Shown: positions 1 to 64,000 of the stretch, piece by piece
Layout of the letters: every line of letters starts with the position of its first letter
Position numbering within the stretch: position 1 is the stretch's first letter
Origin: a phage
Reading direction: 5' to 3' (one strand)
Sequence record: PX880099.1
Length of the DNA: 64,000 nucleotides
Program-made: the position numbers and the translations under genes
The notes under the pieces: generated by a model
The model's input: the letters and a program-made list of their open reading frames with translations, nothing else
What the model was told of the DNA's origin: nothing
The model's database searches: none

Positions 1-2076
1 GTGGCAAAGAAAAAGGCAGCAGGTAGTTTAGCTGGAGTAGATATTGAAGTAAAGGCTCAACCAGGTAAACAGACTCTTGCAATGGATTTAATGCCAGAAG
101 TTATGATTTATGGTGGTGCCGCTGGATGTGTTTCTGCTGAAACGGAATATCTTACAAAAGATGGTTGGAGACAGATTAGTGAATATTCGGGAGAGGATAT
201 TTACCAATACAACCCTAAGAATAAGCGTTTAGAATTGGTAACACCTTATTTTGTAGAATACGATTTAAATGGAGATAACCTATACAGAATAACAAATGGT
301 GTAGGATTGTTCCAAGAACTTAGTATGGAACACCGTTTTGTATTCTATAAGAAAAAGAAATCAAAGAAACATTTTGAGATTCTTGTAGGAGATCTTATTG
401 CATTACAGCAAATAGGAAAACCCCTTCAAGGTTATGTAGAAAATCCATTCGGTAAACGTGTTCCTTTTAACATACCTGGTAAAAAGAGTACTTACTTAAA
501 AATACACGAGGTTATTTCAACAGATGATAAGAAATATTGTTTTGAGACTCCAAGCAGTTATATTGTCTTTAGACGTGGCGATCACTGCTTCGTTACTGGG
601 AATAGCGGCAAGTCTCGTCTGCTATTGCTGAAAGCTTTAAAATACGCCTACAAAGATCCTTTGTTTGGTGGAATACTTTTTCGTAAGAACACCACTGCTC
701 ACCGTAAACCAGGTGGTCTGTTTACAGAAGCAAAACGTTTGTATCTTCCTTTACAACCGCACGTAAAAGAAAGTACAATGGATATCATTTTTGAAGCCAC
801 TGGTGGCGGAACCCTCAAATTCGACCATTTGGAAAATGATAACGTAACAGCAGAAACAAACCATCAGGGTACACAGTATTCAATGGTAGGTTTTGACGAG
901 TTAACCCACTTCACGCAATATGAAATGCTCTATCTTCTGGGACGTATGCGTTCAGAATCAGAAACAAGCTTCATGTTGTGCACATGTAACCCCGATGCAG
1001 ATAGTTGGGTTTTGAATTGGGTGTTACCTTATCTTGATGAGGGTGGTTATCCTAGAGAAGATATGTGTGGTAAACAAAAATATTTCATCATTGTTAACGA
1101 TGAACCTGTTTTTGCTGACACACCTGAAGAACTGAAAGAAAAATATCCAGAAAACTGTTTCATGGAAAACCCTAATACAGGGGAGACAGTTGTTATTGAA
1201 CCACAAACTTTCGTATTTATTGGTGGGACAATATTTGATAACCCAGAACTGATTAGGCTTAACCCTAATTACTTAGCACAGCTTAAATCACAAACAGCAA
1301 TTAAAAGAGCACAGCTTCTGGATGGTTGTTGGTTTGCACGTATTCAGAAAGAATCTTTCTTTCAACGTGAATGGTTACATAAAATATCTTATAAAGATGT
1401 TCCTAACAATCTTAAACTAATGCGAGCCTGGGATAAAGCTGTTTCAGTTCCTACAGAAACTTATCGTTATCCAGACTATACAACGTCTGTCAAAATGGGT
1501 AAAGATCAAGATGGTAATATCTACATCTTTGGTGACTATGACTATGACGCTGTGGACGAGAAAAGTAAAATTTTCGGAAGGTTTAGAAGACTACCTGGGG
1601 AAAGGGATAATCTGATTCTTAATCAATGTAAGATTGATGGACCAGAAGTTACAGTAGTGCTTCCTAAAGACCCATCTGGTGCTGGGACAATAGAATATAC
1701 AGAGTCTGCAAAGAAACTTATTCTAGAAGGTTTTGTTGTTAAACCAGATGCTATGCCAGGTAACAAGAAAAAGCTTCAGCGTTTTATGCCTTTTAGTAGC
1801 GCGTGTCAAAATGGTTTTGTTTATATTGTTGAAGATTCTTTCCCTAATGTGGAAACTCTAACCCACTTTTATAAAGAATTGGAATCTTTCAATGGTGAAA
1901 GATCTACAGCCACTATTAAAGATGACATTCCCGATGCTGCTGCTTCTTGTTTCAATACTCTGTCAAAAGAGAATACTTTCAAGGCAGTAGCTATCCCTGC
2001 AACAACAAATGCTCCTACAGGATACAGTAGAATGAACAGCGGATTTCACCAACCGTATAGTGTCCGTAAAAGATAA
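1..2076 (+). CDS. Terminase large subunit; P-loop interrupted by putative mini-intein; may be 5'-partial at window edge
   Basis: 691-aa ORF. Split Walker A (YGGAAG / intein / SGKS), Walker B-like VGFDELTHF, CTCNP motif; portal-sized gene follows. ORF starts at GTG at nt 1 so true start may lie upstream. Confidence 0.8.
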   Translation: MAKKKAAGSLAGVDIEVKAQPGKQTLAMDLMPEVMIYGGAAGCVSAETEYLTKDGWRQISEYSGEDIYQYNPKNKRLELVTPYFVEYDLNGDNLYRITNGVGLFQELSMEHRFVFYKKKKSKKHFEILVGDLIALQQIGKPLQGYVENPFGKRVPFNIPGKKSTYLKIHEVISTDDKKYCFETPSSYIVFRRGDHCFVTGNSGKSRLLLLKALKYAYKDPLFGGILFRKNTTAHRKPGGLFTEAKRLYLPLQPHVKESTMDIIFEATGGGTLKFDHLENDNVTAETNHQGTQYSMVGFDELTHFTQYEMLYLLGRMRSESETSFMLCTCNPDADSWVLNWVLPYLDEGGYPREDMCGKQKYFIIVNDEPVFADTPEELKEKYPENCFMENPNTGETVVIEPQTFVFIGGTIFDNPELIRLNPNYLAQLKSQTAIKRAQLLDGCWFARIQKESFFQREWLHKISYKDVPNNLKLMRAWDKAVSVPTETYRYPDYTTSVKMGKDQDGNIYIFGDYDYDAVDEKSKIFGRFRRLPGERDNLILNQCKIDGPEVTVVLPKDPSGAGTIEYTESAKKLILEGFVVKPDAMPGNKKKLQRFMPFSSACQNGFVYIVEDSFPNVETLTHFYKELESFNGERSTATIKDDIPDAAASCFNTLSKENTFKAVAIPATTNAPTGYSRMNSGFHQPYSVRKR
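127..603 (+). other. Putative mini-intein (159 aa) inside terminase Walker A
   Basis: Insert begins with Cys (codon 127-129, CVSAETEYLTKDGW) and ends with Asn (601-603) followed by Ser. Removing it restores GAAGSGKS. Too short for a homing endonuclease domain. Confidence 0.6.
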
Positions 2077-2079
2077 TTG

Positions 2080-2108
2080 TTGACAAAAGTCACTTTAAAG
2101 TGTATTAT
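2080..2108 (+). promoter_or_regulatory. Sigma70-like promoter candidate upstream of portal gene
   Basis: TTGACA (2080-2085), 17-nt spacer, TATTAT (2103-2108), TG just upstream of the -10. Confidence 0.5.
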
Positions 2109-2177
2109 AACTAGATAGGTGAGGTTGTATATAATACAGCCTTGCCTTAACGATTTTATACCTGACTGGAGGAACAA

Positions 2178-3743
2178 GTGTCAACAGGAAAAAGAACGTA
2201 CACTAAAAAGTCAGAATACTGGGACAAAGGTGCTGCAAATAAAGCTGCTCTCTCTCCAACAAAAGAAGCAGAGAAAGAGAAAACGTTACTCCTGTCACCT
2301 GAAATAGGAACGATCGGATTAAACTCAATCAAAGCATTTACGAATTTCATGCAACCTTATGAGACTCGTTTCCCAGAATGTATTCGAACTTTTAAAGAGA
2401 TGGGTGAAGACCCTGATGTAGCTACTGCTCTTGATGCTACGTATATCTTTGTAGATAGAGCATTCTTTGATTTTAAGATAAAATACAATGTAAGCTCGGC
2501 AAAGTCAAGAAAAGCTGCTAAGTTTATTGATTATATGTTACGTAATATGCAAGCCCCTCTACGTCAATATGTTAGATCACTTTTGACATATAAACAATAT
2601 GGGTTTGCATTCGCAGAAAAAGTTTATGAGTTGGATGAAGATCCTAAGAGTCCTTACTTTGGGTATTGGCGATTAACTAAGCTGGCTTTTAGACCACAAG
2701 ATACTCTTCACATGGCTCAACCTTTTACATATTCGGCAGACGGACGTTCTATCTTGTCTGTTAACCAGAATATCACCAATACAATGTTAGCCCCAGGGAA
2801 TACAACTTTAGAAACTGGTATTAAAGAAATTCCTTTCAGTAAAGTTTTATTTGTTGGTAGCAACATTACAGAGAATAACCCACTAGGAGTTAGTCCGCTT
2901 TTAGCTGTATATCGTAGCTGGCGTGAAAAATCTCTTATTCAGGAATTTGAGGTTATTGGGGTATCTAAAGATTTAGGCGGTATGCCAGTTCTTAAGGTTC
3001 CAAGTGACATTCTAAACAGGGCATCTTTAGATCCTGCTGGGGATGAAGCACAATCTCTTCGAGTTCTCCAAGCCAACATCGCTAACCTGCACTCTGGTGA
3101 GCAAGCCTACATGGTATTGCCTTCAGACGTTTATGAAGGTACAGTGATGCGTCAATACGATCTTGTATTCCAAGGTGTTGATGGCACGGGTAAACAGTTT
3201 GACACTCAAGCACTAATCAAACAACGCAAACTGGATATTTATAACCGCTTTGGTGCGGGTGTGTTGATTATGGGTGATGGTGATGCAGGAAGTTTTGCGC
3301 TTTCTGACAACAAACAAACACTATTGTCTCATTTTATTGAGCGAGATGTAGATATTGTTGTAGAAGCTATAAACTCTCAACTGATCCCTCAAACACTACG
3401 ACTAAACAATATCTTCCTTTCTGATGAAGATATGCCTAAGTTTGTCAGTGGTGAAATGGGTGATCCTGATATTGAAGTAAATGCTAAAGCTATTCAGCAG
3501 TTGGTAGCCTCTGGTGCAATACCTTTAACCCCAGAAGTTATTAACGAGTTCCTTGAAAAAATTGGTTTCGAATATCGCATCCCTGACGATATTGTTGCCA
3601 ATAAAGAGAAATTCTTTGAATTCATGGATAACTATATGCCTGACAAAACTTCACGATCAGGAGATGGTTTAGCTACAGCAGGTACTGGAACATCGGATAC
3701 TGTTTCTGCTTTAGATCCTTCAGCACAAAACCTGTCGAATTAA
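2178..3743 (+). CDS. Putative portal protein
   Basis: 521-aa ORF directly after terminase; GGAGG RBS before GTG start. Assignment by position and size only. Confidence 0.55.
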   Translation: MSTGKRTYTKKSEYWDKGAANKAALSPTKEAEKEKTLLLSPEIGTIGLNSIKAFTNFMQPYETRFPECIRTFKEMGEDPDVATALDATYIFVDRAFFDFKIKYNVSSAKSRKAAKFIDYMLRNMQAPLRQYVRSLLTYKQYGFAFAEKVYELDEDPKSPYFGYWRLTKLAFRPQDTLHMAQPFTYSADGRSILSVNQNITNTMLAPGNTTLETGIKEIPFSKVLFVGSNITENNPLGVSPLLAVYRSWREKSLIQEFEVIGVSKDLGGMPVLKVPSDILNRASLDPAGDEAQSLRVLQANIANLHSGEQAYMVLPSDVYEGTVMRQYDLVFQGVDGTGKQFDTQALIKQRKLDIYNRFGAGVLIMGDGDAGSFALSDNKQTLLSHFIERDVDIVVEAINSQLIPQTLRLNNIFLSDEDMPKFVSGEMGDPDIEVNAKAIQQLVASGAIPLTPEVINEFLEKIGFEYRIPDDIVANKEKFFEFMDNYMPDKTSRSGDGLATAGTGTSDTVSALDPSAQNLSN

Positions 3744-3772
3744 AAATATTTAATATTTTTTAATTTTTCTAT

Positions 3773-3800
3773 TGACAAAACAACAAATATCCTGTAGACT
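3773..3800 (+). promoter_or_regulatory. Promoter candidate
   Basis: TTGACA (3773-3778), 16-nt spacer, TAGACT, in AT-rich intergenic region before gene at 3837. Confidence 0.3.
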
Positions 3801-3836
3801 AAGATTTATGGGATATCTGTTTTTAAGAGGTTTCAA

Positions 3837-4316
3837 ATGGAACTCAATAAAGATACACTGTGGGAACTCTTCAAAACCTTCGCTGGTTTTAAAGAGAATT
3901 CTGAATCCCAACAAGATTCTATACCATCTCAAAAACCTGAAACTTTAGTCAAACAAAATAAATTTGATGAAGAAAAGATGCAGGTTATTGAGGTCTTGTA
4001 TTGTCCACCTGAAGAAGACGATCTCCACGGAGAGCGCATGTCTGATTTGGAAATCAGGAAGATGGTTGACAACTTCAATGAGAATATTACCAACATTAGC
4101 GGTAATCTTGGTCACATGAAGAACACCGATAAGTTTTCTCCAATTAAAGCTTGGGTAAATGAAGTCGATTGTTACATTGGTGACGAACTCGTTGTGGAAG
4201 GAACTCCCCTCGTTAAAATCCAATTCAACGACCCTGAATTATATCAAGCTCGTAAAGACGGCGTTCTTAAAGGTTTGAGTATAGGCGCAATGGGCGTTAA
4301 AGTCAAGAAGGACTAA
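3837..4316 (+). CDS. Hypothetical protein in head module
   Basis: 159-aa ORF between portal and scaffold-like genes; AAGAGG-type RBS. Confidence 0.55.
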   Translation: MELNKDTLWELFKTFAGFKENSESQQDSIPSQKPETLVKQNKFDEEKMQVIEVLYCPPEEDDLHGERMSDLEIRKMVDNFNENITNISGNLGHMKNTDKFSPIKAWVNEVDCYIGDELVVEGTPLVKIQFNDPELYQARKDGVLKGLSIGAMGVKVKKD

Positions 4317-4318
4317 TC

Positions 4319-5434
4319 GTGGCAAATACATATTTAACTAACGTAGACTTTTCAGGAAAAGCTACGGAAGAGTCACTAGGTGCTCATATTGCTTACACTT
4401 TTGATTTTCAAGGTGGAGCGGCATCTGGTTATAATACCCCCCTTTTATTTAAGTCAGACGGATCTCCAGACATAACTTTTGAAAAGTTAGAAGCTCTCAC
4501 TAAAATGGGAGAAGATGTTACAGAGTTACGTAAAAGCTATATTCAACAAGTGATGGATCGCATCTCTGAAAAAGTGCGTGAAAAATTTGAAGCTGGTTCG
4601 GATTGGGTTTACGTTATTGATGCTGACTTCGATGCGAACGTTGCAATTTTCTGTTCAGATAACGGTATGTTCTCTGTTGGCTTTAAAGTTGACGGACTGA
4701 ATGTTGAAGTTGAAGAGGTTGCTAAACCTGTTGTTCGTGTTACTGATTATCAAGTTGTTGATGGTGATGTAATGATCTCCATTGATTTCTTTGAGGACGT
4801 TTTAGACGATGCTTTGAGTAATCTCGTTAAGAGTTCCTTGAAACAAAGTCAAGTTAAAGATTATTTAGTGAAAGCTCACGCTAAAGCTAATACAAACTCT
4901 GTGGATGCAGAGGCTAACCCCGCAGGTGATAAATCTGCAAACACAACTGGAATCAATAAAGGAGAAACCCCTTTGGAAAATATCAACAAAGAAGAATTCC
5001 TGAAATCTGCTGAATTCCAAGAACTGATGAAAGCACAGATCGCTGAAGCTGTAGAAAAAGCAGCCGCAGATGCACGTGCAGCCGCAGAACTTGAAGCACA
5101 GGAAAAAATCGCTAAGGCAGAACAGGAAGCAGAAGAACTTCGTAAAGCTGAACAAGCTCGTATCGAAGAAGAATATACAACTGTTGTTAAATCCTATTCT
5201 TTCGTAGAAGAAGACAAAGTTGAAGCTCTCGTTAAATATCTGGTAGACAATAAAGATATCGCTGAAACTATCGTCAAAGCATTCGAAAAAGCACGTGCAG
5301 AAGTGGACGCAGTTAAGAAAGAATTTGGAACAGAACGTGGTGTTGACGTGATCAATACTCAACCTGTAGCTAAATCTTCTTCTGAACTGATTAGTCAGAA
5401 AGCTGCTGAACTTAAAAAAGCCCAGAAACAATAA
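4319..5434 (+). CDS. Putative scaffolding protein, possibly protease/scaffold fusion
   Basis: 371 aa; C-terminal third is A/E/K-rich predicted coiled coil (AEAVEKAAADARAAAELEAQEKIAKAEQEAEELRKAEQ); lies between portal and capsid genes as lambda C/Nu3 does. Confidence 0.45.
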   Translation: MANTYLTNVDFSGKATEESLGAHIAYTFDFQGGAASGYNTPLLFKSDGSPDITFEKLEALTKMGEDVTELRKSYIQQVMDRISEKVREKFEAGSDWVYVIDADFDANVAIFCSDNGMFSVGFKVDGLNVEVEEVAKPVVRVTDYQVVDGDVMISIDFFEDVLDDALSNLVKSSLKQSQVKDYLVKAHAKANTNSVDAEANPAGDKSANTTGINKGETPLENINKEEFLKSAEFQELMKAQIAEAVEKAAADARAAAELEAQEKIAKAEQEAEELRKAEQARIEEEYTTVVKSYSFVEEDKVEALVKYLVDNKDIAETIVKAFEKARAEVDAVKKEFGTERGVDVINTQPVAKSSSELISQKAAELKKAQKQ

Positions 5435-5453
5435 TCTTAGGAGATTAAATTAA

Positions 5454-5852
5454 ATGGCTAAAGGAATTACTTTATCTAACTCTCGCCAGGAATTCGGACA
5501 CCTGGTTCTGGGTGGAGTGTTTAGCTCTGACCTTGGACACTGTGTACGTGAAGTTAACCTGGTTAAAACAGCAACCATGAAAATTGGTTCTATCCTGAAA
5601 GCTGACAACACTGAAGCTGCTAAAGCTGAAGCTGCCGATGCTGCTAAAGTTCTGATTTGGACTGATGCTCTGTTCGGTATTGACGATGTAGCAGTAGGTG
5701 ACACTTTCACCGCAGTTGTTGGCGTACGTGATCTTACTCTGAACCGCTTTGCAGTATACTACAAAGATGGCTCCCTGGTAGATGACGCTGGCGTAGCAGC
5801 ACTGGAAACACATGATCTGAAACTGACCGAAAAAGTCGTTTTCACTTCTTAA
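5454..5852 (+). CDS. Putative head decoration / capsid-associated protein
   Basis: 132 aa, directly upstream of major capsid gene (lambda D-E-like arrangement); strong RBS GGAGA; host-preferred codons suggest high expression. Confidence 0.4.
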   Translation: MAKGITLSNSRQEFGHLVLGGVFSSDLGHCVREVNLVKTATMKIGSILKADNTEAAKAEAADAAKVLIWTDALFGIDDVAVGDTFTAVVGVRDLTLNRFAVYYKDGSLVDDAGVAALETHDLKLTEKVVFTS

Positions 5853-5873
5853 TTTTAATAGGAGATTAATATA

Positions 5874-6875
5874 ATGCCAGCAGTAATTTTAGATCAGGTT
5901 GTAGATTTCAGCCCTATGATCGAACTTCAGGATTCCCCTGATACACTGATTGCCAGCCTGAATCTGTTCAGTGTTGACTATCATTCAACTACCGCTATTG
6001 AAATCGGTAAAGAAAAAGCTGAAGATGCTCTGATCTCCGCTCGTGAGCGTGGTGGTGAGCGTAACTTCCTGACCATGAAAAATCCAGAACTGAAAGCGTT
6101 CCGTATTCCGTTCTTCCCTCTGGATAAAAACATCAAAGCTCAAGATATTCAATCTTTCCGTAGCTTTGCGATGGCAGGAATCAATGACTCTCTGCGCACA
6201 GACGCTGAAGTTGTTAACCGCTATATGTCCCAGATTCTGCGTGACGTAGCAAAAACCAAAGAGAAAATCTTTGCAGAAGCAGTTATGGGTCGTGCCTATA
6301 ACGGCGTAGGTGGTGCAGCTAACTCTGCATACAACTGGTATACCGAGTGGAATGCTACCCAGAAATCTGTTGCTGTAGACTTTGCTTCTACCACTGTTTC
6401 TCCAGCAGCCACTATCGAGCAAGAAGCTCGTGCTTACATCATCGATACTAAACAAGATGGCTCTACCGCTACTCGTATCGTAGCTCTGTGTTCTCGTGAA
6501 TTTTTCGCATCTCTGGTTAACTCTCCATTTGTTCGCCAGGCGTATCAGTATTTCCAGGGAACTCCTAACCTTCTGCGTGACCGCCTTAGCGGTAACATGG
6601 ATGTTCAGGTGTTCGAATGGAACGGTGTAACTTACATTGAAGATATCCACGGTAACATCCCTGCTGGTGAAGCATATGTTCTGCCTATGGGTATCGAAGG
6701 TATGTTCCAGGCGCACTACGCTCCTGCGGATACTCCAGAACTGGCTAACACCCAGGCTCGTGAACTGTATACCTTCATGATCAGCCAGCACCGCACTATT
6801 CAGCTTCAGTCTGAATTCTCGCTGCTCGCAGTTAACACCCGTCCAGAACTGGTAGTTAAACTGACTACGGCTTAA
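5874..6875 (+). CDS. Major capsid protein, lambda gpE-like family
   Basis: 333 aa; C-terminal region resembles lambda gpE (LANTQARELYTF... SLLAVNTRPELVVKL versus gpE GNTQARGLRTYG... LLADPDEFVSVQLA); strong terminator follows. Confidence 0.75.
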   Translation: MPAVILDQVVDFSPMIELQDSPDTLIASLNLFSVDYHSTTAIEIGKEKAEDALISARERGGERNFLTMKNPELKAFRIPFFPLDKNIKAQDIQSFRSFAMAGINDSLRTDAEVVNRYMSQILRDVAKTKEKIFAEAVMGRAYNGVGGAANSAYNWYTEWNATQKSVAVDFASTTVSPAATIEQEARAYIIDTKQDGSTATRIVALCSREFFASLVNSPFVRQAYQYFQGTPNLLRDRLSGNMDVQVFEWNGVTYIEDIHGNIPAGEAYVLPMGIEGMFQAHYAPADTPELANTQARELYTFMISQHRTIQLQSEFSLLAVNTRPELVVKLTTA

Positions 6876-6886
6876 CAGAACTCTGT

Positions 6887-6920
6887 TAAGATTAGAGGCT
6901 CGTCCGTGATGGGCGAGCCT
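6887..6920 (+). terminator. Rho-independent terminator after capsid gene
   Basis: AGGCTCGTCC / GTGAT loop / GGGCGAGCCT (10-bp stem, one G-U) followed by TTTTCTGTTT. Confidence 0.7.
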
Positions 6921-6959
6921 TTTCTGTTTACAATAAGAGTTTACAACGAGGAGATTGAT

Positions 6960-7304
6960 ATGTCAAACCCAGAATTGAAACGTTACTTTAGTTATCACGA
7001 AATGATTCGTGATTTCGAATCGCTTTCACCACTGATCGATGCTGATAAAACATTAGTATCTGCACCACCAATGTCTTTCTATCTGAAAGATGGTCGTATT
7101 GCATTAGGTGGAAACTTCATTCACTTCCTCACGCGTTTGAGAGAAGAAACAGGTATTCTTGTGCATCCTTTTGCAAGTGAAGAACACATGGGTTACTATC
7201 TTGTAAGTTACGAAGACTATGCACCTGTAAAAATCAAAGAAGAAGTTTTAAAAGTAGAAGCGGTAGACACTCCAGCTAAAAAACGTTCCCTTCGTAAAAA
7301 ATAA
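6960..7304 (+). CDS. Hypothetical protein
   Basis: ORF called from 6906 but that start lies in the terminator; ATG at 6960 has a GAGGAG RBS. Confidence 0.5.
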   Translation: MSNPELKRYFSYHEMIRDFESLSPLIDADKTLVSAPPMSFYLKDGRIALGGNFIHFLTRLREETGILVHPFASEEHMGYYLVSYEDYAPVKIKEEVLKVEAVDTPAKKRSLRKK

Positions 7305-7313
7305 GGTGGGCTT

Positions 7314-7862
7314 ATGCTGAATGCGGTAGAGTTGGCACCACTGATCCGAATTCTTGTTTATAACCCTTCTCAAGAAGTATTGCCAGATGCAATGCTGATT
7401 CAGATCATCCAAACTTGGATTGATATTATAGGGAATGAAGATAAGGATAAGTGTGCAGTATTGTGGAATAGCTTGATTTCTGTTTTAGAGTATCTATGGA
7501 ACAACGATGTTCTTAACAACAATACTCAAACAGGAGGAGCTATGTCCCGCAGAGAAAAGATGGGTGAAGTCGAAGTTGAAGTTAAATTTAACAACGGTCA
7601 AGTAACTTATAAGTCTCCGTGGGAAGATATCTATCATAACTATTTAAATGGTCTTATGGTCATTCCTGGGTGCACGGCAGGACGAGGAGCAACCAGTAAA
7701 GTTCTTATTGGCGGTGTGGATGCTCGTGAGATTGATCGAGTAAACAGCGATCCTAACTCTGTGAATGGTCTTGGTAATGTTGCAAGTGTTGATCGTAATA
7801 CACGTAACGTTAATTATTTGCGAAATTACGGACCTGTTTCTTTTTATCGTAGGGACAAATAA
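7314..7862 (+). CDS. Putative head-tail connector/adaptor protein
   Basis: 182 aa, between capsid and sheath genes; N-terminus resembles gp6-like connector proteins. Weak. Confidence 0.4.
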   Translation: MLNAVELAPLIRILVYNPSQEVLPDAMLIQIIQTWIDIIGNEDKDKCAVLWNSLISVLEYLWNNDVLNNNTQTGGAMSRREKMGEVEVEVKFNNGQVTYKSPWEDIYHNYLNGLMVIPGCTAGRGATSKVLIGGVDAREIDRVNSDPNSVNGLGNVASVDRNTRNVNYLRNYGPVSFYRRDK

Positions 7863-8350
7863 TGGAAAGTGAGATCTTACCAGGTGACGATACAGATTGG
7901 GAAACCATTATCAAAAAGATGATGGACCTTGAACAAGTTCAAATCGAAGCTGGTTTTTTAACAAACAAAAGGCATCCTGAATCAGATCTCACTATTCCTG
8001 CAATAGCAGCTATTCAACAATACGGTAATGAAACAAATAACATACCTGCTCGTCCTTTTATAACAGATGGTGCTGTTATCTCACAGAACAATATCGCTAA
8101 AAAGATGAAGCAGGTTTTTGCAAATTACCTAATGAACAATGTTGGATTAGCTGTTTTTGAGCCTATAGCGAGAGCCTCTAGAGAAGGAATAGCTCAAGCG
8201 ATTGCAATGCAACGTTATCGTCCTTTATCTCCTGTGACAATTAAGATACGACAAGATAAAGGCAACTATTCTAATCATATCTTAATAGATACGGCATACA
8301 TGATAAATGCAATCGAAACAAAAATCACAAAAAGCAAGTCTAAAAAATAA
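7862..8350 (+). CDS. Putative neck/head-completion protein
   Basis: 162 aa; start overlaps previous stop (ATAATGG); position in neck module. Confidence 0.4.
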   Translation: MESEILPGDDTDWETIIKKMMDLEQVQIEAGFLTNKRHPESDLTIPAIAAIQQYGNETNNIPARPFITDGAVISQNNIAKKMKQVFANYLMNNVGLAVFEPIARASREGIAQAIAMQRYRPLSPVTIKIRQDKGNYSNHILIDTAYMINAIETKITKSKSKK

Positions 8351-8351
8351 C

Positions 8352-8380
8352 TTGCATAAACTTTGTTTTTGATGTATACT
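8352..8380 (+). promoter_or_regulatory. Promoter candidate
   Basis: TTGCAT (8352-8357), 17-nt spacer, TATACT (8375-8380). Predicted TSS would fall inside the downstream RBS, which lowers confidence. Confidence 0.3.
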
Positions 8381-8395
8381 AAAAAGGAGATACAA

Positions 8396-8812
8396 GTGTT
8401 ACTAGATCAATTTACTCTCCTTGATCTAACTGAATACCAAGGTCGTAGACGAGTCTACAAAGAGGCAGTTGGTTCAGTTATTGCTAACTTAGAAAGTAGT
8501 GTAGAATATGAACCATTTACTATTGAAGCGGCAAGCTTACAACCGATATCTGGTAAAACACTGAATGCACTACCTGAAGGTTACAGATCTAAGGCTCAAT
8601 ATAGTTTCTGGACTAAAACAGAAATGAAGGGGTTACAACAAGGAACAGAACAGTTATCAGATCAGATATTGATAGATGGTAAATGGTATTCTGTTTATTC
8701 CCTTAAAGATTGGACCAGAACATCTTTCTTAGTCCATCATCACTGTGTTGCGATATTAGACGATCAAAACAACTCCTGGTCTTATGGAACAGAAGGAGGA
8801 AACTTTGGCTAA
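8396..8812 (+). CDS. Putative neck/tail-completion protein
   Basis: ORF called from TTG 8363; GTG at 8396 is preceded by AAGGAG at 6-nt spacing. Confidence 0.45.
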   Translation: MLLDQFTLLDLTEYQGRRRVYKEAVGSVIANLESSVEYEPFTIEAASLQPISGKTLNALPEGYRSKAQYSFWTKTEMKGLQQGTEQLSDQILIDGKWYSVYSLKDWTRTSFLVHHHCVAILDDQNNSWSYGTEGGNFG

Positions 8813-9443
8813 TATTTACCAACAAATAGAAGCATACGAAAATGCCATCTACTTAAATATAGGTGGCTTCCTTCAAGAATTAGTGGGGTTGCCAGTCTAT
8901 GTTATGGATAAGCCATTCATTAAACCGGATACTCCTTACCTAGCACTACGTATTATCACTTCCAGCGATTCTGGAGGTTGGTCTTACCGAAGTTCTATTC
9001 AAAATGATATGTATTCCTACGAGATGGATAATACCTACGAGATTGAACTTGTAGCCTATCGTGGAAGACCTACCACTTTGATGAGCTATGTTCTGGCTGC
9101 TCTCCGTGGTGCAGAGGAATTAAAATACAAACATCTCTATTCTAAAGGTCTTGGTTTTTTAGGAGCCTCCAATATAGCTCAAGCCAATACAATTGTAGAC
9201 GGAGATAAGACTGAATTAAGAGCGCGTATGGTTATGACGTTCAACACTCGTATGAGTATTGAAGATATTGCTACTACACCAATAGAAGCAATCAACATGC
9301 ACATCCGTTCATTCAGAGATAGTTACAATGATCCTATCCCTTTAGATTTAATTCTAAACAGGGTTTATGCAATTACTTTGGTTCCAGGCGAATACTCGTC
9401 AGTTAATCAAAATGGATCATTATTTAACAACCCTACCGAATAA
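8784..9443 (+). CDS. Putative tail-completion/sheath-terminator protein
   Basis: 219 aa; alternative in-frame TTG start at 8805 with AAGGAGG RBS; immediately upstream of sheath gene. Confidence 0.4.
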   Translation: MEQKEETLANIYQQIEAYENAIYLNIGGFLQELVGLPVYVMDKPFIKPDTPYLALRIITSSDSGGWSYRSSIQNDMYSYEMDNTYEIELVAYRGRPTTLMSYVLAALRGAEELKYKHLYSKGLGFLGASNIAQANTIVDGDKTELRARMVMTFNTRMSIEDIATTPIEAINMHIRSFRDSYNDPIPLDLILNRVYAITLVPGEYSSVNQNGSLFNNPTE

Positions 9444-9477
9444 ACTCATTGGAATTAAGTTTCTAACAGGAGCATAA

Positions 9478-10851
9478 ATGGCAACTTTTCGTGAAAAGGT
9501 AGCAACCGTAACTTTACTGTACGGTGCTACATCAATTCGTGAAACCCAGTTCGATATTCCCCTGATCCTTACAGGTCAGAACGTAACTGGCGAAGCGATT
9601 CAATATTACTCTTCTTCCGATGCACTTTTGGAAGCAGGTTATGGATTAAATGATCCAGCGTATATTATGGCAGTCAAACTGTTTAACGGTTTGTTCCCAC
9701 CAGATCAAGTCATGGTTGGTAAGCGTGAAGTTACAAACTTTACTCTAACTCCAATCGTAGAAGATAGTGCAACTTACACAATTACCATCAAAAATGGTAC
9801 CAAGAAAAAAGAATTTAAATTCATTGCTGATGACACTGCAACTGCACAAGAGATTGTAGTTGGTCTGACTGAAATGATCAATGCAGATCTTGTTTATGGC
9901 CCACTGTTTACAGTAGCTAACAACGGCGCTGCAATGACTTTCACTCCAGTAGAAGGTAAGTTTGGTTCTATTGACAGCACAGGTTTCACTCAAGAAACTG
10001 TCTATGCTAATGCTATTACGGAAGATATCGCTGCTCTGCATGATATTGATAGTAGCTGGTTCTGGACCCTTTCAGATTCCCATGAAACAGAAGATGTTCT
10101 AGCTTTGGCTGCATGGGTAGAAGAGAATGATAAAGTTTACTTCTTCTCTAGCTCTGAACCTGGAATTAAAACGAAAGCAGAAGATAACGTTCTGGAACGA
10201 CTGAATGACCTCGGTTATAATAACACTTGCTTTGCTTTGTGGATGACTGATGCAGATTCTGTATTCCCAGAAGCAGCAGTTGTTGGTGCAATCTGTTCTC
10301 GTCAACCTGGTTTAACTACCCTTCACGGTAAAACACTGGTAGGAGTAGAGATCGAGAAACTGGATCAGACTTCGGAAAACAATATTGTTCAACAGAACGG
10401 TAACATCTATCGTAAAGAGCATGGAACTCTGTTCTATCGTGATGGATTGATGGTTAGCGGTTTCTTTGTTGACTATGTTGTTCATGCTTTGTGGTTTAAA
10501 GCTCGCACAGAAGAATCACTGTTTACACTGTTTAAACAACAGTCTATGCTGGGTGGTGGTGTTCGTGCTACTTCAAACGGTCTGGCTTTGATTCGACAAG
10601 CTGTTCTGGCTAACCCGATCCAAGTAGGTATCCTCAACGGTTCCATCGCTAATGAAGTTGTTACTTCTGAAGAGACTGGTTTGCGTGTCGATCTGAAACC
10701 TATTGTTTATATTCCTTCTCGTGCCGATATGACCGATGCGCAAATCAATGCTCGTCTGGTTGATGGGATGAAGATTGAATATGTTTACGCTGGCTTCTTC
10801 CATTACGTTAAAGTTCAGGTCAACGTCCTGACTAACCGTACTGCAAACTAA
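9478..10851 (+). CDS. Tail sheath protein
   Basis: 457 aa; first gene of sheath-tube-chaperone-tape measure series; RBS AGGAG; hairpin follows. Confidence 0.65.
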   Translation: MATFREKVATVTLLYGATSIRETQFDIPLILTGQNVTGEAIQYYSSSDALLEAGYGLNDPAYIMAVKLFNGLFPPDQVMVGKREVTNFTLTPIVEDSATYTITIKNGTKKKEFKFIADDTATAQEIVVGLTEMINADLVYGPLFTVANNGAAMTFTPVEGKFGSIDSTGFTQETVYANAITEDIAALHDIDSSWFWTLSDSHETEDVLALAAWVEENDKVYFFSSSEPGIKTKAEDNVLERLNDLGYNNTCFALWMTDADSVFPEAAVVGAICSRQPGLTTLHGKTLVGVEIEKLDQTSENNIVQQNGNIYRKEHGTLFYRDGLMVSGFFVDYVVHALWFKARTEESLFTLFKQQSMLGGGVRATSNGLALIRQAVLANPIQVGILNGSIANEVVTSEETGLRVDLKPIVYIPSRADMTDAQINARLVDGMKIEYVYAGFFHYVKVQVNVLTNRTAN

Positions 10852-10856
10852 TACGG

Positions 10857-10880
10857 CGGGGGTTAAGCCCCCGTTATCAA
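10857..10880 (+). terminator. Hairpin / weak terminator after sheath gene
   Basis: CGGGGG / TTAAG loop / CCCCCG, then TTATCAAAA (poor U-tract). Confidence 0.35.
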
Positions 10881-10897
10881 AATAAAGAGGATCTATA

Positions 10898-11377
10898 ATG
10901 GATAAAATGCTTACTGGCGTAATGGCCTACGACCCATCTCAAGTTATCCTTTCATTAGGTGGTTGGGAACCGTGGGGTTTTGCGGCTGATACTAAAATCG
11001 TTATTGCTAAATCTAACGATATTATCAACCCTTATTCAGGGACTGATGGTGACGTTTCACTAGCTTTGAGTCGTAACCGTTTGGGAACACTCACAATGTC
11101 TTTGCAACGCACATCTCCAGCTAACGAAGTACTTGCAACATATGCACAAACAATGTATTCTACTCGTCAAGTAGCATTCAGCGTTTACTTGGAAGACCCA
11201 CGTGGCTATTACATTAGCACGATTGGATGGATTCAAAGTCAGCCTGAAGATACTATTGGCGAAATGATTACAGAGAACCAATGGGTTATTGGTCTTAAAG
11301 ATGCAAGCCTTCTGCGTAATGAAGTTGGTGTAGGTTTGAGCACCCTTAACTCAATCTCTGCTCTGACAATTCAATAA
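10898..11377 (+). CDS. Tail tube protein
   Basis: 159 aa between sheath and chaperone genes; RBS AAGAGG; strong terminator follows. Confidence 0.6.
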   Translation: MDKMLTGVMAYDPSQVILSLGGWEPWGFAADTKIVIAKSNDIINPYSGTDGDVSLALSRNRLGTLTMSLQRTSPANEVLATYAQTMYSTRQVAFSVYLEDPRGYYISTIGWIQSQPEDTIGEMITENQWVIGLKDASLLRNEVGVGLSTLNSISALTIQ

Positions 11378-11384
11378 TAAATAA

Positions 11385-11405
11385 AGGGCAGAAATGCCCT
11401 TTTTA
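11385..11405 (+). terminator. Rho-independent terminator after tube gene
   Basis: AGGGCA / GAAA loop / TGCCCT followed by TTTTTAT. Confidence 0.7.
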
Positions 11406-11422
11406 TCATTAGAGAGGAAAAT

Positions 11423-11905
11423 ATGTCACAAGAACAAGATAACACAATTCAAAAATATGCTCGACCAGAAGAAGTAGTTGAGATTCCGTTAGATGGAAAC
11501 AGATCTGTTACTTTCCGTATTATGAAGTGGAGTCCATCTAAAGTGTTTGACAGGATTCCAGAATTGGGTAGTGTTCTGGTTGTTCCTATGACTATGTATA
11601 GCACAGCAACAATGTCAGCAGACGAAGACCTTGAGTCACGTATTGCTATGGCACTGATCCAACTTTTTGCGGGTTTGGAAGAAAAGAATTTAACTGTCTT
11701 TTTGCGTAAAATTTTAGATGAGGTTTATACTCAAGACGGTTATAACGTTGCAGAAAATTTTGATGAATTATTTATGGCTCACCCAGAACTAGTGTTAGAT
11801 CTTACTGCTAAAGTTCTGGAGGTAAACTACGGCCCTTTTTTCAAACGAGGTTTCGGAAAACTGTTCACACAGCTTCAGGCGATGACGAGTTTAGCAGCAA
11901 ATTAA
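11423..11905 (+). CDS. Tail assembly chaperone (G-like), zero-frame product
   Basis: 160 aa between tube and tape measure genes; RBS GAGAGG; contains slippery heptamer near its 3' end. Confidence 0.55.
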   Translation: MSQEQDNTIQKYARPEEVVEIPLDGNRSVTFRIMKWSPSKVFDRIPELGSVLVVPMTMYSTATMSADEDLESRIAMALIQLFAGLEEKNLTVFLRKILDEVYTQDGYNVAENFDELFMAHPELVLDLTAKVLEVNYGPFFKRGFGKLFTQLQAMTSLAAN

Positions 11906-12171
11906 CACCTGCGATTGAACATGCTATCGACACAGCAACGAAAACCCTTACTTTGAAGTGGTATGAGGTTATTCTTTGCAAAGTCGTTAAAGATACCTCG
12001 GAAACACTGAAAACATTGGATAACTACGGTGTAGATTATCTTTTAAAACTATATGAGTATTTAACATACGAAGAGTATGTTGAAGCCATGTATGTTAAAG
12101 ACACTTCAATAAAGAGAAAACATCAAAACCAGACAAATAAAATGTCAGATTTGTTTAAGAAACTTGTTTAA
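11423..12171 (+). CDS. Tail assembly chaperone, -1 frameshift-extended isoform (GT-like)
   Basis: Shift at 11836-11842 joins ~140 aa of the zero frame to ~109 aa in the -1 frame ending at 12171; conserved chaperone arrangement upstream of tape measure genes. Confidence 0.45.
11836..11842 (+). promoter_or_regulatory. Putative -1 frameshift slippery heptamer T_TTT_TTC
   Basis: Heptamer in X_XXY_YYZ register of the chaperone frame. The -1 frame is open from 11812 to 12171 with no start codon before TTG 11953 and no RBS there. Confidence 0.5.
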
Positions 12172-12191
12172 TCCAACACGAGGAACATACT

Positions 12192-14180
12192 TTGTTAGAA
12201 ATTAACGCCTCCAAAATTAGTAACGTGGTTACGTTTAAGGTGGACAAGAACAGTCTCAAGGAAGCAAAAGATGCCGTGTTGAGTGTTCAGAAGTTTGCAA
12301 ATAAAATGCAACCCACTATGAACATGACCAAGTTTAGACAACAAATGAAAGAGATTGAGCGTGAACTTAAGAAAGCTCAAACTCAAAGTCAAAAACCTAT
12401 GCGAGCACCTACTCCCGCTGGAGCGGGTGCTCCTGTAGGCGGATCTGGCAGACCTAGAACTCCTAAAACCCCGCAAGGAAGAGAAGAAGAAAAAGCTCGT
12501 AAAGCTGCTGAACGCGAAGCTAAAGCAGCAGCACGTAGGGAAGACTTAGGTAATCTTCGTTTGCAGAACTTTAACTATCGAGCAAGAGCATTTAGTAAAG
12601 CCAGTCCTGGCGCTATGCAAGAAGCTAGAGACGTTATGGGTAAAGCTGTAGAGCAATACAAAAAGGGTGAAATAACTCTTCAACGTATGAACCAAGCTCT
12701 TGCTCACCAGTTGGATGCTTTACGCAGATCTCATCGTGAAAAGAATGCTGAAATAGAAGACGAGGTTCGCGGTCGTCGCCGTATTCGTAGAGAGTTAGAA
12801 GCAGAAGCTAAAATGCGTATACGTATGCGAAATCGTGAACTTAGGGATATAGAACGCAATCGTAAACGTGAATTAGCTCAACAAAGACGTGACCGTGATC
12901 GTCGATATGGACAATTAAAAGAAGGTGCAGCAGGTCTTAATCCACGCATGATTGCATCCTCTTTGATTGGTGCTGGGCTGTTTGCGGGTGGTTCTGTAGT
13001 TGGTAATACGTTGATGAATACTAACGAAAGAATTAAACTTGTAAGCCGTGGTGCTGAAAACGTTCAGACAAACGCCAACGCTATTTTGGCAATGACAGCT
13101 TGGGGTGAACAGAACGGTGTAGACTCTGCAAATATTATTAAGTCAATAGATAATATTAAAGACGTTCGTGAACGTCTTGGTAATACAGTTTTAGCCTCAA
13201 AATGGAATGAGAAAGAAGGGAAGTGGAAAGGCGGCGATAATGGCATAAATGACATTATGAACTTGTTTGGATGGAATCCAGAACAGCTTAAACCTTTACA
13301 GAACGATCCTTTAGCTTTTATTCAGGCTACTGTTAATGAAGGTGAGCGTCGAGGTATGAACTCTGCTCAAATCGGGCGACTTCTTGAAAACCTTGGTGAT
13401 GACCTTATGCACTACCAACGTATGTTTAGTAAAAACGGCGAAGGGTATAATGAAGTATTGAAAATGCTTCAAAGAACAGGTGCAACATTAACTCAAGAAC
13501 AAATAGATGCTTCTAAAGAGTTTACTCGTTTTGCTGCAACAGTTCAGCTTGTAGGTCAAGGTATGCAGAACCATTTCTTAGAGGGTTTTGTGAAAGCCTT
13601 ACCTAAAGATGATTCTTGGTTGGATAACGTTAAAGTGCTAGATCAGTTTGCCAAAGATTTAGGTGAAGAACTTGGTAAGACAACAGTGCAATTAGGAGGT
13701 TTTGCTAAAGAATTGGGAGATGGTTTCGGATCTTTTACCAATTGGCTTAAAGAAACATTCCCAGATACATTCGGAGACAACACAGATCCTAATAAATCTA
13801 TGGCACAAAAAGCATACGAGGCAACGCAAAGTGGAGACAGCAATCCTGTAGCAGATTGGTTGTACAATTTAACAGGTATTGATACACAAGATATTGGTCG
13901 TATGTGGAGAGGAGAACAAACAAGGACACGTGCTTTTGGATTTGGTAATCCTCTTGAAGATTTACGTGAATCAGCCTATACACCTAACGTAAGTTTGGCT
14001 CGTAATCAACCTGTTGTTGAGAATACGGTAGCAATACCAAGTGATCTTATCAAAGTTACGATCAGCCCTTCTTCAGAGTTTGGAAATATTCTTGATGCAA
14101 GAATTCAAAATAGCGGAAATAGCATTTTCCAACGTTTGTCTCTTTCAACTCTAAGTGGACAATCTAACACTGGTGGTTAA
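12192..14180 (+). CDS. Putative tail tape measure protein
   Basis: 662 aa directly after chaperone pair; R/E-rich helical N-terminal region; hydrophobic segment MIASSLIGAGLFAGGSVVG; TTG start with GAGGA RBS. Confidence 0.55.
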   Translation: MLEINASKISNVVTFKVDKNSLKEAKDAVLSVQKFANKMQPTMNMTKFRQQMKEIERELKKAQTQSQKPMRAPTPAGAGAPVGGSGRPRTPKTPQGREEEKARKAAEREAKAAARREDLGNLRLQNFNYRARAFSKASPGAMQEARDVMGKAVEQYKKGEITLQRMNQALAHQLDALRRSHREKNAEIEDEVRGRRRIRRELEAEAKMRIRMRNRELRDIERNRKRELAQQRRDRDRRYGQLKEGAAGLNPRMIASSLIGAGLFAGGSVVGNTLMNTNERIKLVSRGAENVQTNANAILAMTAWGEQNGVDSANIIKSIDNIKDVRERLGNTVLASKWNEKEGKWKGGDNGINDIMNLFGWNPEQLKPLQNDPLAFIQATVNEGERRGMNSAQIGRLLENLGDDLMHYQRMFSKNGEGYNEVLKMLQRTGATLTQEQIDASKEFTRFAATVQLVGQGMQNHFLEGFVKALPKDDSWLDNVKVLDQFAKDLGEELGKTTVQLGGFAKELGDGFGSFTNWLKETFPDTFGDNTDPNKSMAQKAYEATQSGDSNPVADWLYNLTGIDTQDIGRMWRGEQTRTRAFGFGNPLEDLRESAYTPNVSLARNQPVVENTVAIPSDLIKVTISPSSEFGNILDARIQNSGNSIFQRLSLSTLSGQSNTGG

Positions 14181-14187
14181 TAAAATA

Positions 14188-14209
14188 CCTCGCTTCGGCG
14201 GGGTTTTTT
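14188..14209 (+). terminator. Rho-independent terminator after tape measure gene
   Basis: CCTCGC / TTCG loop / GCGGGG followed by TTTTTT. Confidence 0.7.
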
Positions 14210-14217
14210 CGTTTCCC

Positions 14218-14247
14218 TTGACACGAAGTTTCTATATGTGTTACAAT
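14218..14247 (+). promoter_or_regulatory. Sigma70-like promoter for baseplate operon
   Basis: TTGACA (14218-14223), 18-nt spacer, TGT-TACAAT (extended -10, 14239-14247). Confidence 0.5.
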
Positions 14248-14257
14248 AATCAATATG

Positions 14258-14280
14258 GGAAGATCTTGCATCTTCCTTTT
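14258..14280 (+). promoter_or_regulatory. Leader hairpin with U-tract (possible attenuator)
   Basis: GGAAGAT / CTTGC loop / ATCTTCC followed by TTTT, between promoter and start codon at 14307. Confidence 0.35.
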
Positions 14281-14306
14281 GGCATTATCATTACTACGAG
14301 GTTATC

Positions 14307-15008
14307 ATGGCAGCAATGACTCCACAACAGTCGGTGAGAGCCGTCTATAAGGCAGAACAGGAAATCAACTCTACCGAGAATAAAAATACCTCGGCATCTA
14401 CCGTAAAGGGTGATAATGGTTTCTGTATTTTAGCAAGTGTTTATAATAGTTCAAGCGATCAATACATTCAAAACTTTAAAGCAATTACTTTCGATTCAGT
14501 CCCTGAAATAGGTGTAACTCGTGAAGCAGACGTTACAAGTTTTCCTGTGGAATCAGGATCGGATGTAAGCGATCATGTTCAAATAAAAAACAACAGATTT
14601 AAACTTTCAGGTATAATTACCGAAACACCAATTCGGCTTATGCGAGATCAATTATACAGTGCAGGTGTAAATGGTGCAAGGATTTCTCAAGCAATAGAAT
14701 ATCTAGATCAAATATTTGAGTCAAGACAACCAATAGTTCTTTTGACAGAACACAGAACTTTTGAAAATGTTATTCTCAAAGGTTATTCGTATGATTATAA
14801 ATCTGAATTTGCTATGCAATTTGATTTAGAGTTTGAACAAATCCGTCTCGTTTCTAAGGCCACTACTAATGCTATTGCTGTAAAAACAGCACCAAATAAA
14901 TCGACGGGTGGTGATGTGAAAGGTCAAGTTGCTTCGAATGGTCCTAAGTCAGATATTACAGTAAGAACTGCTGAAGCTACTAATACCCCAACAAACAACG
15001 GAGGTTAA
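14307..15008 (+). CDS. Putative baseplate/tail protein
   Basis: 233-aa ORF, first gene after tape measure terminator and promoter. Confidence 0.45.
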   Translation: MAAMTPQQSVRAVYKAEQEINSTENKNTSASTVKGDNGFCILASVYNSSSDQYIQNFKAITFDSVPEIGVTREADVTSFPVESGSDVSDHVQIKNNRFKLSGIITETPIRLMRDQLYSAGVNGARISQAIEYLDQIFESRQPIVLLTEHRTFENVILKGYSYDYKSEFAMQFDLEFEQIRLVSKATTNAIAVKTAPNKSTGGDVKGQVASNGPKSDITVRTAEATNTPTNNGG

Positions 15009-15010
15009 TA

Positions 15011-15424
15011 GTGACAACTTATTCTAAAACAACAAGGTCTACAAGTAATACAGGCTACAGTGCAGTTTATCTAGAGGACCATTCTACTTATTTTGCATGG
15101 TACCTGAAAACTGAAGAGTATCCTGATCAAACATATACGGTTACATTGGATGGAGTTGATTATGACATTCGTTTAAGGTGGAACACTAGGGACGAGTCTT
15201 GGCAATGTCAGATTGGATTATCTGGAGATGATCCAAGTATAAGTTTCAAAGTTACAAATGGTTTAGATCTTCTTAAACCTTATAAATATCTTGAAAGTGT
15301 GCCAGATGGTCAATTGTATATAGTAGATACAGTTAAGATTAATGGTCGTCCTGGGTATACAACTACAGGTCGAGATAAACGTTTTGTATTGGTTTATATT
15401 GATAACAAACCTAATCAGGCGTAA
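15011..15424 (+). CDS. Hypothetical baseplate-module protein
   Basis: 137 aa, tightly packed in baseplate operon. Confidence 0.45.
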   Translation: MTTYSKTTRSTSNTGYSAVYLEDHSTYFAWYLKTEEYPDQTYTVTLDGVDYDIRLRWNTRDESWQCQIGLSGDDPSISFKVTNGLDLLKPYKYLESVPDGQLYIVDTVKINGRPGYTTTGRDKRFVLVYIDNKPNQA

Positions 15425-15433
15425 GGAGATAAT

Positions 15434-16444
15434 ATGGCAGAAAGAGAGTATACAAAAGCTCCTGCCCCTAATTTAAACAGGGCATACAAATTATTAATTG
15501 GTTCTGCCACAAACACAATACAGAAGAGAACTAAGAACTCGGCATTTAAATCTACAGTAGATTTGGATACCAAGTTAGGAACAACAGAAAAATCCTCTTC
15601 TAATTTGTATTTGTTGCAAGACCATCAAATAACCTTCAGTATTAAGAAAGATAATAACAAAGATCCTAACCAAGCAGAGATTGTAGTTTATAACCTTTCG
15701 GATGATACTGTTAACTATATAAACCGTGGTATCCGAAATAACTTGGCTGTTGCTTTAGCGGTAGGATACGAAGGTGAAGAGTTGGTTATGGTCTTCAAAG
15801 GAACTATCCAGTGGGTTAGTGATACTTTTGACTCGGTAGACAGGAAAACCACTTTACACTGTTTGGATGGCGGTATTAACATTGCAGAAGCAAGAACAAG
15901 CCGCAGTTATCCAAAAGGAACTAAAATCAAACGTGTTGTGACAGATTTGGTAAAGGATTTAGGAACTACAGAAGGTAATATACACGTAGATAATGATCAA
16001 ACCTTATCTTCAGCTACAGCTATGTGTGGAAACACTTCACATTACCTAGAACATATTTGTAAAAGTATTGATCACAATGTATCAATACAAGATGGATCTG
16101 TTTATGTCACTCCTCGTTCACAAATGTCTAGTGCACGTAGCGCCTATATTAGCCCTGAAACTGGTCTGATAGGAAGTCCAGAACCATTCCACAACGATAT
16201 AAAACCTACTAAAAAAGTTACCAAGTCCTCTAAGAAGGCAAAGAAACCTACAGACGGTGTTAAATTCAAATGCCAAATGAATGGTGCAATATTACCAGAA
16301 AAAACAATCTGGTTAAAAAGCCGAGATTATGATGGTCCGTTTAAAGTTGTTTCTGTTTCTCACAATGGTGATAAAGAGGGTAAAGAGTGGGTTACTGAAG
16401 TGGAGTGTGTATCCGTGTCTGAAATAATGACTAAGGAGAAATAA
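15434..16444 (+). CDS. Putative baseplate hub protein (P2 gpD / Mu gp44-like position)
   Basis: 336 aa immediately upstream of spike gene; positional inference. Confidence 0.4.
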   Translation: MAEREYTKAPAPNLNRAYKLLIGSATNTIQKRTKNSAFKSTVDLDTKLGTTEKSSSNLYLLQDHQITFSIKKDNNKDPNQAEIVVYNLSDDTVNYINRGIRNNLAVALAVGYEGEELVMVFKGTIQWVSDTFDSVDRKTTLHCLDGGINIAEARTSRSYPKGTKIKRVVTDLVKDLGTTEGNIHVDNDQTLSSATAMCGNTSHYLEHICKSIDHNVSIQDGSVYVTPRSQMSSARSAYISPETGLIGSPEPFHNDIKPTKKVTKSSKKAKKPTDGVKFKCQMNGAILPEKTIWLKSRDYDGPFKVVSVSHNGDKEGKEWVTEVECVSVSEIMTKEK

Positions 16445-17178
16445 TGGATGCATTGAATTTTGTCACAGCAATGCGTGGCTTAATGACAGAACAATTAGCA
16501 GAAGTCCATACAGCCCTGCCAGTCCGTGTGACTGGCGTTAATTATGGTGCTAAAACTGTCACTTTAGAATCTATTGTTAAAAACACACGATCTAGTGAAG
16601 ATGAAATAGATTACCCTACTTTTGAAGATGTTCCTTTTATGGTTAATGGGGGTGGGACAGGAAGAATCTCATTCCCTATTAAAGCTGGCGATTTAGGAAC
16701 TGTTATATTTTCTGAAAGAGATCCTTCTAATGCACTGCAAACTAGTGGAGAAACCTCTTCATCATCCACTTTTATGCAGCCTTGTGGATTATACCCTATT
16801 TGTTTTATTCCCAAAATAGCTACAGGAACAGATTCAACAGAAGCTGTAGATTCTGAAAAGGTGGTTATTTCTAATAACAAAAACACATACGCTTCTTTCG
16901 ACCCCACAGGAAATATCTCAATATGGAATAGTCAAGGGATGAAAATAGATATTACTACCTCTGGCATCACTATTACAGATGGCACAGGGACTTTGGATCT
17001 AAAAGGTGGTAATTTAACTTTCAAAGGCGGCGTAGCAGATATCAATGGTCTTAAAATAGATCAGAATGGTTTGATGACAGATGGCAATGGCATCGGATTC
17101 CATACTCACACGCACACGGTTCGTAACATTCAGAGCGGTAACTCAAGTGCCGAGTCCTTAAAACCAACAGGAGCCTAA
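16444..17178 (+). CDS. Baseplate central spike protein (P2 gpV-like)
   Basis: 244 aa; C-terminal beta-helix-like repeats (GGNLTFKGGVADINGLKIDQNG) and HTHTH tip motif typical of gpV-family spike apex. Confidence 0.6.
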   Translation: MDALNFVTAMRGLMTEQLAEVHTALPVRVTGVNYGAKTVTLESIVKNTRSSEDEIDYPTFEDVPFMVNGGGTGRISFPIKAGDLGTVIFSERDPSNALQTSGETSSSSTFMQPCGLYPICFIPKIATGTDSTEAVDSEKVVISNNKNTYASFDPTGNISIWNSQGMKIDITTSGITITDGTGTLDLKGGNLTFKGGVADINGLKIDQNGLMTDGNGIGFHTHTHTVRNIQSGNSSAESLKPTGA

Positions 17179-17179
17179 C

Positions 17180-17806
17180 ATGGGAATCCCTTTTGACTTA
17201 AAACTTGGGCCAAACAACGACCTCATCATGGATGATGGGGATTTGGTCCTCACTACAACCAGAACAGAAATTGCAGCACAAACTCTTGGGATAACTCTGA
17301 ACACGTATCGTGGGGAGTGGTTTTTAAATACTAACTTCGGTGTTCCTTACTTACAAGAGATTATTGGTGTTGCTAGAAAGAAAGATATTGTAGACAGAAT
17401 ATTTTTAGCAGAGATTGCCAAAAACGTTTACATAGATACAATAAACAGTTATAAATCTGCTTATGACATGGACCAACGTTATTATTCAATGACAGTTATG
17501 GTCACAGTTGGAGCAGATACAGTAACATCTATATTCAATACTCAACCTTCTGAAGAGTTTATTTACCCTGAAGCTGGTGAAGACAATGCAGCGATCATTT
17601 GTGAAGCTTACAGTATTGTTGAGAATTCGAATAGACTTTATCGCTTTATCAACTTTGTTGGTTTGCCACGTGATACCTACTCTACTTGGTGGAATGAATG
17701 GTCTACAGAGTCAGCAGTGGAAAGAATCATGGTTAACGAAAAAGGTGATGCATTAGCTACAAACAATAACTTCGGTATAACAGCTATGACAGGAGTAGAA
17801 GAGTAA
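17180..17806 (+). CDS. Baseplate wedge protein, gp25/gpW-like
   Basis: 208 aa; N-terminal region typical of GPW_gp25 family (FDLKLGPNNDLIMDDGDLVLTTTRTEIAAQTLGITLNTYRGEWFLNTNFGVPY). Confidence 0.65.
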   Translation: MGIPFDLKLGPNNDLIMDDGDLVLTTTRTEIAAQTLGITLNTYRGEWFLNTNFGVPYLQEIIGVARKKDIVDRIFLAEIAKNVYIDTINSYKSAYDMDQRYYSMTVMVTVGADTVTSIFNTQPSEEFIYPEAGEDNAAIICEAYSIVENSNRLYRFINFVGLPRDTYSTWWNEWSTESAVERIMVNEKGDALATNNNFGITAMTGVEE

Positions 17807-18279
17807 TGGCAGATTTAACTACGATCAAAATTTCTGATCTTACACAAACAACCTCTGTGTCTGATACAGATTTCTTTGTAACAGATCAGGCTGGAATAAC
17901 AAAGAAAACTTCTTTGAAAGTGCTGTTGAGTGGTGCAGGGGTAACTAGAAACCGTCTGAATGCACGGGGAACAGTAACTAGCACCCTGGCATTAGATATT
18001 AGTTCGGCAGAATATTTTTCAGCAACTTTATCTTCTGCAACGTGCACAATTAGTTTTACTAATATTCCAGTAGCAACAAATGCAGTTTTAAACTTTACTT
18101 TAGCTTTGCGTCAAGGAAGTGGTGCAAATAAAGTCGTATGGCCTTCTTCTGTAAAATGGAGTTTTGGTCGTTCCCCAGTTTTGAGTTATCGTCAAGGTGC
18201 AACAGACACTTTTGAGTTTATCAGTTATGATAATGGAGCAACTTGGACAGGTAGCTTAGTTTTAGCAGGAGTTATTTAA
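17806..18279 (+). CDS. Hypothetical baseplate-module protein
   Basis: 157 aa; overlapping stop/start with neighbours. Confidence 0.45.
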   Translation: MADLTTIKISDLTQTTSVSDTDFFVTDQAGITKKTSLKVLLSGAGVTRNRLNARGTVTSTLALDISSAEYFSATLSSATCTISFTNIPVATNAVLNFTLALRQGSGANKVVWPSSVKWSFGRSPVLSYRQGATDTFEFISYDNGATWTGSLVLAGVI

Positions 18280-21155
18280 TGTCAAGAGTTAAGCACAATA
18301 TTGACAACACGTTTCAGTTGATTGAAGGGTTGGTTCAGTTTTTGGAAAGAAATACTGGGCTTACCATAGATCCTACGGTTCAGCATTACATTATCAACCC
18401 ACAAAACGTATTGGCGAACAACAGACACTTTATTAACTGGACAGCGCAGGAAGGGCAACCAAACGGTGACGCTACTACCGAAGGTCAATCTGTGCTTATC
18501 ACTGGTTTTGCTTATGCATATTTGGCTACAGGGGATAAAAAATATCTTGAATCTGCCGAGAAGTATTGGCAAGCCTATATAGATCACTTCTTCGGGGGCC
18601 AACCTATTCCTGATCCTCCGGCTAAATATCGTCCCAACTGGATCATCAATGGTAAAGAACCACGTTTAGCACACTACCCTCTCACAGATGATGGATATCC
18701 TACGCACGGCGGGTTCAAAGGTAGCATGATGACTTGGATTAACGGAAGGACTGTTATTCCTAAAGGTGCGCCACACTGGGGAGAATACTTAGATAAAGCT
18801 TGGTTTGCTTTCAATGGTAATCTTGGTTGGAACTCTGTTAACGCAACAGTGTATGCAACTAACCCAGACGGTTCAACCAACTGGAAAGAATATGGAGATC
18901 AGTGGGACGTTGAATGGATTATAGACCGTCTAGGACGTAAAGTTGATTGGGATGGTAACATTTTATCTACTGGTCATAGCTTTGCAGAATATGGAACAGT
19001 GCAACTTAAAAACGCTTCTGTGAACGGTGACTATAAATTCAACTACGCTACATGCAACCCTGTAGAACACGGTGGATATCTGCTTAAGCGTAATGAGATG
19101 TGGCATAACCGTCCTGTAAACGTTCCGGTAGAGTTAGGTTATCAAGATAATGCTTCCGATGCTGAAACGTGGTGGTGTGATGCAAACTACTTGATGTATC
19201 AGATCACAGGAGAGAGAAAATACTGGCTTTGCTGGCAATCTTCTTTATTGCTGTGTCAAGACTACTCAAACATCGATATGTTTGATAAATTCTTCCGTAG
19301 ATCTACGACAGCAATAATTCCTTTTACAGATGGTATCTCTTATGATTACTCATACCCATCTACAGCAATACCTAAATATTCTCGTGACGAATTAGGATAC
19401 ACAGTAATTCGCCAAGATGTTGCAGCACAAACAACTCTAGAACAACAGGCAGTTTGGTTCAGAGTGGATCAGAATTCAAAACTTCGTATTGAGTTTCAAG
19501 GTGTAGATGATGCAGGGGAAGGTGTTCTTTTCCGTCCAGAGTTAGAATTAAGCAAGACTAAGAGTGAAACAGACACAGTGACATATCGTTGTGGCTTACC
19601 TCTTGGTGCAGCTAATATGACTAAGATGGATATACCTTTATCTAGTTTTATGCGCACTGAACCTCCTGGAGGTGGTGTATATATTATTGCTGAACCTAGA
19701 ATCATTGTTGACTGGGGAAGCAATACTGTGATACAATATAAATATGCAACTGGTATTGCTGGGACAAATAGTGATCAGATAGTTTCTGCTAATATGGATT
19801 CAGATGGTGGTTTTACTATTGGGTTTTGGTTAACACCAACTAAAACAGCCAATTTAAAATCTATTACGTATCGTTCATACGCAGATGATTTTAACATCAC
19901 TATTACGGATTCCGCAGGTTGGAGATGGTGGGCTATGTTAGAAAAAACAAATTCTGCATGGGTTACTAAAGCTTTAAGTCCTGCTGATTTCAAATTAAGT
20001 ACTTGGCAACCTAATCACGATGACACAGAGACAAAACCTTCGTCAATAAACCTGACTGCTGTTGATCAGATCAACATTGCATTGGATTCTGAACCTGCAA
20101 ATGGCTTGACAGGGGCAATCGACTTTTATTGCGTTAACGATATCCCATCTTTGTATTCTTCAGCCGCTGGCGATGATTACACAATGTATTTCAGGGTTAC
20201 AGTTTCATCTGAAAATCCTTATACAGCAAAACTTGGAGATTGTACAATACTGGACTACAAACTTGACAGTTTGAATTATACTCCAGGAATCATTCCATTT
20301 TCCAATATTAGTGATCCTAATACAGCATTATATGACGGTTGGCGTGGTATTCCTTACCCAGGTTATCAATACCCATCCTTATATTGTTTTAAAGGGAGAG
20401 ATATTGACTGGGTTCGTATGAACAACAGTATAGACTTTTTATATGATTCACAAATGTGGTTTTATAATAAGTTTGCCCCTGTAATGCCTGGGCCAATGGC
20501 ACAAGCTTATGTTTGGGATCGTTGGGATGCTCATAAATATGGAAACAAAAATGAGTTCACAATGTATCATTGGAACGATAAAGCTTGGGATGGTTATGAA
20601 GCACGAGCATTCTTCTGTGCGTGTCATACGGTATACGAACTGAAAAAACGAGGAGCCGAAGTTCCTGAAAAACTTTTAACAGTTTGTAAAAACTGGATCA
20701 ACTATCTGAAATGGTTCCAAGATAACAACGAAGGAAGAACACCAACAATATTTTATCCCAATGGAGAAGTGGCTGCGCCTGTAGATGACTTTACAAGTCA
20801 CATGTCTGCGCTCTTTATGGCGGGATGTGCTATAATGGGGATGGCTGGATATGATTCAGAAATTCCTAACATTAAAATAGTAGCAGACCGCTGTTTTGAA
20901 CTTATTCAGGAAAACTATATTGTTCTTGGTCCTAATCACGTCATGAATGGTTGTTGGAGTGCCGCTCCTAGACCAGATAGTGATAACGGAGTCTTCTTTG
21001 GCTTCCACGCTGGAGAGTTGTTACGTGGTTTTGGGTTGTATGCTTTATACAAAAAACTTAATCCCCAAAATGCATTACCTGTTTTGGATTCGAGCAATAT
21101 TCCTGCACTTACTGTTTTGACAATGGCAAACATTAGTGTGGACGTTACCGAGTAA
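18279..21155 (+). CDS. Large structural protein (putative tail fibre/spike or baseplate appendage)
   Basis: 958 aa; inserted between W-like and J-like baseplate genes. Confidence 0.5.
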   Translation: MSRVKHNIDNTFQLIEGLVQFLERNTGLTIDPTVQHYIINPQNVLANNRHFINWTAQEGQPNGDATTEGQSVLITGFAYAYLATGDKKYLESAEKYWQAYIDHFFGGQPIPDPPAKYRPNWIINGKEPRLAHYPLTDDGYPTHGGFKGSMMTWINGRTVIPKGAPHWGEYLDKAWFAFNGNLGWNSVNATVYATNPDGSTNWKEYGDQWDVEWIIDRLGRKVDWDGNILSTGHSFAEYGTVQLKNASVNGDYKFNYATCNPVEHGGYLLKRNEMWHNRPVNVPVELGYQDNASDAETWWCDANYLMYQITGERKYWLCWQSSLLLCQDYSNIDMFDKFFRRSTTAIIPFTDGISYDYSYPSTAIPKYSRDELGYTVIRQDVAAQTTLEQQAVWFRVDQNSKLRIEFQGVDDAGEGVLFRPELELSKTKSETDTVTYRCGLPLGAANMTKMDIPLSSFMRTEPPGGGVYIIAEPRIIVDWGSNTVIQYKYATGIAGTNSDQIVSANMDSDGGFTIGFWLTPTKTANLKSITYRSYADDFNITITDSAGWRWWAMLEKTNSAWVTKALSPADFKLSTWQPNHDDTETKPSSINLTAVDQINIALDSEPANGLTGAIDFYCVNDIPSLYSSAAGDDYTMYFRVTVSSENPYTAKLGDCTILDYKLDSLNYTPGIIPFSNISDPNTALYDGWRGIPYPGYQYPSLYCFKGRDIDWVRMNNSIDFLYDSQMWFYNKFAPVMPGPMAQAYVWDRWDAHKYGNKNEFTMYHWNDKAWDGYEARAFFCACHTVYELKKRGAEVPEKLLTVCKNWINYLKWFQDNNEGRTPTIFYPNGEVAAPVDDFTSHMSALFMAGCAIMGMAGYDSEIPNIKIVADRCFELIQENYIVLGPNHVMNGCWSAAPRPDSDNGVFFGFHAGELLRGFGLYALYKKLNPQNALPVLDSSNIPALTVLTMANISVDVTE

Positions 21156-21163
21156 GGGGTAAA

Positions 21164-23317
21164 ATGAAACAAGCTATATTTACTGTCACGCGAGACAAGA
21201 GAGTAAATGCGAGTTCATTTAACTACACGACTGTTGACGGAACAGCAGTCGCTGGTAGAGATTATATAGCAAAATCGGGAACACTTGTGTTCCCGGATGA
21301 TGCTGATTCTGCTACCATTGTGGTTGAAGTATTTGAACGACCAAAGAACTCAATAGATCTTAACTTCTCCCTCCAAGTTTCAGGGATTAGTCAAAATAAC
21401 ATGATGGTTGAAACGACCATCAATTGTATTATAACTACTATCCAAGAAAATACTACTCCAATAACTTGGACTACAAAAGACGTTAAAATGTTTTCTCCTA
21501 TGTATTGGACAATAGATTCTCAAGCAACGGAAAGTTGTTCTATTGTATCTCATGGAGACTCTTTTACTGCAAGATTTGTAAACAGAACAACAGCAGGTTT
21601 GGCAGGGGTTATCTGGAGCACAGTTGACAAATATGACCATAAAGGTGTTGGGTATTTACCCCACACAGATTTAAGTTCAGAGAAACTTTGGTTTAAAATG
21701 GAAATTAGTCAAAACATGCCAGGTTTTAAAGAAGAACCTTTGGTGCCAACTTTGACTGTAACTCTCTTGGATAAAAGTGTCCACTATGTTAGTTTAGGAT
21801 TTTATGCTTCAGATATTTCAGAAGATGGTAAAACAGCTACAATCAAATTAGATTTTGGTAATATCTTCTCTGGTCCTAATAATGATATTCCTTTGGACAT
21901 GAGTGCTGTAGATAATATTTTCTTCTCTTTGATTACAGCAAGGTATGAAGAAATAGAAGAGATTGTGCCTATTGATAGTCAAGAGGCTTGGTTTACTTTC
22001 ACTCTTCTTGAACCTACTTCTGGTTATAGTATGATGAAAGTCAGTAACCTTGTCCAGCCTGAACATGATATTCGCATGTGCACATCTTATGACGATATGT
22101 ATAACCTGACTCCAGAGAGAGTTATTTATAATACATATGCGCTAGGTTATCGTGGAATGATTAACCATTACAATGGAATGTCTCACTATTATGAGTTCTC
22201 ATGGAACGGAACATCTTGGGCTTTAAATAGATCTGTCTTCCTGAATCCAGCTACAGAAGCTTGGCTAAATAGTTTCCATTCTATAGCGAACGAGAAGGGT
22301 TACACAATAATGAACTCTTTAAGTTTTGAGTTGATGAGCACAGTTTGTCCTGTTGAATGGGTCCAGCATGATTGGAACGATGCTCTTGCAGCAACAGGGT
22401 ATGAACCTCCTAGTTATGTGTTGTCTCCAACTATTGACGAAGGTATGGAATATTTGCAAAATGTTATTAATAAAATAGCATCTATTTCGCAAGCTAATAA
22501 TATTCCAGTTGTCATTCAAATTGGTGAGCCTTGGTGGTGGTATAATACAGCAAGTAAAATGCCTTGCATATATGATTACACTACCAAACTGGCATTCAAC
22601 ACAGAAACAGGTTTATTTGCACAAGATGCAGGAACAATAGATAATTATAAAACAGGAACGCCGTTTGACGAATACTATGCATTTTTGTCTCGTAAACTAG
22701 GATTAAGAGTTACAAAGTTTGCAACAGATACTAGAGCAAATTACCCAGGAGCCAAGGTAACATTGCTTCCGTTCTTGCCATCAATTATCGGCAACGGTTT
22801 GATGGAGAAAGTTAACTTCCCGTCTGATTACTACATTCCTGAAGCTTTTGATTTTTACTGTTCAGAGTGTTATGACTGGCTTCTGGAAGGTAAGATGATG
22901 AAAGCATTTGATGCAATTACTATACCACATGAAAAATTAGGTTTTGAATATTCTGATATTCACTACCTTTCAGGTTTTGTTCCAGATGCTACTCTTGCAC
23001 CTTTGTATGGCTTTGATCCTAAATCAAACTACCGCACATATCTTTGGAAGATGATTATAGGTAACATAGTGTTGAACGCCAATAAGTTTGACGGACTTAC
23101 ACAATATATATGGGCCTATCCTCAAATAATGCATGATTCTATCACGGTAGTTAATTCTCAATCCCAAGTTTTCTATATGGGTAACGTGCCTTTGAACGTT
23201 TATTTACAGGATATCACTCTTAAACAGGTAAATGTTGAGATTGCCACCATAAGTGGAATTACATTAGCCACTAAATCTGGAGAAGATTTAGTAACAACAC
23301 AAAAATTTTATATATAG
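21164..23317 (+). CDS. Large structural protein (putative tail fibre/spike)
   Basis: 717 aa in the same insertion. Confidence 0.5.
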   Translation: MKQAIFTVTRDKRVNASSFNYTTVDGTAVAGRDYIAKSGTLVFPDDADSATIVVEVFERPKNSIDLNFSLQVSGISQNNMMVETTINCIITTIQENTTPITWTTKDVKMFSPMYWTIDSQATESCSIVSHGDSFTARFVNRTTAGLAGVIWSTVDKYDHKGVGYLPHTDLSSEKLWFKMEISQNMPGFKEEPLVPTLTVTLLDKSVHYVSLGFYASDISEDGKTATIKLDFGNIFSGPNNDIPLDMSAVDNIFFSLITARYEEIEEIVPIDSQEAWFTFTLLEPTSGYSMMKVSNLVQPEHDIRMCTSYDDMYNLTPERVIYNTYALGYRGMINHYNGMSHYYEFSWNGTSWALNRSVFLNPATEAWLNSFHSIANEKGYTIMNSLSFELMSTVCPVEWVQHDWNDALAATGYEPPSYVLSPTIDEGMEYLQNVINKIASISQANNIPVVIQIGEPWWWYNTASKMPCIYDYTTKLAFNTETGLFAQDAGTIDNYKTGTPFDEYYAFLSRKLGLRVTKFATDTRANYPGAKVTLLPFLPSIIGNGLMEKVNFPSDYYIPEAFDFYCSECYDWLLEGKMMKAFDAITIPHEKLGFEYSDIHYLSGFVPDATLAPLYGFDPKSNYRTYLWKMIIGNIVLNANKFDGLTQYIWAYPQIMHDSITVVNSQSQVFYMGNVPLNVYLQDITLKQVNVEIATISGITLATKSGEDLVTTQKFYI

Positions 23318-23325
23318 GAGTAAAA

Positions 23326-25101
23326 ATGTCAACTACAATTACTAATTTACCCGAAACATCAAAAGTTAATGGTTCTGATTACCTGGTTTTAGACCAACCT
23401 GATAAGACTGTTAAAAGCACAGTTTCCAACTTTCTTACTGACACTGGGGTGGTTTTAGCCACCCAGTTGAAAGATACTGGCTCAGAGTTAGTTACTTATA
23501 AATCTGCATTGAGTGGTGCGATTGCGCGTAACATCCATGAACGACTTTCTGACTATGTAAGTGTTAAAGACTTTGGTGCAATTGGTGATGGAGTTGCTGA
23601 TGATACAGCAGCAATACAGATAGCTAATGATGCAGCTACAGAAGTGGGTACTACTTTGTTCTTCCCTAAAGGGGTGTATCGTTGTACTGATGGTATCGAC
23701 AAGACTTGTGAATGGGTAGGTTCAGGTGCTGCAAAAATAGGTGCTTTTCCTCTTACGGATGATAAAGTATTTATGATACCAGGAATCAAGAACAAACTAC
23801 CTGGTACTTGCTTGTTATTCACTGGTGTAGGAACAAAATCTTTCTCTACAAATAGAGAAGACGAGTTCTCTAGTGTACGCTATTGTGTGTTAAATAAGGG
23901 AAGGAAAGGGCAAGGGTTAACACCTTTCGGTAAAGACCTAGCAATAGTGTGTGATTTTAACTATAAGAATACACTAGACGGAGAAGTTACAGATCCTACT
24001 AATGACAACTCTGCGGATTACGATGTAGGGTTGTTAATGCACAATACAGACCTATCTGGCCCATCTAATGTAACAGTCGGGGGTTATTTCAAGGTAGCAG
24101 GTACAATGCACTTTGGGCAAGACCCTGACGGGTGTACTGTATATGAATTAAGGACTATGGGAAACATTGGCCTAGCTATAGTAGGGGATGGCACTGGCAC
24201 TAATAGTGCATTTAATATGCACGGTGGTGCTATCTTTGGAAACGACCATCACAGCCGTAACGTAGAGTCCGGTGTAGAGAAGTGGGGAAAACATGCACTA
24301 TACATAGACATCCCATCTTCTGTAGGTTCTGGTTCACGTAATGGTATCTCCTTCCATGGAACATGGCTGGCAACTAAGTTAGATGTTCCAGTAAAATATG
24401 ACAGATGCGGTGCTATCCAATTCTTTGGTGTGGTGTTTGAGAATGCAACACAAGCAGGTAGCCAACAAGCGGGAGGTATTAAAAAACAAATTGGAACCAG
24501 TAATACAGGTGATATAGGTTTCTTTGGGTGCAGATTTAATTCAGACCAGATACGTATTTCTGGTGCTTTATTGGATACTGCGACGGAATCGACAGTGATC
24601 GTTTCTGGAAGTAATGCTGGATATGGTGTTGAATTTTGGAAAGGAAAGGTTGGAGGGCGTTTTACAGGAAGCAAAAATCAAACAAATATTCAACTAACGG
24701 ATGATCCAACAAAAACAACTAGTGGTGTGGTTCTACGTCGTGATTCTTCTGGTAATTTTAATATCTTACATAACAATGATATTAAATTTACATGCGACGG
24801 TGGGGGGATTAAGACCCACCTATCATCAACTGTAGCTACAGTTAGTGGTGGTCAGACTAATATAACTAGAAACTTGCACAAGCTAAGTGGTGGTACTCAA
24901 GAGTTAAACACATTGAACGGTGGAGTCGAAGGGATGCGTGTTGTTTTAGTGAGAAACACATCTGCCGACACAATTACACTAAAGAATCAAACAGGCAATT
25001 TACGCATCAATGGGGACTTTACTCTAGGAGCCTTCGACACTATAGAGCTAATTTACATAGGTGGTTATTGGAATGAAATAGGACGAGTTGACAGGGCTTA
25101 A
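23326..25101 (+). CDS. Tailspike with pectate-lyase-fold (beta-helix) domain, putative depolymerase
   Basis: 591 aa; conserved fibre-anchor-like N-terminus, then VKDFGAIGDGVADDTAAIQ motif typical of Pectate_lyase_3-type beta-helix proteins. Confidence 0.6.
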   Translation: MSTTITNLPETSKVNGSDYLVLDQPDKTVKSTVSNFLTDTGVVLATQLKDTGSELVTYKSALSGAIARNIHERLSDYVSVKDFGAIGDGVADDTAAIQIANDAATEVGTTLFFPKGVYRCTDGIDKTCEWVGSGAAKIGAFPLTDDKVFMIPGIKNKLPGTCLLFTGVGTKSFSTNREDEFSSVRYCVLNKGRKGQGLTPFGKDLAIVCDFNYKNTLDGEVTDPTNDNSADYDVGLLMHNTDLSGPSNVTVGGYFKVAGTMHFGQDPDGCTVYELRTMGNIGLAIVGDGTGTNSAFNMHGGAIFGNDHHSRNVESGVEKWGKHALYIDIPSSVGSGSRNGISFHGTWLATKLDVPVKYDRCGAIQFFGVVFENATQAGSQQAGGIKKQIGTSNTGDIGFFGCRFNSDQIRISGALLDTATESTVIVSGSNAGYGVEFWKGKVGGRFTGSKNQTNIQLTDDPTKTTSGVVLRRDSSGNFNILHNNDIKFTCDGGGIKTHLSSTVATVSGGQTNITRNLHKLSGGTQELNTLNGGVEGMRVVLVRNTSADTITLKNQTGNLRINGDFTLGAFDTIELIYIGGYWNEIGRVDRA

Positions 25102-25106
25102 CTAGA

Positions 25107-25128
25107 CAGTGCGTAAGCACTGCTTTTC
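25107..25128 (+). terminator. Terminator after tailspike gene
   Basis: CAGTGC / GTAA loop / GCACTG followed by CTTTTC. Confidence 0.5.
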
Positions 25129-25223
25129 ACACAACTTTTCTTAAAGGTTATCCTAGAGATAGCCTTTCTGAATGGGTGGTATCAGAAAAGTTATTCCATG
25201 CATCTGTTTCCCTGTAACACTAT

Positions 25224-25245
25224 CCCCTCTCTGGAGGGGTTTCTT
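25224..25245 (+). terminator. Second hairpin with T-rich tail
   Basis: CCCCTC / TCTG loop / GAGGGG followed by TTTCTT, just upstream of the RBS of small ORF 25266. Confidence 0.4.
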
Positions 25246-25265
25246 AGAAAAACAAAGAGGTACTT

Positions 25266-25415
25266 ATGAACGAATTATTCTCCCAAGGCGGTATTGCCCC
25301 AGGTACTACTGCCATTAGTCTTAGTGCTGCTGTACTTGTGCATTCAGCGGGTTCTGTAGACCTTGGGGAATTAGCTGTATCTCGTGATTTAAAAAGTAAT
25401 GAGAACGCACTATGA
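25266..25415 (+). CDS. Small hypothetical protein (49 aa)
   Basis: Not in ORF track (below 60 aa). AAGAGG RBS 6 nt before ATG; stop overlaps next start (ATGA). Confidence 0.35.
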   Translation: MNELFSQGGIAPGTTAISLSAAVLVHSAGSVDLGELAVSRDLKSNENAL

Positions 25416-25654
25416 GAAAATTTTTAATAGGTATGTTCTGTACATATCCTGATAATAAAGTCAGTTCTACTAAAGTCTGGAACGCTGTAGGCATGTCGGT
25501 TATGACAGGCATGTTTATCTTTTTAGGAATAGAAAAAGAAATTCCTGAATGGATGGGTTGGGCTTTTGTTTTCATGATAACCCCTTCTCGCCTCATGAAA
25601 AATCTTATTGATTTACGTTGGGGCAGATCACAATCTACCAAAGAGGATGACTAA
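25412..25654 (+). CDS. Small membrane protein (two predicted TM helices)
   Basis: 80 aa with hydrophobic segments VWNAVGMSVMTGMFIFLGI and WMGWAFVFMITP; coupled to upstream and downstream genes. Confidence 0.5.
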   Translation: MRKFLIGMFCTYPDNKVSSTKVWNAVGMSVMTGMFIFLGIEKEIPEWMGWAFVFMITPSRLMKNLIDLRWGRSQSTKEDD

Positions 25655-27141
25655 TGGACGAATATGGTTTGACAGATGCGGGATTTGTAATCCCGACTTT
25701 TGACGATGTTTTAAACAACTACATGACAGCAGTAAAAAACACATTTGGTGCAGATGCAGCCACTTCGGAAGATACTGTGATCGGACAACTGTTTAGAATA
25801 ATTGCATATACAGATTACACATTGTGGGAAGGTATGCAAGGGGTTTATAATACTCAAACACTGGATGGTGCAGAAGGTATTTATCTTGATGAAATCTTTT
25901 CTAAACGTGGTTTCTATCGAGCAGGGGCGGCAGCAAGTACAGGTTATGCATATGTTAAAAGTAATAACAAAGCAGCTTGGACTTATGAGTTAGGCACGGA
26001 TATTTACTTCAACTCTGATAGTGATATGAACTACTATGTTAGCACACCAACTATGTTGAATGCTAAGATTGCAGCTTATCAAATCTCTCGTGCTAATGCA
26101 ACTGCTACAGGTGTTCCAAATATTACTTTTTATGCACAAAGTGCGGTGGATGGAGGACTAAACAGTAAAACACTTGCACCTGGTTCTTCTACATTTATAA
26201 CCGATCTTGAAACTTTTATCAAGGCGAATTTAACAGAAGCTGATCGTAGTCTTGTATTTTCTGATTCAGGTAACTTATCAATTGGTTTTACTTCTTTAAC
26301 CAGTGATACTCCAGTGGGACTAGTAACTCCTATCAAATTTTATGCTAGTGTTCCAGTTGGAACTAAATGGAGTGAAATTCCAGTAGTTGCAGCAGAGAAA
26401 GGATACAATCCTGTTGGTGTGGAGTCTATTACAGGGATATCTTCTACCTTTACAGGTTATCTTGACAGTGGTAACTTCTATTCATTTTCTCCGGGTCGAG
26501 ATGTTGAGACAGACGCAGAATTCCGCTCTCGTTTCAATGACAACGTTGATGAAGCTAACGCAGGGACACGAGCAGCTATTGTGAAAGCTCTGCTACTTAC
26601 AGATGGTGTTACTAAGGTGAAGATTTATGATAACCCTACATTACATGATCAAGAACATGCTCCAGCTATGACTTTCCAGACTATAGTTTATGGTGGCAGT
26701 GCAGAAGAAATTGCAAATGTTATCTATAAAACCAAACCAATCAACACTTTGACACACGGAACAACTAACATAACAGTTACAACAGAAGATGGAGGACAAG
26801 AAATTATTCGCTTCTCTCCTGGTGCTTCTGCTATGTATTCCGTAAAACTTGTTTATCAAACTGTCAACGGAACAACTTTAAGTGGAACAGAAAAACAAAA
26901 CATCGTAGAAGCTTTACAAAACCTGCAAGCTTACTTTGAGTTAGGTTCTTCAGTAACGAACGATCAAATCAAAGGTGTTATTTATGCAGCACTTGCTTTT
27001 GGACGCTTGACTTCTCTTCGTGTTTATGTTAAACTTAATACTGAGGATGACAGTAAATATACAGAGAATAATATAGTTCCTGCTTATAATGTTGTCCCTT
27101 CTTTTGACCTTGATAACATTTCTTACGAGTATGGAGTGTAA
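25654..27141 (+). CDS. Baseplate wedge protein, J-like (P2 gpJ / T4 gp6 family)
   Basis: 495 aa; N-terminal YGLTDAGFVIPTFDDVL pattern typical of Baseplate_J proteins; followed by I-like and fibre genes. Confidence 0.5.
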   Translation: MDEYGLTDAGFVIPTFDDVLNNYMTAVKNTFGADAATSEDTVIGQLFRIIAYTDYTLWEGMQGVYNTQTLDGAEGIYLDEIFSKRGFYRAGAAASTGYAYVKSNNKAAWTYELGTDIYFNSDSDMNYYVSTPTMLNAKIAAYQISRANATATGVPNITFYAQSAVDGGLNSKTLAPGSSTFITDLETFIKANLTEADRSLVFSDSGNLSIGFTSLTSDTPVGLVTPIKFYASVPVGTKWSEIPVVAAEKGYNPVGVESITGISSTFTGYLDSGNFYSFSPGRDVETDAEFRSRFNDNVDEANAGTRAAIVKALLLTDGVTKVKIYDNPTLHDQEHAPAMTFQTIVYGGSAEEIANVIYKTKPINTLTHGTTNITVTTEDGGQEIIRFSPGASAMYSVKLVYQTVNGTTLSGTEKQNIVEALQNLQAYFELGSSVTNDQIKGVIYAALAFGRLTSLRVYVKLNTEDDSKYTENNIVPAYNVVPSFDLDNISYEYGV

Positions 27142-27143
27142 AA

Positions 27144-27773
27144 ATGGCAGTGAGTGTTGACCATGTAACAACTTGGGCCAGTATCAATGAAGATGTTAAA
27201 AACCTTCTGATTGAAGATTTTAAATCTTCTCCTAACATTGTCAAGCTCCTCTACATCGTATCCAGTGAAAAGCAAAAGATAGATCAGGCAATGATCTATC
27301 TTGCTAAACACCGCTTGATCTCTACAGCCACAGGCAAATACCTAGATATTCTAGGGGAAGAAATGGGGATCGAACGTAATGGCTCTGATGATGAAGAGTA
27401 TAGAACAATATTAAAAATCAGGGCTTACCGCGTAGCCTCATCGGGGACTCGTGGTGACATAATTGATATCTTCGCCCGTTTCACAGGAACAGAGCGTGAA
27501 ACGCTTAATACTTACGTAGGTTTGAATAAAACCTTTGATGTGTTTTTCTACAACCTGTGTCTTCAATCTGATCAAGCTTTAGAGCAGTTGCTAAGTGTTT
27601 TCCCTATTATTAGTAGCTACCGTCTTGGAGCAAAAGCAGGATCAGCTTTTGGTTTTAGTTCTTATTATGCTACCAAACCGCCTCATGGTATTGGTGGTTT
27701 AGGTTCCCTGTACATGGAATCTACTGGGGATGAAACAGGACGCATGTGTACGCTTCTCAAGCAAATAGATTAA
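27144..27773 (+). CDS. Putative baseplate protein (P2 gpI / Mu gp48-like position)
   Basis: 209 aa directly after J-like gene; positional inference. Confidence 0.4.
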   Translation: MAVSVDHVTTWASINEDVKNLLIEDFKSSPNIVKLLYIVSSEKQKIDQAMIYLAKHRLISTATGKYLDILGEEMGIERNGSDDEEYRTILKIRAYRVASSGTRGDIIDIFARFTGTERETLNTYVGLNKTFDVFFYNLCLQSDQALEQLLSVFPIISSYRLGAKAGSAFGFSSYYATKPPHGIGGLGSLYMESTGDETGRMCTLLKQID

Positions 27774-27782
27774 GGAGTTTAA

Positions 27783-28844
27783 ATGGCGAAGCCAATATAT
27801 TATCCTGACTGGGCTACACAAACTGTAACGCTCCCAGGAACTTTAAACACAAACAAAATTAGACCTAAAGAAACCATCCGCACAGTTGGTATGGATTATG
27901 GTCAAATCATGACTTGCGAAGAAATGAACTGGATTCTTAATAATATCGGTTTATGGATTCGCTATTTGGTGGATGATTTTCTTCCAACTTTACCTAATAC
28001 CTACTTGCCTTTAGTGGGAACTAAGATTACAATGGCAGGTGATGCTACTGGTGAGGCCACTTGGAACGGTAACAAAGAAGTTACTTTATCTATCCAAGTT
28101 CAAGATAACAGTCATAATCACTTGTCAGCAAACATTACAGATGCTACTAGTTCAACAGTAACACCAAACGTGTTGGTAAAACGTGATGCGGGTGGTGCTA
28201 TTTATGGTGGCGATGTTTATGTTAACGGTACTTCCACAACAGATCCTGCAACACTGTTCTTCAAAAACTTTGCAGGACAAACAAATGGTGAGATTTCTGC
28301 CGAGTATCAAAGCGGAGGTCAGCTTTACATCTATCGTAGAAATCCTAGCACAGGTAGTGTATCGGCAGGTGTTCGTTTATATGATGCAGGTTATGTTCTA
28401 ATAGATAATCCAAGATCGAACAGTGGACAAGATACTTCTAACGGAAATGCTTTAGTTCGTTTAGATTATCTGAACTCTCGTTTGACTTCCCTTCAGAACA
28501 CATTGCAGACGAATATTAACACTGTTCAAAACAACTTGAATAATGTTAACAACAACCTCTCTTCTCGTATAAACAATGTAGAAAGTAATCATCAAAGCCA
28601 GATTACAAATAACTACAACTATGCTAACGGAACCTTTGTAAGAGATATTCGTTATACTAGCCAAGGTGTGTATTATCCACCAGGGAACGAGGTTTCTTGG
28701 ACTTATATCTGTTCTTCTGGTTATGTTCTTTCTGGTATTATTGTTCAGGAAACAGGTCGTAGTTCTGCGGATAACATTGGTGGGGTTTACTTCAAACGCC
28801 TCCAGCGCAACGTTAACGGAAACTGGTACGATATTGGAGGCTAA
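27783..28844 (+). CDS. Putative tail fibre protein
   Basis: 353 aa after J/I-like genes; N/S/T/Q-rich repetitive C-terminal half; followed by chaperone-sized gene. Confidence 0.5.
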   Translation: MAKPIYYPDWATQTVTLPGTLNTNKIRPKETIRTVGMDYGQIMTCEEMNWILNNIGLWIRYLVDDFLPTLPNTYLPLVGTKITMAGDATGEATWNGNKEVTLSIQVQDNSHNHLSANITDATSSTVTPNVLVKRDAGGAIYGGDVYVNGTSTTDPATLFFKNFAGQTNGEISAEYQSGGQLYIYRRNPSTGSVSAGVRLYDAGYVLIDNPRSNSGQDTSNGNALVRLDYLNSRLTSLQNTLQTNINTVQNNLNNVNNNLSSRINNVESNHQSQITNNYNYANGTFVRDIRYTSQGVYYPPGNEVSWTYICSSGYVLSGIIVQETGRSSADNIGGVYFKRLQRNVNGNWYDIGG

Positions 28845-29390
28845 ATGATATTTACAAATTTTAAAAAGTATATTCCTGAAGATCCTGAACTAAAAGAATT
28901 GGTAGAAGCAGAGAACATTCTTTTCCTTCGTTGTGATCAAGGTTACGATTGGTATGATTTACGTAGCACAGAATTCAATAACGATAAAATGAAAGTCGTT
29001 TTTGATGATCAAAATCGTATTGTGTTTTGGAATACTGATCCTACACTACTTTGCCCTGAAGATCTTTCTATAGCACAAGTAGACTTTAATATAGATACTT
29101 TTGAGGATATTAGGAACAAGGTTTTGGATTTAGAAACCTTAACTCTTAAGGATAAAGAGTATTCCCGTGAAGAGTTGATGACACAAGCTAGTGCAAAGAT
29201 TCGCTCTTTACAAGAAACAGCGGTAGCACTTATAACACCTTTACAATATGCTAAAGATTTAGAAATGGCTACTGAAGATGAATTAGCTTATCTTAAAAAT
29301 CTTCAAGTTTATGTGGTTAAACTAAACCGTGTTCCGCTTCAAAAAAACTATCCTTACGCTATAGATTGGCCTACATTACCGACGGAATAA
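28845..29390 (+). CDS. Putative tail fibre assembly protein
   Basis: 181 aa immediately downstream of fibre gene (P2 H-G arrangement). Confidence 0.45.
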   Translation: MIFTNFKKYIPEDPELKELVEAENILFLRCDQGYDWYDLRSTEFNNDKMKVVFDDQNRIVFWNTDPTLLCPEDLSIAQVDFNIDTFEDIRNKVLDLETLTLKDKEYSREELMTQASAKIRSLQETAVALITPLQYAKDLEMATEDELAYLKNLQVYVVKLNRVPLQKNYPYAIDWPTLPTE

Positions 29391-29399
29391 GGGATCACT

Positions 29400-29735
29400 A
29401 TGGAATTTCAAGAAGCATGGGGACTTGCAAAGGATGCAATCATCCCTTTAATCGGAGTCATCTGGTTCTTTTTCAAACAAAAAATGGATAAATTCGGCTC
29501 TGATCTTGAGGAAATGGAGGAGAAAAGTCGAGAGCTAGAGAAGAAGTTGGTCTTTGTTGAATCAACTTATGCAACTAAAGCCGAACTTACCCAGATGCTA
29601 AATCAAATTAACTCTACATTAATGGCAAATAATAACACTCTTGAGCAAAAGATTGAAAAGATTATGGACCTCAAGAATGCTACTATTCAAATGATGCTAG
29701 ATGACATAGTTAAACGTACACAGAATAAGGGGTAA
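29400..29735 (+). CDS. Small membrane-anchored coiled-coil protein
   Basis: 111 aa; N-terminal hydrophobic segment IIPLIGVIWFFF then charged helical region. Confidence 0.45.
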   Translation: MEFQEAWGLAKDAIIPLIGVIWFFFKQKMDKFGSDLEEMEEKSRELEKKLVFVESTYATKAELTQMLNQINSTLMANNNTLEQKIEKIMDLKNATIQMMLDDIVKRTQNKG

Positions 29736-29738
29736 TTA

Positions 29739-32700
29739 ATGGCAACATTCCCAACATATCCAGCAACGTCTCTTGAACAGGGCGTAGATCTGGTTATTTT
29801 CTCGTCTAACCAACTCCATGATGTTATTAATGGAAGTGCTACAGAGAGTATTGAAACAGAATCAGGGTTGATACCAACCCTGAGAAAAGCCCTTGTTGAC
29901 AACTTTTTCTTTAAAAGCCCATTGGATTGGGCGCAAGGCACAAACGAAACAGTTTTTAACCAACTTCGTTATTTCCAGAATGGAGTGTTGAGTGGTTATT
30001 ACTATGCGCCTAATGCTACACTGGTAAACCCAATTCCTATGCAAGGGACTCCAGTAGGAGATAACAACTGGGTATTGTGGGGACTGAAGACAGAACAACT
30101 AGCAACAGAAGTCACCCCTTGGGTGTATTCTGGTGCAACTGGTTATGAAACAGTAATCAGTCCTCCCTACATCTTTGATAGTGCTATTGTTACAATCAAT
30201 GGTGTTATTCAGGTTCTGGGAGAAGCTTTCCGCATAGAAGATAGTAAAATCATTTTATCTGAACCTTTGGGGCATGATCCTGCAACAGGACTGCCAAACA
30301 AGCTTTTTGCCTATATTGGTAAAATCGTAGCTTCCGCAGATACAGATCCTAACTTAGAAAACCGTCTTGTCAGTTTAGAAACAAAAACTGAAGAACTGAC
30401 AGAAAGCATGGATAAAGTACCTTTACAAACTATTGCTCGTAAATACGGTTTGTTGGATGATGAAGTAGCTTACGCAACAGCGGGTCAATCATTAACAGGG
30501 ATTAAAGCTCTGTATGATCCGGTAGCACAATCTTCCTACACATTGCCTCCTAACATCACAGGGACTTTAACATCTTTGTCTGTTTCTGGAGTAATGACTT
30601 ATTCTGGCGGATCTGTAGATCTTTCTGCATTAGCTGTTGAACGTGGACAGTTTGTTCATTTGCCTACAAGCTTTGGTAATAACGTAACTCTGACAGCTAA
30701 AAATCAGACGATTGGGCGTGGCGCTGGTCGCTATCGTTGGGCGGGGAGTTTACCAAAAAGTATTTTAGCTTCTGATACATTGGAGACAAGCGGTGGATTA
30801 GGTCCAAACGCATGGGTTCTAACTAATACAGAAGGACTGTTAACCCCTCGTGGTGGAACATACAACGATTTATTCGATGTTGTCTACTTGTCAGAATTTG
30901 CTAACAATACAACTACCTATGCCACACCAGAAGCAGCTTTCCAGGCGGCACTGTTAGCGGCAAAAGCTTCGAAAAGTAAGATTCTCGATGCTTACGGTTG
31001 CGATATGACTTTCACGACAAGCTCTTTTGATATTCAAGGTATCACTTTGCGTGGGGGTGTGTTCCGTGGTCAACGCGACTATCGTGTGCAAAATGCTACA
31101 GTAGAAGGCACAACTTTCCGTAACTCTCGTGTTATGTATTGGGGTGGTGCTGTGCGCATGTTCGATTGTTTGTGGGACGGTGCTCCTCGCGCAGGTCAAG
31201 TTGGTAGCTTGGTATTCCAAGGCAACCCAATATCAGGTACTTTTGAAATTGATAATTGTACTTTTAAAAATGGGTTATATGGCATCCTTCAACAAGGAAC
31301 AGGGGAACCAGTAACACGCGGTGTCTTCCGTAACCTTACCTTCATGGACATGCAAGGTGATGCAATAGAACTGAACGTCATCAATAAACATTACGATGAT
31401 GGTTGTGTAATTGAGAATATTTACCTGTCTAATATCGATGGGACTAACGCTCCTATTCCTCTGTCCAACTGGGGTATCGGTATCGGTGTAGCTGGTAAAG
31501 GACCATATGGTTACGGAATCCCTGATGATCAATATTGCAAGAATATTACAATTCGTAACGTTTTTGCAAAACGTTGTCGTCAGATTGTCCACGTAGAAGT
31601 TGGTCGTAATATCTCTATCGAAAACATTCATGGCGATCCAGATCAAACCGTATCTGTTGGGACAGGTTTGGCAACTGGCGCAGTTGTAATGTATGGAAGT
31701 AAAGATTTTACGATTGACGGTGTTTACGGAGAGCCTAAAACAGACGGTAGCACACTTGCAAGTAATATCCGTATGATTTATTTGGAGTGGGGAACTAACG
31801 CAGTTCTGGACGAAGAGGGTAATCCGGTAGTTCCGGCACAGGGCAGACCTTCAAACCCATGCTTTAACTATTCTGTTCGTAACATTCACACCAAAACTGG
31901 GCGTGTTTTTGCAGGAGTTTCCGCTGGGCCAGGCTATGAAAACAGAGTCAGCTTTGAGAATATCCGTTGTGCTGCGTTGCAGTTGTTCGGTGTAGCTTCT
32001 TGGCTTTCAATGTCTAACATCACCTGTAATATCTTTGATTGTGTTGGTCAACCTGAATCTGGTCCAGGGACATTTTATGATGGATTCTTCCGTAGAGAAA
32101 AATCTGTTCTTGAGATGGTTAACGTAAACTGTTACCCAGATGGCAAGACTATGGTTACTGGTCGCCCACAGTGGAGCCGTTGCCGTTACTCTGATATTCA
32201 TCGTGTCAACTGTAATGTTGAAGCTAATATGTATACCAATATCGCAGGTGGTATTGGAGCTATTGTAGGGACAACTGGCAAAGTTTATTACTTAGAGCCT
32301 AACCCTAGCCGAAACATTGATGGGATGCATTTCCCAACAGGGAAGGAGTTTGACAAAGGGGATATGATAGTCAAAGCGGATAATACGTTCTTCCTTGTAA
32401 CAACAAGTGGGGCATACATTCCAGATATCCCAGCTTTCGGTATTCGAGCTACACAAGCAGGAGATACCTTCCTGACACAGAACTTGACTCCTAATGGGAC
32501 AGCAACAAACGCTTCTTGGTTGTATCACTATCCTCTGTCAGCAGGAACACGTATCCGTATTCCTGGTGCTGGTGTAGGTGGAGCAGATTTGGACACAGTT
32601 ATTACTCGTGCACCTTATCAAGATAATGATACGTGGACTAACCCAGTTAAAATAGACATTGCAGATCCAATTGTAACGCCTACGAGTGCTGGAGTTAGAA

Positions 32701-32792
32701 TCAAAACCATACCTAACGATTCTAGTAATGTTTCTGTAGGTAATACTGCGGTTATTCGCCCAACGCCAGTGGTAGATGTGCCAACAACCTAA
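29739..32792 (+). CDS. Large tail fibre/spike with parallel beta-helix region (putative depolymerase)
   Basis: 1017 aa; central region with beta-helix-like repeats (NCTFKNGLYGILQQG, CVIENIYLSNIDG, NITIRNVFAKRC, NISIENIHGD). Confidence 0.55.
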   Translation: MATFPTYPATSLEQGVDLVIFSSNQLHDVINGSATESIETESGLIPTLRKALVDNFFFKSPLDWAQGTNETVFNQLRYFQNGVLSGYYYAPNATLVNPIPMQGTPVGDNNWVLWGLKTEQLATEVTPWVYSGATGYETVISPPYIFDSAIVTINGVIQVLGEAFRIEDSKIILSEPLGHDPATGLPNKLFAYIGKIVASADTDPNLENRLVSLETKTEELTESMDKVPLQTIARKYGLLDDEVAYATAGQSLTGIKALYDPVAQSSYTLPPNITGTLTSLSVSGVMTYSGGSVDLSALAVERGQFVHLPTSFGNNVTLTAKNQTIGRGAGRYRWAGSLPKSILASDTLETSGGLGPNAWVLTNTEGLLTPRGGTYNDLFDVVYLSEFANNTTTYATPEAAFQAALLAAKASKSKILDAYGCDMTFTTSSFDIQGITLRGGVFRGQRDYRVQNATVEGTTFRNSRVMYWGGAVRMFDCLWDGAPRAGQVGSLVFQGNPISGTFEIDNCTFKNGLYGILQQGTGEPVTRGVFRNLTFMDMQGDAIELNVINKHYDDGCVIENIYLSNIDGTNAPIPLSNWGIGIGVAGKGPYGYGIPDDQYCKNITIRNVFAKRCRQIVHVEVGRNISIENIHGDPDQTVSVGTGLATGAVVMYGSKDFTIDGVYGEPKTDGSTLASNIRMIYLEWGTNAVLDEEGNPVVPAQGRPSNPCFNYSVRNIHTKTGRVFAGVSAGPGYENRVSFENIRCAALQLFGVASWLSMSNITCNIFDCVGQPESGPGTFYDGFFRREKSVLEMVNVNCYPDGKTMVTGRPQWSRCRYSDIHRVNCNVEANMYTNIAGGIGAIVGTTGKVYYLEPNPSRNIDGMHFPTGKEFDKGDMIVKADNTFFLVTTSGAYIPDIPAFGIRATQAGDTFLTQNLTPNGTATNASWLYHYPLSAGTRIRIPGAGVGGADLDTVITRAPYQDNDTWTNPVKIDIADPIVTPTSAGVRIKTIPNDSSNVSVGNTAVIRPTPVVDVPTT

Positions 32793-32802
32793 TGGAAATA
32801 GA

Positions 32803-32826
32803 GAGGGGGGAATCCCCCTCTTCTTC
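32803..32826 (+). terminator. Terminator after 1017-aa fibre gene
   Basis: GAGGGGG / GAAT loop / CCCCCTC followed by TTCTTCC. Confidence 0.55.
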
Positions 32827-32857
32827 CAATAGAATGGTCTAATAATAGGAGAGATAA

Positions 32858-34882
32858 ATGAATTTAACAAGACCTAATAGTGCGATAGCCGATCTAGTAG
32901 AAGCTACTTATCGAAAACGTCGCAGTTTTGAGGCAGGTTTTACATTACGTAATTCCCGTGAAGTTTTGCTGTTAGCGGCAGAAGGGAATTATTACCAATG
33001 GAAAGGAACTTTTCCTAAAGTAGTTCCAGCAAACTCTACGCCAGCCACCACAGGTGGTATTTCTTCCCTTGCATGGCAAAGTGTTGGGACCGCTGATGAT
33101 ATAGCAATTATCAATGCCAAGTTTACGGCAATGCAGCAACAGATTGATGATCTGTCGGAAACAATACCTGAAGCTGGTAAATCGGCTTATCAGATCGCAC
33201 TTGATAATGGTTTTGTTGGAACAGAAGCACAATGGCTTGCTTCTTTGAAAGGGGATACTGGTGCTCAACTTAATATTAAAGGATCATTAGCAAGCACTAG
33301 TGAACTACCATCTACAGGTAACGTTGCAGGGGATGGTTATATCGTAGGTGATGTGATTTACGCTTGGGATGGTTCTGTTTGGAAACTTATTTCTTCTCTT
33401 GGGCCAGAAGGTAAATCAGCTTATGAGGTATGGTTGGCAGATGGTAATACAGGATCTGTTTATGATTTTCTTACCTCTATAAAAGGTGATAAAGGCGATG
33501 TTGGTCCTACAGGGCCACAGGGAGCACCTGGTGTTAACGCCAACGGTTTTGATTATCGTGGGGATTTGCCTTCTACAAGTAACTTACCACAACCTAACTC
33601 TGAAAACGTAAGCCAAGCTTATTCTATCAATGGTAATCTTTATGTCTCCAATGGGACAGCTTGGGTCAACATGGGTAATATTGTTGGTCCTCAAGGTCCA
33701 CAAGGTGAGGCAGGTAAAGACGGTCTAGATGGAACAGATGGAGATGAAGGGAAATCTGCATATCAAAGTTGGCTGGATGCTGGTAATGAAGGGACAGAAG
33801 TAGATTTTATTGCCTCGCTTAAAGGTCCAAAAGGAGACAAGGGAGAGCAAGGAGAACGAGGACCACAAGGCGAATTAGGTCCACAAGGACCAGTGGGTGC
33901 AACAGGATCAGGTTTAGAGATTATCGGGGTTCTGAACAGCGAAGCTGAACTTCCTCCGACTGGAGAAGTAGGTGATGCATATAAAATTAATAATGATTTG
34001 TATGTTTGGGTTCAAGATGCTACGGAATGGATGAATGTTGGCAGTCTTGGAGGAACATCAATTACAGCTAAAGGTCATGTTCCAAACAGTGAAGCTCTCC
34101 CTGTTTACAATAACTATGGCGATGCCTACTTAACTGAAGACACTAGTAATCTTTACATCTATACCTACGATCAAGACACCAATTCCGCATCTTTTGTTGA
34201 CATGGGAAGTATTAAAGGCGACAAAGGTGAAAAAGGGGATAAAGGAGATAAGGGTGATCCTGGAACAAACGGAACCAACGGTACTGATGGGACCAACGGT
34301 AAGGACGGCGCACAGTGGTTTGTAGCAACAACTAATCCAGTCGCAGGAGACGGTGTTATCAATGATTACGCCTTCAATACTACCACTGGAGCAGTGTTTA
34401 AGAAAACAGATTCTTCTACGTGGACACTTATAGGAACTCTTCCTAGTATACCAGAAGCTCCTCAAGACGGCTTGACGTATGGTCGTTCTGATGGAAACTG
34501 GATCGAAATATCAGGATCAGATCCTACGGAAGCTATAACGCCAACTAGAGTTACAGCAGGTTTCATGGAACTTGAAACAACTACTGCCAACTCTGGAGCA
34601 TCTTGGACTCCTTCTGGAACTTCCAATATGTATGTTGTTACAGTAACTGACGCTCTGACAGTTGGAGCATGGCCTGGTGTCACTGGCTCTACAAAACCTA
34701 AAGCGTTTTCAGCAATGATTTATTTGATTCAAGATACAACGGGACACACGGTTACACTAGATGCGTCTTATGGAGCACTAAATGATACAGAAATAGCAAC
34801 TACTGCTAACGCAGTAACAATTTTGCAATTAACGTATCCTGGTGTGGGTGATATCGTGGACATGGTTGTTGTAACACGATAA
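32858..34882 (+). CDS. Tail fibre with collagen-like Gly-X-Y repeats
   Basis: 674 aa; several interrupted G-X-Y runs (GPQGPQGEAGKDGLDGTDGDEGK; KGDKGEKGDKGDKGDPGTNGTNGTDGTNGKDG). Confidence 0.6.
   Translation: MNLTRPNSAIADLVEATYRKRRSFEAGFTLRNSREVLLLAAEGNYYQWKGTFPKVVPANSTPATTGGISSLAWQSVGTADDIAIINAKFTAMQQQIDDLSETIPEAGKSAYQIALDNGFVGTEAQWLASLKGDTGAQLNIKGSLASTSELPSTGNVAGDGYIVGDVIYAWDGSVWKLISSLGPEGKSAYEVWLADGNTGSVYDFLTSIKGDKGDVGPTGPQGAPGVNANGFDYRGDLPSTSNLPQPNSENVSQAYSINGNLYVSNGTAWVNMGNIVGPQGPQGEAGKDGLDGTDGDEGKSAYQSWLDAGNEGTEVDFIASLKGPKGDKGEQGERGPQGELGPQGPVGATGSGLEIIGVLNSEAELPPTGEVGDAYKINNDLYVWVQDATEWMNVGSLGGTSITAKGHVPNSEALPVYNNYGDAYLTEDTSNLYIYTYDQDTNSASFVDMGSIKGDKGEKGDKGDKGDPGTNGTNGTDGTNGKDGAQWFVATTNPVAGDGVINDYAFNTTTGAVFKKTDSSTWTLIGTLPSIPEAPQDGLTYGRSDGNWIEISGSDPTEAITPTRVTAGFMELETTTANSGASWTPSGTSNMYVVTVTDALTVGAWPGVTGSTKPKAFSAMIYLIQDTTGHTVTLDASYGALNDTEIATTANAVTILQLTYPGVGDIVDMVVVTR
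33481..34320 (+). repeat. Collagen-like triplet-repeat segments within fibre gene
   Basis: Repeated GGN-NNN-NNN codon periodicity encoding G-X-Y runs at ~33481-33540, 33686-33750, 33821-33910 and 34201-34320. Confidence 0.6.
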
Positions 34883-34885
34883 CAG

Positions 34886-34910
34886 AAGCCCCGAAAGGGG
34901 CTTTCTTTTT
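34886..34910 (+). terminator. Rho-independent terminator
   Basis: AAGCCCC / GAAA loop / GGGGCTT followed by TCTTTTT. Confidence 0.7.
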
Positions 34911-34923
34911 ATGGAGGGTTTAA

Positions 34924-37599
34924 ATGTTTCCAATTCCAATATTTACTATTATGACCAGCACTGGTGTCGTTCCTCTGCCAGCAGGTATTGTTAAAAAAGT
35001 AATCACTTTAGATTACCCAGACAATGCTGGTAATTCTAACAGCAGTTTAGCAATTTTGCTTAATGATGGTAGATTGTTTACTCAAGGCGCAAACCTTTTT
35101 GGTGAGATTGCAGATGGAACTCGTAGTGCACGATTCAATAACTTCCACTTAGCTTCTACTGTAGTAGCGGATGTGTTTACCGCAGATCGTTGTTTTGTTA
35201 TTAAAACTAACAGTGGGGGATGGCAATATTCAGGATTGACAGCAGGATTGGTAGGATCTATAGCAGCAGGTGGTACGGACGCATGTGTAACTACTTGGAC
35301 CAGCTTTCCATCTGTAATAACAGGGACTATCTCTTTAGCCAATCTTAAAGAGGTTAAGGGAGGATATAACAACACTCTCTGGTTAATGAATAGTGGTGTT
35401 CTTTATGGATCAGGTCAAAACACAGTAGGTAGTTTAGGTGCAAGTACTACTAACGAAGTTTCTACTCCTCGTCAGATAACAAGTGCAGCAGTTGCTTTTG
35501 ATGCAGGTTACAACCAATGCTCTTATGTCAACAATGTGGGAACCTTGCGTGTTTGTGGAGCTAGTAAAGGTTTAGCAGGTAATAATAACACAACAACAGC
35601 TTTTGTCAATGCCAAGATATCCGCTACTGAAACAGTGTATGTCAAAGATTACATCAATACAGTTTCCCAGACAATAGTTGTAGGAGATACCTCCGGTGGC
35701 ACGGGTACAGTAAACTACTTATATGTTAGATCTAATACAGAAACAACCTACACTAAACTGGATACCTTTGCAGCAGGTTTCTCAACATGGAAGTTTCCAC
35801 CAAGCCGCCACTCTTTTTTCGTTGGGATCAATAATTCCTTGTGGGCTATTGGTAAGAACTACACTGCAAACTTAGGTTTGGGGTATGATTCTGCGAGCGG
35901 AGATCCACTCCAAGTGGGAAAACCAGTTAAACCTGAAGGAGTGGGTTCTTGGGATATAAACAAGCTCACAAGCGTTCATACGCTGAATATGGATGTTACT
36001 AACCAATTAGGTTATCAAGGAACCTTTTTCGTTTATAATGGAGATATGTATTATTCCGGTATTTGGAAAGATGGGAAAGCCTCGTATCTGTTCAATAGTG
36101 GTCTAAACTATAATAAATTCACACCAATAGCAAGCTCCGTGATTACGGGTGATATTCTGGCAACTGGCTTAACTACAGATTCTTTAGGAATTTGTATTGT
36201 AGGCGGAACTAAACAGTTGACACATTCTGTTAGCCCAGAAGGAGGTAAACTTTTCAATATTAAATACACTTCTTCTGCCCCTGCAAACATGACAATATCA
36301 TCTACTGGTTTAATGACTTTCCATGCAGAAGGTGGTTTTGATGCAGGTATGACAGCCTTAAACGCTGAAGGAACAACTTTATCAGATACCTCTGGAGGAT
36401 ATGCTTCAACATTGAGCGTTTACACTCCTAGCTTATCTGCAATGGATGTAGGAACAACACAAACAATGGTAGCAGAAATAACGCCAACAGGGGCAGCAAG
36501 CTTACCTGGTATGGTTGTTGAGTATTTCTCTAATGACCCTACGGTAGCAACAGTTGACCCCGTTACAGGCGTTATTACAGCAGTTGCTGATGGGGATTGT
36601 CGTATCGGTTGTAGAGCAACTTATCAAGGTGTGGTAACTGCCGAAGATAGTTCTTATCTCGCAGTGAATGCTGTGGTGATTGTGATGGACTATGATTTGA
36701 CGCAAGAAACTATTCCGGCGGATGTAAAGGTCAACAGGAGTAACCGTTATGCCAGGGCTTCTGGAGATATCCTTGTACCTACGGAGAGTTCTGCTCCCGT
36801 AGCACCTTTAGAATATGTTGGTACAACTCCACAAGGTAGACGTGTTGTAGCAGCCAACCGTACACATATCTTTATCAACAACAACTTGACAACAGCTTCC
36901 CCGTGGTTGAAGACGAACTTGACAGTCACGGCATCAACAATCAACTCTCCGGTTGGAACTACGGCTAACACTTACAAGTTAACACCTTCTACAACTTCAG
37001 GACAACATATTTTATCAGCAGTGAATACAGCTTCTGATATTACAGCAGGTAAGCACTGGGCGGCATCCGTATTCTTGAAGCCAGACGGGATCACTAAAGT
37101 GAAACTCAAATTGACTTCAGGAGATGAGATTAACGAAGGGACTTATGATCTTGTAGCTGGAACATTTACAGGTGCAGATGCAAACATAATCGATATGGGG
37201 AATGGTTGGTATCGTGTAATTCTACACAAAGTGACAGTTGCCAAACAAGCATCTATAACCTATGAGATTATAGCTTTGAATGCAAGTGGATCAGACACTT
37301 TCGCAGGAGATGGTACGGCAGGTCTTATTGCTTGGGTTCCACAGCTTGAGATGGGTGATATGACAAATCCAGTTTGGGCGGGGACACCATTTGTTTGTTC
37401 TTATGCACGAGACACTACCAGTGCTGTTACCTTCACTATTCCTAAGAATGGACATACTGGCGTGGACATTTACCACACTGATGGTACTGTGCAACGAGAG
37501 GTCTTCACTGGTACAGCTACAACTTGGATGTTGACGTTCACCGCCGCAAGTGCGGATTGGGGATCGAAGTTCATTACAGGTTTGAAATATTACGACTAA
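34924..37599 (+). CDS. Large tail fibre protein
   Basis: 891 aa; G/T/S/N-rich repetitive sequence; last gene of plus-strand structural block. Confidence 0.5.
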   Translation: MFPIPIFTIMTSTGVVPLPAGIVKKVITLDYPDNAGNSNSSLAILLNDGRLFTQGANLFGEIADGTRSARFNNFHLASTVVADVFTADRCFVIKTNSGGWQYSGLTAGLVGSIAAGGTDACVTTWTSFPSVITGTISLANLKEVKGGYNNTLWLMNSGVLYGSGQNTVGSLGASTTNEVSTPRQITSAAVAFDAGYNQCSYVNNVGTLRVCGASKGLAGNNNTTTAFVNAKISATETVYVKDYINTVSQTIVVGDTSGGTGTVNYLYVRSNTETTYTKLDTFAAGFSTWKFPPSRHSFFVGINNSLWAIGKNYTANLGLGYDSASGDPLQVGKPVKPEGVGSWDINKLTSVHTLNMDVTNQLGYQGTFFVYNGDMYYSGIWKDGKASYLFNSGLNYNKFTPIASSVITGDILATGLTTDSLGICIVGGTKQLTHSVSPEGGKLFNIKYTSSAPANMTISSTGLMTFHAEGGFDAGMTALNAEGTTLSDTSGGYASTLSVYTPSLSAMDVGTTQTMVAEITPTGAASLPGMVVEYFSNDPTVATVDPVTGVITAVADGDCRIGCRATYQGVVTAEDSSYLAVNAVVIVMDYDLTQETIPADVKVNRSNRYARASGDILVPTESSAPVAPLEYVGTTPQGRRVVAANRTHIFINNNLTTASPWLKTNLTVTASTINSPVGTTANTYKLTPSTTSGQHILSAVNTASDITAGKHWAASVFLKPDGITKVKLKLTSGDEINEGTYDLVAGTFTGADANIIDMGNGWYRVILHKVTVAKQASITYEIIALNASGSDTFAGDGTAGLIAWVPQLEMGDMTNPVWAGTPFVCSYARDTTSAVTFTIPKNGHTGVDIYHTDGTVQREVFTGTATTWMLTFTAASADWGSKFITGLKYYD

Positions 37600-37606
37600 T
37601 AAAAAA

Positions 37607-37635
37607 GGGAACCCGCAAAGGTTCCCTTTTCTTTT
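37607..37635. terminator. Bidirectional rho-independent terminator at convergent module boundary
   Basis: GGGAACC / CGCAAA loop / GGTTCCC flanked by A-run upstream and T-run downstream; lies between converging genes ending at 37599 (+) and 37663 (-). Confidence 0.7.
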
Positions 37636-37662
37636 ATAAAAACTCTTTATAAATCAATAAGA

Positions 37663-38544
37663 TCAGAATGGAATATCATCATCGAAGTCCATTGGAGGTT
37701 CTTCTTGATTACTTGGTTCTGGTTGTGGTTCAGGTTTCTTCTCTTCTTTCTTCTCTTCTTTCTTAGGTTGTTCTGCGGAACCACGAATGGCAGCAGCAAC
37801 TTTATCAGACAGAGCCAGAACTTTACGAGCAGAGTCGATCAGATCTTCTACAGATACAGTCTTAATGGTATGGTCTTTACAAGCATTGAGGATAGCGTGA
37901 CCAACAGATGCCCCAAGATCATAATCATTAATATCAACACCACGAGATTCAGCAATTTCCGATTTCAGCGTGACAGTTGCAGATTGAACAACCCCAGCGA
38001 TATCGAAAGCATCGCCTTTAACACCATTACGAATCAGTTCCAGTGCACCATTTACTGCGTGACCAGTTTCCAGACCTACAGTATCACGTTTTTTATAGGA
38101 TTGCTTAGGAGCAGCATCGTTGGAACCCTTATTGCCAGAAGATTTGTTAGACTTCTGAACACCATCGGTAGACAATACTGTAATACGAGATTTTTTAGTA
38201 TTGTAGTAAGTTTTACCGCCTTTATTATCAACGCGATCAATATCAATACTTACTTCTACACCTTTTTCAATAGTGATCCAGTTATCACCTTCTTTGACTT
38301 GCAGGTTTTCATAACCTTCTTTCAGTTCAATGTCACCAAGAGAAATCCAAACACCTTTCTCATCTGGTTTAGCACCTTTCTCTTTCAGAACAAGAGAAGC
38401 TCGGTGAGTTGAAACAATCGTTTTTCCTTCCCAATGAAAAGTTTTAGGTTCAGCGAATTTATCCAGTTTAACGTAGTCTACGATACCAGTTGCATAAGTT
38501 ACGGTTTTGCCTTTACGATCAGTTTCAGTATTAATTACGGACAT
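37663..38544 (-). CDS. Putative single-stranded DNA-binding protein with E. coli SSB-like C-terminal tail
   Basis: 293 aa; ends PMDFDDDIPF, identical in pattern to the E. coli SSB C-terminal tip, preceded by low-complexity KKEEKKEEKKPEPQPEP linker; GAGGAG RBS. Confidence 0.55.
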   Translation of the reverse strand: MSVINTETDRKGKTVTYATGIVDYVKLDKFAEPKTFHWEGKTIVSTHRASLVLKEKGAKPDEKGVWISLGDIELKEGYENLQVKEGDNWITIEKGVEVSIDIDRVDNKGGKTYYNTKKSRITVLSTDGVQKSNKSSGNKGSNDAAPKQSYKKRDTVGLETGHAVNGALELIRNGVKGDAFDIAGVVQSATVTLKSEIAESRGVDINDYDLGASVGHAILNACKDHTIKTVSVEDLIDSARKVLALSDKVAAAIRGSAEQPKKEEKKEEKKPEPQPEPSNQEEPPMDFDDDIPF

Positions 38545-38560
38545 TATTATCTCCTCTACA

Positions 38561-38953
38561 TTACATTAATTTTGCACAGAAAGAGCGGAGTCTTTCCATA
38601 TCATCTTGCTCTAACAGGTATTTACCTTTACCTATTCCAACTCCAATTTCACCATTAGGAAAATGAACTATTTGCACTGGGAAACCTCCGAGTTTAATTG
38701 TGGCAGCTTTGCCTTCTTCGTCTATAACGTTTCGGATTGTATCTTGCAGTGAAATGAATTCTTTGTTTGTAACAGTGGTTTCAATTATTTCAGATGTTTC
38801 AACACGAGCAGTTAGCTTCTTGTTTCCACCTTGAATAACCAAAATTTGAAAATAAAAAGAGTTGTCAAGACCTACAACATTTTTCTCAACTAGTGTCAAA
38901 CTGGTATAGTTTCCATAAACAGTTTCAACAGCTATCTTAGAACGTTCAGTCAT
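38561..38953 (-). CDS. Hypothetical protein
   Basis: 130-aa ORF in co-directional gene array. Confidence 0.5.
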   Translation of the reverse strand: MTERSKIAVETVYGNYTSLTLVEKNVVGLDNSFYFQILVIQGGNKKLTARVETSEIIETTVTNKEFISLQDTIRNVIDEEGKAATIKLGGFPVQIVHFPNGEIGVGIGKGKYLLEQDDMERLRSFCAKLM

Positions 38954-38998
38954 TGAATGCTATCCTATCATAAAATGTTTAATATTGTCAAGCTTTAA

Positions 38999-39595
38999 TT
39001 ACCAAGGAATATCATCTTCTTCTTCCGATTTGGTATCTACTTGAGGTGGACGTGGAACCTTAACCTCTTTAACAAAGCGAAGATATGGGAAACGCGTAGC
39101 GATTTTAATAACATGTTTGGCATCTTCTCTAACATCTTTGTGCAAGAAGCAGATCCCTGTTTCCAAAGTTGTTTCAAAATCTTTAGAGTAATAACAATCC
39201 TTTCCATCAAATGCAGCCTGGCAGATGGACAGATCAAACTCATTCAGAAAGGTTGTCATTACATTTGGGTCCATAATCATAAGGTTGCAAAGCTGACCAT
39301 CACGTTCAAATTCAAAAACGTGTTTAAGACCAGTAACACCCTCGTAGTTATCAGAAGCCTCTTTGTTTCCTAGTTTACGAATATTAGTTCCCATCAAAGC
39401 AGATGCAATCAAGTCTTGTATTTGCTCTTCTGATCGATGTGCAGGAAGAGACGTGTAAAAATCCAGATCACGTCCAGCAATATCAAGAATACGCCAATCA
39501 CGAACAGCACCGCCAGCCAAGACAGAATTAGGATCAGCGATCTTTAATACAGTAAGAATTTCTTTGGCAATATTGATTTGTTTTGATTTAGTCAT
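38999..39595 (-). CDS. Putative nucleotidyltransferase-fold protein with SSB-like acidic C-terminal tail
   Basis: 198 aa; GGAVRDWRILDIAGRDLD resembles the GGxVRD...DxD head motif of Pol-beta-superfamily nucleotidyltransferases; ends SEEEDDIPW. Confidence 0.45.
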   Translation of the reverse strand: MTKSKQINIAKEILTVLKIADPNSVLAGGAVRDWRILDIAGRDLDFYTSLPAHRSEEQIQDLIASALMGTNIRKLGNKEASDNYEGVTGLKHVFEFERDGQLCNLMIMDPNVMTTFLNEFDLSICQAAFDGKDCYYSKDFETTLETGICFLHKDVREDAKHVIKIATRFPYLRFVKEVKVPRPPQVDTKSEEEDDIPW

Positions 39596-39806
39596 TGATA
39601 CGCTCCACAGTTACTTTAACAATATCGTCCATATTAATCTCATCTCCCAAGACTTCAATAACACCTTCCTCATAAAGTCGAGCACATTCTTCCCATACTT
39701 CTGCTTCCGTCATTCCACCTTCAATCTTATTTGCAAGACCTTTAATAACATCTTCATTTTGTTCATCAATAAGAATTGAAACATTAAAGCTCACTAGTTT
39801 ACGCAT
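39588..39806 (-). CDS. Hypothetical acidic protein
   Basis: 72-aa ORF; AAGGAG RBS; stop overlaps downstream start. Confidence 0.5.
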   Translation of the reverse strand: MRKLVSFNVSILIDEQNEDVIKGLANKIEGGMTEAEVWEECARLYEEGVIEVLGDEINMDDIVKVTVERIND

Positions 39807-39816
39807 TGTTTTCTCC

Positions 39817-39984
39817 TTATACCTCTAAACGGAAAGTTTCTTTAGATACAAAATCGTATCCACCTTTTTCAAGCCAGCCATTGTAAACCTCATCGGCTTG
39901 AGACTCTATCATAAAATACCGAGTGGTAACTTCGTCTCCGACAATACGCACAATTTTATAGCAAATCATGATACCATTTCCCAT
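39817..39984 (-). CDS. Small hypothetical protein (55 aa)
   Basis: Not in ORF track. GGAGG RBS before ATG; start overlaps upstream stop (TAATG). Confidence 0.35.
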   Translation of the reverse strand: MGNGIMICYKIVRIVGDEVTTRYFMIESQADEVYNGWLEKGGYDFVSKETFRLEV

Positions 39985-40175
39985 TAATCTTCCTCCAGAT
40001 CAATTTCATTATAACAATGTATGCAGAAACCATCATTGTGCATATGTTGTTCATAAGACATATCTTTACCACAAGACCAACAACGGATATCCCCATCGTC
40101 CCATTCACGTTCTTCTTCACCTTCAAATTCATCTGGTAGGTAAGGCATACCAAGACAATCTAAATCGTAATGCAT
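39984..40175 (-). CDS. Small zinc-ribbon-like protein
   Basis: 63 aa with CWSC...CIHC cysteine pairs; acidic; GGAGGAG RBS. Confidence 0.5.
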   Translation of the reverse strand: MHYDLDCLGMPYLPDEFEGEEEREWDDGDIRCWSCGKDMSYEQHMHNDGFCIHCYNEIDLEED

Positions 40176-40223
40176 ATCTCCTCCTATAAAGGGGCAGAAG
40201 CCCCTTATAAAACAATGAGTTAA

Positions 40224-42815
40224 CTAGTGACAGGACGCCCAGGAGTTACCCACATCATATCCGGCAGTAAGCTGAACGTTAAGATTGTAAAATTCTCCAG
40301 CCTTAGTAACAGCTAAAGCAGCAAGTTCACCTGCCCGACTATAGGCTGTAAACCATCCACCTTTGGGAGATTCATGAATGTTAGCCCAAATTTGCCCTGT
40401 CTCTTTTTCCTTATTATGCTTCCATTCTTCGACTTTAGCAAGGCATTCTTTATCAATTTTCTTTTGTTCTTCAGGATCGTCTACTTTTTTCCAACCTAAT
40501 GATTCGGGTGAAAACCATTTAAATTCTACAAGGTTACGAGAAACTTCAAGCTGGGCTTCATCGTGATATGCAATCATTTGTTGTACGAAGTCTTTATTCT
40601 TCCAGTCATCTTTAAAGAAGTCAACACTTAGTCCTTCTTCTTCGATCATATCATCATAAATAACCATTGCACGTTTAGCACAGATAACCCCACCGCTTTG
40701 GAACAGAGAGTTAAGAATCGCATGAGCAGAACGAGTAGGAACCTTACGACCGTCAATACCCAAAACATATTGTTTACCAGTCTTAACCCAGAAATCGTTT
40801 AAACGTTCTTTAAGACGCGCCAATGGGAATGCAGCTTCCCAGAAAGCATCGAACACCAATTGACCTGTAAACTTATCGCTACCAATTGTTTTAGCAACCT
40901 TGTCGGCTTGTGCACCATAGGTAATACCATACTTAACAGATTTAGCAGGACTACGTTCAAATTTACGTCCAATAGTTTCAGTGATACGTTTTGCCATCAT
41001 TGTGTGAACATCATTAGGTTTCTCTAACAACAGAGCGTTACAATATTCGTGTGGCTCCGGCTCGTATCGCCAACAGTAGTGTGATTCAATTTTTGCTTCC
41101 AAAGAGTCGAAGTCGTAGCCAATCTGGAAGTATTTAGGAACCTCTACACCAAACAAGTTACGCATCTCCCATCCAAACAAAGATGTGACACGAGGAATAT
41201 TAGCTACAGACCTATGCTTCATACGAGAGGTTGCAGCATCACATGTAGCGGCTGGTGTAGGAATACGCCCATCCGCCCTTACTGCGGCTAAGAAACCTTT
41301 ATCATATTCTTGGTCTTCTTCATCTTCTTCCCAATCAGCACCACCACCTAAAATAGAGTTCCTACGATGCTTATACGTTAAGTATTCTACAATCTGTGTA
41401 GCATAAGGGAATTTCTCACCCAAAGCTTGCAGGTTAGGACAGATTTCTTTTTCCTGACCTTTGGTAAAACATGGGTTAGTCAATACTTTAAGACCGCGAC
41501 CTTTTGCTATACGCTCTTGAATCTTCCTTTCCAAGGTTTCCGGTGTGCACTCCAGATGATCACAACGGTCCTGACAAAAATTAGAAGATAAAGTTTGCTC
41601 AACGTAAGCTCGAATACCTTTCTGAAGTTCTTCCTCGCTCTTTTTAATCTTGGTGCCAGATTTAAGAGTCAAATCTTTATCTTTATATTCCGATGGTACC
41701 CAACCTAATCCTACAAGCCAGTTTTTAATATGGGTTGTATCGTTTAATGTTGCAGGGATGTGAGGATCACATAAAGGCTCATCTGCTGCAACTGGCAGTT
41801 TCCACTCTTTCCCCAACATAACTAACCACCAATCTCCATCCCTCTCTTCCAAATGACCATCATGTTTCTTAGCAAAATTGATCATATGGTTAGTTGGTTC
41901 TAAGTTCTTTTTAATTTGCAACTTAGGTGGAATAAAAGCTTTAAGATAACCTTTTGTTGCTGGTTTAGGTGGCAAAATAGGCTCAACGAGTAAACGAAGA
42001 CGCTCCATTTCTGCATCCAAAAAAGCAAGGTTCTCTTCTGCTTGCTTCATGTTAAAAGCAAACCCACGGTGTTCCTGGCGCGTGATAATGTCTGCTACAC
42101 GTTGTTCAAGTTCAAATGGACCTTCCCATTTATCATAATCACCCCATTCTTCCATGAGGTAATTATATACACTTGTGTTGGCTTTGTTATCATAGATACA
42201 GTAATAAAGCATATCCGCAGCAAAAGTCTTAAATCGATCTTCTTCTGGAATCTCTTTACGGAAATCTATTTTTACATCACCGCCTGCTTTTCGAGAAAGT
42301 GCTGCCAAGCTATGTCCTGATTTGCCCTCAATCTTTCGATCTGGGTTTAACACTTTACTCAAAATCAAAGAGTCAATAAGTTTTACCTTATTTTTGCCCC
42401 ACGTGTTATATTTAACACTGTAATCTAATCCATAAAACAGTTTTGTAGCCAACCAGTCATAGTTGATACCGTTGTGTGCCACAGCCATTTCAACCAAATA
42501 TTCAGGCTTGTCTTTAAAATAACCTTCATGATTAATAAAGTCTGGGAAATCTTTTAATTGAAAATGTGTGTAATCTTGCGCCACATATTCTTTAAGAACA
42601 TACGTGTATTTACCATCTGATTCTTCATAAGGACGCCCGTCAAAAATATACTTAGGGCCATCGTGGAAAGCTACTATCTCTCCTGTTTCATGGTTCTCTA
42701 AGACAATACAGTGCATTTGAAATGTGTCTTTGAGACGATAAGGGCTAGCTAAATAATCGATAGTGTCATTATTCAACAATCCGTTTGCTTCAATATCCCA
42801 TGTAAACTTACTCAC
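40224..42815 (-). CDS. DNA polymerase, family A, with 3'-5' exonuclease domain
   Basis: 863 aa; Exo I-like WDIEANGL; motif A-like DFDSLEAKI; motif B-like AKSVKYGITYG; motif C HDE (AYHDEAQLE). Confidence 0.9.
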   Translation of the reverse strand: MSKFTWDIEANGLLNNDTIDYLASPYRLKDTFQMHCIVLENHETGEIVAFHDGPKYIFDGRPYEESDGKYTYVLKEYVAQDYTHFQLKDFPDFINHEGYFKDKPEYLVEMAVAHNGINYDWLATKLFYGLDYSVKYNTWGKNKVKLIDSLILSKVLNPDRKIEGKSGHSLAALSRKAGGDVKIDFRKEIPEEDRFKTFAADMLYYCIYDNKANTSVYNYLMEEWGDYDKWEGPFELEQRVADIITRQEHRGFAFNMKQAEENLAFLDAEMERLRLLVEPILPPKPATKGYLKAFIPPKLQIKKNLEPTNHMINFAKKHDGHLEERDGDWWLVMLGKEWKLPVAADEPLCDPHIPATLNDTTHIKNWLVGLGWVPSEYKDKDLTLKSGTKIKKSEEELQKGIRAYVEQTLSSNFCQDRCDHLECTPETLERKIQERIAKGRGLKVLTNPCFTKGQEKEICPNLQALGEKFPYATQIVEYLTYKHRRNSILGGGADWEEDEEDQEYDKGFLAAVRADGRIPTPAATCDAATSRMKHRSVANIPRVTSLFGWEMRNLFGVEVPKYFQIGYDFDSLEAKIESHYCWRYEPEPHEYCNALLLEKPNDVHTMMAKRITETIGRKFERSPAKSVKYGITYGAQADKVAKTIGSDKFTGQLVFDAFWEAAFPLARLKERLNDFWVKTGKQYVLGIDGRKVPTRSAHAILNSLFQSGGVICAKRAMVIYDDMIEEEGLSVDFFKDDWKNKDFVQQMIAYHDEAQLEVSRNLVEFKWFSPESLGWKKVDDPEEQKKIDKECLAKVEEWKHNKEKETGQIWANIHESPKGGWFTAYSRAGELAALAVTKAGEFYNLNVQLTAGYDVGNSWASCH

Positions 42816-43609
42816 TATTCCTCCTTTCTAATGTTCTCCAGAACCCACTGAAGTTCTTTTAAACTTAAACTTCTTACTCCCGCAGTTTTACTAGCTTCGG
42901 CTTTAAGTAACGGGTAAGCCTCAATGATACGCGTTTTAAGATCAGAAGTCAAGGCTTTTAAAAAATAGGTAGATGCTTCAGATAAAGAATCTTCTTCTGA
43001 TAACACTTTACCTGCACTTGCTCCCGCTCTCCTAACAGCTATGTCGTAGTCTTTACTGTTGCCTAATACGAATAGTCGATTTTCTCCTAAAACAACGGGA
43101 GAACGCTTCTCGTTGCGTTTAATCCATACCTGGAATACACAAGGAACATCCCAAGGTTCTCCATGAAGAATAAAAGATCCTTTTGGACATTCTTCTTCGT
43201 AAAGAAGATGCATGTGGGGATTTAGTTTGTGTGCAAAAAAGATTTTTTGAAATGTGCGAGGCAAGATAAAACAAATACCACCTTCGTTATCCAACATTTC
43301 AGCACAATGGTTAAAGAATTTAATGGCAAGACTAGCATTTTTTCCAAACGGAGGATTACCGACAAAAGCAGTTACACTGCCAACAGACTCAACAGATTGA
43401 GCTAAAAAATCTGCCTCAATACAATCTTCAAACTTAGGGTCAATATCAAAAGAAGTTATGTTTTTAAAACAAGAAGAGAAAGCTCCTTCTCCCGCAGATG
43501 GTTCTACGTAGTTAGCTTCCTCTCCAAAAATTTCTTTGATCTTATCACATAAGAACCCCGCATAAGCGGGGTTAGTGTAATATTGATCAAGTGTATTCAA
43601 CTTGCTCAA
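42815..43609 (-). CDS. DNA N6-adenine (or N4-cytosine) methyltransferase, orphan
   Basis: 264 aa; SAM motif I VEPSAGEGAF before catalytic motif IV VGNPPFG; no restriction endonuclease partner seen. Confidence 0.7.
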   Translation of the reverse strand: MSKLNTLDQYYTNPAYAGFLCDKIKEIFGEEANYVEPSAGEGAFSSCFKNITSFDIDPKFEDCIEADFLAQSVESVGSVTAFVGNPPFGKNASLAIKFFNHCAEMLDNEGGICFILPRTFQKIFFAHKLNPHMHLLYEEECPKGSFILHGEPWDVPCVFQVWIKRNEKRSPVVLGENRLFVLGNSKDYDIAVRRAGASAGKVLSEEDSLSEASTYFLKALTSDLKTRIIEAYPLLKAEASKTAGVRSLSLKELQWVLENIRKEE

Positions 43610-43618
43610 TAGTCCTCC

Positions 43619-44050
43619 TTAGTTGTTAGCGAACTCAATAGTGAGGTCAACTTTACCATCGTCAGAAATAACCATGTTTTTGGTATTTTTAAAGATGATA
43701 TCTACTTTACCTTCACTTACACGACAGAATGCAACACCATCTGCAACTTTATCAATATAATATTTGTAAGAAAGAATACCCACTTTACTACGACCAGCAC
43801 CTTTTGTGAAAGAAGGGCTTACATCGAAACGGAAACCTTTAGAAGAAACAACACGGTAAGAACGTCCAGTTGGGATATGCTCAATAACAGAGACATTGTT
43901 CTCAACAACTTTTACAGCAAACTCTTCAGGATGATCCTCAACAATCATGTGTGGGATGGCAAATGCCAACGCTTGTTTGTGTTTAATAACACCAGCACCC
44001 AGAGCACCAGCAGCTTTAACTTTTGCATTCAGATCGATTGTCATACGCAT
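43619..44050 (-). CDS. Hypothetical protein
   Basis: 143-aa ORF with its own promoter and RBS GAGGAG. Confidence 0.5.
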   Translation of the reverse strand: MRMTIDLNAKVKAAGALGAGVIKHKQALAFAIPHMIVEDHPEEFAVKVVENNVSVIEHIPTGRSYRVVSSKGFRFDVSPSFTKGAGRSKVGILSYKYYIDKVADGVAFCRVSEGKVDIIFKNTKNMVISDDGKVDLTIEFANN

Positions 44051-44083
44051 TTTTACTTCTCCTCTTGTTTGGTTGATGAGACA

Positions 44084-44112
44084 AGTATAAGTCCCTTCCG
44101 CAAAGTTGTCAA
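44084..44112 (-). promoter_or_regulatory. Consensus sigma70-like promoter (minus strand)
   Basis: On minus strand: TTGACA (plus 44107-44112), 17-nt spacer, TATACT (plus 44084-44089); drives gene starting at 44050. Confidence 0.55.
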
Positions 44113-44122
44113 CAGGTATTTT

Positions 44123-44144
44123 TAATAAAAGGGCCGAAGCCCTT
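44123..44144 (-). terminator. Rho-independent terminator after primase-helicase gene (minus strand)
   Basis: Minus-strand AAGGGC / TTCG loop / GCCCTT followed by TTTATT; stem overlaps the stop codon. Confidence 0.55.
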
Positions 44145-45921
44145 AGTAGTTGCTATCCGTAGGTAAGTTAGCAGGGTTGTTAAAATACTGCTCTTTGTCG
44201 TGAAGAGTTGCAGTTCTAATGTCATAGTAAAACTGCCCTGCTGGACCAGTCTCCGAGAACTCACGGTTTTTTAGGATAAAGCAATGAGTTGTATTACGTT
44301 CTACAGGATCTTCAGCAGCCTTATCTCGTTCCAAAGCCAAGGTAATACCAGCACCTTTAGCCAAGAAACTACTACCCATTGCATCGTCCTCTGTTAAGTG
44401 CTCATTGCCACCGTTAGCTGACTTCTTAACGTGTGAGATGACGATAATAGTTATAGCATACTCTTTCATGATTCGCTTCAACCATGTTGCTAACTCTTCC
44501 TGGGCTTGAACATCCATACCAGAAAGCAAATCAGAATAAGGGTCGATAACAAGAATTGTTACTCCAAAATAGATGATCATCTCCAAAACTTTTTCTTTGA
44601 TAGACTCCACATCTGCTCCACGATCATCACACACGTAAAAACGTGGTGATCCATCTTCTCTTTCGTAAAAATCTAGGATTTTTTCTTTATTCTCTTCCAA
44701 GATTTGAAATTTCTCTTCCGGTGTTTTCCTGTGTAGAGGAATGTGTAGGAAAGAGGATAACAGGTTACGAGAATACTTTTTATAAGTCGCTTCCAAGGAC
44801 AGAATACCTAGGGTATGTTCTGGGTGTGCAACAATAATATGTTTGGTGATCTCGTTCACCATCAAAGTTTTACCGATACTGGTCTTTGCCAGGATGACTG
44901 TAATCTCTTCCTCTACTAAACCACCACCCAACATGTTTGCAGCAACACGCATAAAAGGAGGCAAGGTAATCATCTTGGATTCCAAGCATTCCAATGCAGC
45001 TTCATACAAGACATTAGAAGCATAAACACCTGCGGGAGTGTATAGACGAGCACTCCAAAAAGCTTTTACGAAATCCTTTGCACGACCTTCTTCCAGATAC
45101 TGATTGGCATCCTTAAGATCCATCTGCATACGGTAGACTTTGTTACGAGGTAACACCTTAACAATATTTTCAAATGCCTCATTACCTGCTTTGTCGTTAT
45201 CCATGCAAACAATAATCTTCTTAAATTTTTCAAAGAAAGGATATTGTGCCTGAACTTGTTTATACATACTGGTTTCACCAGTTGTGCCACTTACTACGGC
45301 TGGAAGCTCATATTTACTGTCCAAGTTTTCAGATAGCATTTGATAAGCTGCCAGAGCATCGTGTTCACCACCTGTAATTACAACAGTATGAGAACGATCT
45401 GCAAAACGAATTTGTCCAAAAAGATCTACATCTTTACCTACTTGACCAATAGGTTTACTGAAATCTTTAGGATGAATACGACGCTTAAAACCGACCAATT
45501 CTTTACCGATGGTAGTTGGATATAAACAACTTTCTACTACCATCTGATCCCCTTCCTGACGGTATTCATAACGAACACCATAGAAAGATGAAACTTTTTC
45601 TTTAATGCCTCGATAACCACGTGGGTTGGTTGATGTTTCTTGAACAATTTTACGATGAATCTGTTTATTAAATTCCGAACCCACAATCTCCTCCTCTTCT
45701 TCTAAAACTTCACCATTTTCTCGTAACCATTCTACGCTAGGAATAGTGTATTCACACGCAAAGCACTTAGCACCTTTATGCTCTCCATTAGAATCTAATC
45801 CGTAAACCATCAGGTTATTACGAGAGCGATCCTTGCCATTTTTCATGCAGCGCGGACAACCTGTATGTCCTTCCTTGCTAAGATCAACATCAAATCCATA
45901 TTTAGTTATAATGTGCGACAC
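44143..45921 (-). CDS. Bifunctional DNA primase / DnaB-like helicase (T7 gp4-type)
   Basis: 592 aa; N-terminal zinc-binding CPRC...CFAC; central TOPRIM-like region; C-terminal Walker A ILAKTSIGKT and Walker B-like ILVIDPYSDL. Confidence 0.85.
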   Translation of the reverse strand: MSHIITKYGFDVDLSKEGHTGCPRCMKNGKDRSRNNLMVYGLDSNGEHKGAKCFACEYTIPSVEWLRENGEVLEEEEEIVGSEFNKQIHRKIVQETSTNPRGYRGIKEKVSSFYGVRYEYRQEGDQMVVESCLYPTTIGKELVGFKRRIHPKDFSKPIGQVGKDVDLFGQIRFADRSHTVVITGGEHDALAAYQMLSENLDSKYELPAVVSGTTGETSMYKQVQAQYPFFEKFKKIIVCMDNDKAGNEAFENIVKVLPRNKVYRMQMDLKDANQYLEEGRAKDFVKAFWSARLYTPAGVYASNVLYEAALECLESKMITLPPFMRVAANMLGGGLVEEEITVILAKTSIGKTLMVNEITKHIIVAHPEHTLGILSLEATYKKYSRNLLSSFLHIPLHRKTPEEKFQILEENKEKILDFYEREDGSPRFYVCDDRGADVESIKEKVLEMIIYFGVTILVIDPYSDLLSGMDVQAQEELATWLKRIMKEYAITIIVISHVKKSANGGNEHLTEDDAMGSSFLAKGAGITLALERDKAAEDPVERNTTHCFILKNREFSETGPAGQFYYDIRTATLHDKEQYFNNPANLPTDSNY

Positions 45922-45933
45922 TTTGTTCTCCTG

Positions 45934-46212
45934 TTAAAATGGTTCGTTAGTCTCCATCATATATTCTGCTTCTAGTTCTTCCATGTGCTTTCTAAATTGG
46001 AAAGCAATTTCTGCTACAGTTACATTTAAATCTTTTTCAAAAACTTCTGTAGATCCTTCATAAAAACGAATACCGTCAATTAAAAGCCCTCCGTGGTAAT
46101 CCCAATCGCTTTCACGAGAAAGTGGATTAGGTTCTTCATAATAGTAATCCACCTCCACGACCAAGGCTTTCCCGTTACGAGTGGTGTATTCAAAATCAAA
46201 AGTGTTAATCAT
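45934..46212 (-). CDS. Hypothetical protein
   Basis: 92-aa ORF between glycosyltransferase and primase-helicase genes. Confidence 0.5.
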   Translation of the reverse strand: MINTFDFEYTTRNGKALVVEVDYYYEEPNPLSRESDWDYHGGLLIDGIRFYEGSTEVFEKDLNVTVAEIAFQFRKHMEELEAEYMMETNEPF

Positions 46213-47156
46213 TATAGCTCCTCAAATAAAAGTCTACGACGCTCATTCAACACATCAATGTGATAATGAGTCCTGACATACTTAGCTAATGCTAATCCTT
46301 TCTCCATGCAAACATCGGGAGCACTTAATAAGTATTCCGTAATATCTTTCCACTCGGAAGGTGTTTCAGCAAAGAATAACAAATCTTTAAACTCTTGTGT
46401 ATGATAATTCTCACGAGGAGAGCAGATTAAAGGTAAACCCTTAGCACCCGCCTCAAGAATTTTAAGATTGCTTTTTGCATTATTAAACACGTTATCGATC
46501 AATGGTGCAAGACTGATTTGATGACCATCGTAAGATTCCATGTAGTTGGCATATGGTCTTACACCTTCATAAACACAAGTTGGTGCTACATTTTCTCTGA
46601 TTAAAGACCATTCACGACTACTTAAAACTTCAGAATCCCTACGAAAACCACATATTGTAAGATCTTTACCAAAATCGGGCAAGATAGCCAAATCTTGTTT
46701 ATGTGTTTCACTTCCAGCCCAGACTAATGGAGTTTTGGAGTAGCGATCACGGGTCAACACAAATTGACCTTCATCGTAAGGAAGTCCATTAGGGATTATG
46801 TGCACATTATCATTGTATTGTGAAAGTTCAACTTGCAAGGCAGGTGTCGTAGTTGTAACAAGATCACTGTGCTCTAAAAACCATTTTAAATGTTCACGAA
46901 TACCTGATTCAAAAATACCTTCTAACATGTGTCCTTTTGGAATAACTAAAGAGTCATCCAAATCCATAACCATTTTAAAGCCTAGGTTTTTAAGGGCTAA
47001 AAAGCCCTCTTTACCTTTTGTTGGCACTCCGTTAAAAACGAAAACGTTGTGTTTAGGTTGTGAAGAGAACTGCCTTGAGTAAGGCAGCACTACCCTATGG
47101 AAATCGCAGACACTATAATTGATTCCGTTACGATTGTCAAGAATTATTTGTCCCAT
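46212..47156 (-). CDS. Putative glycosyltransferase (GT-B-like), paralogue 1
   Basis: 314 aa; shares CDFHRVVLPY, VWAG, FNNAKSNLKILEAGAKGLPLICS and YVRTHY blocks with adjacent paralogue; E-x-G-x-x-G-x-P block resembles GT-B donor-binding region. Confidence 0.5.
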   Translation of the reverse strand: MGQIILDNRNGINYSVCDFHRVVLPYSRQFSSQPKHNVFVFNGVPTKGKEGFLALKNLGFKMVMDLDDSLVIPKGHMLEGIFESGIREHLKWFLEHSDLVTTTTPALQVELSQYNDNVHIIPNGLPYDEGQFVLTRDRYSKTPLVWAGSETHKQDLAILPDFGKDLTICGFRRDSEVLSSREWSLIRENVAPTCVYEGVRPYANYMESYDGHQISLAPLIDNVFNNAKSNLKILEAGAKGLPLICSPRENYHTQEFKDLLFFAETPSEWKDITEYLLSAPDVCMEKGLALAKYVRTHYHIDVLNERRRLLFEEL

Positions 47157-47163
47157 ACTTCAC

Positions 47164-48150
47164 CTACAAACTTTCAATAACCTGGCGTCGCAATTCGTTT
47201 GCATCTGCCAGATTATAATGTGTTCGAACATGTTCCGCTAAGAACAAGCCGCGATCTTCCCGATAGTTCGGATTACGAAGAAGCTTAACAATTTCGTAAT
47301 GCCATTCTGCTTTATTCTCTGCGTAAGCAACAGCGCGAGCATCTACAGGGTTAAAATAAGGTAATACCTTAGAACAAACAATCGGAATACCTTTTGCCCC
47401 AGCTTCAAGGATTTTGAGATTACTTTTACAATTATTAAAATCATTATCTACCAAAGGAGCTATAGCAATAGCATGACTTTCGTAAACACTCATGTAGTTA
47501 TCTAAATCTTTTACAGCAGCTTTATATTTGGCATTTGGTAAATTTCTACGGATCTTAATCCACTCTTGCCCTGTGATACTCTGCGAAGCTTCATACCCCG
47601 CAATAGTAAGAAGTTCATCATCAAAAGTATTAGAGACTAGTCGTAAATCGGGTTCGTGACTAGCACCGCCAGCCCATACAACAGGGGCACCGGATGAACG
47701 ATCATTTGACAAAGTGAATTGTCCGCTATCAAAAGGAAGTGCATTTCGGATCACAACAACATTCCTATTTAAGTGACGGATCTTATATGCCAAATATTCC
47801 GTAGTCACAATGACCACATCGGCAAGCTTAACCATAGCTACAATAGCATGAGTGTTTGACTCATATAAACTTGCTAAATAATGTTCTGGATTAAGTTGGT
47901 AGAAATCATCTAAATCTACAACAATCTTAACACCTTGACGTTTCAGGGACAGAACATATTCTGCCCCTTTAGAATGAATACGGTTAAACACGACAACATC
48001 TTTCTTAGGCTGAAAATTATTGTTGTTAAATGGTATAACAATACGATGATAATCACAACCACTGTGAGGTTTTGCATCAATTTTCAGTTTAGTCCATTTT
48101 TTATTTGACATGTGCCAGTGCCTCCTCATAAGAAATTCGGATTTTCCCAT
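47164..48150 (-). CDS. Putative glycosyltransferase (GT-B-like), paralogue 2
   Basis: 328 aa; same conserved blocks (CDYHRIVIPF, VWAG, FNNCKSNLKILEAGAKGIPIVCS, HVRTHY). Confidence 0.5.
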   Translation of the reverse strand: MGKSEFLMRRHWHMSNKKWTKLKIDAKPHSGCDYHRIVIPFNNNNFQPKKDVVVFNRIHSKGAEYVLSLKRQGVKIVVDLDDFYQLNPEHYLASLYESNTHAIVAMVKLADVVIVTTEYLAYKIRHLNRNVVVIRNALPFDSGQFTLSNDRSSGAPVVWAGGASHEPDLRLVSNTFDDELLTIAGYEASQSITGQEWIKIRRNLPNAKYKAAVKDLDNYMSVYESHAIAIAPLVDNDFNNCKSNLKILEAGAKGIPIVCSKVLPYFNPVDARAVAYAENKAEWHYEIVKLLRNPNYREDRGLFLAEHVRTHYNLADANELRRQVIESL

Positions 48151-48784
48151 TTTTAATATCTTCTAAAGACGCTTTATATTCTTCCCAGTTAATGCCAATA
48201 GCAGCTTCTTTCTCTTCTTTTGTCAGATTAGCAAAAGGCATAGGATTATTTCCAAAAACATCGTCTGGGTGGATATAAGCCATGATACGAAGTGGACAAG
48301 GTATTGCCTGAATACCCTGATTCAAACCAGCAGCTTTCAAACGGTGTACCCATTCAGCATCTTCAAAACCATAGCCGTGAGTGTAAGGGCGGAAATAACC
48401 CATCTTCTCAACAACGGCACGAGAATACATTGCAAATTGACACATTGCAAGTTCCCAGAGAATAACTTCTCCTTTACTCCCAACAACTTTATCTTTGAAA
48501 TACTCCGGCATACCAAAGAAATCCCATCCTCCAGAGACAGCTTGATCTACAAAATATGTTTCCCATCCCTCCATGATTGGGTAGCAATCGTCGTCAAAAA
48601 TAAACCAATAATCATAACCTTCTTCATAAAACTGGTGCATAAGTTCATTCCTGGCATAAGCTACACCTTTACGATCTGGATCGTTGAATACTCGAAAATC
48701 TGCGTGTGGATCTGTTACAAGGTAGTCTTTAAGTGGACGGACACCTACAGTGATAACACCCACTCCGATTTTAATATTTTCCAT
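48101..48784 (-). CDS. Putative GT-A-fold glycosyltransferase (DxD motif)
   Basis: 227 aa; ARNELMHQFYEEGYDYWFIFDDDCYP resembles the GT2-type nucleotide-sugar-binding region with DxD. Confidence 0.4.
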   Translation of the reverse strand: MENIKIGVGVITVGVRPLKDYLVTDPHADFRVFNDPDRKGVAYARNELMHQFYEEGYDYWFIFDDDCYPIMEGWETYFVDQAVSGGWDFFGMPEYFKDKVVGSKGEVILWELAMCQFAMYSRAVVEKMGYFRPYTHGYGFEDAEWVHRLKAAGLNQGIQAIPCPLRIMAYIHPDDVFGNNPMPFANLTKEEKEAAIGINWEEYKASLEDIKNGKIRISYEEALAHVK

Positions 48785-48792
48785 TTTCTCTC

Positions 48793-49356
48793 CTAAATAG
48801 TTTTACTGTGATCGTGACAGTGTAATAAATGATGTATAGACCGTTGAGGATTTGTTTGACCTAATCTGTAAATGTGAAACAGATACATTCCCCGCATCAA
48901 TCCTAACCTCTTTCCTTTTTCATGTAAAGTGCGAGAGAAAATTAAGTCGAATTGGATAGATTTTTCTTCGAAAGGAATTTCATTCCACAATGATTTTCTA
49001 AAAAGCAAAAAGAAACCTGCTAGAGGTGTTCCGAAAGGAACTTCTTCAACACTCACTTTATGATAGTCTCTTGCAACCTTAGCATATTCTATATGGTTTA
49101 GAATATCTGGATCATCGTTAATTTGGTTAGAGAAAAGCTGATAACCACTACCTAACCTGTTACAAGTTGCACCTATTACATCAAAAGGTGGGTTTGACAT
49201 AACAAGCTCTTCAAGCATAGATGGTTGATCAGGCAGGAGGAACATCGTATCGGTATCTCTTAAACACACCCAACTATCATCTGGAAGAACGGCAATAGCT
49301 TCATTGATAGCCTTGCCGATATTTCCTGTCAGATAGGGAGTAATATAATAAATCAT
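48793..49356 (-). CDS. Putative glycosyltransferase-like protein
   Basis: 187 aa; N-terminal YYITPY...VCLRDTDTMFL resembles GT-A start with a D-x-D. Weak. Confidence 0.3.
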   Translation of the reverse strand: MIYYITPYLTGNIGKAINEAIAVLPDDSWVCLRDTDTMFLLPDQPSMLEELVMSNPPFDVIGATCNRLGSGYQLFSNQINDDPDILNHIEYAKVARDYHKVSVEEVPFGTPLAGFFLLFRKSLWNEIPFEEKSIQFDLIFSRTLHEKGKRLGLMRGMYLFHIYRLGQTNPQRSIHHLLHCHDHSKTI

Positions 49357-49372
49357 TCTCCCCTCCGTTATA

Positions 49373-49564
49373 TTAACTGTCAGCTACAATCCCACGTTTA
49401 ATCATTTCTTGTTGGATTTGGATGACACGATCTCGTGCTTCCATATATTCTTTAAAAGATTCTTGGAGATGGTCACGAGCTACATCCCGTAGTTTAATCA
49501 GTTTGTCGTTTGTCACTTCTTGAAGAGAGATCTCGCCAGTTTCATTGGTCCCAAGCGTTTTCAT
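49373..49564 (-). CDS. Hypothetical protein
   Basis: 63-aa ORF with AAGGAGG RBS. Confidence 0.45.
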   Translation of the reverse strand: MKTLGTNETGEISLQEVTNDKLIKLRDVARDHLQESFKEYMEARDRVIQIQQEMIKRGIVADS

Positions 49565-49772
49565 TTACAACCTCCTTAATAGCTACTGCACAGTTCTTAC
49601 AAATACATTGACCTTTGTTCTTAGAAATTTCAATGTAAGGTTCATTTTCGTTTTCTCCGCGTCGTGAATCGTATATTACAGTATTGAAGCAGACAACGCA
49701 AATGTTTTTAATAACGACATATTTTTGCACTTTTTGTTTAGTGCGAAAATTGACTTCAATAACTTCTCCCAT
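49542..49772 (-). CDS. Small Cys-rich protein (zinc-finger-like)
   Basis: ORF called from 49820; preferred start is ATG at 49772 (MGEVIEV...) with GGGAG RBS, overlapping upstream stop (TGATG); CVVC...CKNC pairs. Confidence 0.45.
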   Translation of the reverse strand: MGEVIEVNFRTKQKVQKYVVIKNICVVCFNTVIYDSRRGENENEPYIEISKNKGQCICKNCAVAIKEVVNENAWDQ

Positions 49773-50056
49773 CAGTGAATCTCCCCTAAAATGTTGTTTT
49801 GAGACATTACTGCGGAGCATTCTACAGCATCATGAGTCCTTGCAAAACGCTCCCACAACACAGCATCTACTTTAAGAACCATACAAGGATAAATACTGTC
49901 GTTGATCATATCAATACTGTATTTATCTACATCCTTTTCATCTTCCATAAACAAAGTAGCGTATGCTTCCAAATGCTTACGGGTGTAGTATACGTCCTCT
50001 TCGGTAAGACCGACAACCAGGTAACTTGCTACAACAACAGTATTATCTTCTTGCAT
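49772..50056 (-). CDS. Hypothetical protein
   Basis: ORF called from 50119; preferred start is ATG at 50056 (MQEDNT...) with AAGGGGAG RBS. Confidence 0.45.
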   Translation of the reverse strand: MQEDNTVVVASYLVVGLTEEDVYYTRKHLEAYATLFMEDEKDVDKYSIDMINDSIYPCMVLKVDAVLWERFARTHDAVECSAVMSQNNILGEIH

Positions 50057-50057
50057 T

Positions 50058-50579
50058 TTAACTCCCCTTTGGTAGATAGAAACCATGCACTTTATCTCGA
50101 TAAACAAGACGCATATCACGCTCCCAGTGTGTCTTTATATTCCGCTTCTTGAAGTATAGAGCACCTTTAGTAACATCTAAAACAGACCGCAATTCAGGAA
50201 AATGTTTCTCTAAATAAAGTAAACGCTCCGCTATTGCTTTTGCTTCCTGCCACTTATCTTTCTCTGTTACGTTAAAAGTTTTCGCATATGAGAATTGCCC
50301 TTTCTGGAACAAGACTCCTCTGACTGTGTTAGGAAAGTAGGCATCATTTCTTCTATTGATTACCACATTCCCAACGGCATTCATTCCTTTTTTACCCAGA
50401 CCGCGACCTTCTGCGTAAATTGCACAAGCTAATAGAATTTTATCATTATATTGCTTTGTACATTTGTGAACTACTTTAGCGGTTTTTACGTTTGCAGCTT
50501 CGGCTTTCGCCACAACAGGTGTAAATGTAAAAGCAGTTAAGGATAGTAACGCAACTGTTACAAAGTTTTTTATCAGCAA
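50058..50579 (-). CDS. Secreted cell-wall hydrolase, SleB-like (candidate endolysin)
   Basis: 173 aa; N-terminal signal-peptide-like segment MLIKNFVTVALLSLTAFTFTPVVAKA; LACAIYAEGRG block typical of SleB-type hydrolases; TTG start with AAGGAGG RBS. Confidence 0.6.
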   Translation of the reverse strand: MLIKNFVTVALLSLTAFTFTPVVAKAEAANVKTAKVVHKCTKQYNDKILLACAIYAEGRGLGKKGMNAVGNVVINRRNDAYFPNTVRGVLFQKGQFSYAKTFNVTEKDKWQEAKAIAERLLYLEKHFPELRSVLDVTKGALYFKKRNIKTHWERDMRLVYRDKVHGFYLPKGS

Positions 50580-50611
50580 ATTTTGCCTCCTTTTTAAGTT
50601 AACGAACTTCT

Positions 50612-50640
50612 AGTATAACACGATAGAGGCTTTATTGCAA
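50612..50640 (-). promoter_or_regulatory. Sigma70-like promoter for hydrolase gene (minus strand)
   Basis: On minus strand: TTGCAA (plus 50635-50640), 17-nt spacer, TGT-TATACT (plus 50612-50617). Confidence 0.5.
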
Positions 50641-50678
50641 GAGGGGGATTTCTCCCCCTCAAAATCATTTGTTAATTA

Positions 50679-51281
50679 TTATGGACATTCATACCATTCT
50701 TTTTTACCACCGAAGGCCATCACCACATCGCAAATATCCAGACCAGCTTTACCTACACCATATGCTTTCAGTTTCCATTCCCCATCTTCACGAACCAAGG
50801 AAGCCACGTGGCAGATTGTGTTGCCAGCTACTTCAGGAGCCAGGAAGTCAAAATCCAGAATTTCCACATTGCGCTCGGAGTCGAAGATTTTAAGCATACC
50901 TTCAGAAGCATGACCAAAACGTTTCAGACCTGTATCATCATCAATGGTCAGAACAAAGGCAATCTCTTGTGCATCAGGAGAGATTTTAGCCAGAGTAATA
51001 TCAATCTGCTCCATGCTGCCAGTTCCATCACGAACATCGTCACCAGCGAAGGTAGAACGTTCAGGATCAAACTTGTTAGCATAGCAAACTAGATGACGTG
51101 CAGACAGCATTTCAGGATTGCCAGCGGCATTGTGACGACAAACCAGTGCACTTACATCCAGATCCAGTTTAGAATCAGATTTCCAAGAGAATTCCAGGCG
51201 CAGTTCTTTCAGAGCCGGAGCAACTTTCTTCAGGGAAATTTTTTCGCTAGAGCCTTTTTTCAGAGAAATTTTATCAGTCAT
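50679..51281 (-). CDS. TerD-domain protein
   Basis: 200 aa; aligns by eye with E. coli TerD (ISLKKG..ISLKK / VSLSKGGNVSLSK; LDLDVSALV / FDLDASAFL; GEWKLKAYGVGKAGL / GEWKFRAVGQGYAGGL). Confidence 0.8.
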   Translation of the reverse strand: MTDKISLKKGSSEKISLKKVAPALKELRLEFSWKSDSKLDLDVSALVCRHNAAGNPEMLSARHLVCYANKFDPERSTFAGDDVRDGTGSMEQIDITLAKISPDAQEIAFVLTIDDDTGLKRFGHASEGMLKIFDSERNVEILDFDFLAPEVAGNTICHVASLVREDGEWKLKAYGVGKAGLDICDVVMAFGGKKEWYECP

Positions 51282-51296
51282 CTTTTGTCTCCTCTA

Positions 51297-51566
51297 TTAT
51301 TTAAGTGTAATACCAGTTACAGTCAATTCTACTTCCAAAAGCTTAGATGTGTTTTGGATTGCTACTAATTGTGCATGATGGTTTAGTTCTACAGCAGAAT
51401 AATCATTTTCCCCATCATCTACTTTTAAATAAACAATAACTTCACTAAGGTCTAAACCATTTTCGTCAAATGCATTTTCATAGACGAAAGTATCTCCTAC
51501 ATCCAAATCTTTAATGGTAAGGCATCGTTTATTTACTTTTTGCTCATCAATTTCGAAGTTTAACAC
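51297..51566 (-). CDS. Hypothetical protein, paralogue of 52588-52866
   Basis: 89 aa; shares DLxxGDTF, Y(E/D)(N/A)(A/Y)(F/E)D(E/A)(N)GLD and C-terminal EV(E/D)L(T/E)VT(G/N)ITLK with the other copy. Confidence 0.5.
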   Translation of the reverse strand: MLNFEIDEQKVNKRCLTIKDLDVGDTFVYENAFDENGLDLSEVIVYLKVDDGENDYSAVELNHHAQLVAIQNTSKLLEVELTVTGITLK

Positions 51567-51795
51567 TTCTTCCTCCTAATGTTATCTCCGGTTTGTATAT
51601 ACGAAGAATTATAGCATTTTCATTTTCTTTGTCAACCCATTCTTCATAATCGGGCCATACATGAATCTCTACTCTACTTACAATATCTTCCATCCGCACA
51701 GTCCCAATGAAATATTCTTTGAGACTGCGCATAATGAAAGCTTCTCTCTCGCGCCAATAATTTTCTACGACTTGAGAGGCAAGCTCGTCGATCAT
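51547..51795 (-). CDS. Hypothetical protein
   Basis: 82-aa ORF; overlapping stop/start with neighbours. Confidence 0.45.
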   Translation of the reverse strand: MIDELASQVVENYWREREAFIMRSLKEYFIGTVRMEDIVSRVEIHVWPDYEEWVDKENENAIILRIYKPEITLGGRSVKLRN

Positions 51796-52586
51796 TTTTT
51801 AGCACCTACCTTAACAACCCACTCTCCGAACTCTTCAGATAAGAGTTTGTCATAAAGCTCTGAATCTGTCAAGTCTAAATCTTTAATGCCAATAAAACCA
51901 ACATTGTCATAAGCATTTGCCAGTTCTTTCAGGAAGCTGAACTTCTCATTACCAACGCCAACCATGAACCAATAGATAGGCTTATTCTTATTCTCTTCAA
52001 TAAGACGACGAACAGCACTAGGATCACCATTCTCACCATCTGTCTGGAAGAATACAACACCAGGAGTAACGTCAGCACCTGGTTCAGATACAGCTACAAC
52101 TTTTTCACGCTCTACCGATACTGTTTCAGTTTTACCCAGCAGACGATTAAAGAAGCCTTTCTTTGGAGCCTCCTCTTGTACCACTTGTTTAGTGGTAACA
52201 TATTTGGTAACAGTGCCAAAATACTCATCGTAGATATCTGCCATTACAGGGGCGTAATTTGTTCCACCTCCGATACGAACATTACGCATACATTTACCAA
52301 CATAGTCATCGTAAACGTCTGCTGTTGCTGGAGTAAGCTCTTGAGAACTCGTATTGAAGGCCCACATGTCAATTTGTTCATTATCGTCGAACAGCATACC
52401 AAAAGGAAGCAGTTTGCCTACAAAATCACTCACTACCCCACGAGTATATAGACCATGCATACTACCAGAAATATCTAGAGCACATGCTACACGAAGAACA
52501 ATCTTACCTTCATTCAGGTTCTTATTCTTTTTCAGAGAGAAAGCAAGGTTTTCTTGACGTTTTTTCAGGCTGATTTTCTCGGACAT
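51792..52586 (-). CDS. vWA-domain protein (TerY-like)
   Basis: 264 aa; MIDAS motif DISGSM; N-terminus (MSEKISLKK) echoes TerD start; sits within Ter-type neighbourhood. Confidence 0.55.
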   Translation of the reverse strand: MSEKISLKKRQENLAFSLKKNKNLNEGKIVLRVACALDISGSMHGLYTRGVVSDFVGKLLPFGMLFDDNEQIDMWAFNTSSQELTPATADVYDDYVGKCMRNVRIGGGTNYAPVMADIYDEYFGTVTKYVTTKQVVQEEAPKKGFFNRLLGKTETVSVEREKVVAVSEPGADVTPGVVFFQTDGENGDPSAVRRLIEENKNKPIYWFMVGVGNEKFSFLKELANAYDNVGFIGIKDLDLTDSELYDKLLSEEFGEWVVKVGAKK

Positions 52587-52587
52587 A

Positions 52588-52866
52588 TTATTTCTCCTTC
52601 TTAAGTGTAATATTGGTAACTTCTAAATCTACTTCCACCATATTTGTATCTGGTGGGATGCAATGAGTATAGCCTCGTTGTGCTAGTGATCCATTAATAC
52701 AGATCGCACTGTTTGTGGAATTTTTAATGAACACCAAGTTACGGTAGGTATCCAACCCTGCGTCTTCATAGGCATCATAATACATGAATGTGTCCCCTAT
52801 GCCAAGGTCTTCGAAAGCAATAGGTAAATCCTGACACTTTTCTTCTTGAATATTGAATCTAAACAC
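52588..52866 (-). CDS. Hypothetical protein, paralogue of 51297-51566
   Basis: ORF called from 52932; GTG at 52866 is preferred (GAGGAGG RBS 5 nt upstream; aligns with start of paralogue). Confidence 0.45.
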   Translation of the reverse strand: MFRFNIQEEKCQDLPIAFEDLGIGDTFMYYDAYEDAGLDTYRNLVFIKNSTNSAICINGSLAQRGYTHCIPPDTNMVEVDLEVTNITLKKEK

Positions 52867-53422
52867 GCATACCTCCTCTACCAATTTTGAAGCCCAAATC
52901 GTAAGCTTCCTTAGTGATCTTTTGTAACTCACTTATAGGAAGTGTTACAAGAGGATCATCTTCTTCAATTTCCATCTTGTCATCTTCTGTTTCAATGAGA
53001 GTATTATGCACTTTGTGATAAGGGTTGTCAACACGTTTAAACTTATTCTTTTCTGTGCTGAAAAAACAATCTGGATCTTCTTCACCATCACCCCAACCTT
53101 GGTTAGGATCTCCGTCAGATTGTTCTGTAGGGATTTCACCTGTAAAATACTCTTCCAGCACCATAGCGATACCGTCCCTTGGATTCGAGGAATGCATTAA
53201 ATCACAAACCTTACCCCAATCCATAGCCCATTCGAACCGTTCACGAACGCCATTTTCATTCTCCTTTCCAGAGAAAACACAACCATAACTATCATAGTTG
53301 CCATACATCTCTTCAATAACAACACCATCCTTCAAAAGAAAGAGATAGCAAGGTGATCCGTCGAAAGAAGTAGAAAGGGCAGCTTTGCCCGATTCCTTAC
53401 ACAAAAAGCTAAAACAACCCAT
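52859..53422 (-). CDS. Hypothetical acidic protein
   Basis: 187-aa ORF in operon context. Confidence 0.5.
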   Translation of the reverse strand: MGCFSFLCKESGKAALSTSFDGSPCYLFLLKDGVVIEEMYGNYDSYGCVFSGKENENGVRERFEWAMDWGKVCDLMHSSNPRDGIAMVLEEYFTGEIPTEQSDGDPNQGWGDGEEDPDCFFSTEKNKFKRVDNPYHKVHNTLIETEDDKMEIEEDDPLVTLPISELQKITKEAYDLGFKIGRGGMRV

Positions 53423-53619
53423 TACAAACCCTCCTTCAGATTATCAAGAGCTACAGTGGTTTCACAAAATTCTCCATATGCTTTATGATGTTCTAGAAAA
53501 GCTTCAGGTCCACCCCAATCATTATCGTGTGTATTCCAACCATCAATAAAAGCATCTTCAATGATTGTGATCAGTTCCTGTCGAGTCAACGTAATGGTAT
53601 CAGGTTTTGGATTATGCAT
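53422..53619 (-). CDS. Hypothetical protein
   Basis: 65-aa ORF; start overlaps upstream small ORF stop. Confidence 0.45.
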   Translation of the reverse strand: MHNPKPDTITLTRQELITIIEDAFIDGWNTHDNDWGGPEAFLEHHKAYGEFCETTVALDNLKEGL

Positions 53620-53785
53620 CTTCTTTCTCCTCTAAAATATGAAACCCATAGCTACAATAGTCCTGAAAGGTTTCGTGTGCAAGATCTTCTATATCCTCTT
53701 GAGACATATCATCTTCAATTTCGATATCCACAACCTCATTGCATCCACACCAAGCAGTTTCAATATTCACTCGTAAAGTTTTCAT
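53612..53785 (-). CDS. Small hypothetical protein (57 aa)
   Basis: Not in ORF track. GAGGAAG RBS before ATG; ATGA overlap with upstream stop; fills an otherwise empty 160-nt gap. Confidence 0.3.
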   Translation of the reverse strand: MKTLRVNIETAWCGCNEVVDIEIEDDMSQEDIEDLAHETFQDYCSYGFHILEEKEDA

Positions 53786-53988
53786 TCTTCTTCCTCATTA
53801 AATTCCACATCAGAAATAACTTTAAATCTACCAAAGTTACGACAACCTTCATAGATATATCCATCACGACAAGCTGCAAAAATATCTGGAGTTTGTAGCT
53901 GGGTCATTGGGGCAAAGCGTTTCTCTTCGTCATAACGAACACCTATTTCTCCAGCTTGTTCGTCAAGCATGTATACACGGATTCTCAT
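53782..53988 (-). CDS. Hypothetical protein
   Basis: 68-aa ORF; coupled to TelA-like gene upstream. Confidence 0.45.
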   Translation of the reverse strand: MRIRVYMLDEQAGEIGVRYDEEKRFAPMTQLQTPDIFAACRDGYIYEGCRNFGRFKVISDVEFNEEEE

Positions 53989-55097
53989 TTACCCAACCCC
54001 TTCTTAACAGCGTCAACCATCCCATCTTCGAGAGATTGAACTTCATTGATGTAATCAACACGGGCAGCACGGGCTTCCGTATTGATGCGGTTAGTTTCTT
54101 CCAACATTTTAACCAAGTTTTCCTGATCGTGACGCAGAGTTTCAATATCCAACACTTGACGGTTAGCCAGTGCTGCTGCTTCGATCTGATTCTGTGTGGC
54201 AAGATCGCTACCCAGTTTAATTGCCAGGTTAAATTCATCAAGAACGTTATTCTGTGTCTCTGCGGCTTTCATTTGACGTAAGCTTTCAATATACATTGAG
54301 AAGTTAGCAGAGTAAGCAGGAATAACATTATTTACTATGTTACGCGCAGATCGCATTAAGCTTGCAGAAACTTTTTGCATACCTTGCACACGTGGTCCCA
54401 TTTGGACACACAGTAGGCGCAATGCTTTTAAATCCGCAATACGAATCTCCAGAAGATCCAAGGTATCTCGGATCGCTTGTCGCTGTTCTACCGCATCTTC
54501 TGGAAGAGCAGCCAAAGCTTGTTCTTCTTTTTCATAGGTCGCTGTTAGAAGCTGCATATCTCGGTTCAAACTTGCAGCATATTGTCCAATAGCTTGATGT
54601 AGCTTTTCAAGGTATACCAAAGAATCTTCTTCTTTGCGAATATCCATTTGAAGGTTCTTTACCAACTCTTCAATACGGTTATTAACATTATCAAACTCCC
54701 CAAACAGATCTTCTTTCATACCCATAACTTTTTTAATGAGTTTAGTAATACCTTTGCTTTGTTTAATAGAGTTTGGATCAAGTTGTTTTGCCTGTTTAAT
54801 CAAAGCTGTGAGTCGTTCACTCATCTGATCGCCTTGATTACTACGTTGATGTTTTAATACCTCGGCATTCAAGGAACGCAAGGTTGTTCCTGCCTCTGCC
54901 CCGATCTCTTCGATCTCTTGTCGTGTCATAGAAGGCAAAACTGGGACTTCTTGCGGTGCGGCTGGTGCATAAACAGGACTGGCATCTAACACGCTTGGAG
55001 CAAATACAGATTTACTTGCATCTGTTGTTGCAGTGAATACACTCATTTCAGACTTCTTCTGACCACCAGTAGCTGCTTTTAAAAACGGACTTGTCAT
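53985..55097 (-). CDS. TelA-like (toxic anion resistance family) protein
   Basis: 370 aa, largely predicted coiled coil; size and neighbourhood (TerD, TerC, vWA) fit TelA/KlaA; family call not motif-verified. Confidence 0.55.
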   Translation of the reverse strand: MTSPFLKAATGGQKKSEMSVFTATTDASKSVFAPSVLDASPVYAPAAPQEVPVLPSMTRQEIEEIGAEAGTTLRSLNAEVLKHQRSNQGDQMSERLTALIKQAKQLDPNSIKQSKGITKLIKKVMGMKEDLFGEFDNVNNRIEELVKNLQMDIRKEEDSLVYLEKLHQAIGQYAASLNRDMQLLTATYEKEEQALAALPEDAVEQRQAIRDTLDLLEIRIADLKALRLLCVQMGPRVQGMQKVSASLMRSARNIVNNVIPAYSANFSMYIESLRQMKAAETQNNVLDEFNLAIKLGSDLATQNQIEAAALANRQVLDIETLRHDQENLVKMLEETNRINTEARAARVDYINEVQSLEDGMVDAVKKGLGK

Positions 55098-55684
55098 TCT
55101 TCATTCTCCTCTTCTGCATCTCTTATGTATGGTGAAACACCGTATTCTTTAGCTACTTTAACCCAATCGTCCCATTTATACAACCATAATTTTCCTTCTG
55201 TTCCTTCTTTATCTGATTTTAACCACATATTAGGTTGCTTACCTGGATACATGCGATTAGGTTTACGATTATAACCTCTAATACATCTTGTCGCAAACCT
55301 ATCTACCAGAACAAGAACATATTTATATTCGTGGTTCAACGGCTCTTTGGAAGTAGCTTTAGGGTTTGCCCCTAATTCTGCTGCCAGTTTTTGCCAATGA
55401 GCACCGTGCCGACTAAACTTACCCATACAACCATCAATAGCATGAGCAATTTCGTGCTTCATTGTATCCACGATCATATCTCTTGTAGAGTTCTTATGCA
55501 AGTGCCAATTTACAACAACAATTTTATCTCGGTAGTTGCACCAACCGAAAGAGTTATTCACTTTGTTTCTAACGCAAGCTTTATATCCTGCTTCACGTAA
55601 CATGTTGTAGTAAACAGGAAAATCTTCTTTTATTTCCTGCATCACTTCCCACCACAAGAGTTGCAAGTCTCTCTCGGTATACAT
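55094..55684 (-). CDS. SprT-like zinc metallopeptidase domain protein
   Basis: 196 aa; HExxH motif in TMKHEIAHAIDG with downstream Gly/His typical of SprT-like domains. Confidence 0.5.
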   Translation of the reverse strand: MYTERDLQLLWWEVMQEIKEDFPVYYNMLREAGYKACVRNKVNNSFGWCNYRDKIVVVNWHLHKNSTRDMIVDTMKHEIAHAIDGCMGKFSRHGAHWQKLAAELGANPKATSKEPLNHEYKYVLVLVDRFATRCIRGYNRKPNRMYPGKQPNMWLKSDKEGTEGKLWLYKWDDWVKVAKEYGVSPYIRDAEEENEE

Positions 55685-55687
55685 AAC

Positions 55688-56281
55688 TTACACCTTAAAA
55701 GTGAAATGCGTGGTCGTGGCTTCAAAATCAGGGCCAGATAAACGTGCACTGAAATCTGAAATATTTGTAATTAAAAAGCTTTTATGCATACCTAACACAG
55801 CCACGCTTTCAATATCTTCTACTAACATTTCAATCATGTTAGAAACATGGCTGAACGTAGTGTTTTGTTTTTTGATGGTGTAGAAAGAAAGATTCCCACC
55901 TGCTGTATAAGATACTTCTTCAAAATCTTTAATCGTATACTGTGTCCCATCAGTAAAGAAAATGGTAGCTTTATTAGTAGCACGTTTCTTGTTTTTTGGT
56001 CCTTTTTTACGTTTACTGCGAGTAGGAAAACCATTTGGGAATACCGTAGCTACAAATTCTTCAGGAGAAACCTCCTTACCGAAATCATAACCATAAGAAA
56101 CAGCATCTATAAACTCATCGTCCTCATTTTTAAAATAATGAAAATAGGGCCAATTTGACAGATTATCAAGCATCTTATGCTCATCCACAGCAGAGAACGT
56201 ATCCCTCAAAGCACGTGTGATTTGCAAAGCATTAGGCAACCTTTTAACACCTACGATGGAAGTACGAATAGAAATTGTCAT
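55688..56281 (-). CDS. Hypothetical protein
   Basis: 197-aa ORF. Confidence 0.5.
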   Translation of the reverse strand: MTISIRTSIVGVKRLPNALQITRALRDTFSAVDEHKMLDNLSNWPYFHYFKNEDDEFIDAVSYGYDFGKEVSPEEFVATVFPNGFPTRSKRKKGPKNKKRATNKATIFFTDGTQYTIKDFEEVSYTAGGNLSFYTIKKQNTTFSHVSNMIEMLVEDIESVAVLGMHKSFLITNISDFSARLSGPDFEATTTHFTFKV

Positions 56282-56295
56282 TATTTTTCTCCTTA

Positions 56296-56733
56296 TTAAC
56301 GTCGCTTGCTACGAGATGAACTCTTTTTACTTAAAGGGCTATTGTAAGATTTACGAGTTGTATAGCTGCTATTTGTTTTAAAAGTTTGTCTCGGCTTTTC
56401 ATAAGTTTTTATCTCTTGTTTAGGCTTACCATAAAAATTAGTTTTCGGTTTAGGTGTGTTATAATGTTTATTAATAATCGTTCTGTTATCGTTATAATCC
56501 CCGCCGCTACGATTACTGCCACCGCTCATCATATGTCCTAACAACATACCTGTAGCAAACTCACCAACACCGCTACTACTAGAACCGCCACCATTGTTGA
56601 TAATAGTTGTATCTCCGTCAGATCCTTGTTGAGCGTATTGTTGAGGAGGTTGTTGATATTGTGTAGGATTTGTTTCATCCTCGCAAGCTGTTAAAAAGAT
56701 ACAACCAATTAAAATCAGGGCTAGTTTTTTCAT
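56296..56733 (-). CDS. Putative lipoprotein (glycine-zipper, low complexity)
   Basis: ORF called from 56808; preferred start ATG at 56733 with GAGGA RBS gives MKKLALILIGCIFLTAC (lipobox LTAC); Q/G/S/N-rich mature region. Confidence 0.45.
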   Translation of the reverse strand: MKKLALILIGCIFLTACEDETNPTQYQQPPQQYAQQGSDGDTTIINNGGGSSSSGVGEFATGMLLGHMMSGGSNRSGGDYNDNRTIINKHYNTPKPKTNFYGKPKQEIKTYEKPRQTFKTNSSYTTRKSYNSPLSKKSSSRSKRR

Positions 56734-56920
56734 ATTTGCTTTCCTCGTTTTGACTATTAATACATCTGTGTTTGAAATCTCCAGAGAAGCAATAAAGCTG
56801 CTCTCCATCTCGGTATAAACTCACTTTACTGCCGTTGATTACGCTTGTCAATACAAAAATTACAACAAACAACCCTATTGCAAAACAAATATTTTCAAAC
56901 ACAACCAACAAGTATTTCAT
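56675..56920 (-). CDS. Small membrane protein overlapping lipoprotein gene (possible i-spanin-like partner)
   Basis: 81 aa; N-terminal TM segment LLVVFENICFAIGLFVVIFVL; 3' end overlaps lipoprotein start by ~59 nt in a different frame. Confidence 0.3.
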   Translation of the reverse strand: MKYLLVVFENICFAIGLFVVIFVLTSVINGSKVSLYRDGEQLYCFSGDFKHRCINSQNEESKYEKTSPDFNWLYLFNSLRG

Positions 56921-57267
56921 TTTAAAAATACCTCATCATCAGTTTCATTATCCCAGAAGAACAAATCCCAACCATTAGGATCATTCCACTTGGCGGCTGG
57001 AGAAGTCCAGATTTGTTCGATATCAATATTCAAAACTTCGCCGTTTCGTTTTGAAACAGCCTTGGTTAATTCCCAACGAGATACAGGTTCTACCTCTCCT
57101 GAACCACTTCCACAACAAACTACTACGTTAGGAGGAAGGTTAATTGGATCTTTGGTCACAATCATAACGCTTACCCCAGGGTAAACTTTTGAAAGATAAT
57201 CTGAAACGTAATCAACATCACCAGGTAAATCCCAAACAAGTTTTTGAATTTCATCAAAATTGCTCAT
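56917..57267 (-). CDS. Hypothetical protein
   Basis: 116-aa ORF with AGGAGAG RBS, first gene after TerC terminator. Confidence 0.5.
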   Translation of the reverse strand: MSNFDEIQKLVWDLPGDVDYVSDYLSKVYPGVSVMIVTKDPINLPPNVVVCCGSGSGEVEPVSRWELTKAVSKRNGEVLNIDIEQIWTSPAAKWNDPNGWDLFFWDNETDDEVFLK

Positions 57268-57280
57268 AAGTCTCTCCTAT

Positions 57281-57303
57281 AAAATAGCCTCCCGAAGGAG
57301 GCT
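57281..57303 (-). terminator. Terminator after TerC gene (minus strand)
   Basis: Minus-strand AGCCTCC / TTCG loop / GGAGGCT followed by ATTTTAT. Confidence 0.5.
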
Positions 57304-57309
57304 CATCTA

Positions 57310-58284
57310 TTAAACAGCAGCTTCTTCTTTTTCAGGGAAGATAAAGCTTGCAATAACGCCAAGAGCTAATGTGCCTAGAACAATCATCAGACTTACGTTA
57401 GGGGAAATATCATGCGGGAGGAATGACCACTTGGCATGAAGTGTTTCACCGAACGGGTGATACATAAGTTTAGCACCAACAAACACCAGAACCACAGCAA
57501 CAGCTTTCTCTAAGTGAACCAAATATTTCACAGCTACACTTAACACAAAGAAAAGTGCACGTAAACCAAGAACAGCCATCAGCATTGCAGAATAAACTAG
57601 CAGAGGTTCTTGTGTCACACCGATCACAGCCGGAACTGAATCAAAAGAGAAGACAATATCTGTAAGCTCAATAACAAACACACAAAGAAGAGCAGGAGTT
57701 GCATATTTAATACCATTCTTAATGGTAATGAACTTTTCACCATCCAGTGCATTGTGCACAGGCAGGATTTTACCTACTAAACGAACAGCCCAATGTTTAG
57801 AGTAATCGATATCCTCTTCTTCATCACCACCTTTGATGATAGCCACGGCAGACCAAGCTACAATCAAACCGAACAACACTTGGACCGACCAATGAAGGTT
57901 AAACAGAGCGGTGCCTGCTGCAACAAAAATACCTCGGAAGACAATGGCTCCTGCAATCCCCCAAAGTAAAATCTTATGTTGGAGATGTGTGCTCTTAATT
58001 CCAAAGCTTGCAAAAATTGCCATGAACACCATTAGGTTATCTACAGAAAGACTCTTTTCCAACACATAGCCACTTAGGAAAAGCGCGGCAAACTCTTTAC
58101 CATGTTCTACCCAAATGAATGCGTAATATCCTAAAGCTAAAGCAATCCAAAAAACAGACCAAAGCAAAGCAGATTTAATTCCAATTTCTTTATTCTCTTT
58201 ATGACCAAAGAAATCGATACCAATAGACAATGCTAAAATACCAACTAAAACAACTACATCAATGATTGGGAAACCAAGTTGCAT
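57310..58284 (-). CDS. TerC-family integral membrane protein
   Basis: 324 aa, multiple TM helices; conserved LSVDN motif (EKSLSVDNLMVF). Confidence 0.8.
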   Translation of the reverse strand: MQLGFPIIDVVVLVGILALSIGIDFFGHKENKEIGIKSALLWSVFWIALALGYYAFIWVEHGKEFAALFLSGYVLEKSLSVDNLMVFMAIFASFGIKSTHLQHKILLWGIAGAIVFRGIFVAAGTALFNLHWSVQVLFGLIVAWSAVAIIKGGDEEEDIDYSKHWAVRLVGKILPVHNALDGEKFITIKNGIKYATPALLCVFVIELTDIVFSFDSVPAVIGVTQEPLLVYSAMLMAVLGLRALFFVLSVAVKYLVHLEKAVAVVLVFVGAKLMYHPFGETLHAKWSFLPHDISPNVSLMIVLGTLALGVIASFIFPEKEEAAV

Positions 58285-58365
58285 TATTTTCTCCTTTCTC
58301 TTTGCGGGGAACCACTCCCCGCCTCATGTGATACATCTTACTCTTTTTTAAAACCTTGTCAACAC

Positions 58366-58587
58366 TTATTTTGAAGAACTGGAGGAAAAGATTCCACGCA
58401 GCACTGCCATAATGAACGCTACGCACACCACGGTCCAGAATGTAACAGGAACAGTGATATCTGTGTGACCCATCATTTCAACAACGTAGTTGTAAGCCAG
58501 CAGCAGAAGCCACGCTGGAATCATACTGATCAGGAAAGCCAGAACAAACACGATAACTACTGCCAGAACACCTGCAACAACACCCAT
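58366..58587 (-). CDS. Small membrane protein
   Basis: 73 aa with two long hydrophobic segments. Confidence 0.5.
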   Translation of the reverse strand: MGVVAGVLAVVIVFVLAFLISMIPAWLLLLAYNYVVEMMGHTDITVPVTFWTVVCVAFIMAVLRGIFSSSSSK

Positions 58588-58600
58588 ATTATTTCTCCTC

Positions 58601-59083
58601 TTAAAGTTTATAAATAGTCACATCGTGACCTGCTTTTACTAAAGTTTCTTCAATCATCACTTCAATGATAGCCCAATTACCTCCTGCCAACCCTGCTCCA
58701 ATCATAGGTAAACCAATCTTATGTTCGGCAGATGTGTTCACCCATTTGTGGAGATCCTTTGCCATAGCCTCAAGAGCATCATACAGGGCATCATAGTCCA
58801 ACTGACGACCTTTACCGTTATACCCGTAACGGTACTGTCCGTATAGGTTATAAACCAGTGGGTCAGACACCTCCTCCGGCACCCCTAAACTAAAAGAACC
58901 CAGCTTACTTTGATCACCTGCGGCTGTGTCCAAGTCGGCTGCATATGCATAAGGAAATGCTCGTTTAATTTGCGGAGCAATCCCTGCACCCATATTACAC
59001 ATACAGTTACAACAGTGGGCTATAACGTTCACTTCCCCGTTCTTCGCTGCATCGATCAGATTCCCAGTAACAACCTTCAACAT
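58601..59083 (-). CDS. Macro-domain protein (ADP-ribose binding/processing)
   Basis: 160 aa; N-terminal VVTGNLIDA...VNVIAHCCNCMCNMGAGIAPQI and C-terminal IGLPMIGAGLAGG match the macro-domain pattern (cf. YmdB). Confidence 0.6.
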   Translation of the reverse strand: MLKVVTGNLIDAAKNGEVNVIAHCCNCMCNMGAGIAPQIKRAFPYAYAADLDTAAGDQSKLGSFSLGVPEEVSDPLVYNLYGQYRYGYNGKGRQLDYDALYDALEAMAKDLHKWVNTSAEHKIGLPMIGAGLAGGNWAIIEVMIEETLVKAGHDVTIYKL

Positions 59084-59092
59084 TTTTCCTCC

Positions 59093-59920
59093 TTACAGAA
59101 TATGTTGTTTTGTGTAACGATCCAAGAACTCAAAGTTTTCAGTATACTTTGCAATTCGATTGTAGCCTTCAGCTAAACAGCCGAAGAAAAGTTGTTCCAC
59201 ATAGTAGTGTGGCAATTGGCTAAGAATGATTTTGAAGTCTTCATGATTTTGGCCCATAAGGTACTTAATAGGACGAACAAGACACTGTGCATCACGTTCT
59301 TCATTAATCATTTTAACAAACGCTTCTGGTGTATTAATATAGTTAAAATTCAGCTTAGCTTCGGTATCTGCTTGATTACCTTCATATTTTGCAAAATACA
59401 AGAAGTAAACATCATTTTTAACTTGATTTTCATCAAGAATCTCAATCAGTTTGTCTTCATGAGTTCCAGTGATATTTACATCATCAATGAACACAAGCTT
59501 CTTATCACCCCAGAATTCTTTGTTGCAGTAGAATGTATCCCCATCAATAAGTTTCTTACGACTAGCTTTATCTAAGAAACCATAATCGTTGATATAGCTA
59601 ACTTTACGATGAATAATATCCAGTTCTGCTGAACGACCTTGATCATATTGTGCTTGCAACATATTAAAGTAATTAATAAAATGATCTGTCATCATTGTTG
59701 CAGCATTATGCACATGGTTATAAGGAGAAGGAATGATAACAAATTGTTCCCCAATATGTTTCATTGCCACTTGAGCAAAAAACTGAAGTGCCAATTCTTT
59801 ACCCATACGACGCGCAGCTTGGTTACTGCCAAATTTCAATTTTGAATAATCTTTGATATCAAAAGTAGCAGTTTCCAGGTCATCAAATTTATTTGCAAAA
59901 ATTTGAGTTTGATTACGCAT
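59093..59920 (-). CDS. Phosphoribosyltransferase-domain protein (type I PRTase)
   Basis: 275 aa; PRPP-binding signature KLVFIDDVNITGTHE. Confidence 0.55.
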   Translation of the reverse strand: MRNQTQIFANKFDDLETATFDIKDYSKLKFGSNQAARRMGKELALQFFAQVAMKHIGEQFVIIPSPYNHVHNAATMMTDHFINYFNMLQAQYDQGRSAELDIIHRKVSYINDYGFLDKASRKKLIDGDTFYCNKEFWGDKKLVFIDDVNITGTHEDKLIEILDENQVKNDVYFLYFAKYEGNQADTEAKLNFNYINTPEAFVKMINEERDAQCLVRPIKYLMGQNHEDFKIILSQLPHYYVEQLFFGCLAEGYNRIAKYTENFEFLDRYTKQHIL

Positions 59921-60590
59921 TTACAATTTCTCCTCTTTTAAGTTTCTCTAGTAAGTCGTTAGGGTTCTTAATATGACAGAAGTTAATCCCTATGTCAACA
60001 CATTTTCCATCAAATTCTTCGCTGTCCCCAACATGTAAAATCTCTTCAGCCTTCAAAGGAATGCTTGAATATGTGGCGGTCCTAACAAAGAATCTAGGAT
60101 CTGGTTTACACAACAGATGTTCGTCTGAAAAATGCATAAATTCAAAACAATTCCAACTGTCAAACATACAAGCACGACGCAAAATATCCCCAGATATGAA
60201 ATTAGTATTGCTTTTAATACTAAGATCATATTTACCAGACAAGTATAGCAAACAAACTGGCAAATCTAAAGCAATATGTGGAGGAAATTTAAGAAACCAT
60301 TGTTCACACTCAAAACGCATTTGTGCAGATTCTACAGGGGTTAAACCTATCTTTCTTCCCAACATGTTCCATGCATATGCTACGCCTTCTGCACACCCAT
60401 TTAGTGCAGCATTATCCATAATTTCTTTGGCATCTTTATATGCTTCTTTTGCCGCACGTTCAGACATTCTACCATATGTAGCAATAGTGTGCGTACGTGC
60501 ATCTGCATAGTTTTGATTGGCAGAAATAAGAGTATTCCATACATCAAAAGAAATATGTTTTATTGTCATACTAGGCCCACCACGCATCAA
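59913..60590 (-). CDS. HAD-like hydrolase (non-canonical motif I)
   Basis: 225 aa; motif I-like ISFDVWNTL (second acidic residue replaced) and motif IV-like VGDSEEFDG. Tentative. Confidence 0.4.
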   Translation of the reverse strand: MMRGGPSMTIKHISFDVWNTLISANQNYADARTHTIATYGRMSERAAKEAYKDAKEIMDNAALNGCAEGVAYAWNMLGRKIGLTPVESAQMRFECEQWFLKFPPHIALDLPVCLLYLSGKYDLSIKSNTNFISGDILRRACMFDSWNCFEFMHFSDEHLLCKPDPRFFVRTATYSSIPLKAEEILHVGDSEEFDGKCVDIGINFCHIKNPNDLLEKLKRGEIVNA

Positions 60591-61176
60591 GATTTAAGTT
60601 ACTGTCTACCACAACTTGTTCTATGTGGTAGCCTTTTATCTGTATCCCACTGTTCAAGAGCATATCATATGCTTCATTGAAACGCAACTTATCTTCTGCG
60701 GAATATAAGCGAGCATTGTAAAATCGGTAATCAAGTTCTTCAGCATTAGAAGAAATACGGAAGAAGTTTGTTTCTACTTCAGGATCACTTGCTGAAGTTT
60801 TAATGTGAACTTCTCCGTAATTTTCTTTGCTTAGATCCATGAAAAGAACACAGGCAACATGTTTAAACATTCGTTCCAGTTTGTAACGAACAACATTGAA
60901 ACCTGCGTTCTCAAGTTTTTCTACACATTGCAACATTAACGTAGTGTCGAGATCGCTTTGATACTTTGTTAACATACGATCACGTTGAGACTTTGTATCC
61001 CGATGTAAATCAATTGTTGTGCATTTGGCACCAATGATCTTAGCTGCTTTCATCAACTCTTCAGAACTAACGTTAGATAAAGTAAGATGAAAATGGGCTT
61101 TCCACACTTTTTTAGCAGGGACACCAAAAGATTTATCCCCACTATTCGGCATGTTGACTACTACACTATGTTGCAT
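60571..61176 (-). CDS. Hypothetical protein (possible 2H-phosphoesterase-like; unverified)
   Basis: 201 aa; one H-x-T-x-like motif (AHFHLTL) and a degenerate second (EVHIKTS). Confidence 0.4.
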   Translation of the reverse strand: MQHSVVVNMPNSGDKSFGVPAKKVWKAHFHLTLSNVSSEELMKAAKIIGAKCTTIDLHRDTKSQRDRMLTKYQSDLDTTLMLQCVEKLENAGFNVVRYKLERMFKHVACVLFMDLSKENYGEVHIKTSASDPEVETNFFRISSNAEELDYRFYNARLYSAEDKLRFNEAYDMLLNSGIQIKGYHIEQVVVDSNLNLDAWWA

Positions 61177-61191
61177 TACTTATCTCCTCAC

Positions 61192-61383
61192 TTAAAATGG
61201 AAGTCTTTGAAGTTCATCTCCTCCGATATCAAGTAATTTAGCAACATCTCGATCAGAAAGCAACTCTTTTCTTTGTAAAATATCCACAAGGGTTGCAAGA
61301 ATGTCCTTAACGTCCCGATCACTGTTCTTCAAAAGTTCTCCTGCCGTCCCTACCCTATCTCCTACAGCAAAATATGTAACCAT
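61192..61383 (-). CDS. Hypothetical protein
   Basis: ORF called from 61416 overlaps nrdG; ATG at 61383 has a GGAGG RBS and removes the overlap. Confidence 0.4.
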   Translation of the reverse strand: MVTYFAVGDRVGTAGELLKNSDRDVKDILATLVDILQRKELLSDRDVAKLLDIGGDELQRLPF

Positions 61384-61396
61384 AAAACCTCCTACG

Positions 61397-61867
61397 CTAA
61401 TCTGATTGCCAACCACTCGCCGTTTTGGTCCATAATCTTTGATTATCTGACCCTCTGAAAGGTTTTGTGGTTGGATTGTTTATTTCATACTTTCCGTCTA
61501 CAATAATGTCAACAAGATTTTTAATATACAAAGGCACTTCCTCAAAAGTATATCCTGTATACACCATTATATCTTTGCTTGACCCATAAACGTCTCTAAC
61601 CTTTTCTATAAGGTTTTTAACATTGTAAATATTCTGCGGATCTAATGGTTCTCCTCCTAAAATTGTTAAACCTTTTACAAACGGTCTTGACAAATCTTTT
61701 AAAACTTGCTCTACATTTTCGTTAGTGAACGGTTTCCCATAAGAATAAGACCAGGCTTTCTGGTTAAAACAGCCACGACAACCGTGGCTACAACCACTAA
61801 CCCAGAGGGAGCACCTAACTCCCTCACCATTAATAAGATCTACAGGTTCATATCCTGCAAAATTCAA
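61397..61867 (-). CDS. nrdG: Anaerobic ribonucleotide reductase activating protein (radical SAM)
   Basis: 156 aa; CxxxCxxC cluster CSHGCRGC; overlaps stop of nrdD by 4 nt. Confidence 0.85.
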   Translation of the reverse strand: MNFAGYEPVDLINGEGVRCSLWVSGCSHGCRGCFNQKAWSYSYGKPFTNENVEQVLKDLSRPFVKGLTILGGEPLDPQNIYNVKNLIEKVRDVYGSSKDIMVYTGYTFEEVPLYIKNLVDIIVDGKYEINNPTTKPFRGSDNQRLWTKTASGWQSD

Positions 61868-63678
61868 AGATGTTTCTCCCTTTGCAAAACTTCCTGCATT
61901 TTACCTTTGTTATAAGGCCGTGAATTAGGGGCAGAAAGATACCCTGATACACGTCTAACTACAGAAATAGTTTCTTCTTCATGGTTGCCACAATTAGGAC
62001 ACTCAAACCCTTTAGCCGTTGCCTTAAATTCTCCATGAAAACCACACTTAAAGCATTGATCCACGGGCTGATTAATACCAAAATAGTGAATATGTTCATA
62101 AGCGTAGTCTACTAAAGTCTCCAAAGCTTCTAAGTTATTCTTTAAGTTTGGTGTTTCGACATAACTTATGTTACCACCATTGCTAATCTGTGCAAAACCT
62201 GCTTCATAATCCCATTTTTCAAAAGGATTTGTTACCAACCATACAGGTTGATGAAAAGAATTAGTAAGATAGTCTCTTTCTACCAGACCTGGATATTTTT
62301 CATTTAAAGCTGTTGCAAATTTATAGCACAAGGATTCTGCTGGAGTTCCATAAAGACTAAATGCCAACTTAGATCGTTCTTTAAACACAGCACACACATC
62401 TTTCATATGTTGCAGAATGTTTTTACCTAGTTCCTTTTTATCTTTTTCCTCTGGATAAAGGATTTCCAAAGCTTCGGCAAGACCTACATAACCAATACTA
62501 ATAGAAGCATAACCACCTTCAAACAAAGCACCAATTTCATCGTTGGCATTTAAACGCGCTAAAGCCCCTTCCATGAAAAGAATAGGGTTTTCAGATGCTT
62601 TGGTATGTCTGATACGGTTTACACGTAGCATGTGAGCATCGTAGGCTATCTCCATATGTTTATTAAGAAGATCGGTGAAAGATTCTCCTTTACTTCTCGC
62701 TTCCGCAGCAATCAGAGGCAAGTTGATAGAAACTACTCCAAGGTTGAATCGTCCATCATATTTTTCTCCTTGTTCGGTGGCATAGTACGACAAAAAGGAA
62801 CGACAACCCATACTCGTAACGGTACCATCTGCTGATCCCGTAACTTCTTTGTTCAAAGGAACAGAAATAAAATCTGGATAAATACGATCAGCACAACATG
62901 CCAAAGCTTGTTGCTTAAGGTCGTAGTTAGGATCACTAGGTTTCATGTTAACACCTTCTTGTAAAAAGAAAATAACTTTAGGGAATACAGGCGTTACATG
63001 ATCTTTACCTAGACCGTTACTATGCACTTTAAGATAGTTAGCTGTGATCATTCTGCCAAAAACAGAGGTATCCAGACCCATACTGATTGTAATAAAAGGA
63101 GATTGTCCATTAACACTCATTAAAGTGTTAACCTGATACAAAAGAGTTTGCATAGCGTCATATACATCTTGTTCGGTCATTTCTAGGGCTTCTTTCCTTG
63201 CATAACAACCGTAGCGACGTTTGGTTATCTCCATGTTTTTAAGGAAACTGGCTTCAACATAAGGACTAAGACCTTTATCAATGTGCGCACACGTCTGACC
63301 TCCATACTGACTGGAGGCAACAGCTTGGATGATTTGAGTTAGCACTGTAGTAGCTACTCCAATAGATTTTGGTTTTTCTATCTGTGCAGCACCGATCTTA
63401 AAACCATTCTCTAACATATCTTGATAATTAACAAGACAACAGTTTGTAAGAGGAGAGAGCAGATAATCCAAGTCGTGAATATGTCCAAAACCTTCTGTAT
63501 GCCATTCTGACAAGTTTTTTGGCAGTATCTGTGTCATTGCCATATGTTTGCTTAAAATCCCCGCCAAGAGATCCCTGTGCGTGTTAACAAGGTGGGAAGG
63601 TTTGTTTGCATTCTCTCTAGTGTATGTTTCTGAAGTGCGATCTAAAAAAGAAAAAACATCTTGGTACAAATCTTTCAT
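61864..63678 (-). CDS. nrdD: Anaerobic ribonucleoside-triphosphate reductase (class III)
   Basis: 604 aa; C-terminal zinc ribbon CFKCGFHG...CPNCGN and glycyl-radical motif RRVSGYLS. Confidence 0.9.
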   Translation of the reverse strand: MKDLYQDVFSFLDRTSETYTRENANKPSHLVNTHRDLLAGILSKHMAMTQILPKNLSEWHTEGFGHIHDLDYLLSPLTNCCLVNYQDMLENGFKIGAAQIEKPKSIGVATTVLTQIIQAVASSQYGGQTCAHIDKGLSPYVEASFLKNMEITKRRYGCYARKEALEMTEQDVYDAMQTLLYQVNTLMSVNGQSPFITISMGLDTSVFGRMITANYLKVHSNGLGKDHVTPVFPKVIFFLQEGVNMKPSDPNYDLKQQALACCADRIYPDFISVPLNKEVTGSADGTVTSMGCRSFLSYYATEQGEKYDGRFNLGVVSINLPLIAAEARSKGESFTDLLNKHMEIAYDAHMLRVNRIRHTKASENPILFMEGALARLNANDEIGALFEGGYASISIGYVGLAEALEILYPEEKDKKELGKNILQHMKDVCAVFKERSKLAFSLYGTPAESLCYKFATALNEKYPGLVERDYLTNSFHQPVWLVTNPFEKWDYEAGFAQISNGGNISYVETPNLKNNLEALETLVDYAYEHIHYFGINQPVDQCFKCGFHGEFKATAKGFECPNCGNHEEETISVVRRVSGYLSAPNSRPYNKGKMQEVLQREKHL

Positions 63679-63749
63679 TATTAATCCTTATTTTGTGAGT
63701 AGAACTATTATTCTACCTCTTTCAACCGAAAAAAGCTTTGAGGGAAATC

Positions 63750-63770
63750 AAAAAAGGCGCAAAGTGCGCC
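63750..63770 (-). terminator. Rho-independent terminator (minus strand)
   Basis: Minus-strand GGCGCA / CTT loop / TGCGCC followed by TTTTTT; lies just downstream of the truncated ORF ending at 63782. Confidence 0.55.
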
Positions 63771-63781
63771 TTTAAGTTTTA

Positions 63782-64000
63782 TCATTTGGAGAGGAATTGT
63801 CTTCCCATGATCTTACCGTTCTTCACAGCGGTCCCATCGTGTCCATTGTAATCCCAGGTTCCATCGATATTACGCAAGAAGCTATCACGAACAGTATAGG
63901 CTTTACCGTTCTCTACTTTACTTTCTTCCACAATGATTGCCATAACAAGCTTATTTTCAATTTCGGTAGTAACCGATTCTTTGATACCCTCTGTAACTTC
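63782..64000 (-). CDS. 3' end of a minus-strand gene running off the window (partial)
   Basis: Open minus-strand frame from the window edge to TGA at 63782-63784 (...GKIMGRQFLSK*); followed by terminator. Confidence 0.4.
   Translation of the reverse strand, partial: EVTEGIKESVTTEIENKLVMAIIVEESKVENGKAYTVRDSFLRNIDGTWDYNGHDGTAVKNGKIMGRQFLSK

What the first reader, a model, noticed from the sequence alone, without database searches (positions are those of the whole stretch)
127..603. Mini-intein splitting the terminase large-subunit P-loop
The terminase Walker A motif is broken as ...IYGGAAG | C...(159 aa)...HCFVTGN | SGKSRLL. Deleting the insert restores a canonical P-loop GAAGSGKS. The insert begins with Cys and ends with Asn followed by Ser, which is the chemistry needed for protein splicing, and it is too small to contain a homing endonuclease. 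The terminase P-loop is a known intein insertion site. The penultimate residue is Gly rather than the usual His, so it may be an atypical or inefficient intein.
Basis: partly seen in the sequence, partly recalled or inferred. Interest (0 to 1): 0.65.

Follow-up and report, generated by a model that had tools for sequence, protein, structure and literature searches.

The report
Unannotated mini-intein in coliphage terminase
The large terminase (DNA-packaging motor) gene of this phAPEC8-like E. coli phage carries a small self-splicing protein element (mini-intein) inside its ATP-binding loop; this is a known kind of element, but public records do not annotate it, and its catalytic residues sit between two recognised splicing classes.

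Summary
Window 127-603 is a 159-codon in-frame insert (Cys...Thr-Gly-Asn|Ser) that splits the terminase Walker A loop GAAG|SGKS. Among the 120 best homologues, 64 have the contiguous loop. Another 35 carry an insert of 146-328 aa at the identical site, always Cys...Gly-Asn|Ser.

The insert's AlphaFold model (pLDDT 88) matches only HINT-fold proteins. The larger alleles fold as inteins carrying a LAGLIDADG homing endonuclease. Intein and exteins co-diverge, with the same strong purifying selection (dN/dS about 0.06). An intein-less relative in the same subfamily supplies the empty site. I conclude it is a functional, endonuclease-free mini-intein that must splice to make active terminase (78.7 kDa to 60.1 + 18.6 kDa).

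The penultimate Gly is not a defect. It is the hallmark of a large phage intein family with Cys1, [S/T]xxH, a block-F Cys and [T/S]-G-N. Its one characterised relative, the class 3 AceL NrdHF intein, splices in minutes and is inactivated by Gly-to-His.

Pfam and NCBIfam miss the insert, and none of the GenBank records whose annotation I saw calls it an intein. It is a new member of a known kind. Whether it splices by the class 1 route, the class 3 route or a relay is untested.

The parts
1..2076 (+). TerL precursor ORF: 691 aa, 78.7 kDa, GTG start, stop codon at 2074-2076
   Evidence: ORF list. Terminase_6N E=5e-17 on residues 202-460. The same CDS is annotated as terminase large subunit in PQ433349.1 at 99.8% identity. 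Masses.
1..126 (+). N-extein, TerL residues 1-42, ending ...IYGGAAG. Bases 115-126 encode G-A-A-G, the first half of Walker A.
   Evidence: Aligns with the N-termini of intein-less homologues such as ...VLIYGGAAGSGKSRL.
127..603 (+). Mini-intein of 159 aa, 18.6 kDa, HINT fold, no homing endonuclease
   Evidence: AF2 pLDDT 88.2. All 50 top Foldseek PDB matches are HINT-fold proteins (inteins, bacterial intein-like and BIL2 domains, hedgehog autoprocessing domains), best 6zgq. The family profile hits the 6zgq intein at E=7.9e-12. dN/dS is 0.063-0.065.
127..168 (+). Block A: C1-V-S-A-E-T6-E-Y-L-T-K-D-G13-W14. Cys1 is TerL C43.
   Evidence: C1, T6, G13 and W14 are invariant in the 25-sequence TerL-intein alignment. 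Cys1 is present in 192/192 N-termini that aligned from profile position 1, plus one of the ten that did not.
322..339 (+). Block B core: S66-M-E-H69-R70-F71, which are positions B:7, B:10, B:11 and B:12
   Evidence: H69 is invariant and S66 nearly so. In the wider family B:10 is His in 202/203, B:7 is S/T in 195/207, and B:11 is Arg in 114/204. AceL NrdHF has S65-P-N-H68-R69-M70 at these positions, and its R69 compensates for the missing penultimate His.
346..375 (+). Lys-rich loop Y74-K-K-K-K-S-K-K-H-F83, specific to the 158/159-aa clade
   Evidence: The loop is identical in 14 of the 16 other members of the 158/159-aa clade. Two members carry one or two substitutions (P0013, H82 to P; P0016, YKKRKSKKHF). 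Synonymous AAA/AAG and TCA/TCC changes occur in phi92, JohannJBalmer and 05F01, so the constraint is on the protein. Model confidence is lowest here (mean pLDDT 63 for residues 71-80). Function unknown.
532..561 (+). Block F: K136-Y137-C138-F-E-T-P142-S-S-Y145. Cys138 is position F:4 and TerL C180.
   Evidence: K136, Y137 and C138 are invariant. F:4 is Cys in 184/191 family members and Pro sits at +4 in 135/188. Cys138 aligns with the essential C124 of AceL NrdHF, and Pro142 with its P128.
589..603 (+). Block G: F155-V-T157-G158-N159. Thr is G:5, Gly is the penultimate residue, and Asn is the terminal, cyclising residue.
   Evidence: G158 and N159 are invariant. In the wider family G:5 is T/S in 170/182, G:6 is Gly in 179/182 and G:7 is Asn in 182/182. 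AceL NrdHF ends T144-G145-N146|S.
604..2076 (+). C-extein, TerL residues 202-691, starting with the +1 nucleophile Ser. Bases 604-615 encode S-G-K-S, the second half of Walker A. Walker B (VGFDE) and the nuclease domain lie downstream.
   Evidence: Terminase_6N covers 202-460. TIGR01630 gives a weak match at 559-654. The +1 residue across the wider family is Ser 88, Cys 68, Thr 26.

Best explanation
Window 127-603 encodes a functional cis-splicing mini-intein inserted between Gly42 and the Ser of the Walker A loop (GAAG|SGKS) of the large terminase of a phAPEC8-like (Phapecoctavirus) E. coli phage.

TerL is translated as a 691-aa (78.7 kDa) precursor whose ATP-binding loop is interrupted, so it cannot bind or hydrolyse ATP (inferred). 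The 159-aa HINT domain folds and brings the two junctions together (fold predicted).

The proposed chemistry is as follows.
1. The Gly42 carbonyl is moved onto a thiol. Most likely this is Cys1 (TerL C43), by an N-to-S acyl shift activated by block B Ser66/His69. The invariant block-F Cys138 (C180), which lies next to the scissile bond, acts as a second obligatory thiol, either as a relay/branch point or as a catalytic helper.
2. The acyl group is passed to the hydroxyl of Ser+1 (S202).
3. Asn159 (N201) cyclises and releases the intein. Arg70 probably takes the role of the missing penultimate His.
4. A spontaneous O-to-N shift makes the Gly-Ser peptide bond.

The products are a 532-aa (60.1 kDa) terminase with an intact GAAGSGKS loop and a free 18.6-kDa intein.

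The element has no endonuclease, so it no longer homes. It is inherited vertically in most Stephanstirmvirinae, and it persists because only a precise deletion would be viable. I put about 0.93 on it being a splicing-competent intein. Within that, I put about 0.6 on Cys1 being required and about 0.6 on Cys138 being required.
For: Shown here:
- The insert sits exactly at one peptide bond of a conserved motif. 64 homologues have the contiguous loop and 35 have inserts of 146-328 aa at the same bond, all of the form C...GN|S.
- Klebsiella phage vB_KpM_FBKp34, in the same subfamily, provides the empty site ...GGT GCA GCA GGA|TCT GGT AAG TCA.
- The AF2 model (pLDDT 88.2, pTM 0.81) is all-beta with one helix. 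All 50 top Foldseek PDB hits are HINT-fold proteins (inteins, bacterial intein-like and BIL2 domains, hedgehog autoprocessing domains). The best is the AceL NrdHF intein 6zgq (E=4.7e-6, TM 0.65-0.67).
- The profile of the TerL inserts hits 6zgq at E=7.9e-12. The profile aligns end to end with the wild-type AceL NrdHF sequence (56.5 bits), matching C138 to C124, the Pro residues to each other, and TGN to TGN.
- Every residue needed for splicing is invariant in 25 TerL inteins that are down to 24% identical: C1, T6, H69, C138, G158, N159.
- A 327-aa allele at the same site folds like PI-SceI and the TliVMA intein, that is, HINT plus a LAGLIDADG endonuclease (Foldseek E=7e-13).
- Intein and extein identities fall together across the clade, from 87/90% down to 71/71%; in the most distant member (P0016) the intein is somewhat more diverged, at 53/67%. 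dN/dS is 0.063-0.065 for the intein and 0.060-0.066 for the exteins, measured against Justusliebigvirus.
- 133 phage genomes carry at least 80% of the intein DNA, against 135 that carry at least 80% of the C-extein DNA. These are isolated, viable phages with a single TerL locus per record.

From the literature:
- P-loops of terminases and helicases are classic intein sites, and mycobacteriophage TerL inteins splice efficiently (PMC5050341; PMC2807308).
- AceL NrdHF (S-x-x-H-R, Cys at F:4, T-G-N|S) splices with a half-time of about 3.8 min. G145H abolishes its activity and R69 assists Asn cyclisation (PMC7891396).
Against: There is no experimental evidence of splicing for this protein or for any Cys1-bearing member of its family. 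Curated intein models in Pfam and NCBIfam do not match the insert even at E<=1. A single-sequence search against the PDB gives nothing significant. The two conserved His residues that normally assist Asn cyclisation (F:13 and G:6) are absent, replaced by Tyr and Gly. The structure is a prediction from only 25 sequences. dS is close to saturation (1.4-1.9), so the dN/dS values are approximate. The roles assigned to Cys1, Cys138 and Arg70 are inferred by homology, not measured.
Confidence: 0.93

Rival explanations
1. It is an intein that splices by the class 3 route. Block-F Cys138 attacks the Gly42-Cys43 peptide bond directly and forms a block-F branched thioester, which is then passed to Ser+1. 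Cys1 is dispensable for the chemistry.
For: The closest characterised relative by sequence and by fold is a proven class 3 intein (PMC7891396). The window intein has Cys at F:4, Thr at G:5 and Ser at +1, and lacks Asp at F:4 and His at G:6. Within the wider family about 7 of roughly 174 inteins have Ala, Lys, Pro or Ser at position 1 while keeping Cys F:4 and [T/S]GN. At the RNR small-subunit 'RDE|' site, Cys1 and Ala1 alleles coexist, and the nearest neighbour of one Ala1 allele is a Cys1 allele at 48% identity. Three of 37 WCT inteins were already known to keep Ser1 or Cys1 (PMC2807308).
Against: Cys1 is invariant in all 35 TerL inteins, down to about 25% identity. It is also present in about 96% of the wider family (193 of about 202 N-termini: 192 aligned from profile position 1 plus one more). 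That is not expected for a dispensable residue. Trp at B:12 is absent (Phe here; Trp in 2/207 of the family). The usual working definition of class 3 requires the absence of an N-terminal nucleophile.
Confidence: 0.3
2. Splicing is conditional. The two adjacent active-site thiols (Cys1 and Cys138) form a reversible disulfide, or the invariant Lys-rich loop binds nucleic acid. Under this reading the intein delays or gates terminase activation.
For: Two invariant cysteines are predicted to lie next to the N-scissile bond. This follows from the 3.0 A distance between modelled Cys124 and the scissile carbonyl in 6zgq. Class 3 inteins are inhibited by oxidation of the F:4 Cys (PMC7664689; PMC6195587 abstract). 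The YKKKKSKKHF loop is constrained at the protein level although it is predicted to be flexible.
Against: No data exist. The E. coli cytoplasm is reducing. The loop is absent from the other TerL-intein clades. I could not extract model coordinates to measure the Cys-Cys distance.
Confidence: 0.12
3. The 159 residues are a permanent accessory domain of the terminase that is not excised. Klebsiella phage 05F01, for example, annotates the protein as having an 'N-terminal endonuclease domain'.
For: One GenBank record describes the same protein that way. No splicing data exist.
Against: The segment lies inside the GxxxxGK[ST] loop, which cannot function if left interrupted. The fold is HINT, not a nuclease. 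The nucleophile and Asn positions are invariant. Homologues with 0, 146, 159, 246 or about 325 extra residues at the same bond are otherwise collinear. No second contiguous P-loop or second TerL is present in the window.
Confidence: 0.02
4. It is a decayed intein that no longer splices, or splices only poorly, because the penultimate His has been lost.
For: From my own recollection, not checked here: some inteins with a penultimate Gly, such as Chlamydomonas ClpP, needed Gly-to-His to splice in E. coli. Curated HMMs do not recognise this insert.
Against: The intein is under purifying selection equal to that on the essential exteins. Gly is fixed in 179/182 family members. The T-G-N|S relative splices fast and is inactivated by Gly-to-His. 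More than 130 isolated phages depend on this gene.
Confidence: 0.03

Closest known systems
AceL NrdHF-1 intein (PDB 6ZGQ; Hoffmann et al. 2020, PMC7891396), a naturally split class 3 intein from an Antarctic lake phage-like contig
   Same: It is the best match by sequence profile (E=7.9e-12) and by fold, and the two align end to end. Both have block B S-x-x-H-R-hydrophobic, Cys at F:4 followed by Pro at +4, no His at F:13 or G:6, the terminal T-G-N followed by Ser+1, and no Trp at B:12.
   Different: AceL NrdHF starts with Ala1, is split into two genes with a GIY-YIG endonuclease gene between them, and sits in an RNR small subunit. The window intein starts with an invariant Cys1, is contiguous, and sits in a terminase P-loop. 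Identity is only about 19%.
Mycobacteriophage TerL inteins, especially the P-loop insertions TerL1-a and TerL1-b (Kelley et al. 2016, PMC5050341)
   Same: These are inteins in the ATPase domain or Walker A loop of the phage large terminase. They are splicing-competent, they are polymorphic among related phages, and splicing is needed to form the active site.
   Different: The host terminase family differs: Terminase_1 there and Terminase_6 here. In mycobacteriophages the only Terminase_6 insertion described is in the C-motif. The sub-site also differs. TerL1-a lies between the Lys and the Thr of GK|T, whereas this one lies two residues before the Lys (G|SGKS). No sequence relationship was tested.
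Canonical class 3 (WCT) inteins, such as mycobacteriophage Bethlehem DnaB, Msm DnaBi1 and MchDnaB1
   Same: They share Cys at F:4, Thr at G:5, Ser/Thr at +1, a preference for ATPase P-loops, and an association with phages.
   Different: WCT inteins lack an N-terminal nucleophile, have Trp at B:12 and usually keep the penultimate His. They are inserted after the P-loop Lys (SVGK|A). Structural similarity is weaker than to 6zgq (TM about 0.5).
Endonuclease-containing TerL inteins at the same site in uncultured and Vibrio-type phages (P0023, P0026, P0027, P0029, P0030, P0043, P0058)
   Same: They occupy the same insertion bond (GAAG|C...GN|SGKS), have the same splicing blocks, and are predicted to have the same HINT core.
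   Different: They carry a LAGLIDADG endonuclease domain of about 170 aa between blocks B and F. They are only 25-39% identical to the window intein.

Membership tests
Intein (HINT-domain protein-splicing element) | In-frame insertion inside a conserved host-protein motif, whose precise removal restores the motif | tested here: met
   Deletion restores GAAG|SGKS. 64 homologues have the contiguous loop, and an empty site exists in FBKp34.
Intein (HINT-domain protein-splicing element) | HINT fold | tested here: met
   AF2 pLDDT 88.2. All 50 top Foldseek PDB hits are inteins, hedgehog domains or bacterial intein-like/BIL2 domains.
Intein (HINT-domain protein-splicing element) | Block A N-terminal nucleophile (Cys/Ser/Thr) and block B (T/S)xxH | tested here: met
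   Cys1 is present, and S66-M-E-H69 forms block B. Cys1 and His69 are invariant.
Intein (HINT-domain protein-splicing element) | [quoted passage not shown] | tested here: met
   N159 is followed by Ser. Asn is present in 182/182 of the family, and +1 is always S, C or T.
Intein (HINT-domain protein-splicing element) | Penultimate His (G:6). This is typical of inteins but not obligatory. | tested here: not met
   The residue is Gly158. Gly is found in 179/182 of the family. Functional inteins without this His are documented.
Intein (HINT-domain protein-splicing element) | Sporadic distribution, with endonuclease-bearing alleles at the same site (the signature of homing) | tested here: met
   Alleles with 0, 146, 159, 246 and 301-328 extra residues occur at the same bond. 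The 327-aa allele folds as HINT plus LAGLIDADG.
Intein (HINT-domain protein-splicing element) | Match to curated intein sequence models (Pfam and NCBIfam) | tested here: not met
   No family matches at E<=1 for the insert alone. The family is detected only with a custom profile.
Intein (HINT-domain protein-splicing element) | Demonstrated excision and extein ligation | not testable with these tools
   This needs expression followed by SDS-PAGE or mass spectrometry. Only indirect support is available: purifying selection and viable phages.
Mini-intein (no homing endonuclease) | Only the splicing domain is present, with no LAGLIDADG, HNH or GIY-YIG domain | tested here: met
   The insert is 159 aa and folds as a single HINT domain. 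No Pfam endonuclease domain matches.
Class 1 inteins | An N-terminal Cys/Ser/Thr that forms the linear (thio)ester | tested here: inconclusive
   Cys1 is present and invariant. Whether it is used as the nucleophile cannot be tested here. The typical class 1 Asp at F:4 is replaced by Cys.
Class 3 inteins | Absence of an N-terminal nucleophile | tested here: not met
   Cys1 is present in 35/35 TerL inteins. The definitions are in PMC2807308 and PMC7891396.
Class 3 inteins | The WCT triplet: Trp at B:12, Cys at F:4, Thr at G:5 | tested here: inconclusive
   Cys138 and Thr157 are present but B:12 is Phe. The proven class 3 AceL NrdHF intein also lacks the Trp and has Met instead.
Class 3 inteins | A block-F branched thioester intermediate, with Cys F:4 essential | not testable with these tools
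   This needs C180A/S mutants and trapping of the intermediate.
Terminase_6-type large terminase (the host protein) | An ATPase domain with Walker A and B, followed by an RNase H-like nuclease domain | tested here: met
   PF03237 matches at E=5e-17. VGFDE forms Walker B. PF17289 is found in close homologues. Walker A is complete only after the insert is removed.

The most novel reading that the evidence does not exclude
The window intein belongs to a very large phage-borne intein family. The family profile gives 9,727 cluster representatives at E<=1e-3. In the roughly 190 inteins carried by the 148 newly retrieved proteins among the 150 best hits, the shared signature is Cys1, [S/T]xxH, Y-C-[F/V]-x-V-P, RRNG and [T/S]-G-N. 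This family straddles the class 1/class 3 boundary.

Under this reading both Cys1 and the block-F Cys are obligatory, perhaps as a thioester relay Cys1 to Cys F:4 to +1. Cys1 has also been lost repeatedly, giving true class 3 inteins such as AceL NrdHF. The family would then be the missing pre-adapted intermediate for the origin of the class 3 mechanism, or evidence that the mechanism arose more than once. The E. coli phage TerL intein would be an easy experimental model for it.
Probability: 0.3. Interest if true: 0.7.

Novelty: new member of a known kind. Interest (0 to 1): 0.45.

Why it matters
There are three practical points and one conceptual one.

Practical points:
1. The terminase of a whole subfamily of widely isolated phages depends on a protein-splicing step. 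The subfamily includes phAPEC8, phi92 and the ESCO and BASEL phages, many of which are candidates for phage therapy.
2. None of the GenBank records whose annotation I saw calls the insert an intein. One calls it an 'endonuclease domain'.
3. Standard domain libraries miss it. The BASEL comparative annotation counted zero inteins for Bas61. I did not examine that genome directly, but its closest relative, phage outra, carries the TerL insert. A 2024 paper states that no inteins have been reported in coliphages.

Conceptual point: the catalytic signature combines Cys1 with the class 3 block-F Cys, Thr G:5 and Gly G:6. Cys1-less relatives, including the proven class 3 AceL NrdHF intein, belong to the same family. 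Together these give a tractable system for asking how class 3 splicing arose from class 1, a question the literature treats as unresolved. A small intein that is native to E. coli, needs only Ser at +1 and lacks the His residues could also be useful as a protein-engineering tool.

Tried and rejected
- Single-sequence Pfam and NCBIfam scans of the insert found no family.
- A single-sequence phmmer search against the PDB gave only insignificant hits. The best was a portal protein at E=0.05, which I judged to be noise.
- The word-indexed homologue search with the insert alone returned only 5 fragments. I therefore extracted inserts from the TerL homologues instead.
- A profile of only the last 28 residues did not find 6zgq in the PDB, whose deposited sequence carries C124A and N146A. 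I resolved this by taking the wild-type sequence from the paper's supplement and aligning it locally.
- A sequence profile of the large inserts did not hit LAGLIDADG structures, and Pfam LAGLIDADG_3 matched only below threshold. Structure prediction and Foldseek settled the point.
- I considered that the A-rich run at 349-369 might be a frameshift or nucleotide-level signal. I rejected this because relatives differ there by synonymous changes while the peptide is unchanged.
- I looked for a second TerL or a second intein of this family in the window and found none. The large replication ORFs (Pol A, primase-helicase, NrdD) show no intein domains.
- Tori & Perler 2011 and Brace et al. 2010 are not held in the library. 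What I say about class 3 inteins with Ser1 or Cys1 therefore rests only on PMC2807308.
Full report
**Identity of the window**

The window starts at the GTG start codon of a 2,076-nt ORF. That ORF is 99.8% identical to the annotated terminase large subunit of Escherichia phage vB_Ec-G1 and 98% identical to that of phAPEC8 (genus Phapecoctavirus, subfamily Stephanstirmvirinae). Pfam Terminase_6N matches residues 202-460 only.

**The observation**

Bases 127-603 are 159 codons. They run from TGT (Cys) to AAT (Asn) and are followed by AGC (Ser). The flanks are ...MIYGGAAG and SGKSRLL.... Removing the segment gives a 532-aa protein with a canonical Walker A loop, GAAGSGKS.

**Comparative test**

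Of the 120 best homologues:
- 64 have the contiguous loop (...IYGGAAGSGKSRL...).
- 35 carry an insert at exactly this bond.
- 21 are truncated or mis-started gene calls.

The inserts come in size classes of 146-149, 158-159, 246 and 301-328 residues. All 35 start with Cys and end with Gly-Asn followed by Ser.

An intein-less allele exists within the same subfamily. Klebsiella phage vB_KpM_FBKp34 reads GGT GCA GCA GGA|TCT GGT AAG TCA at the site. This is the pattern of a mobile insertion, not of an integral domain.

**What the insert is**

Curated models in Pfam and NCBIfam do not recognise it, and a single-sequence PDB search is empty. A profile built from 25 TerL inserts, however, hits the solved AceL NrdHF intein 6zgq at E=7.9e-12.

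The AlphaFold model built from that alignment has pLDDT 88.2. All 50 of its top Foldseek matches in the PDB are HINT-fold proteins: inteins, bacterial intein-like and BIL2 domains, and hedgehog autoprocessing domains. 6zgq ranks first.

The invariant positions of the TerL inteins are the ones needed for splicing: C1, T6, G13, W14, H69 (block B S-x-x-H), K136-Y137-C138 (block F), G158 and N159.

A 327-aa allele at the same site is predicted (pLDDT 82.5) to be a HINT domain with an inserted double-motif LAGLIDADG endonuclease. Its best matches are the TliVMA and PhoVMA inteins and PI-SceI (E down to 7e-13). The window copy is therefore the endonuclease-free mini form of a homing intein.

**Evidence that it is functional**

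Across the 158/159-aa clade, intein identity tracks extein identity: 87/90, 85/87... 71/71%. In the most distant member (P0016) the intein is somewhat more diverged, at 53/67%. Against phi92 and JohannJBalmer (Justusliebigvirus), dN/dS is 0.063-0.065 for the intein and 0.060-0.066 for the exteins. dS is near saturation, so these values are approximate.

The intein DNA is present at 80% coverage or more in 133 phage records. The C-extein DNA is present at that coverage in 135. So almost every sequenced phage of this TerL lineage has the intein. These are viable isolates with one TerL locus each.

An unspliced Walker A loop cannot work, so splicing must occur. That step is inferred. The expected products are 60.1 kDa and 18.6 kDa from a 78.7-kDa precursor.

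**The penultimate Gly and the block-F Cys**

I searched the TerL-intein profile against 1.84 billion cluster representatives. It finds 9,727 proteins at E<=1e-3 and 2,058 at E<=1e-10.

In the roughly 190 inteins carried by the 148 newly retrieved proteins among the 150 best hits, the counts at key positions are:

| Position | Residue | Count |
|---|---|---|
| G:6 (penultimate) | Gly | 179/182 |
| G:7 (terminal) | Asn | 182/182 |
| G:5 | Thr or Ser | 170/182 |
| F:4 | Cys | 184/191 |
| B:10 | His | 202/203 |
| B:12 | Trp | 2/207 |
| +1 | Ser / Cys / Thr | 88 / 68 / 26 |

The host proteins are typical phage targets: TerL, PhoH, DnaB-like and primase-helicases, RecD-like helicases, RtcB, and RNR large and small subunits. 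About half of the inteins sit at the same P-loop position, immediately before xGK[S/T].

The only characterised relative is the AceL NrdHF intein. It has:
- block B S65-x-x-H68-R69-M70;
- an essential Cys124 at F:4, followed by a Pro-Gly kink;
- the ending T144-G145-N146|S.

It splices with a half-time of about 3.8 min. G145H abolishes its activity, and R69 partly replaces the missing His (PMC7891396).

Its wild-type sequence, taken from the supplement, aligns with the TerL profile from position 6 to the last residue. C124 falls on C138, Pro on Pro, and TGN on TGN. The window intein has S66-M-E-H69-R70-F71, C138...P142 and T157-G158-N159|S. Gly158 is therefore a family hallmark and not a lesion.

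**Which splicing class**

By the published criteria, class 3 inteins lack an N-terminal nucleophile and have Trp B:12, Cys F:4 and Thr G:5. The window intein meets Cys F:4, Thr G:5 and Ser+1. It fails 'no N-terminal nucleophile' and fails Trp B:12, although AceL NrdHF also lacks the Trp.

Cys1 is invariant in 35/35 TerL inteins and in about 96% of the wider family (193 of about 202 N-termini: 192 aligned from profile position 1 plus one more). That argues it is used.

About seven family members have Ala, Lys, Pro or Ser at the predicted position 1 while keeping Cys F:4 and [T/S]GN. They occur at four different insertion sites. At the RNR small-subunit 'RDE|' site, which is the AceL NrdHF site, both kinds of allele coexist:
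- Cys1 alleles: P0155, P0200 and P0204.
- Ala1 alleles: P0170 and AceL NrdHF.

The nearest neighbour of the Ala1 allele P0170 is a Cys1 allele at 48% identity. So the family seems able to lose Cys1 repeatedly. That fits a block-F Cys already positioned to take over.

I therefore commit to a splicing intein (0.93). Within that, I put about 0.6 on Cys1 being required. I also put about 0.6 on Cys138 being required, whether as a relay thiol or a catalytic helper. A pure class 3 route gets about 0.3. None of this can be settled without mutants.

**Relation to known terminase inteins**

Mycobacteriophage TerL inteins are well described and do splice (PMC5050341). The P-loop insertions there (TerL1-a and TerL1-b) are in Terminase_1 proteins and lie at or next to GK|T. 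The only Terminase_6 insertion described is in the C-motif. The present site, G|SGKS in a Terminase_6 protein, is a different sub-site. Canonical class 3 DnaB inteins follow the Lys (SVGK|A).

**Whether it was already known**

- None of the records listed, or inspected, annotates an intein.
- Klebsiella phage 05F01 calls the protein a 'large terminase with N-terminal endonuclease domain', although it has the same 158-aa mini-intein.
- The BASEL study states that it identified inteins precisely. Its table lists 2, 0 and 1 inteins for the three phi92/phAPEC8-like phages Bas60, Bas61 and Bas62. Bas60 and Bas62 have the TerL insert, and so does the closest relative of Bas61. The TerL mini-intein was evidently not counted.
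- A full-text search for 'intein' together with phAPEC8, Phapecoctavirus or phi92 found no description of it.
- A 2024 paper states that no inteins have been reported in coliphages.

I rate it a new member of a known kind.

**Limits**

There is no biochemical evidence. The structures are predictions from shallow alignments of 25 and 7 sequences. Only the 150 best hits of the representative search could be examined, and their residue counts are biased toward the profile. Position 1 of the non-Cys members was inferred from the alignment offset. Two further cases (P0127 and P0150) probably have Cys1 with a short insertion, and I did not count them as losses.

Noticed in passing
window 346-375 (intein residues 74-83): The Lys-rich segment YKKKKSKKHF lies just after block B, in the least confident part of the model. 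It is identical in 14 of the 16 other members of the 158/159-aa clade (P0013 has H82 to P; P0016 has YKKRKSKKHF). Relatives show synonymous AAA/AAG and TCA/TCC changes, so the constraint is on the protein. The Vibrio-type mini-inteins have an acidic segment here instead. Its function is unknown; nucleic-acid binding or gating of splicing are possibilities.
   Followed up: partly
window 127-603 compared with 1-126 plus 604-2076: The intein has 33.8% G+C, against 38.6% for the exteins and 39.3% for the whole window. This could be a trace of foreign origin or simply reflect the Lys-rich composition.
   Followed up: no
L004:1371-3470 (Klebsiella phage 05F01, LC483177.1): This TerL is annotated as 'potential large terminase with N-terminal endonuclease domain'. 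Translation shows the same 158-aa mini-intein with no endonuclease, so the annotation is a misreading of the insert.
   Followed up: yes
relatives MZ501100 (Bas60), MZ501063 (Bas61), MZ501084 (Bas62); window 40224-42815, 44143-45921, 61864-63678: The BASEL table lists 2, 0 and 1 inteins and 1, 0 and 1 introns for these three relatives. Some phAPEC8/phi92-like phages therefore carry further inteins or introns in other genes. In this window the Pol A, primase-helicase and NrdD ORFs show no intein of this family and no Pfam intein domain.
   Followed up: partly
representative proteins P0127 (2,602 aa), P0150, P0167 and others: Single proteins carry two to four inteins of this same family, seen as up to 8 matched stretches. 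Some are back to back: in P0147 one intein ends ...ITGN and the next starts immediately.
   Followed up: no
phage records MW794153 and others (Vibrio phage ICP1) and MT497262 and others (Rheinheimera phages): tblastn alignments of an intein-less TerL to these phages begin at query residue 31-32, which is right at the GAAG|SGKS junction. This could mean another insert at the same site or just a divergent N-terminus.
   Followed up: no
records MG065650.1 and MG065656.1 ('Campylobacter phage B15/C3') and OP562383.1 ('Acinetobacter phage ABPW7'): Two of these, Campylobacter phage B15 and Acinetobacter phage ABPW7, have TerL or intein DNA about 98% identical to E. coli Phapecoctavirus; Campylobacter phage C3 matches at about 80%, like the phi92-type coliphages. 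The host labels look doubtful and may reflect contamination or mislabelling.
   Followed up: no

What the first reader, a model, noticed from the sequence alone, without database searches (positions are those of the whole stretch)
11812..12171. Conserved-type -1 programmed frameshift in the tail assembly chaperone
The chaperone ORF contains T_TTT_TTC (11836-11842) in the correct X_XXY_YYZ register. The -1 frame is open from 11812 to 12171, contains no start codon until TTG at 11953, and that TTG has no ribosome binding site. The downstream 72-aa ORF is therefore most simply the C-terminal extension of a frameshifted G-T-like fusion of ~249 aa, as seen upstream of tape measure genes in many tailed phages.
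Basis: partly seen in the sequence, partly recalled or inferred. Interest (0 to 1): 0.45.

Follow-up and report, generated by a model that had tools for sequence, protein, structure and literature searches.

The report
Tail chaperone −1 frameshift, unannotated
The phage's tail assembly chaperone gene carries a strictly conserved slippery sequence that very probably makes some ribosomes slip back one base and produce a longer second protein; this trick is well known in tailed phages, but none of the roughly 26 public records checked for this phage group annotates it.

Summary
The window is a Phapecoctavirus (phAPEC8/ESCO5-like myophage). Gene order is sheath, tube, chaperone (11423-11905, Pfam Phage_TAC_15), a −1-frame ORF open 11812-12171, then tape measure (12192-14180).

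T_TTT_TTC (11836-11842) sits in X_XXY_YYZ register. It is part of a decamer, C_CCT_TTT_TTC (11833-11842), holding two overlapping in-register heptamers. Both give the same 249-aa fusion (…YGPFF|QTRFRK…).

- **Conservation:** every relative examined keeps TTTTTTC in register with an open −1 extension: 13 Stephanstirmvirinae and 7 Vequintavirinae lineages (some only about 26-30% identical), Aeromonas phage phiA019, and 28 IMG/VR loci. The two slip-site Phe codons are 20/20 TTT and 20/20 TTC. Other conserved Phe codons are about 50:50.
- **No independent start:** the downstream ORF has no conserved start codon or Shine-Dalgarno. The stretch before its first start codon still evolves as −1-frame coding sequence.
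- **Stimulators:** no conserved 3' RNA structure. An SD-like GGAGG lies 13 nt upstream.

No checked GenBank/RefSeq record joins the two ORFs. Mechanistically this is the lambda G/GT and P2 E/E+E' type of frameshift, so it is an ordinary, unannotated new member of a known kind. The fusion protein itself has not been observed.

The parts
10898..11377 (+). Tail tube gene (context, upstream neighbour)
   Evidence: phrog_280 at 3e-35 and a weak PF11681 KPP10_Orf10 match. Annotated as tail tube or virion structural protein in relatives.
11383..11402 (+). Terminator-like hairpin plus T-run between the tube and chaperone genes (context)
   Evidence: Consensus scan: 8-bp stem with 4 GC pairs, followed by a T-rich tail. 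Relatives' records carry a 'terminator' feature under the match (H17 and H26).
11423..11905 (+). Chaperone ORF in the zero frame (G-like / TAC-N product, 160 aa), with GAGG Shine-Dalgarno at 11414-11417
11818..11822 (+). Internal Shine-Dalgarno-like GGAGG, candidate 5' stimulator (inferred)
   Evidence: It lies 13 nt before T_TTT_TTC and 10 nt before C_CCT_TTT. A GGAG/GAGG core sits at 13-14 nt in 16 of 20 lineages. The stimulatory spacing for −1 shifts is 9-14 nt (PMC5009743). The Glu codon here is GAG in 17 of 18 lineages, against 5/18 and 11/20 at other conserved Glu columns.
11833..11842 (+). Slippery decamer C_CCT_TTT_TTC, made of two overlapping in-register heptamers (C_CCT_TTT 11833-11839 and T_TTT_TTC 11836-11842)
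   Evidence: Sequence and register. T_TTT_TTC is present in all 20 analysed lineages, in Aeromonas phiA019 and in 28 IMG/VR loci. Slip-site codons are 20/20 TTT and 20/20 TTC. H_HH.U_UU.Y heptamers are among the most efficient in E. coli (PMC4066793).
11842..11905 (+). Dual-coded overlap: zero-frame tail KRGFGKLFTQLQAMTSLAAN* and −1 frame QTRFRKTVHTASGDDEFSSKL
   Evidence: Variability is suppressed at all three codon positions. The −1-frame motif RF(R) is invariant in all 20 lineages.
11842..12171 (+). −1-frame C-terminal extension (T-like / TAC-C part, 109 aa plus stop). Proposed fusion CDS: join(11423..11842, 11842..12171), 249 aa
   Evidence: Translation. phrog_16039 at 1.2e-44, function unknown. 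Segment 11905-11952, upstream of any start codon, shows −1-frame coding periodicity: position-3 entropy 1.63 against 0.85 and 0.56. The fusion is colinear across two subfamilies.
11953..12171 (+). The '72-aa ORF' as called by ORF finders and some GenBank records (an artefact of ignoring the frameshift)
   Evidence: TTG start with no SD core. Start position and codon are not conserved among relatives. In Ro1 and metagenome lineage P0040 the first start lies 135-144 nt past the zero-frame stop.
12192..14180 (+). Tape measure protein gene (context, downstream neighbour)
   Evidence: phrog_16051, 1249 bits. GAGGA Shine-Dalgarno upstream of the TTG start.

Best explanation

Most ribosomes read 11423-11905 and make the 160-aa chaperone. 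A minority slip back one base on C_CCU_UUU_UUC (11833-11842). In the slip, tRNA-Phe in the P site and tRNA-Phe in the A site re-pair from UUU-UUC to UUU-UUU. One codon earlier, tRNA-Pro and tRNA-Phe could equally re-pair from CCU-UUU to CCC-UUU. These ribosomes continue in the −1 frame to 12171 and make a 249-aa fusion, …YGPFF-QTRFRK….

The so-called 72-aa ORF is the C-terminal part of that fusion, not a gene of its own.

By analogy with lambda gpG/gpGT and P2 E/E+E', the shared N-domain would coat the tape measure protein. The rare C-terminal domain would recruit the tube protein, fixing a short:long ratio at the level of translation.

The shift appears to depend on the heptamer itself, possibly helped by the internal GGAGG 10-13 nt upstream pairing with 16S rRNA. 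No 3' RNA structure is involved.

- **Shown:** anatomy, register, conservation, lack of an independent start, coding signature.
- **Inferred:** that slippage occurs, its efficiency, the SD contribution, and the roles of the two products.
For: - **Gene order and family:** sheath, tube, chaperone, −1 ORF, tape measure.
- **Register and unique product:** in-register heptamers, and a single fusion product whichever heptamer is used.
- **Conservation:** TTTTTTC in register with an open −1 extension (82-92 aa past the zero-frame stop in the IMG/VR loci) in 13 Stephanstirmvirinae lineages, 7 Vequintavirinae lineages, Aeromonas phiA019 and 28 IMG/VR loci, with no exception.
- **Frozen synonymous sites:** slip-site Phe codons are 20/20 TTT and 20/20 TTC, while three other invariant or near-invariant Phe columns are 11:9, 9:9 and 10:10. 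The preceding codon always ends in T, whether it is Pro CCT, Cys TGT or Ser AGT.
- **No independent start:** no conserved start or SD for the downstream ORF.
- **Coding periodicity upstream of any start.**
- **Colinear fusion alignment** with invariant NY-x-x-FF / RF motifs.
- **Fold boundary:** the chaperone fold ends at the slip site.
- **Heptamer efficiency:** the heptamer class is experimentally efficient in E. coli (PMC4066793).
- **SD-like element** at the stimulatory distance.
- **Precedent:** the same kind of shift on a poly-T motif has been proposed for related phage families (PMC12846349), and P2 shifts at TTTTTTG without a hairpin (PMC3091744).
Against: - No protein-level evidence for the fusion exists in any record or paper I could find.
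- The protein database holds only models of about 160 aa, and none of about 26 checked GenBank/RefSeq records has a joined CDS.
- No 3' stimulatory structure: window z = −0.25; consensus energies −0.57 and −5.5 kcal/mol; mean z −0.04 over 20 lineages. Efficiency may therefore be low and cannot be estimated.
- The SD-like element is absent from 4 of 20 lineages and partly forced by the Leu-Glu-Val peptide.
- Conservation of Gly/Ala-Pro-Phe-Phe at protein level explains part, though not the synonymous part, of the nucleotide conservation.
Confidence: 0.88

Rival explanations
1. The downstream ORF is an independent small gene. It would be translated from its own start (TTG 11953, or ATT 11914 as in the ESCO13 RefSeq record), perhaps by re-initiation after the chaperone stop. 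The heptamer would be incidental.
For: Several GenBank records annotate it as a separate 72-85 aa hypothetical protein. phrog_16039 models it as a 72-aa family.
Against: - No SD core before TTG 11953 or ATT 11914, while neighbouring genes have one.
- Start codon position and type are not conserved. In Ro1 and metagenome lineage P0040 the first start lies 135-144 nt past the stop, inside the conserved domain.
- The region upstream of the start is conserved as −1-frame protein with coding periodicity.
- This reading does not explain the frozen synonymous sites at the heptamer.
Confidence: 0.04
2. The same fusion is made by transcriptional slippage. RNA polymerase would add one extra U on the T6 run (11836-11841), so ordinary translation of the edited mRNA would give the 249-aa protein.
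For: A homopolymeric T run is present and would give an identical protein. Poly-U and poly-A heptamers are noted as prone to transcriptional slippage (PMC4066793). T-C-rich slippage cassettes are known (PMC5009743).
Against: - The run is always exactly six T in every lineage and never lengthens, although longer runs slip better. That bacterial RNA polymerase slippage needs about 9 or more identical bases is from my own knowledge, not tested here.
- The conserved feature is the codon register and the 3' C of a classical X_XXY_YYZ motif.
- Distant relatives replace the run with G_GGA_AAG, the lambda ribosomal heptamer, which is not a homopolymer.
Confidence: 0.05
3. Chance or non-functional: the heptamer and the open −1 frame are coincidences, and the extension is not made or not needed.
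For: In one genome an in-register heptamer in a 31-codon overlap is expected 0.13 times by chance. No experimental data exist.
Against: The arrangement is conserved without exception in about 49 loci spanning chaperones down to about 26-30% identity. The extension shows protein-level purifying selection.
Confidence: 0.01

Closest known systems
Phage lambda gpG / gpGT tail assembly chaperone −1 frameshift (Levin 1993; Xu 2004, 2013, 2014; summarised in PMC5009743)
   Same: Position between the major tail protein and tape measure genes. A short product and a rare −1 fusion share the N-terminus, and neither is expected in virions. [quoted passage not shown]
   Different: Different heptamer (G_GGA_AAG against C_CCT_TTT_TTC). 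No detectable sequence similarity to lambda G or T was tested or found here. The host virion is contractile-tailed, so the partner would be the tube protein inside a sheath. Ratio and requirement are measured for lambda and unknown here.
Phage P2 E / E+E' frameshift (Christie 2002; described in PMC3091744)
   Same: Also a contractile-tailed phage. −1 shift on a T6-type heptamer (TTTTTTG) between the tube and tape measure genes, with no downstream hairpin.
   Different: The last base of the heptamer differs: the A-site codon is UUG Leu in P2 and UUC Phe here. The products are much smaller (91 and 142 aa against 160 and 249 aa). The Pfam family differs (this one is PF21822). P2 frameshifting is experimentally shown.
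TAC-N / TAC-NC −1 frameshift proposed for Vandenendeviridae (Pakpunavirus Adele) and Andersonviridae, 'GTTTTT' motif (PMC12846349)
   Same: Related myophage lineages with orthologous virion modules. A poly-T motif sits at the 3' end of TAC-N and the downstream 'hypothetical protein' is really the C-terminal domain. The argument is likewise comparative only. Vequintavirinae read G TTT TTT C at the same place.
   Different: That paper does not report the locus for Stephanstirmvirinae. Here the motif is a full X_XXY_YYZ heptamer, extended to a decamer by CCC. The motif in Pseudomonas phage Kremar is only G_GTT_TTT.
E. coli dnaX −1 frameshift (A_AAA_AAG with 5' SD-like element and 3' hairpin; PMC5009743)
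   Same: An internal Shine-Dalgarno-like sequence lies 9-14 nt 5' of the slippery site, in the same host translation system.
   Different: No 3' hairpin here. The SD-like element is not universal among relatives. The outcome is a longer rather than a shorter product.

Membership tests
G/GT-type tail assembly chaperone −1 frameshift (Xu, Hendrix & Duda 2004 definition) | Two ORFs located between the major tail/tube gene and the tape measure gene | tested here: met
   Tube 10898-11377, chaperone 11423-11905, −1 ORF to 12171, tape measure 12192-14180. PHROG and Pfam assignments.
G/GT-type tail assembly chaperone −1 frameshift (Xu, Hendrix & Duda 2004 definition) | Second ORF overlaps the first in the −1 frame and lacks its own initiation signals | tested here: met
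   94-nt overlap. The first start codon, TTG 11953, has no SD core. No start is conserved among 20 lineages.
G/GT-type tail assembly chaperone −1 frameshift (Xu, Hendrix & Duda 2004 definition) | Slippery heptamer X_XXY_YYZ in zero-frame register inside the overlap | tested here: met
   T_TTT_TTC 11836-11842 and C_CCT_TTT 11833-11839. This class is efficient in E. coli (PMC4066793).
G/GT-type tail assembly chaperone −1 frameshift (Xu, Hendrix & Duda 2004 definition) | Arrangement conserved in relatives despite sequence divergence | tested here: met
   About 49 loci without exception. Synonymous sites are frozen at the heptamer only.
G/GT-type tail assembly chaperone −1 frameshift (Xu, Hendrix & Duda 2004 definition) | Fusion protein actually produced at a low fixed ratio and required for tail assembly; products absent from virions | not testable with these tools
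   No proteomic data found. The only hint is that the CB7 record marks sheath and tube 'MS/MS confirmed' but not the chaperone ORFs.
Pfam PF21822 Phage_TAC_15 | Whole-protein score above the curated gathering cut-off | tested here: met
   84.3 bits against a cut-off of 22, E 1.3e-23, residues 29-143 covering profile positions 3-125 of 127.
gpG-like tail assembly chaperone fold (for example HK97 chaperone, PDB 2OB9) | Structural similarity of the N-domain to solved chaperones | tested here: inconclusive
dnaX-type stimulated −1 frameshift | SD-like element 9-14 nt 5' of the heptamer | tested here: met
   GGAGG 11818-11822, spacer 13 nt (10 nt to the upstream heptamer). Found in 16 of 20 lineages. 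Its function is inferred only.
dnaX-type stimulated −1 frameshift | Stable 3' hairpin or pseudoknot 5-9 nt downstream | tested here: not met
   Window z = −0.25. RNAalifold gave −0.57 and −5.5 kcal/mol with no supported downstream helix. Mean z −0.04 over 20 lineages. No Rfam match. Pseudoknots were not explicitly searched.
Programmed transcriptional slippage | Long homopolymer run (about 9 or more bases in bacteria; own knowledge), with length rather than codon register conserved | tested here: not met
   The run is exactly 6 T in all lineages, and register and the 3' C are conserved. A distant relative uses G_GGA_AAG instead.

The most novel reading that the evidence does not exclude
The site may be more than a bare heptamer. 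It would be a composite stimulator-free signal made of three parts:

- two overlapping slippery heptamers (C_CCU_UUU_UUC) that give ribosomes two successive chances to slip;
- a 16S-pairing GGAGG at 10 and 13 nt upstream;
- an invariant GGUUUCG / Arg-Phe-Arg element immediately downstream, acting on the ribosome at the mRNA or nascent-peptide level.

Together these would give an unusually high or tunable short:long chaperone ratio without any RNA structure.
Probability: 0.1. Interest if true: 0.4.

Novelty: new member of a known kind. Interest (0 to 1): 0.22.

Why it matters
- **Annotation:** more than 130 deposited genomes match this locus by DNA, and more than 350 by protein when rV5-like phages are included; many are phage-therapy candidates. 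In the roughly 26 GenBank/RefSeq records I inspected the downstream ORF is either dropped or called a 'hypothetical protein' with arbitrary starts. The correct model is join(11423..11842, 11842..12171).
- **Biology:** the G/GT frameshift paradigm extends to another large clade of contractile-tailed phages. The same T_TTT_TTC codon pair has been held fixed across chaperones that have diverged to about 26-30% identity. This makes a clean natural example of selection on synonymous sites for recoding.

It does not change how tail assembly or frameshifting is understood.

Tried and rejected
- **3' stimulatory structure:** single-sequence folding, RNAalifold on 13 Stephanstirmvirinae and 8 other sequences, and z-scores for 20 lineages. 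Nothing was conserved. The Vequintavirinae 'consensus' helix pairs the U-run itself and is weak.
- **Rfam scan of 11300-12300:** only two sub-threshold chance hits, at the terminator hairpin.
- **Protein database search with the 249-aa fusion:** only models of about 160 aa, so no annotated fusion exists.
- **PDB sequence search:** nothing.
- **Structure of the fusion:** the single-sequence AF2 model was unusable (pLDDT 40).
- **Literature searches** for this frameshift in rV5, phi92, Phapecoctavirus, Vequintavirinae and Stephanstirmvirinae: no report found. The nearest is the Adele paper on neighbouring families.
- **+1 frame:** considered and rejected. It is open for only 7-8 codons around the stop (relatives).
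- **Other −1 heptamers in the overlap:** none in the window.

Full report
**Where the window comes from**

The 1-kb stretch around the finding is 100% identical to Escherichia phage vB_Ec-G1 and ≥99% identical to 65 records of phAPEC8/ESCO5-like phages. These belong to genus Phapecoctavirus, subfamily Stephanstirmvirinae, and are myophages of about 150 kb.

ORF listing and profile searches give the classical contractile-tail order:

| Feature | Coordinates | Evidence |
|---|---|---|
| Sheath | 9478-10851 | phrog_205 |
| Tube | 10898-11377 | phrog_280 |
| Tail assembly chaperone | 11423-11905 | Pfam PF21822 Phage_TAC_15, 84 bits vs cut-off 22; phrog_3840 |
| Small ORF in another frame | to 12171 | phrog_16039, function unknown |
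| Tape measure | 12192-14180 | phrog_16051 |

**Checking the observation**

- The chaperone's zero-frame codons are CCT 11834-36, TTT 11837-39 and TTC 11840-42, so T_TTT_TTC (11836-11842) is in X_XXY_YYZ register.
- The −1 frame is open from 11812 to 12171, overlapping the zero frame by 94 nt.
- The first ATG/GTG/TTG in the −1 frame is TTG 11953.
- That TTG has no GGAG/GAGG/AGGA core in its 20 upstream bases. The tube, chaperone and tape-measure starts all have GAGG(A).
- A −1 shift gives a 249-aa protein with junction …VLEVNYGPFF|QTRFRK….

The site is therefore a decamer, C_CCT_TTT_TTC. A slip at either heptamer gives the same protein, because both following codons are Phe.

Taken alone, the heptamer is only suggestive. 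In-register X_XXY_YYZ motifs occur at 0.0042 per codon in the window's long ORFs. That gives 0.13 expected in the 31-codon overlap, and 0.013 for the efficient H_HH.U_UU.Y class.

**Comparative evidence**

I collected the locus from the following sources:

- phi92, phiWec188, phiWec181, KP2025, phi1_175008, 05F01 and KP13-16;
- five metagenomic relatives at 39-66% protein identity;
- seven Vequintavirinae: rV5, Hena1, Ro1, SSE121, CB7, ChuuTotoro and EspYZU14, whose fusion proteins are 23-29% identical to the window's;
- 28 IMG/VR contigs.

Every one has TTTTTTC in zero-frame register inside the overlap, and a −1 frame that stays open well past the zero-frame stop (82-92 aa past it in the IMG/VR loci). 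Aeromonas phage phiA019 also keeps TTTTTTC at the same place. Rheinheimera phage Barba30A has G_GGA_AAG a few codons later. Pseudomonas phage Kremar has G_GTT_TTT. The shift is thus retained even where the motif changes.

The nucleotide conservation is not simply a by-product of the conserved Pro/Cys-Phe-Phe peptide.

- Across 20 lineages the two slip-site Phe codons are 20/20 TTT and 20/20 TTC.
- Three other invariant or near-invariant Phe columns of the same gene are 11:9, 9:9 and 10:10.
- The preceding codon always ends in T, whether it encodes Pro (CCT), Cys (TGT) or Ser (AGT).

**Is the downstream ORF an independent gene?**

No start codon is conserved. Its position and type (ATG, GTG, TTG) vary between lineages. 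None has a Shine-Dalgarno core. In Ro1 and one metagenomic lineage the first start lies 135-144 nt beyond the chaperone stop, inside the conserved domain.

The conceptual fusion proteins align colinearly across both subfamilies. Shared features are an invariant N-Y-x-x-F-F before the junction, an invariant R-F(-R) just after it, a variable linker (long and Gly/Ser-rich in Vequintavirinae), and a conserved C-terminal domain.

The 16 codons between the chaperone stop and TTG 11953 cannot be reached from any start codon. Even so they show the coding signature in the −1 frame. Their position-3 entropy is 1.63, against 0.85 and 0.56 for positions 1 and 2. This matches the undisputed coding parts. 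The dual-coded overlap, by contrast, is constrained at all three positions.

An AlphaFold2 model of the 160-aa product, built on 22 homologues, has mean pLDDT 73.7. It is confident up to about residue 140, which is exactly the slip site, and below 50 for the zero-frame tail 141-160. The frameshift therefore exchanges a short, apparently disordered tail for a linker plus a second domain, as in lambda G/GT.

**Mechanism**

Sharma et al. (PMC4066793) measured all heptamers in E. coli. They list H_HH.U_UU.Y among the most efficient classes, and this class includes both U_UU.U_UU.C and C_CC.U_UU.U. Both heptamers shift above 0.1% even without a stimulator.

No 3' stimulator is evident:

- The 100 nt from the heptamer fold no better than shuffles (z = −0.25).
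- RNAalifold finds no supported downstream helix in either subfamily.
- The mean z over 20 lineages is −0.04.
- Rfam has no match.

A candidate 5' stimulator does exist. GGAGG at 11818-11822 lies 13 nt before T_TTT_TTC and 10 nt before C_CCT_TTT. This is within the 9-14 nt window in which internal Shine-Dalgarno sequences stimulate −1 shifts (PMC5009743).

A GGAG or GAGG core at 13-14 nt is present in 16 of 20 lineages. The Glu codon that provides it is GAG in 17 of 18 lineages, against 5/18 and 11/20 elsewhere. However, it is absent from KP13-16, Ro1, CB7 and ChuuTotoro and is partly dictated by the Leu-Glu-Val peptide. I rate it plausible, not shown.

The functional reading is by analogy with lambda and P2 (PMC5009743; PMC3091744) and is not tested here. 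In that reading, many copies of the short form plus a few of the long form coat the tape measure, and the extra domain recruits the tube protein.

**Rivals**

- **Independent initiation** of the small ORF is contradicted.
- **Transcriptional slippage on the T6 run** would give the same protein. However, the run is always exactly six T with the codon register and 3' C conserved, and a distant relative substitutes the non-homopolymeric lambda heptamer. I keep this rival at about 5%.
- **Chance** is excluded by the conservation.

**Relation to what is known**

This is the G/GT-type chaperone frameshift, known since lambda and generalised by Xu et al. 2004. Its nearest mechanistic parallel is P2 E/E+E', a −1 shift at TTTTTTG in a myophage with no hairpin.

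A December 2025 paper on Pseudomonas phage Adele (PMC12846349) proposes the same kind of shift on a 'GTTTTT' motif. It does so on comparative grounds, for Vandenendeviridae and Andersonviridae, and notes that these families are related to Vequintavirinae and Stephanstirmvirinae. It does not report the locus for the latter two.

None of the roughly 26 GenBank/RefSeq records I inspected has a joined CDS. The downstream ORF is either omitted, called from TTG, called from ATT, or drawn overlapping. A search of 5.8 billion proteins with the fusion returned only models of about 160 aa. Full-text searches found no report of this frameshift for rV5, phi92, Phapecoctavirus or the two subfamilies.

**Verdict**

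It is a new, unannotated member of a textbook kind.

Its value is mainly as an annotation correction for a large group of therapeutically used coliphages. It is also a clean example of recoding-driven synonymous constraint. Interest is low to moderate (0.22).

What remains unshown is the fusion protein itself, the efficiency, and whether the GGAGG or the invariant GGTTTCG / Arg-Phe-Arg element contributes.

Noticed in passing
window 11383-11402: Terminator-like hairpin (AAAGGGCAGAAATGCCCTTT followed by a T-run) between the tube gene stop and the chaperone start. It could lower chaperone and tape-measure transcription relative to sheath and tube. Some relatives' records annotate a terminator here.
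   Followed up: partly
window 35814-35820 (inside ORF 34924-37599, + strand): A second in-register TTTTTTC heptamer. The −1 frame stops after 4 codons, so a slip would only truncate the 891-aa protein. Probably incidental.
   Followed up: partly
window 11849-11857 and aligned positions in L004-L022: Nucleotides GGTTTCG(G), 6 to 7 nt 3' of the heptamer, and the −1-frame motif Arg-Phe(-Arg) are invariant or nearly so in all 20 lineages. Dual coding with the zero-frame Gly-Phe-Gly/Ala may explain this, but a role in frameshifting cannot be excluded.
   Followed up: partly
L025 (ESCO13 RefSeq) 892-1149; L001, L002, L004-L011: Public records disagree on the downstream ORF. It is absent (ESCO5 RefSeq, SKA64), 72 aa from TTG (vB_Ec-G1), 85 aa from a non-canonical ATT (ESCO13), 75-82 aa (phi92, phiWec), or drawn overlapping the chaperone (rV5 gp050).
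   Followed up: yes
hits H2, H76, H77 and others (MG0656xx 'Campylobacter phage' records): Records labelled Campylobacter jejuni phages are 99.8% identical to this E. coli phage locus. Others match phi92-like or rV5-like phages. The host labels look wrong, or the records are contaminants.
   Followed up: no
L027 1224-1230; L028 about 1213-1219; L026 1242-1248: Distant relatives keep the −1 arrangement but vary the motif. Rheinheimera phage Barba30A has G_GGA_AAG (the lambda heptamer), Pseudomonas phage Kremar has only G_GTT_TTT, and Aeromonas phiA019 has T_TTT_TTC.
   Followed up: partly
fusion alignment, linker after the junction: The linker between the junction and the conserved C-terminal domain is about 15 aa longer and Gly/Ser-rich in Vequintavirinae, and short in Stephanstirmvirinae. 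This suggests a flexible tether whose length is lineage-specific.
   Followed up: no

Follow-up and report, generated by a model that had tools for sequence, protein, structure and literature searches.

A phAPEC8-like phage locus that probably encodes the multivalent adsorption apparatus known from phi92

Our analysis indicates that a 19-kb region of the window (the whole 64,000-nucleotide stretch of phage DNA analysed, record PX880099.1) encodes the baseplate periphery and host-recognition proteins of a phAPEC8-type myophage, and that it corresponds to the multivalent adsorption apparatus of phage phi92. We assign a probability of about 0.85 to this reading. Such an apparatus has already been published and is ordinary for phAPEC8/phi92-type E. 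coli phages, which carry a "Swiss-army-knife" multi-receptor tail. The "multivalent adsorption apparatus" of phi92 was described by Schwarzer (2012, J Virol 86:10384; as cited in PMC8594841, PMC5380687 and PMC11990801) and was re-examined by cryo-EM in 2026 (PMC13450770). An initial annotation of the window had proposed a modular, multivalent receptor-binding set, which matches the published description of the phi92-type family. All seven of the large ORFs that it listed as fibres or spikes (958, 717, 591, 353, 1017, 674 and 891 aa) are present on the + strand, spanning 19.3 kb (Table 1), and this identity suits the 591-, 353-, 1017- and 674-aa proteins. It does not suit the other three, which have a predicted barrel fold (958 aa), an N4-sheath-like composition (717 aa) and propeller, Ig and GTA-spike-fibre modules (891 aa).

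Table 1. Features of the adsorption locus in window coordinates
Feature	Coordinates	Strand	Basis
Sheath initiator, 208 aa, gp25/W role, phi92 gp139 orthologue	17180..17806	+	74% identity to gp139
Small fibre-like protein, 157 aa, phi92 gp140 orthologue	17806..18279	+	83% identity to gp140
Glycosidase-like tail protein, 958 aa, globular (alpha/alpha)6 barrel with inserted beta-sandwiches (phi92 gp141, rV5 gp42 homologue)	18279..21155	+	predicted fold
717-aa Calx-beta, NCTSP_N and TIM-barrel protein (phi92 gp142)	21164..23317	+	PF03160, PF23844, PF23845 above cut-offs
Exchangeable tailspike, 591 aa, phi92 gp143 (endosialidase) slot	23326..25101	+	conserved N-terminal anchor of ~50 aa
Replaced cassette relative to phAPEC8, hypervariable slot	23479..25416	+	phAPEC8 homology ends at 23478, restarts at 25417
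Weak terminator-like hairpin after 591-aa gene	25224..25239	+	terminator scan
49-aa scar ORF	25266..25415	+	matches slot-end sequence of relatives
Small membrane protein, 80 aa, phi92 gp144	25412..25654	+	PHROG 1322 "membrane protein", 1.8e-27
J-like baseplate wedge protein, 495 aa, phi92 gp145	25654..27141	+	Pfam Baseplate_J; 80% identity to gp145
Second wedge protein, 209 aa, phi92 gp146	27144..27773	+	87% identity to gp146; Pfam DUF2612
Short tail fibre, 353 aa, phi92 gp147 "fibre III", exchangeable tip	27783..28844	+	76% identity to gp147, residues 1-267 only
Tail-fibre assembly chaperone, 181 aa	28845..29390	+	Pfam Caudo_TAP, 2.3e-13
Membrane-anchored protein, 111 aa, phi92 gp149, annotated "lipoprotein"	29400..29735	+	PHROG 15210
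Colanic-acid-degrading tailspike (predicted), 1017 aa, phi92 gp150 type	29739..32792	+	PDB match 6e0v
Weak terminator-like hairpin after 1017-aa colanidase gene	32805..32817	+	terminator scan
Collagen-like tail fibre, 674 aa, phi92 gp151	32858..34882	+	Pfam Tail_spike_N (12-77) and Collagen
Strong intrinsic-terminator-like hairpin after 674-aa gene	34885..34904	+	scan; phAPEC8 annotates a terminator in the matching gap
891-aa modular protein	34924..37599	+	propeller, Ig and GTA-spike-fibre modules
Strong terminator hairpin ending the structural operon, between converging genes	37603..37630	+	scan

Identity and gene order of the locus

On sequence comparison, the source of the window is a phAPEC8-like Phapecoctavirus of the Stephanstirmvirinae. 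Nucleotide identity to many Phapecoctavirus genomes is 97.8% across about 91-92% of 21 kb. The type phage phAPEC8 (NC_020079) shares ~98% nucleotide identity and has terminators at matching positions; its proteins are 99-100% identical for all locus genes except the 591-aa gene and the 80-aa ORF (94%). phAPEC8, UP17 and ESCO13 match six of the seven large genes at 99-100%. Across the genus, each gene is 98-100% identical apart from the tailspike slot, the tip and chaperone of the short fibre, and the last third of the 891-aa protein; the 674-aa fibre is 94% identical in tuntematon.

Gene order matches phi92 gp139-gp153 one to one, with 60-87% protein identity. Collinearity was tested over the order sheath initiator, small fibre-like protein, two glycosidase-like proteins, exchangeable spike, small membrane protein, wedge pair, short fibre, chaperone, colanidase spike and collagen-like fibre, and phi92 gp139-gp151 and phAPEC8 gp099-gp086 map one to one. 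Shared with phi92 (Justusliebigvirus) are the wedge proteins, the short fibre III with a chaperone, the colanidase spike, the collagen-like fibre, the glycosidase-like pair of gp141/gp142 type and a gp143 slot that holds an exchangeable spike, although the short-fibre tip and chaperone of phi92 are other alleles. In alia (Justusliebigvirus), the locus outside the cassette has only 60-87% protein identity.

The succession of sheath initiator, accessory genes and J-like wedge is kept in phi92, alia, phAPEC8, UP17, ESCO13, ZCKP1, tuntematon and nieznany. rV5 (Vequintavirus) likewise has several large accessory genes before its J-like gene, with seven genes at the corresponding place after the early baseplate genes. 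Its homologues of the locus proteins include gp42 (958 aa, 35%), gp34 (717 aa), and gp30 and gp33 (short fibre), and several such homologues, gp42 among them, were detected by MS in rV5 virions. However, gene content and order differ in rV5: the seven genes lie between gp44 and gp36, the 717-like gene follows the wedge genes, the short fibre is represented by two paralogues, and gp27 has 1878 aa. The tail-fibre locus of rV5 has been described as three lateral fibre sets, a "nanosized Swiss army knife" (PMC3606486, PMC8594841). The genes between the W-like sheath initiator and the J-like wedge had been called "inserted" in the initial annotation. The arrangement is the same in every relative examined across two subfamilies, rV5 included, and judged by gene order the extra genes are a family-wide trait, not a local insertion.

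Baseplate core and small ORFs

The 208-aa protein had been annotated as gp25/W-like. It matches PHROG 120 baseplate wedge subunit (6e-20) but falls below the Pfam GPW_gp25 cut-off (E 0.16). Its phi92 orthologue gp139 has been modelled as sheath initiator by cryo-EM (PMC13450770), and the W-like role holds functionally because of the PHROG 120 match and the 74% identity to this modelled protein. The J-like assignment of the 495-aa protein was confirmed by Pfam Baseplate_J (33.2 bits, cut-off 21.1), and the 209-aa protein matches DUF2612 (28.8 bits, cut-off 23.5). In the cryo-EM assignment for phi92 (PMC13450770), gp145/gp146 make up the wedge, fibre III consists of gp147, and gp143 forms the fibre I tip.

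The W- and J-like genes do flank three large genes, together with 157-, 80- and 49-aa ORFs that the initial annotation did not list. The W-J adjacency of the Mu/P2-type V-W-J-I-H operon is thus absent, with 7.8 kb and six ORFs between 17806 and 25654, whereas in a P2-like prophage V-W-J-I are adjacent and the W-role and J-like genes sit side by side. The J-like wedge and an H/S-type fibre with a Caudo_TAP chaperone are features shared with such operons.

Three small proteins accompany these genes. The 157-aa protein matches PHROG 9017 "tail fiber protein" (2.7e-68), and several tail-fibre PHROGs share its last ~100 aa at their own C-termini; a PDB sequence search gave no match. The 80-aa protein has two hydrophobic segments and is 81-85% identical to phi92 gp144 and alia gp025. 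The 111-aa "lipoprotein" has no lipobox in its sequence; a hydrophobic helix at its N-terminus is followed by a charged heptad-like sequence which, read by eye, probably forms a coiled coil.

Tailspikes and fibres

The gp143 position is occupied by an exchangeable spike with a kept anchor. Sequence matches place a pectate-lyase-type beta-helix body and a C-terminal beta-sandwich after the anchor of the 591-aa protein: it matches Pfam Pect-lyase_RHGA_epim (PF12708) at 2.4e-11 (44.3 bits, cut-off 27) and, weakly, Phage_depo_C, and residues 50-115 match an Sf6-type tailspike. Similarity to phAPEC8 gp095 and phi92 gp143 is limited to residues 1-97 (64-66%), and the body is unrelated. The protein is ~46% identical to the tail fibres of podophages P151 and Sarma103; homologue searches with the body gave no characterised close relative. 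The shared first ~50 residues are carried by about 48 other bodies. The slot holds a 921-aa endo-N-acetylneuraminidase-type spike in phAPEC8 and a 918-aa endosialidase in phi92, whereas here it holds the pectate-lyase-type spike and the 49-aa scar ORF. In other relatives it measures roughly 0.4-3.1 kb or is absent, as in ESCO13.

The cassette body (23563-25416; 1854 nt), which includes the scar ORF, is 99.7% identical in nucleotides to alia and 98.9% to J-01, compared with 81-86% in the flanks, while the spike keeps the N-terminal anchor of its resident genus. These identities indicate that the body was recently exchanged with Justusliebigvirus alia-type phages, i.e. with another genus. From its matches, the 49-aa ORF is a recombination scar that retains the 3' terminus of a former tailspike allele. 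Its residues 10-49 share 95-100% identity with slot-end sequence in nieznany, ALITA, SD2 and PD211, Kuttervirus and G7C-like tailspikes match residues 9-41 at 74-94% identity, and a longer 102-aa fragment occupies the site in tuntematon and nieznany.

The 1017-aa protein is an orthologue of the solved phi92 tailspike gp150, with residues 426-1000 matching its chains 6e0v/6e0w (E 1.9e-79); the phi92 record annotates gp150 as "colanidase tailspike". Its N-terminal 215 aa are 75% identical to gp150, residues 226-399 match the N-terminal domains of CBA120 TSP1/3/4, and residues 502-662 are WcaM-like. The phi92 protein lacks the ~150 residues with similarity to Ackermannviridae TSP N-terminal domains, and its catalytic part is only 33% identical. 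In both the 591- and the 1017-aa protein, a beta-helix domain is predicted after an N-terminal anchor, so that the two beta-helix depolymerase-like domains proposed earlier hold at the level of homology (Pect-lyase_RHGA_epim and the gp150 chains, respectively).

The 674-aa fibre contains Scl/Lcl collagen-like repeats, is 60% identical to gp151, and matches the solved tail fibre 9cuy_g at its C-terminus (559-671). The Ackermannviridae TSP N-terminal domain (PF18668, Tail_spike_N) was found in this fibre, in the 1017-aa spike (302-361) and in many slot alleles, and both proteins also match CBA120 TSP1/3/4. A further likeness to the Ackermannviridae (CBA120/Kuttervirus) is the Kuttervirus-like tailspike fragment that persists as the scar ORF. 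In contrast to the four consecutive TSP genes of that family, the spikes here are dispersed over the baseplate operon.

In the 353-aa short fibre, residues 286-353 at the tip match 9cuy_c, a solved short tail fibre, and 94% identity to tuntematon extends over residues 1-274 only. Its 181-aa chaperone (Caudo_TAP 50.8 bits, cut-off 22.1) has no match in tuntematon and is only 23-25% identical to the phi92 and alia chaperones. By this comparison, chaperone and fibre tip co-vary.

The 958- and 717-aa proteins

A structure model of the 958-aa protein predicts a globular enzyme fold, not a fibre shaft. The model contains a complete barrel of the (alpha/alpha)6 group (GH8, GH76, GH88/105, AGE); sequence identity to its structural matches is only 7-14%. 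Searches of Pfam, NCBIfam and PDB gave no sequence match and place the protein in no curated family. More than 100 columns rich in His, Asp, Glu, Arg, Trp and Asn are invariant among family members of 42-55% identity, which suggests a retained ligand or active site.

The 717-aa protein is 77% identical to phi92 gp142, with NCTSP_N at 59.3 bits and TIM-barrel_NCTSP at 266.3 bits (cut-offs 27). [quoted passage not shown] The ten-domain organisation of gp65 was not found, nor was a second gp65-like protein in the locus. Here there is a single 717-aa chain on a contractile tail, with an added Calx-beta domain and without nearly all of gp65. No sheath-like assembly is known for phAPEC8/phi92-type phages. 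The N4 heterodimer is the receptor-binding protein for NfrA/NGR, and dependence on the NGR pathway is common to N4 and relatives of this phage. We regard the 717-aa protein as a candidate for binding or processing the conserved NGR glycan, the receptor link coming from genetics on relatives (PMC8669472).

Because the phi92 cryo-EM leaves fibre II and the arm of fibre I without an assigned protein and omits gp141 and gp142 from its discussion, we infer the baseplate placement of both proteins. It is possible, if doubtful, that they are purely structural, i.e. wedge extensions or scaffolds that hold the exchangeable spike (the proximal "arm" of phi92 fibre I) and whose enzyme folds are vestigial. 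There would then be fewer receptor specificities than the gene count implies. In a P2-like prophage the 958-aa homologue extends the wedge protein gpI at its C-terminus, and in an SU10-like podophage 958-like and 717-like bodies are fused in one polypeptide encoded shortly after the adaptor gene. The initial annotation had held that wedge homologues would refute a fibre assignment, and the gpI extension comes close to this for the 958-aa protein alone. Near-invariance of both proteins within the genus is scaffold-like, and phi92 cryo-EM describes an arm-like scaffold bearing gp143; however, the invariant columns of the 958-aa family argue against vestigial folds, and a review table that cites the phi92 authors gives Gp141 and Gp142 as "Glycosidase" (PMC5380687). 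Relatives require the NGR glycan, and no N4-related protein other than that of 717 aa was found in the locus. Scaffold and enzyme roles can also coexist.

The 891-aa protein

The 891-aa protein consists of an RCC1-type 7-bladed propeller (~20-400), two Ig domains (410-582), a low-confidence linker and an exchangeable C-terminal GTA-spike-fibre domain. Residues 644-814 match NCBIfam GTA_spike_fiber (73.7 bits, cut-off 36), and residues 580-831 match the RcGTA head spike fibre 6tb9_F3 (E 4.5e-14). In phi92 the corresponding gp152 and gp153 are split and lack the propeller, whereas the protein is intact here.

Because its best solved relative is a gene transfer agent head-spike fibre, this protein may fall outside the tail apparatus. 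Ig-decorated head adhesins are exemplified by Hoc and the RcGTA head spikes, and we hold it unlikely, but worth stating, that the protein is a head, neck or other accessory adhesin of this sort, merely encoded at the end of the structural operon. The above-cut-off domain is named "phage head spike fiber" by NCBIfam, capsid decoration proteins often carry Ig (Big_2) domains, and PHROG 215 ("structural protein with Ig domain") is classed under head. On the other hand, RefSeq names the protein "tail protein" and it belongs to tail-category PHROG 11922; its kept N-terminal two-thirds and swappable C-terminal third are the typical layout of a receptor-binding protein. A location outside the tail would accord with the strong terminators on both sides of the gene and with the lack of an intact copy in Justusliebigviruses (PMC12695924). 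No head fibre has been reported for phi92, yet phi92 itself lacks an intact 891-aa gene.

Proposed working and sites of variation

If the locus is the phi92-type module, the J-like and second wedge proteins would build six wedges bearing several receptor-binding devices simultaneously. The 591-aa spike would dock through its ~50-residue anchor and degrade or bind a strain-specific surface glycan, and the 1017-aa colanidase spike would clear colanic acid. The collagen-like fibre and the 958-/717-aa globular pair may handle conserved glycans, the probable target being the NGR glycan. The short fibre, folded with its chaperone, would bind a terminal receptor on the LPS core, and its rearrangement would lead to sheath contraction, a trigger step taken from phi92 cryo-EM. 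Relatives require the NGR glycan (wecB/nfrB) as well as the LPS core (PMC8594841, PMC8669472, PMC11990801), a dependence measured on Vequintavirinae and phi92-like phages and extended to Phapecoctavirus by analogy. Orthology, synteny, folds and sites of variation are read directly here; substrates, baseplate positions and the trigger step are inferred.

Host range would evolve in this module by cassette swap at one slot and replacement of two C-terminal modules, not locus-wide. The hot spot proposed for the whole 19 kb thus narrows to the cassette, the tip and chaperone of the short fibre, and the last third of the 891-aa protein; this third is replaced in tuntematon, as are the tip and chaperone. 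A set of seven independent fibres or spikes, of which three would be a lineage-specific insertion in a Mu/P2-type W-J operon within a 19-kb hot spot, is very improbable: the seven ORFs exist, public annotations mostly read "tail fiber" or "tail protein", and W and J are adjacent in a P2-like prophage and 7.8 kb apart here, but synteny across two subfamilies, the non-fibre folds of the 958- and 717-aa proteins, the near-identity of six of the seven large genes to phAPEC8, UP17 and ESCO13, and the restriction of variation to one slot and two C-terminal modules largely refute it.

Several fibre genes had also been said to end in their own terminators. Hairpins follow four of the seven large genes, strong after the 674- and 891-aa genes and weak after the 591- and 1017-aa genes; the scan found none 3' of the 958-, 717- and 353-aa genes. 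Between 17000 and 36999 there are 22 terminator-like sites, compared with 12.8 +/- 3.0 in shuffles. Beyond the operon end, a converging - strand ORF ends at 37663, and the sign of the GC skew flips near 38 kb.

The locus and its non-fibrous proteins

The seven large ORFs read as putative fibres or spikes in the initial annotation (958, 717, 591, 353, 1017, 674 and 891 aa) are all present on the + strand between 18279 and 37599. Four of them (591, 353, 1017 and 674 aa) are well supported in that role, whereas the folds of the 958-, 717- and 891-aa proteins are not those of fibres. Two of these, the 958- and 717-aa proteins, have globular carbohydrate-enzyme folds and the 891-aa protein is propeller-Ig adhesin-like, so that a "tail fibre" annotation of these three misleads. 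The 717-aa protein contains Calx-beta, NCTSP_N and TIM-barrel_NCTSP domains and aligns with the N4 Gp64 structure (E 3.4e-30) and with a short piece of N4 gp65 (E 1.1e-12). In N4, gp64 and gp65 build a receptor-binding non-contractile sheath (PMC13434306). A search of the TIM barrel for a deacetylase or glycosidase family with Pfam and NCBIfam at relaxed thresholds found nothing besides the NCTSP models. The table of a review citing the phi92 paper gives "Glycosidase" for Gp141 and Gp142 (PMC5380687); this listing predates our fold results for the three proteins, which do not overturn the literature. The (alpha/alpha)6 module of the 958-aa protein is a tail accessory widely shared over phage morphotypes.

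The 2026 cryo-EM study of phi92 built gp139 into its model as the sheath initiator and gp145/gp146 as the wedge, supported gp147 as fibre III and placed gp143 by inference at the tip of fibre I (PMC13450770). No protein was placed in fibre II or in the fibre I arm, and the candidates screened were fibre-shaped only, with gp141 and gp142 outside the screen (PMC13450770). Gp141 and gp142 are the two obvious candidates for these densities, and this is the one lead worth following. A more speculative reading, held tentatively at about one chance in three for all of its parts together, is that the 958-aa (alpha/alpha)6 barrel and the 717-aa TIM barrel form one non-fibrous, portable two-enzyme glycan-processing unit on the wedge, which would target the NGR glycan and account for the phi92 density "fibre II" or, in "fibre I", for the proximal arm. 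Such an arm would carry the exchangeable spike, and the unit would be an accessory common to myophages (as a gpI fusion in a P2-like prophage) and podophages (as a single SU10-like polypeptide and as the N4 gp64/gp65 sheath).

Several homologues of these proteins deserve mention. In the P2-like prophage (L005 8001-11294, P0087) a 958-aa homologue forms a fusion with the wedge domain of P2 gpI, and in the SU10-like podophage (L006 6691-11364, P0092) one with NCTSP domains that resemble the 717-aa body. Further 958-aa homologues of 1425-1657 aa bear C-terminal extensions, some with Gly_rich_2. The 717-aa homologue in ESCO13 (L007 4665-6728) is labelled "capsid protein", likely a RefSeq misannotation.

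Fibres, spikes and a proposed mechanism

A pectate-lyase-type beta-helix domain scores over the Pfam cut-off in the 591-aa protein, which also has Sf6-type tailspike matches near its N-terminus. Across residues 1-267 the 353-aa protein is an orthologue of gp147 (fibre III); its tip is similar to a solved short tail fibre, and the next gene encodes a Caudo_TAP chaperone. The 1017-aa protein matches solved phi92 gp150 chains (E 1.9e-79) and also WcaM, and exceeds phi92 gp150 by about 150 residues that match the paired CBA120 TSP1/3/4 N-terminal domains within residues 216-454. Both beta-helix depolymerase-like domains noted initially were recovered, in the 591-aa protein by the Pfam model and in the 1017-aa protein by the gp150 match. 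The 674-aa protein combines a Tail_spike_N domain and collagen triple-helix repeats with a C-terminus that resembles a fibre tip. Its gene, next after that of the 1017-aa colanidase, begins with the same kind of TSP N-terminal domain. Judged from sequence, these two proteins may dock spike on spike, as in Ackermannviridae.

We infer a mechanism, including the substrates and positions on the baseplate of this phage, in which six wedges would bear several devices simultaneously. The strain-specific 591-aa spike would dock via its conserved anchor, and the 1017-aa colanidase spike would remove colanic acid. The conserved NGR glycan is the probable target of the collagen-like fibre and the glycosidase-like pair, given that relatives require wecB and nfrB (PMC8669472; PMC11990801). 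The 353-aa short fibre would contact the LPS core; in phi92, rearrangement of the short fibres has been proposed as the contraction trigger.

One small ORF lies between the fibre chaperone and colanidase genes. Its 111-aa product, a "lipoprotein" in RefSeq/PHROGs, is 100% conserved in the genus and has neither a signal peptide nor a lipobox cysteine; a hydrophobic N-terminal helix is followed by a charged stretch that by appearance is a candidate coiled coil.

Table. Positions of genes, the variable slot and terminator-like hairpins
Feature	Position	phi92 counterpart or remark
958-aa ORF	18279-21155	gp141
717-aa ORF	21164-23317	gp142
591-aa ORF	23326-25101	gp143 slot
Variable slot	23479-25416	1938 nt
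Cassette body	23563-25416	
Hairpin after 591-aa gene	25224-25239	weak
49-aa ORF	25266-25415	
80-aa ORF	25412-25654	gp144
353-aa ORF	27783-28844	gp147
111-aa ORF	29400-29735	gp149
1017-aa ORF	29739-32792	gp150
Hairpin after 1017-aa gene	32805-32817	weak
674-aa ORF	32858-34882	gp151
Hairpin after 674-aa gene	34885-34904	strong
891-aa ORF	34924-37599	split gp152 + gp153
Hairpin after 891-aa gene	37603-37630	strong; between converging genes

An exchangeable tailspike slot

The whole locus had been proposed as a host-range hot spot. One slot and two C-terminal modules do vary, but the remaining genes are near-invariant in the genus. Homology to phAPEC8 is lost after codon 51 of the spike gene, at 23478, and picks up again at 25417. 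Slot sizes elsewhere, taken by hand from two match tables as the distance between conserved flanks and therefore approximate, range from absence (about 40 nt) in ESCO13, where it was confirmed from the annotation, Schickermooser, ESCO25, WPEC2 and Mt1B1_P17, through about 0.36 kb in ESCO9, to many length classes of 1.8 to 3.05 kb in other records. For ESCO phages it has been described before that the spike in the gp143 position can be present, absent or exchanged (PMC10269720). In a large protein collection, about 48 cluster representatives of 379-857 aa have in common only the first ~50 residues (86-100% identity). Behind this anchor lie beta-helix, endosialidase, SGNH esterase, GDPD or BNR sialidase bodies, some with S74 chaperone domains.

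The cassette body shares 99.7% DNA identity with Justusliebigvirus alia and 98.9% with J-01, whereas its flanks are only 81-86% identical to alia, which argues for recent transfer between genera. Since a 99.7% identical copy sits in another genus, the cassette moves freely in nature. The exact 591-aa allele is already public (P0159, a 149.8-kb contig), and the podophages P151 and Sarma103 have tail fibres distantly related to its body (about 46%). To predict or engineer host range in these phages, which are used in therapy, one would usefully aim at this roughly 1.9-kb cassette behind a conserved ~50-residue anchor and not at all 19 kb.

Outside the slot, the two modules that vary within the genus are the short-fibre tip past residue 274 with its chaperone, and the 891-aa protein past residue 584; tuntematon has other sequence in both places. 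Identity of the 674-aa fibre is 94% in tuntematon and 99-100% in the remaining relatives of the comparison, and for the 958-, 717- and 1017-aa proteins it is 98-100% throughout.

The 49-aa ORF (MNELFSQGG...) is a scar, the remnant 3' end of an earlier tailspike allele. Its residues 10-49 are 95-100% identical to the slot end of nieznany, ALITA, SD2 and PD211, and matches to residues 9-41 come from Kuttervirus and G7C-like tailspikes. It seems that scars pile up as one cassette replaces the next. The ORF, just past the tailspike terminator, has its own Shine-Dalgarno-like sequence, and its stop shares an ATGA with the start of the next gene. Tuntematon, nieznany and ZCKP1 have a longer, 102-aa version at the same site.

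Gene arrangement, transcription and kinship

Three large genes were correctly placed between the W-like and J-like genes; this is, however, a family-wide arrangement and no local insertion, being identical in phi92, alia, phAPEC8, UP17, ZCKP1, tuntematon and nieznany. The gene at 17180 encodes a 208-aa protein that is orthologous to gp139 (74% identical) and matches baseplate-wedge PHROG 120 (6e-20). Pfam GPW_gp25 was not significant (E 0.16), so PHROG 120 and the phi92 structure carry the case for a W-like role. The gene at 25654 scores over the cut-off for Pfam Baseplate_J. The two lie 7.8 kb apart; the P2-like prophage instead has V-W-J-I contiguous. The interval also holds genes for a 157-aa fibre-like protein and an 80-aa membrane protein, besides the 49-aa scar. 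In rV5, seven genes separate gp44 from the J-like gp36, and the 717-aa homologue gp34 (L011 12327-14399) follows the wedge genes instead of preceding them; accessory genes were therefore rearranged around the J-like gene as the two subfamilies diverged.

The 80-aa gp144-family protein has two hydrophobic segments; its gene, directly upstream of the J-like gene, is kept inside the baseplate operon in all relatives, and its 5' end is the right-hand junction of the slot. The phi92 paper puts gp140 in one group with gp151; a comparison of the 157-aa protein with the 674-aa fibre, made in search of a common domain, gave no significant similarity (E 0.22). An "endonuclease" of ZCKP1 beside the locus (L008 22233-22640) bears the note "baseplate wedge protein gp25", likely a RefSeq misannotation.

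That several fibre genes end in their own terminators was confirmed, with terminator-like hairpins after four of the seven genes, two of them weak; the scan found none after the 958-, 717- and 353-aa genes. The phAPEC8 record annotates terminators behind the counterparts of the 674- and 891-aa genes. Sigma-70-like promoter matches were rejected as a sign of separate transcription units because 50 were found against 53 expected by chance. The last hairpin stands between the structural operon on the + strand and the replication genes that converge on it from the - strand; there, at about 38000, the GC skew also flips sign.

A megablast search with 17000-38000 returned 66 phage records spanning at least 80% of the query, with top matches of 97-98% nucleotide identity, nearly all from Phapecoctavirus, the phAPEC8-like genus of Stephanstirmvirinae. 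Each gene in 14307-37599 encodes a protein 99-100% identical to that of phAPEC8, barring the 591-aa gene and the neighbouring 80-aa ORF (94%), and gene order matches phi92 gp139-gp153 one-to-one at 60-87% identity. An island of foreign composition was rejected because GC stays at 0.37-0.43 without a sharp step. The modular, multivalent receptor-binding set suggested initially is borne out, and is the already published tail apparatus of phi92-, rV5- and phAPEC8-type phages, to which the overall finding adds little. In the BASEL papers, Vequintavirinae, phi92-like and phAPEC8-like phages are said to carry a "nanosized Swiss army knife" at their orthologous loci (PMC8594841). Korf 2019 contains no virion proteomics of Phapecoctavirus Schickermooser.

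Four records labelled with other hosts, Campylobacter phages B15 (MG065650) and A145 (MG065645), Acinetobacter phage ABPW7 (OP562383) and Klebsiella phage ZCKP1 (NC_047994), nevertheless match E. coli Phapecoctavirus/Justusliebigvirus genomes over the locus at about 81-99% nucleotide identity, highest for B15, ABPW7 and ZCKP1. Contamination or the strain used for isolation, rather than the true host range, may account for these labels.
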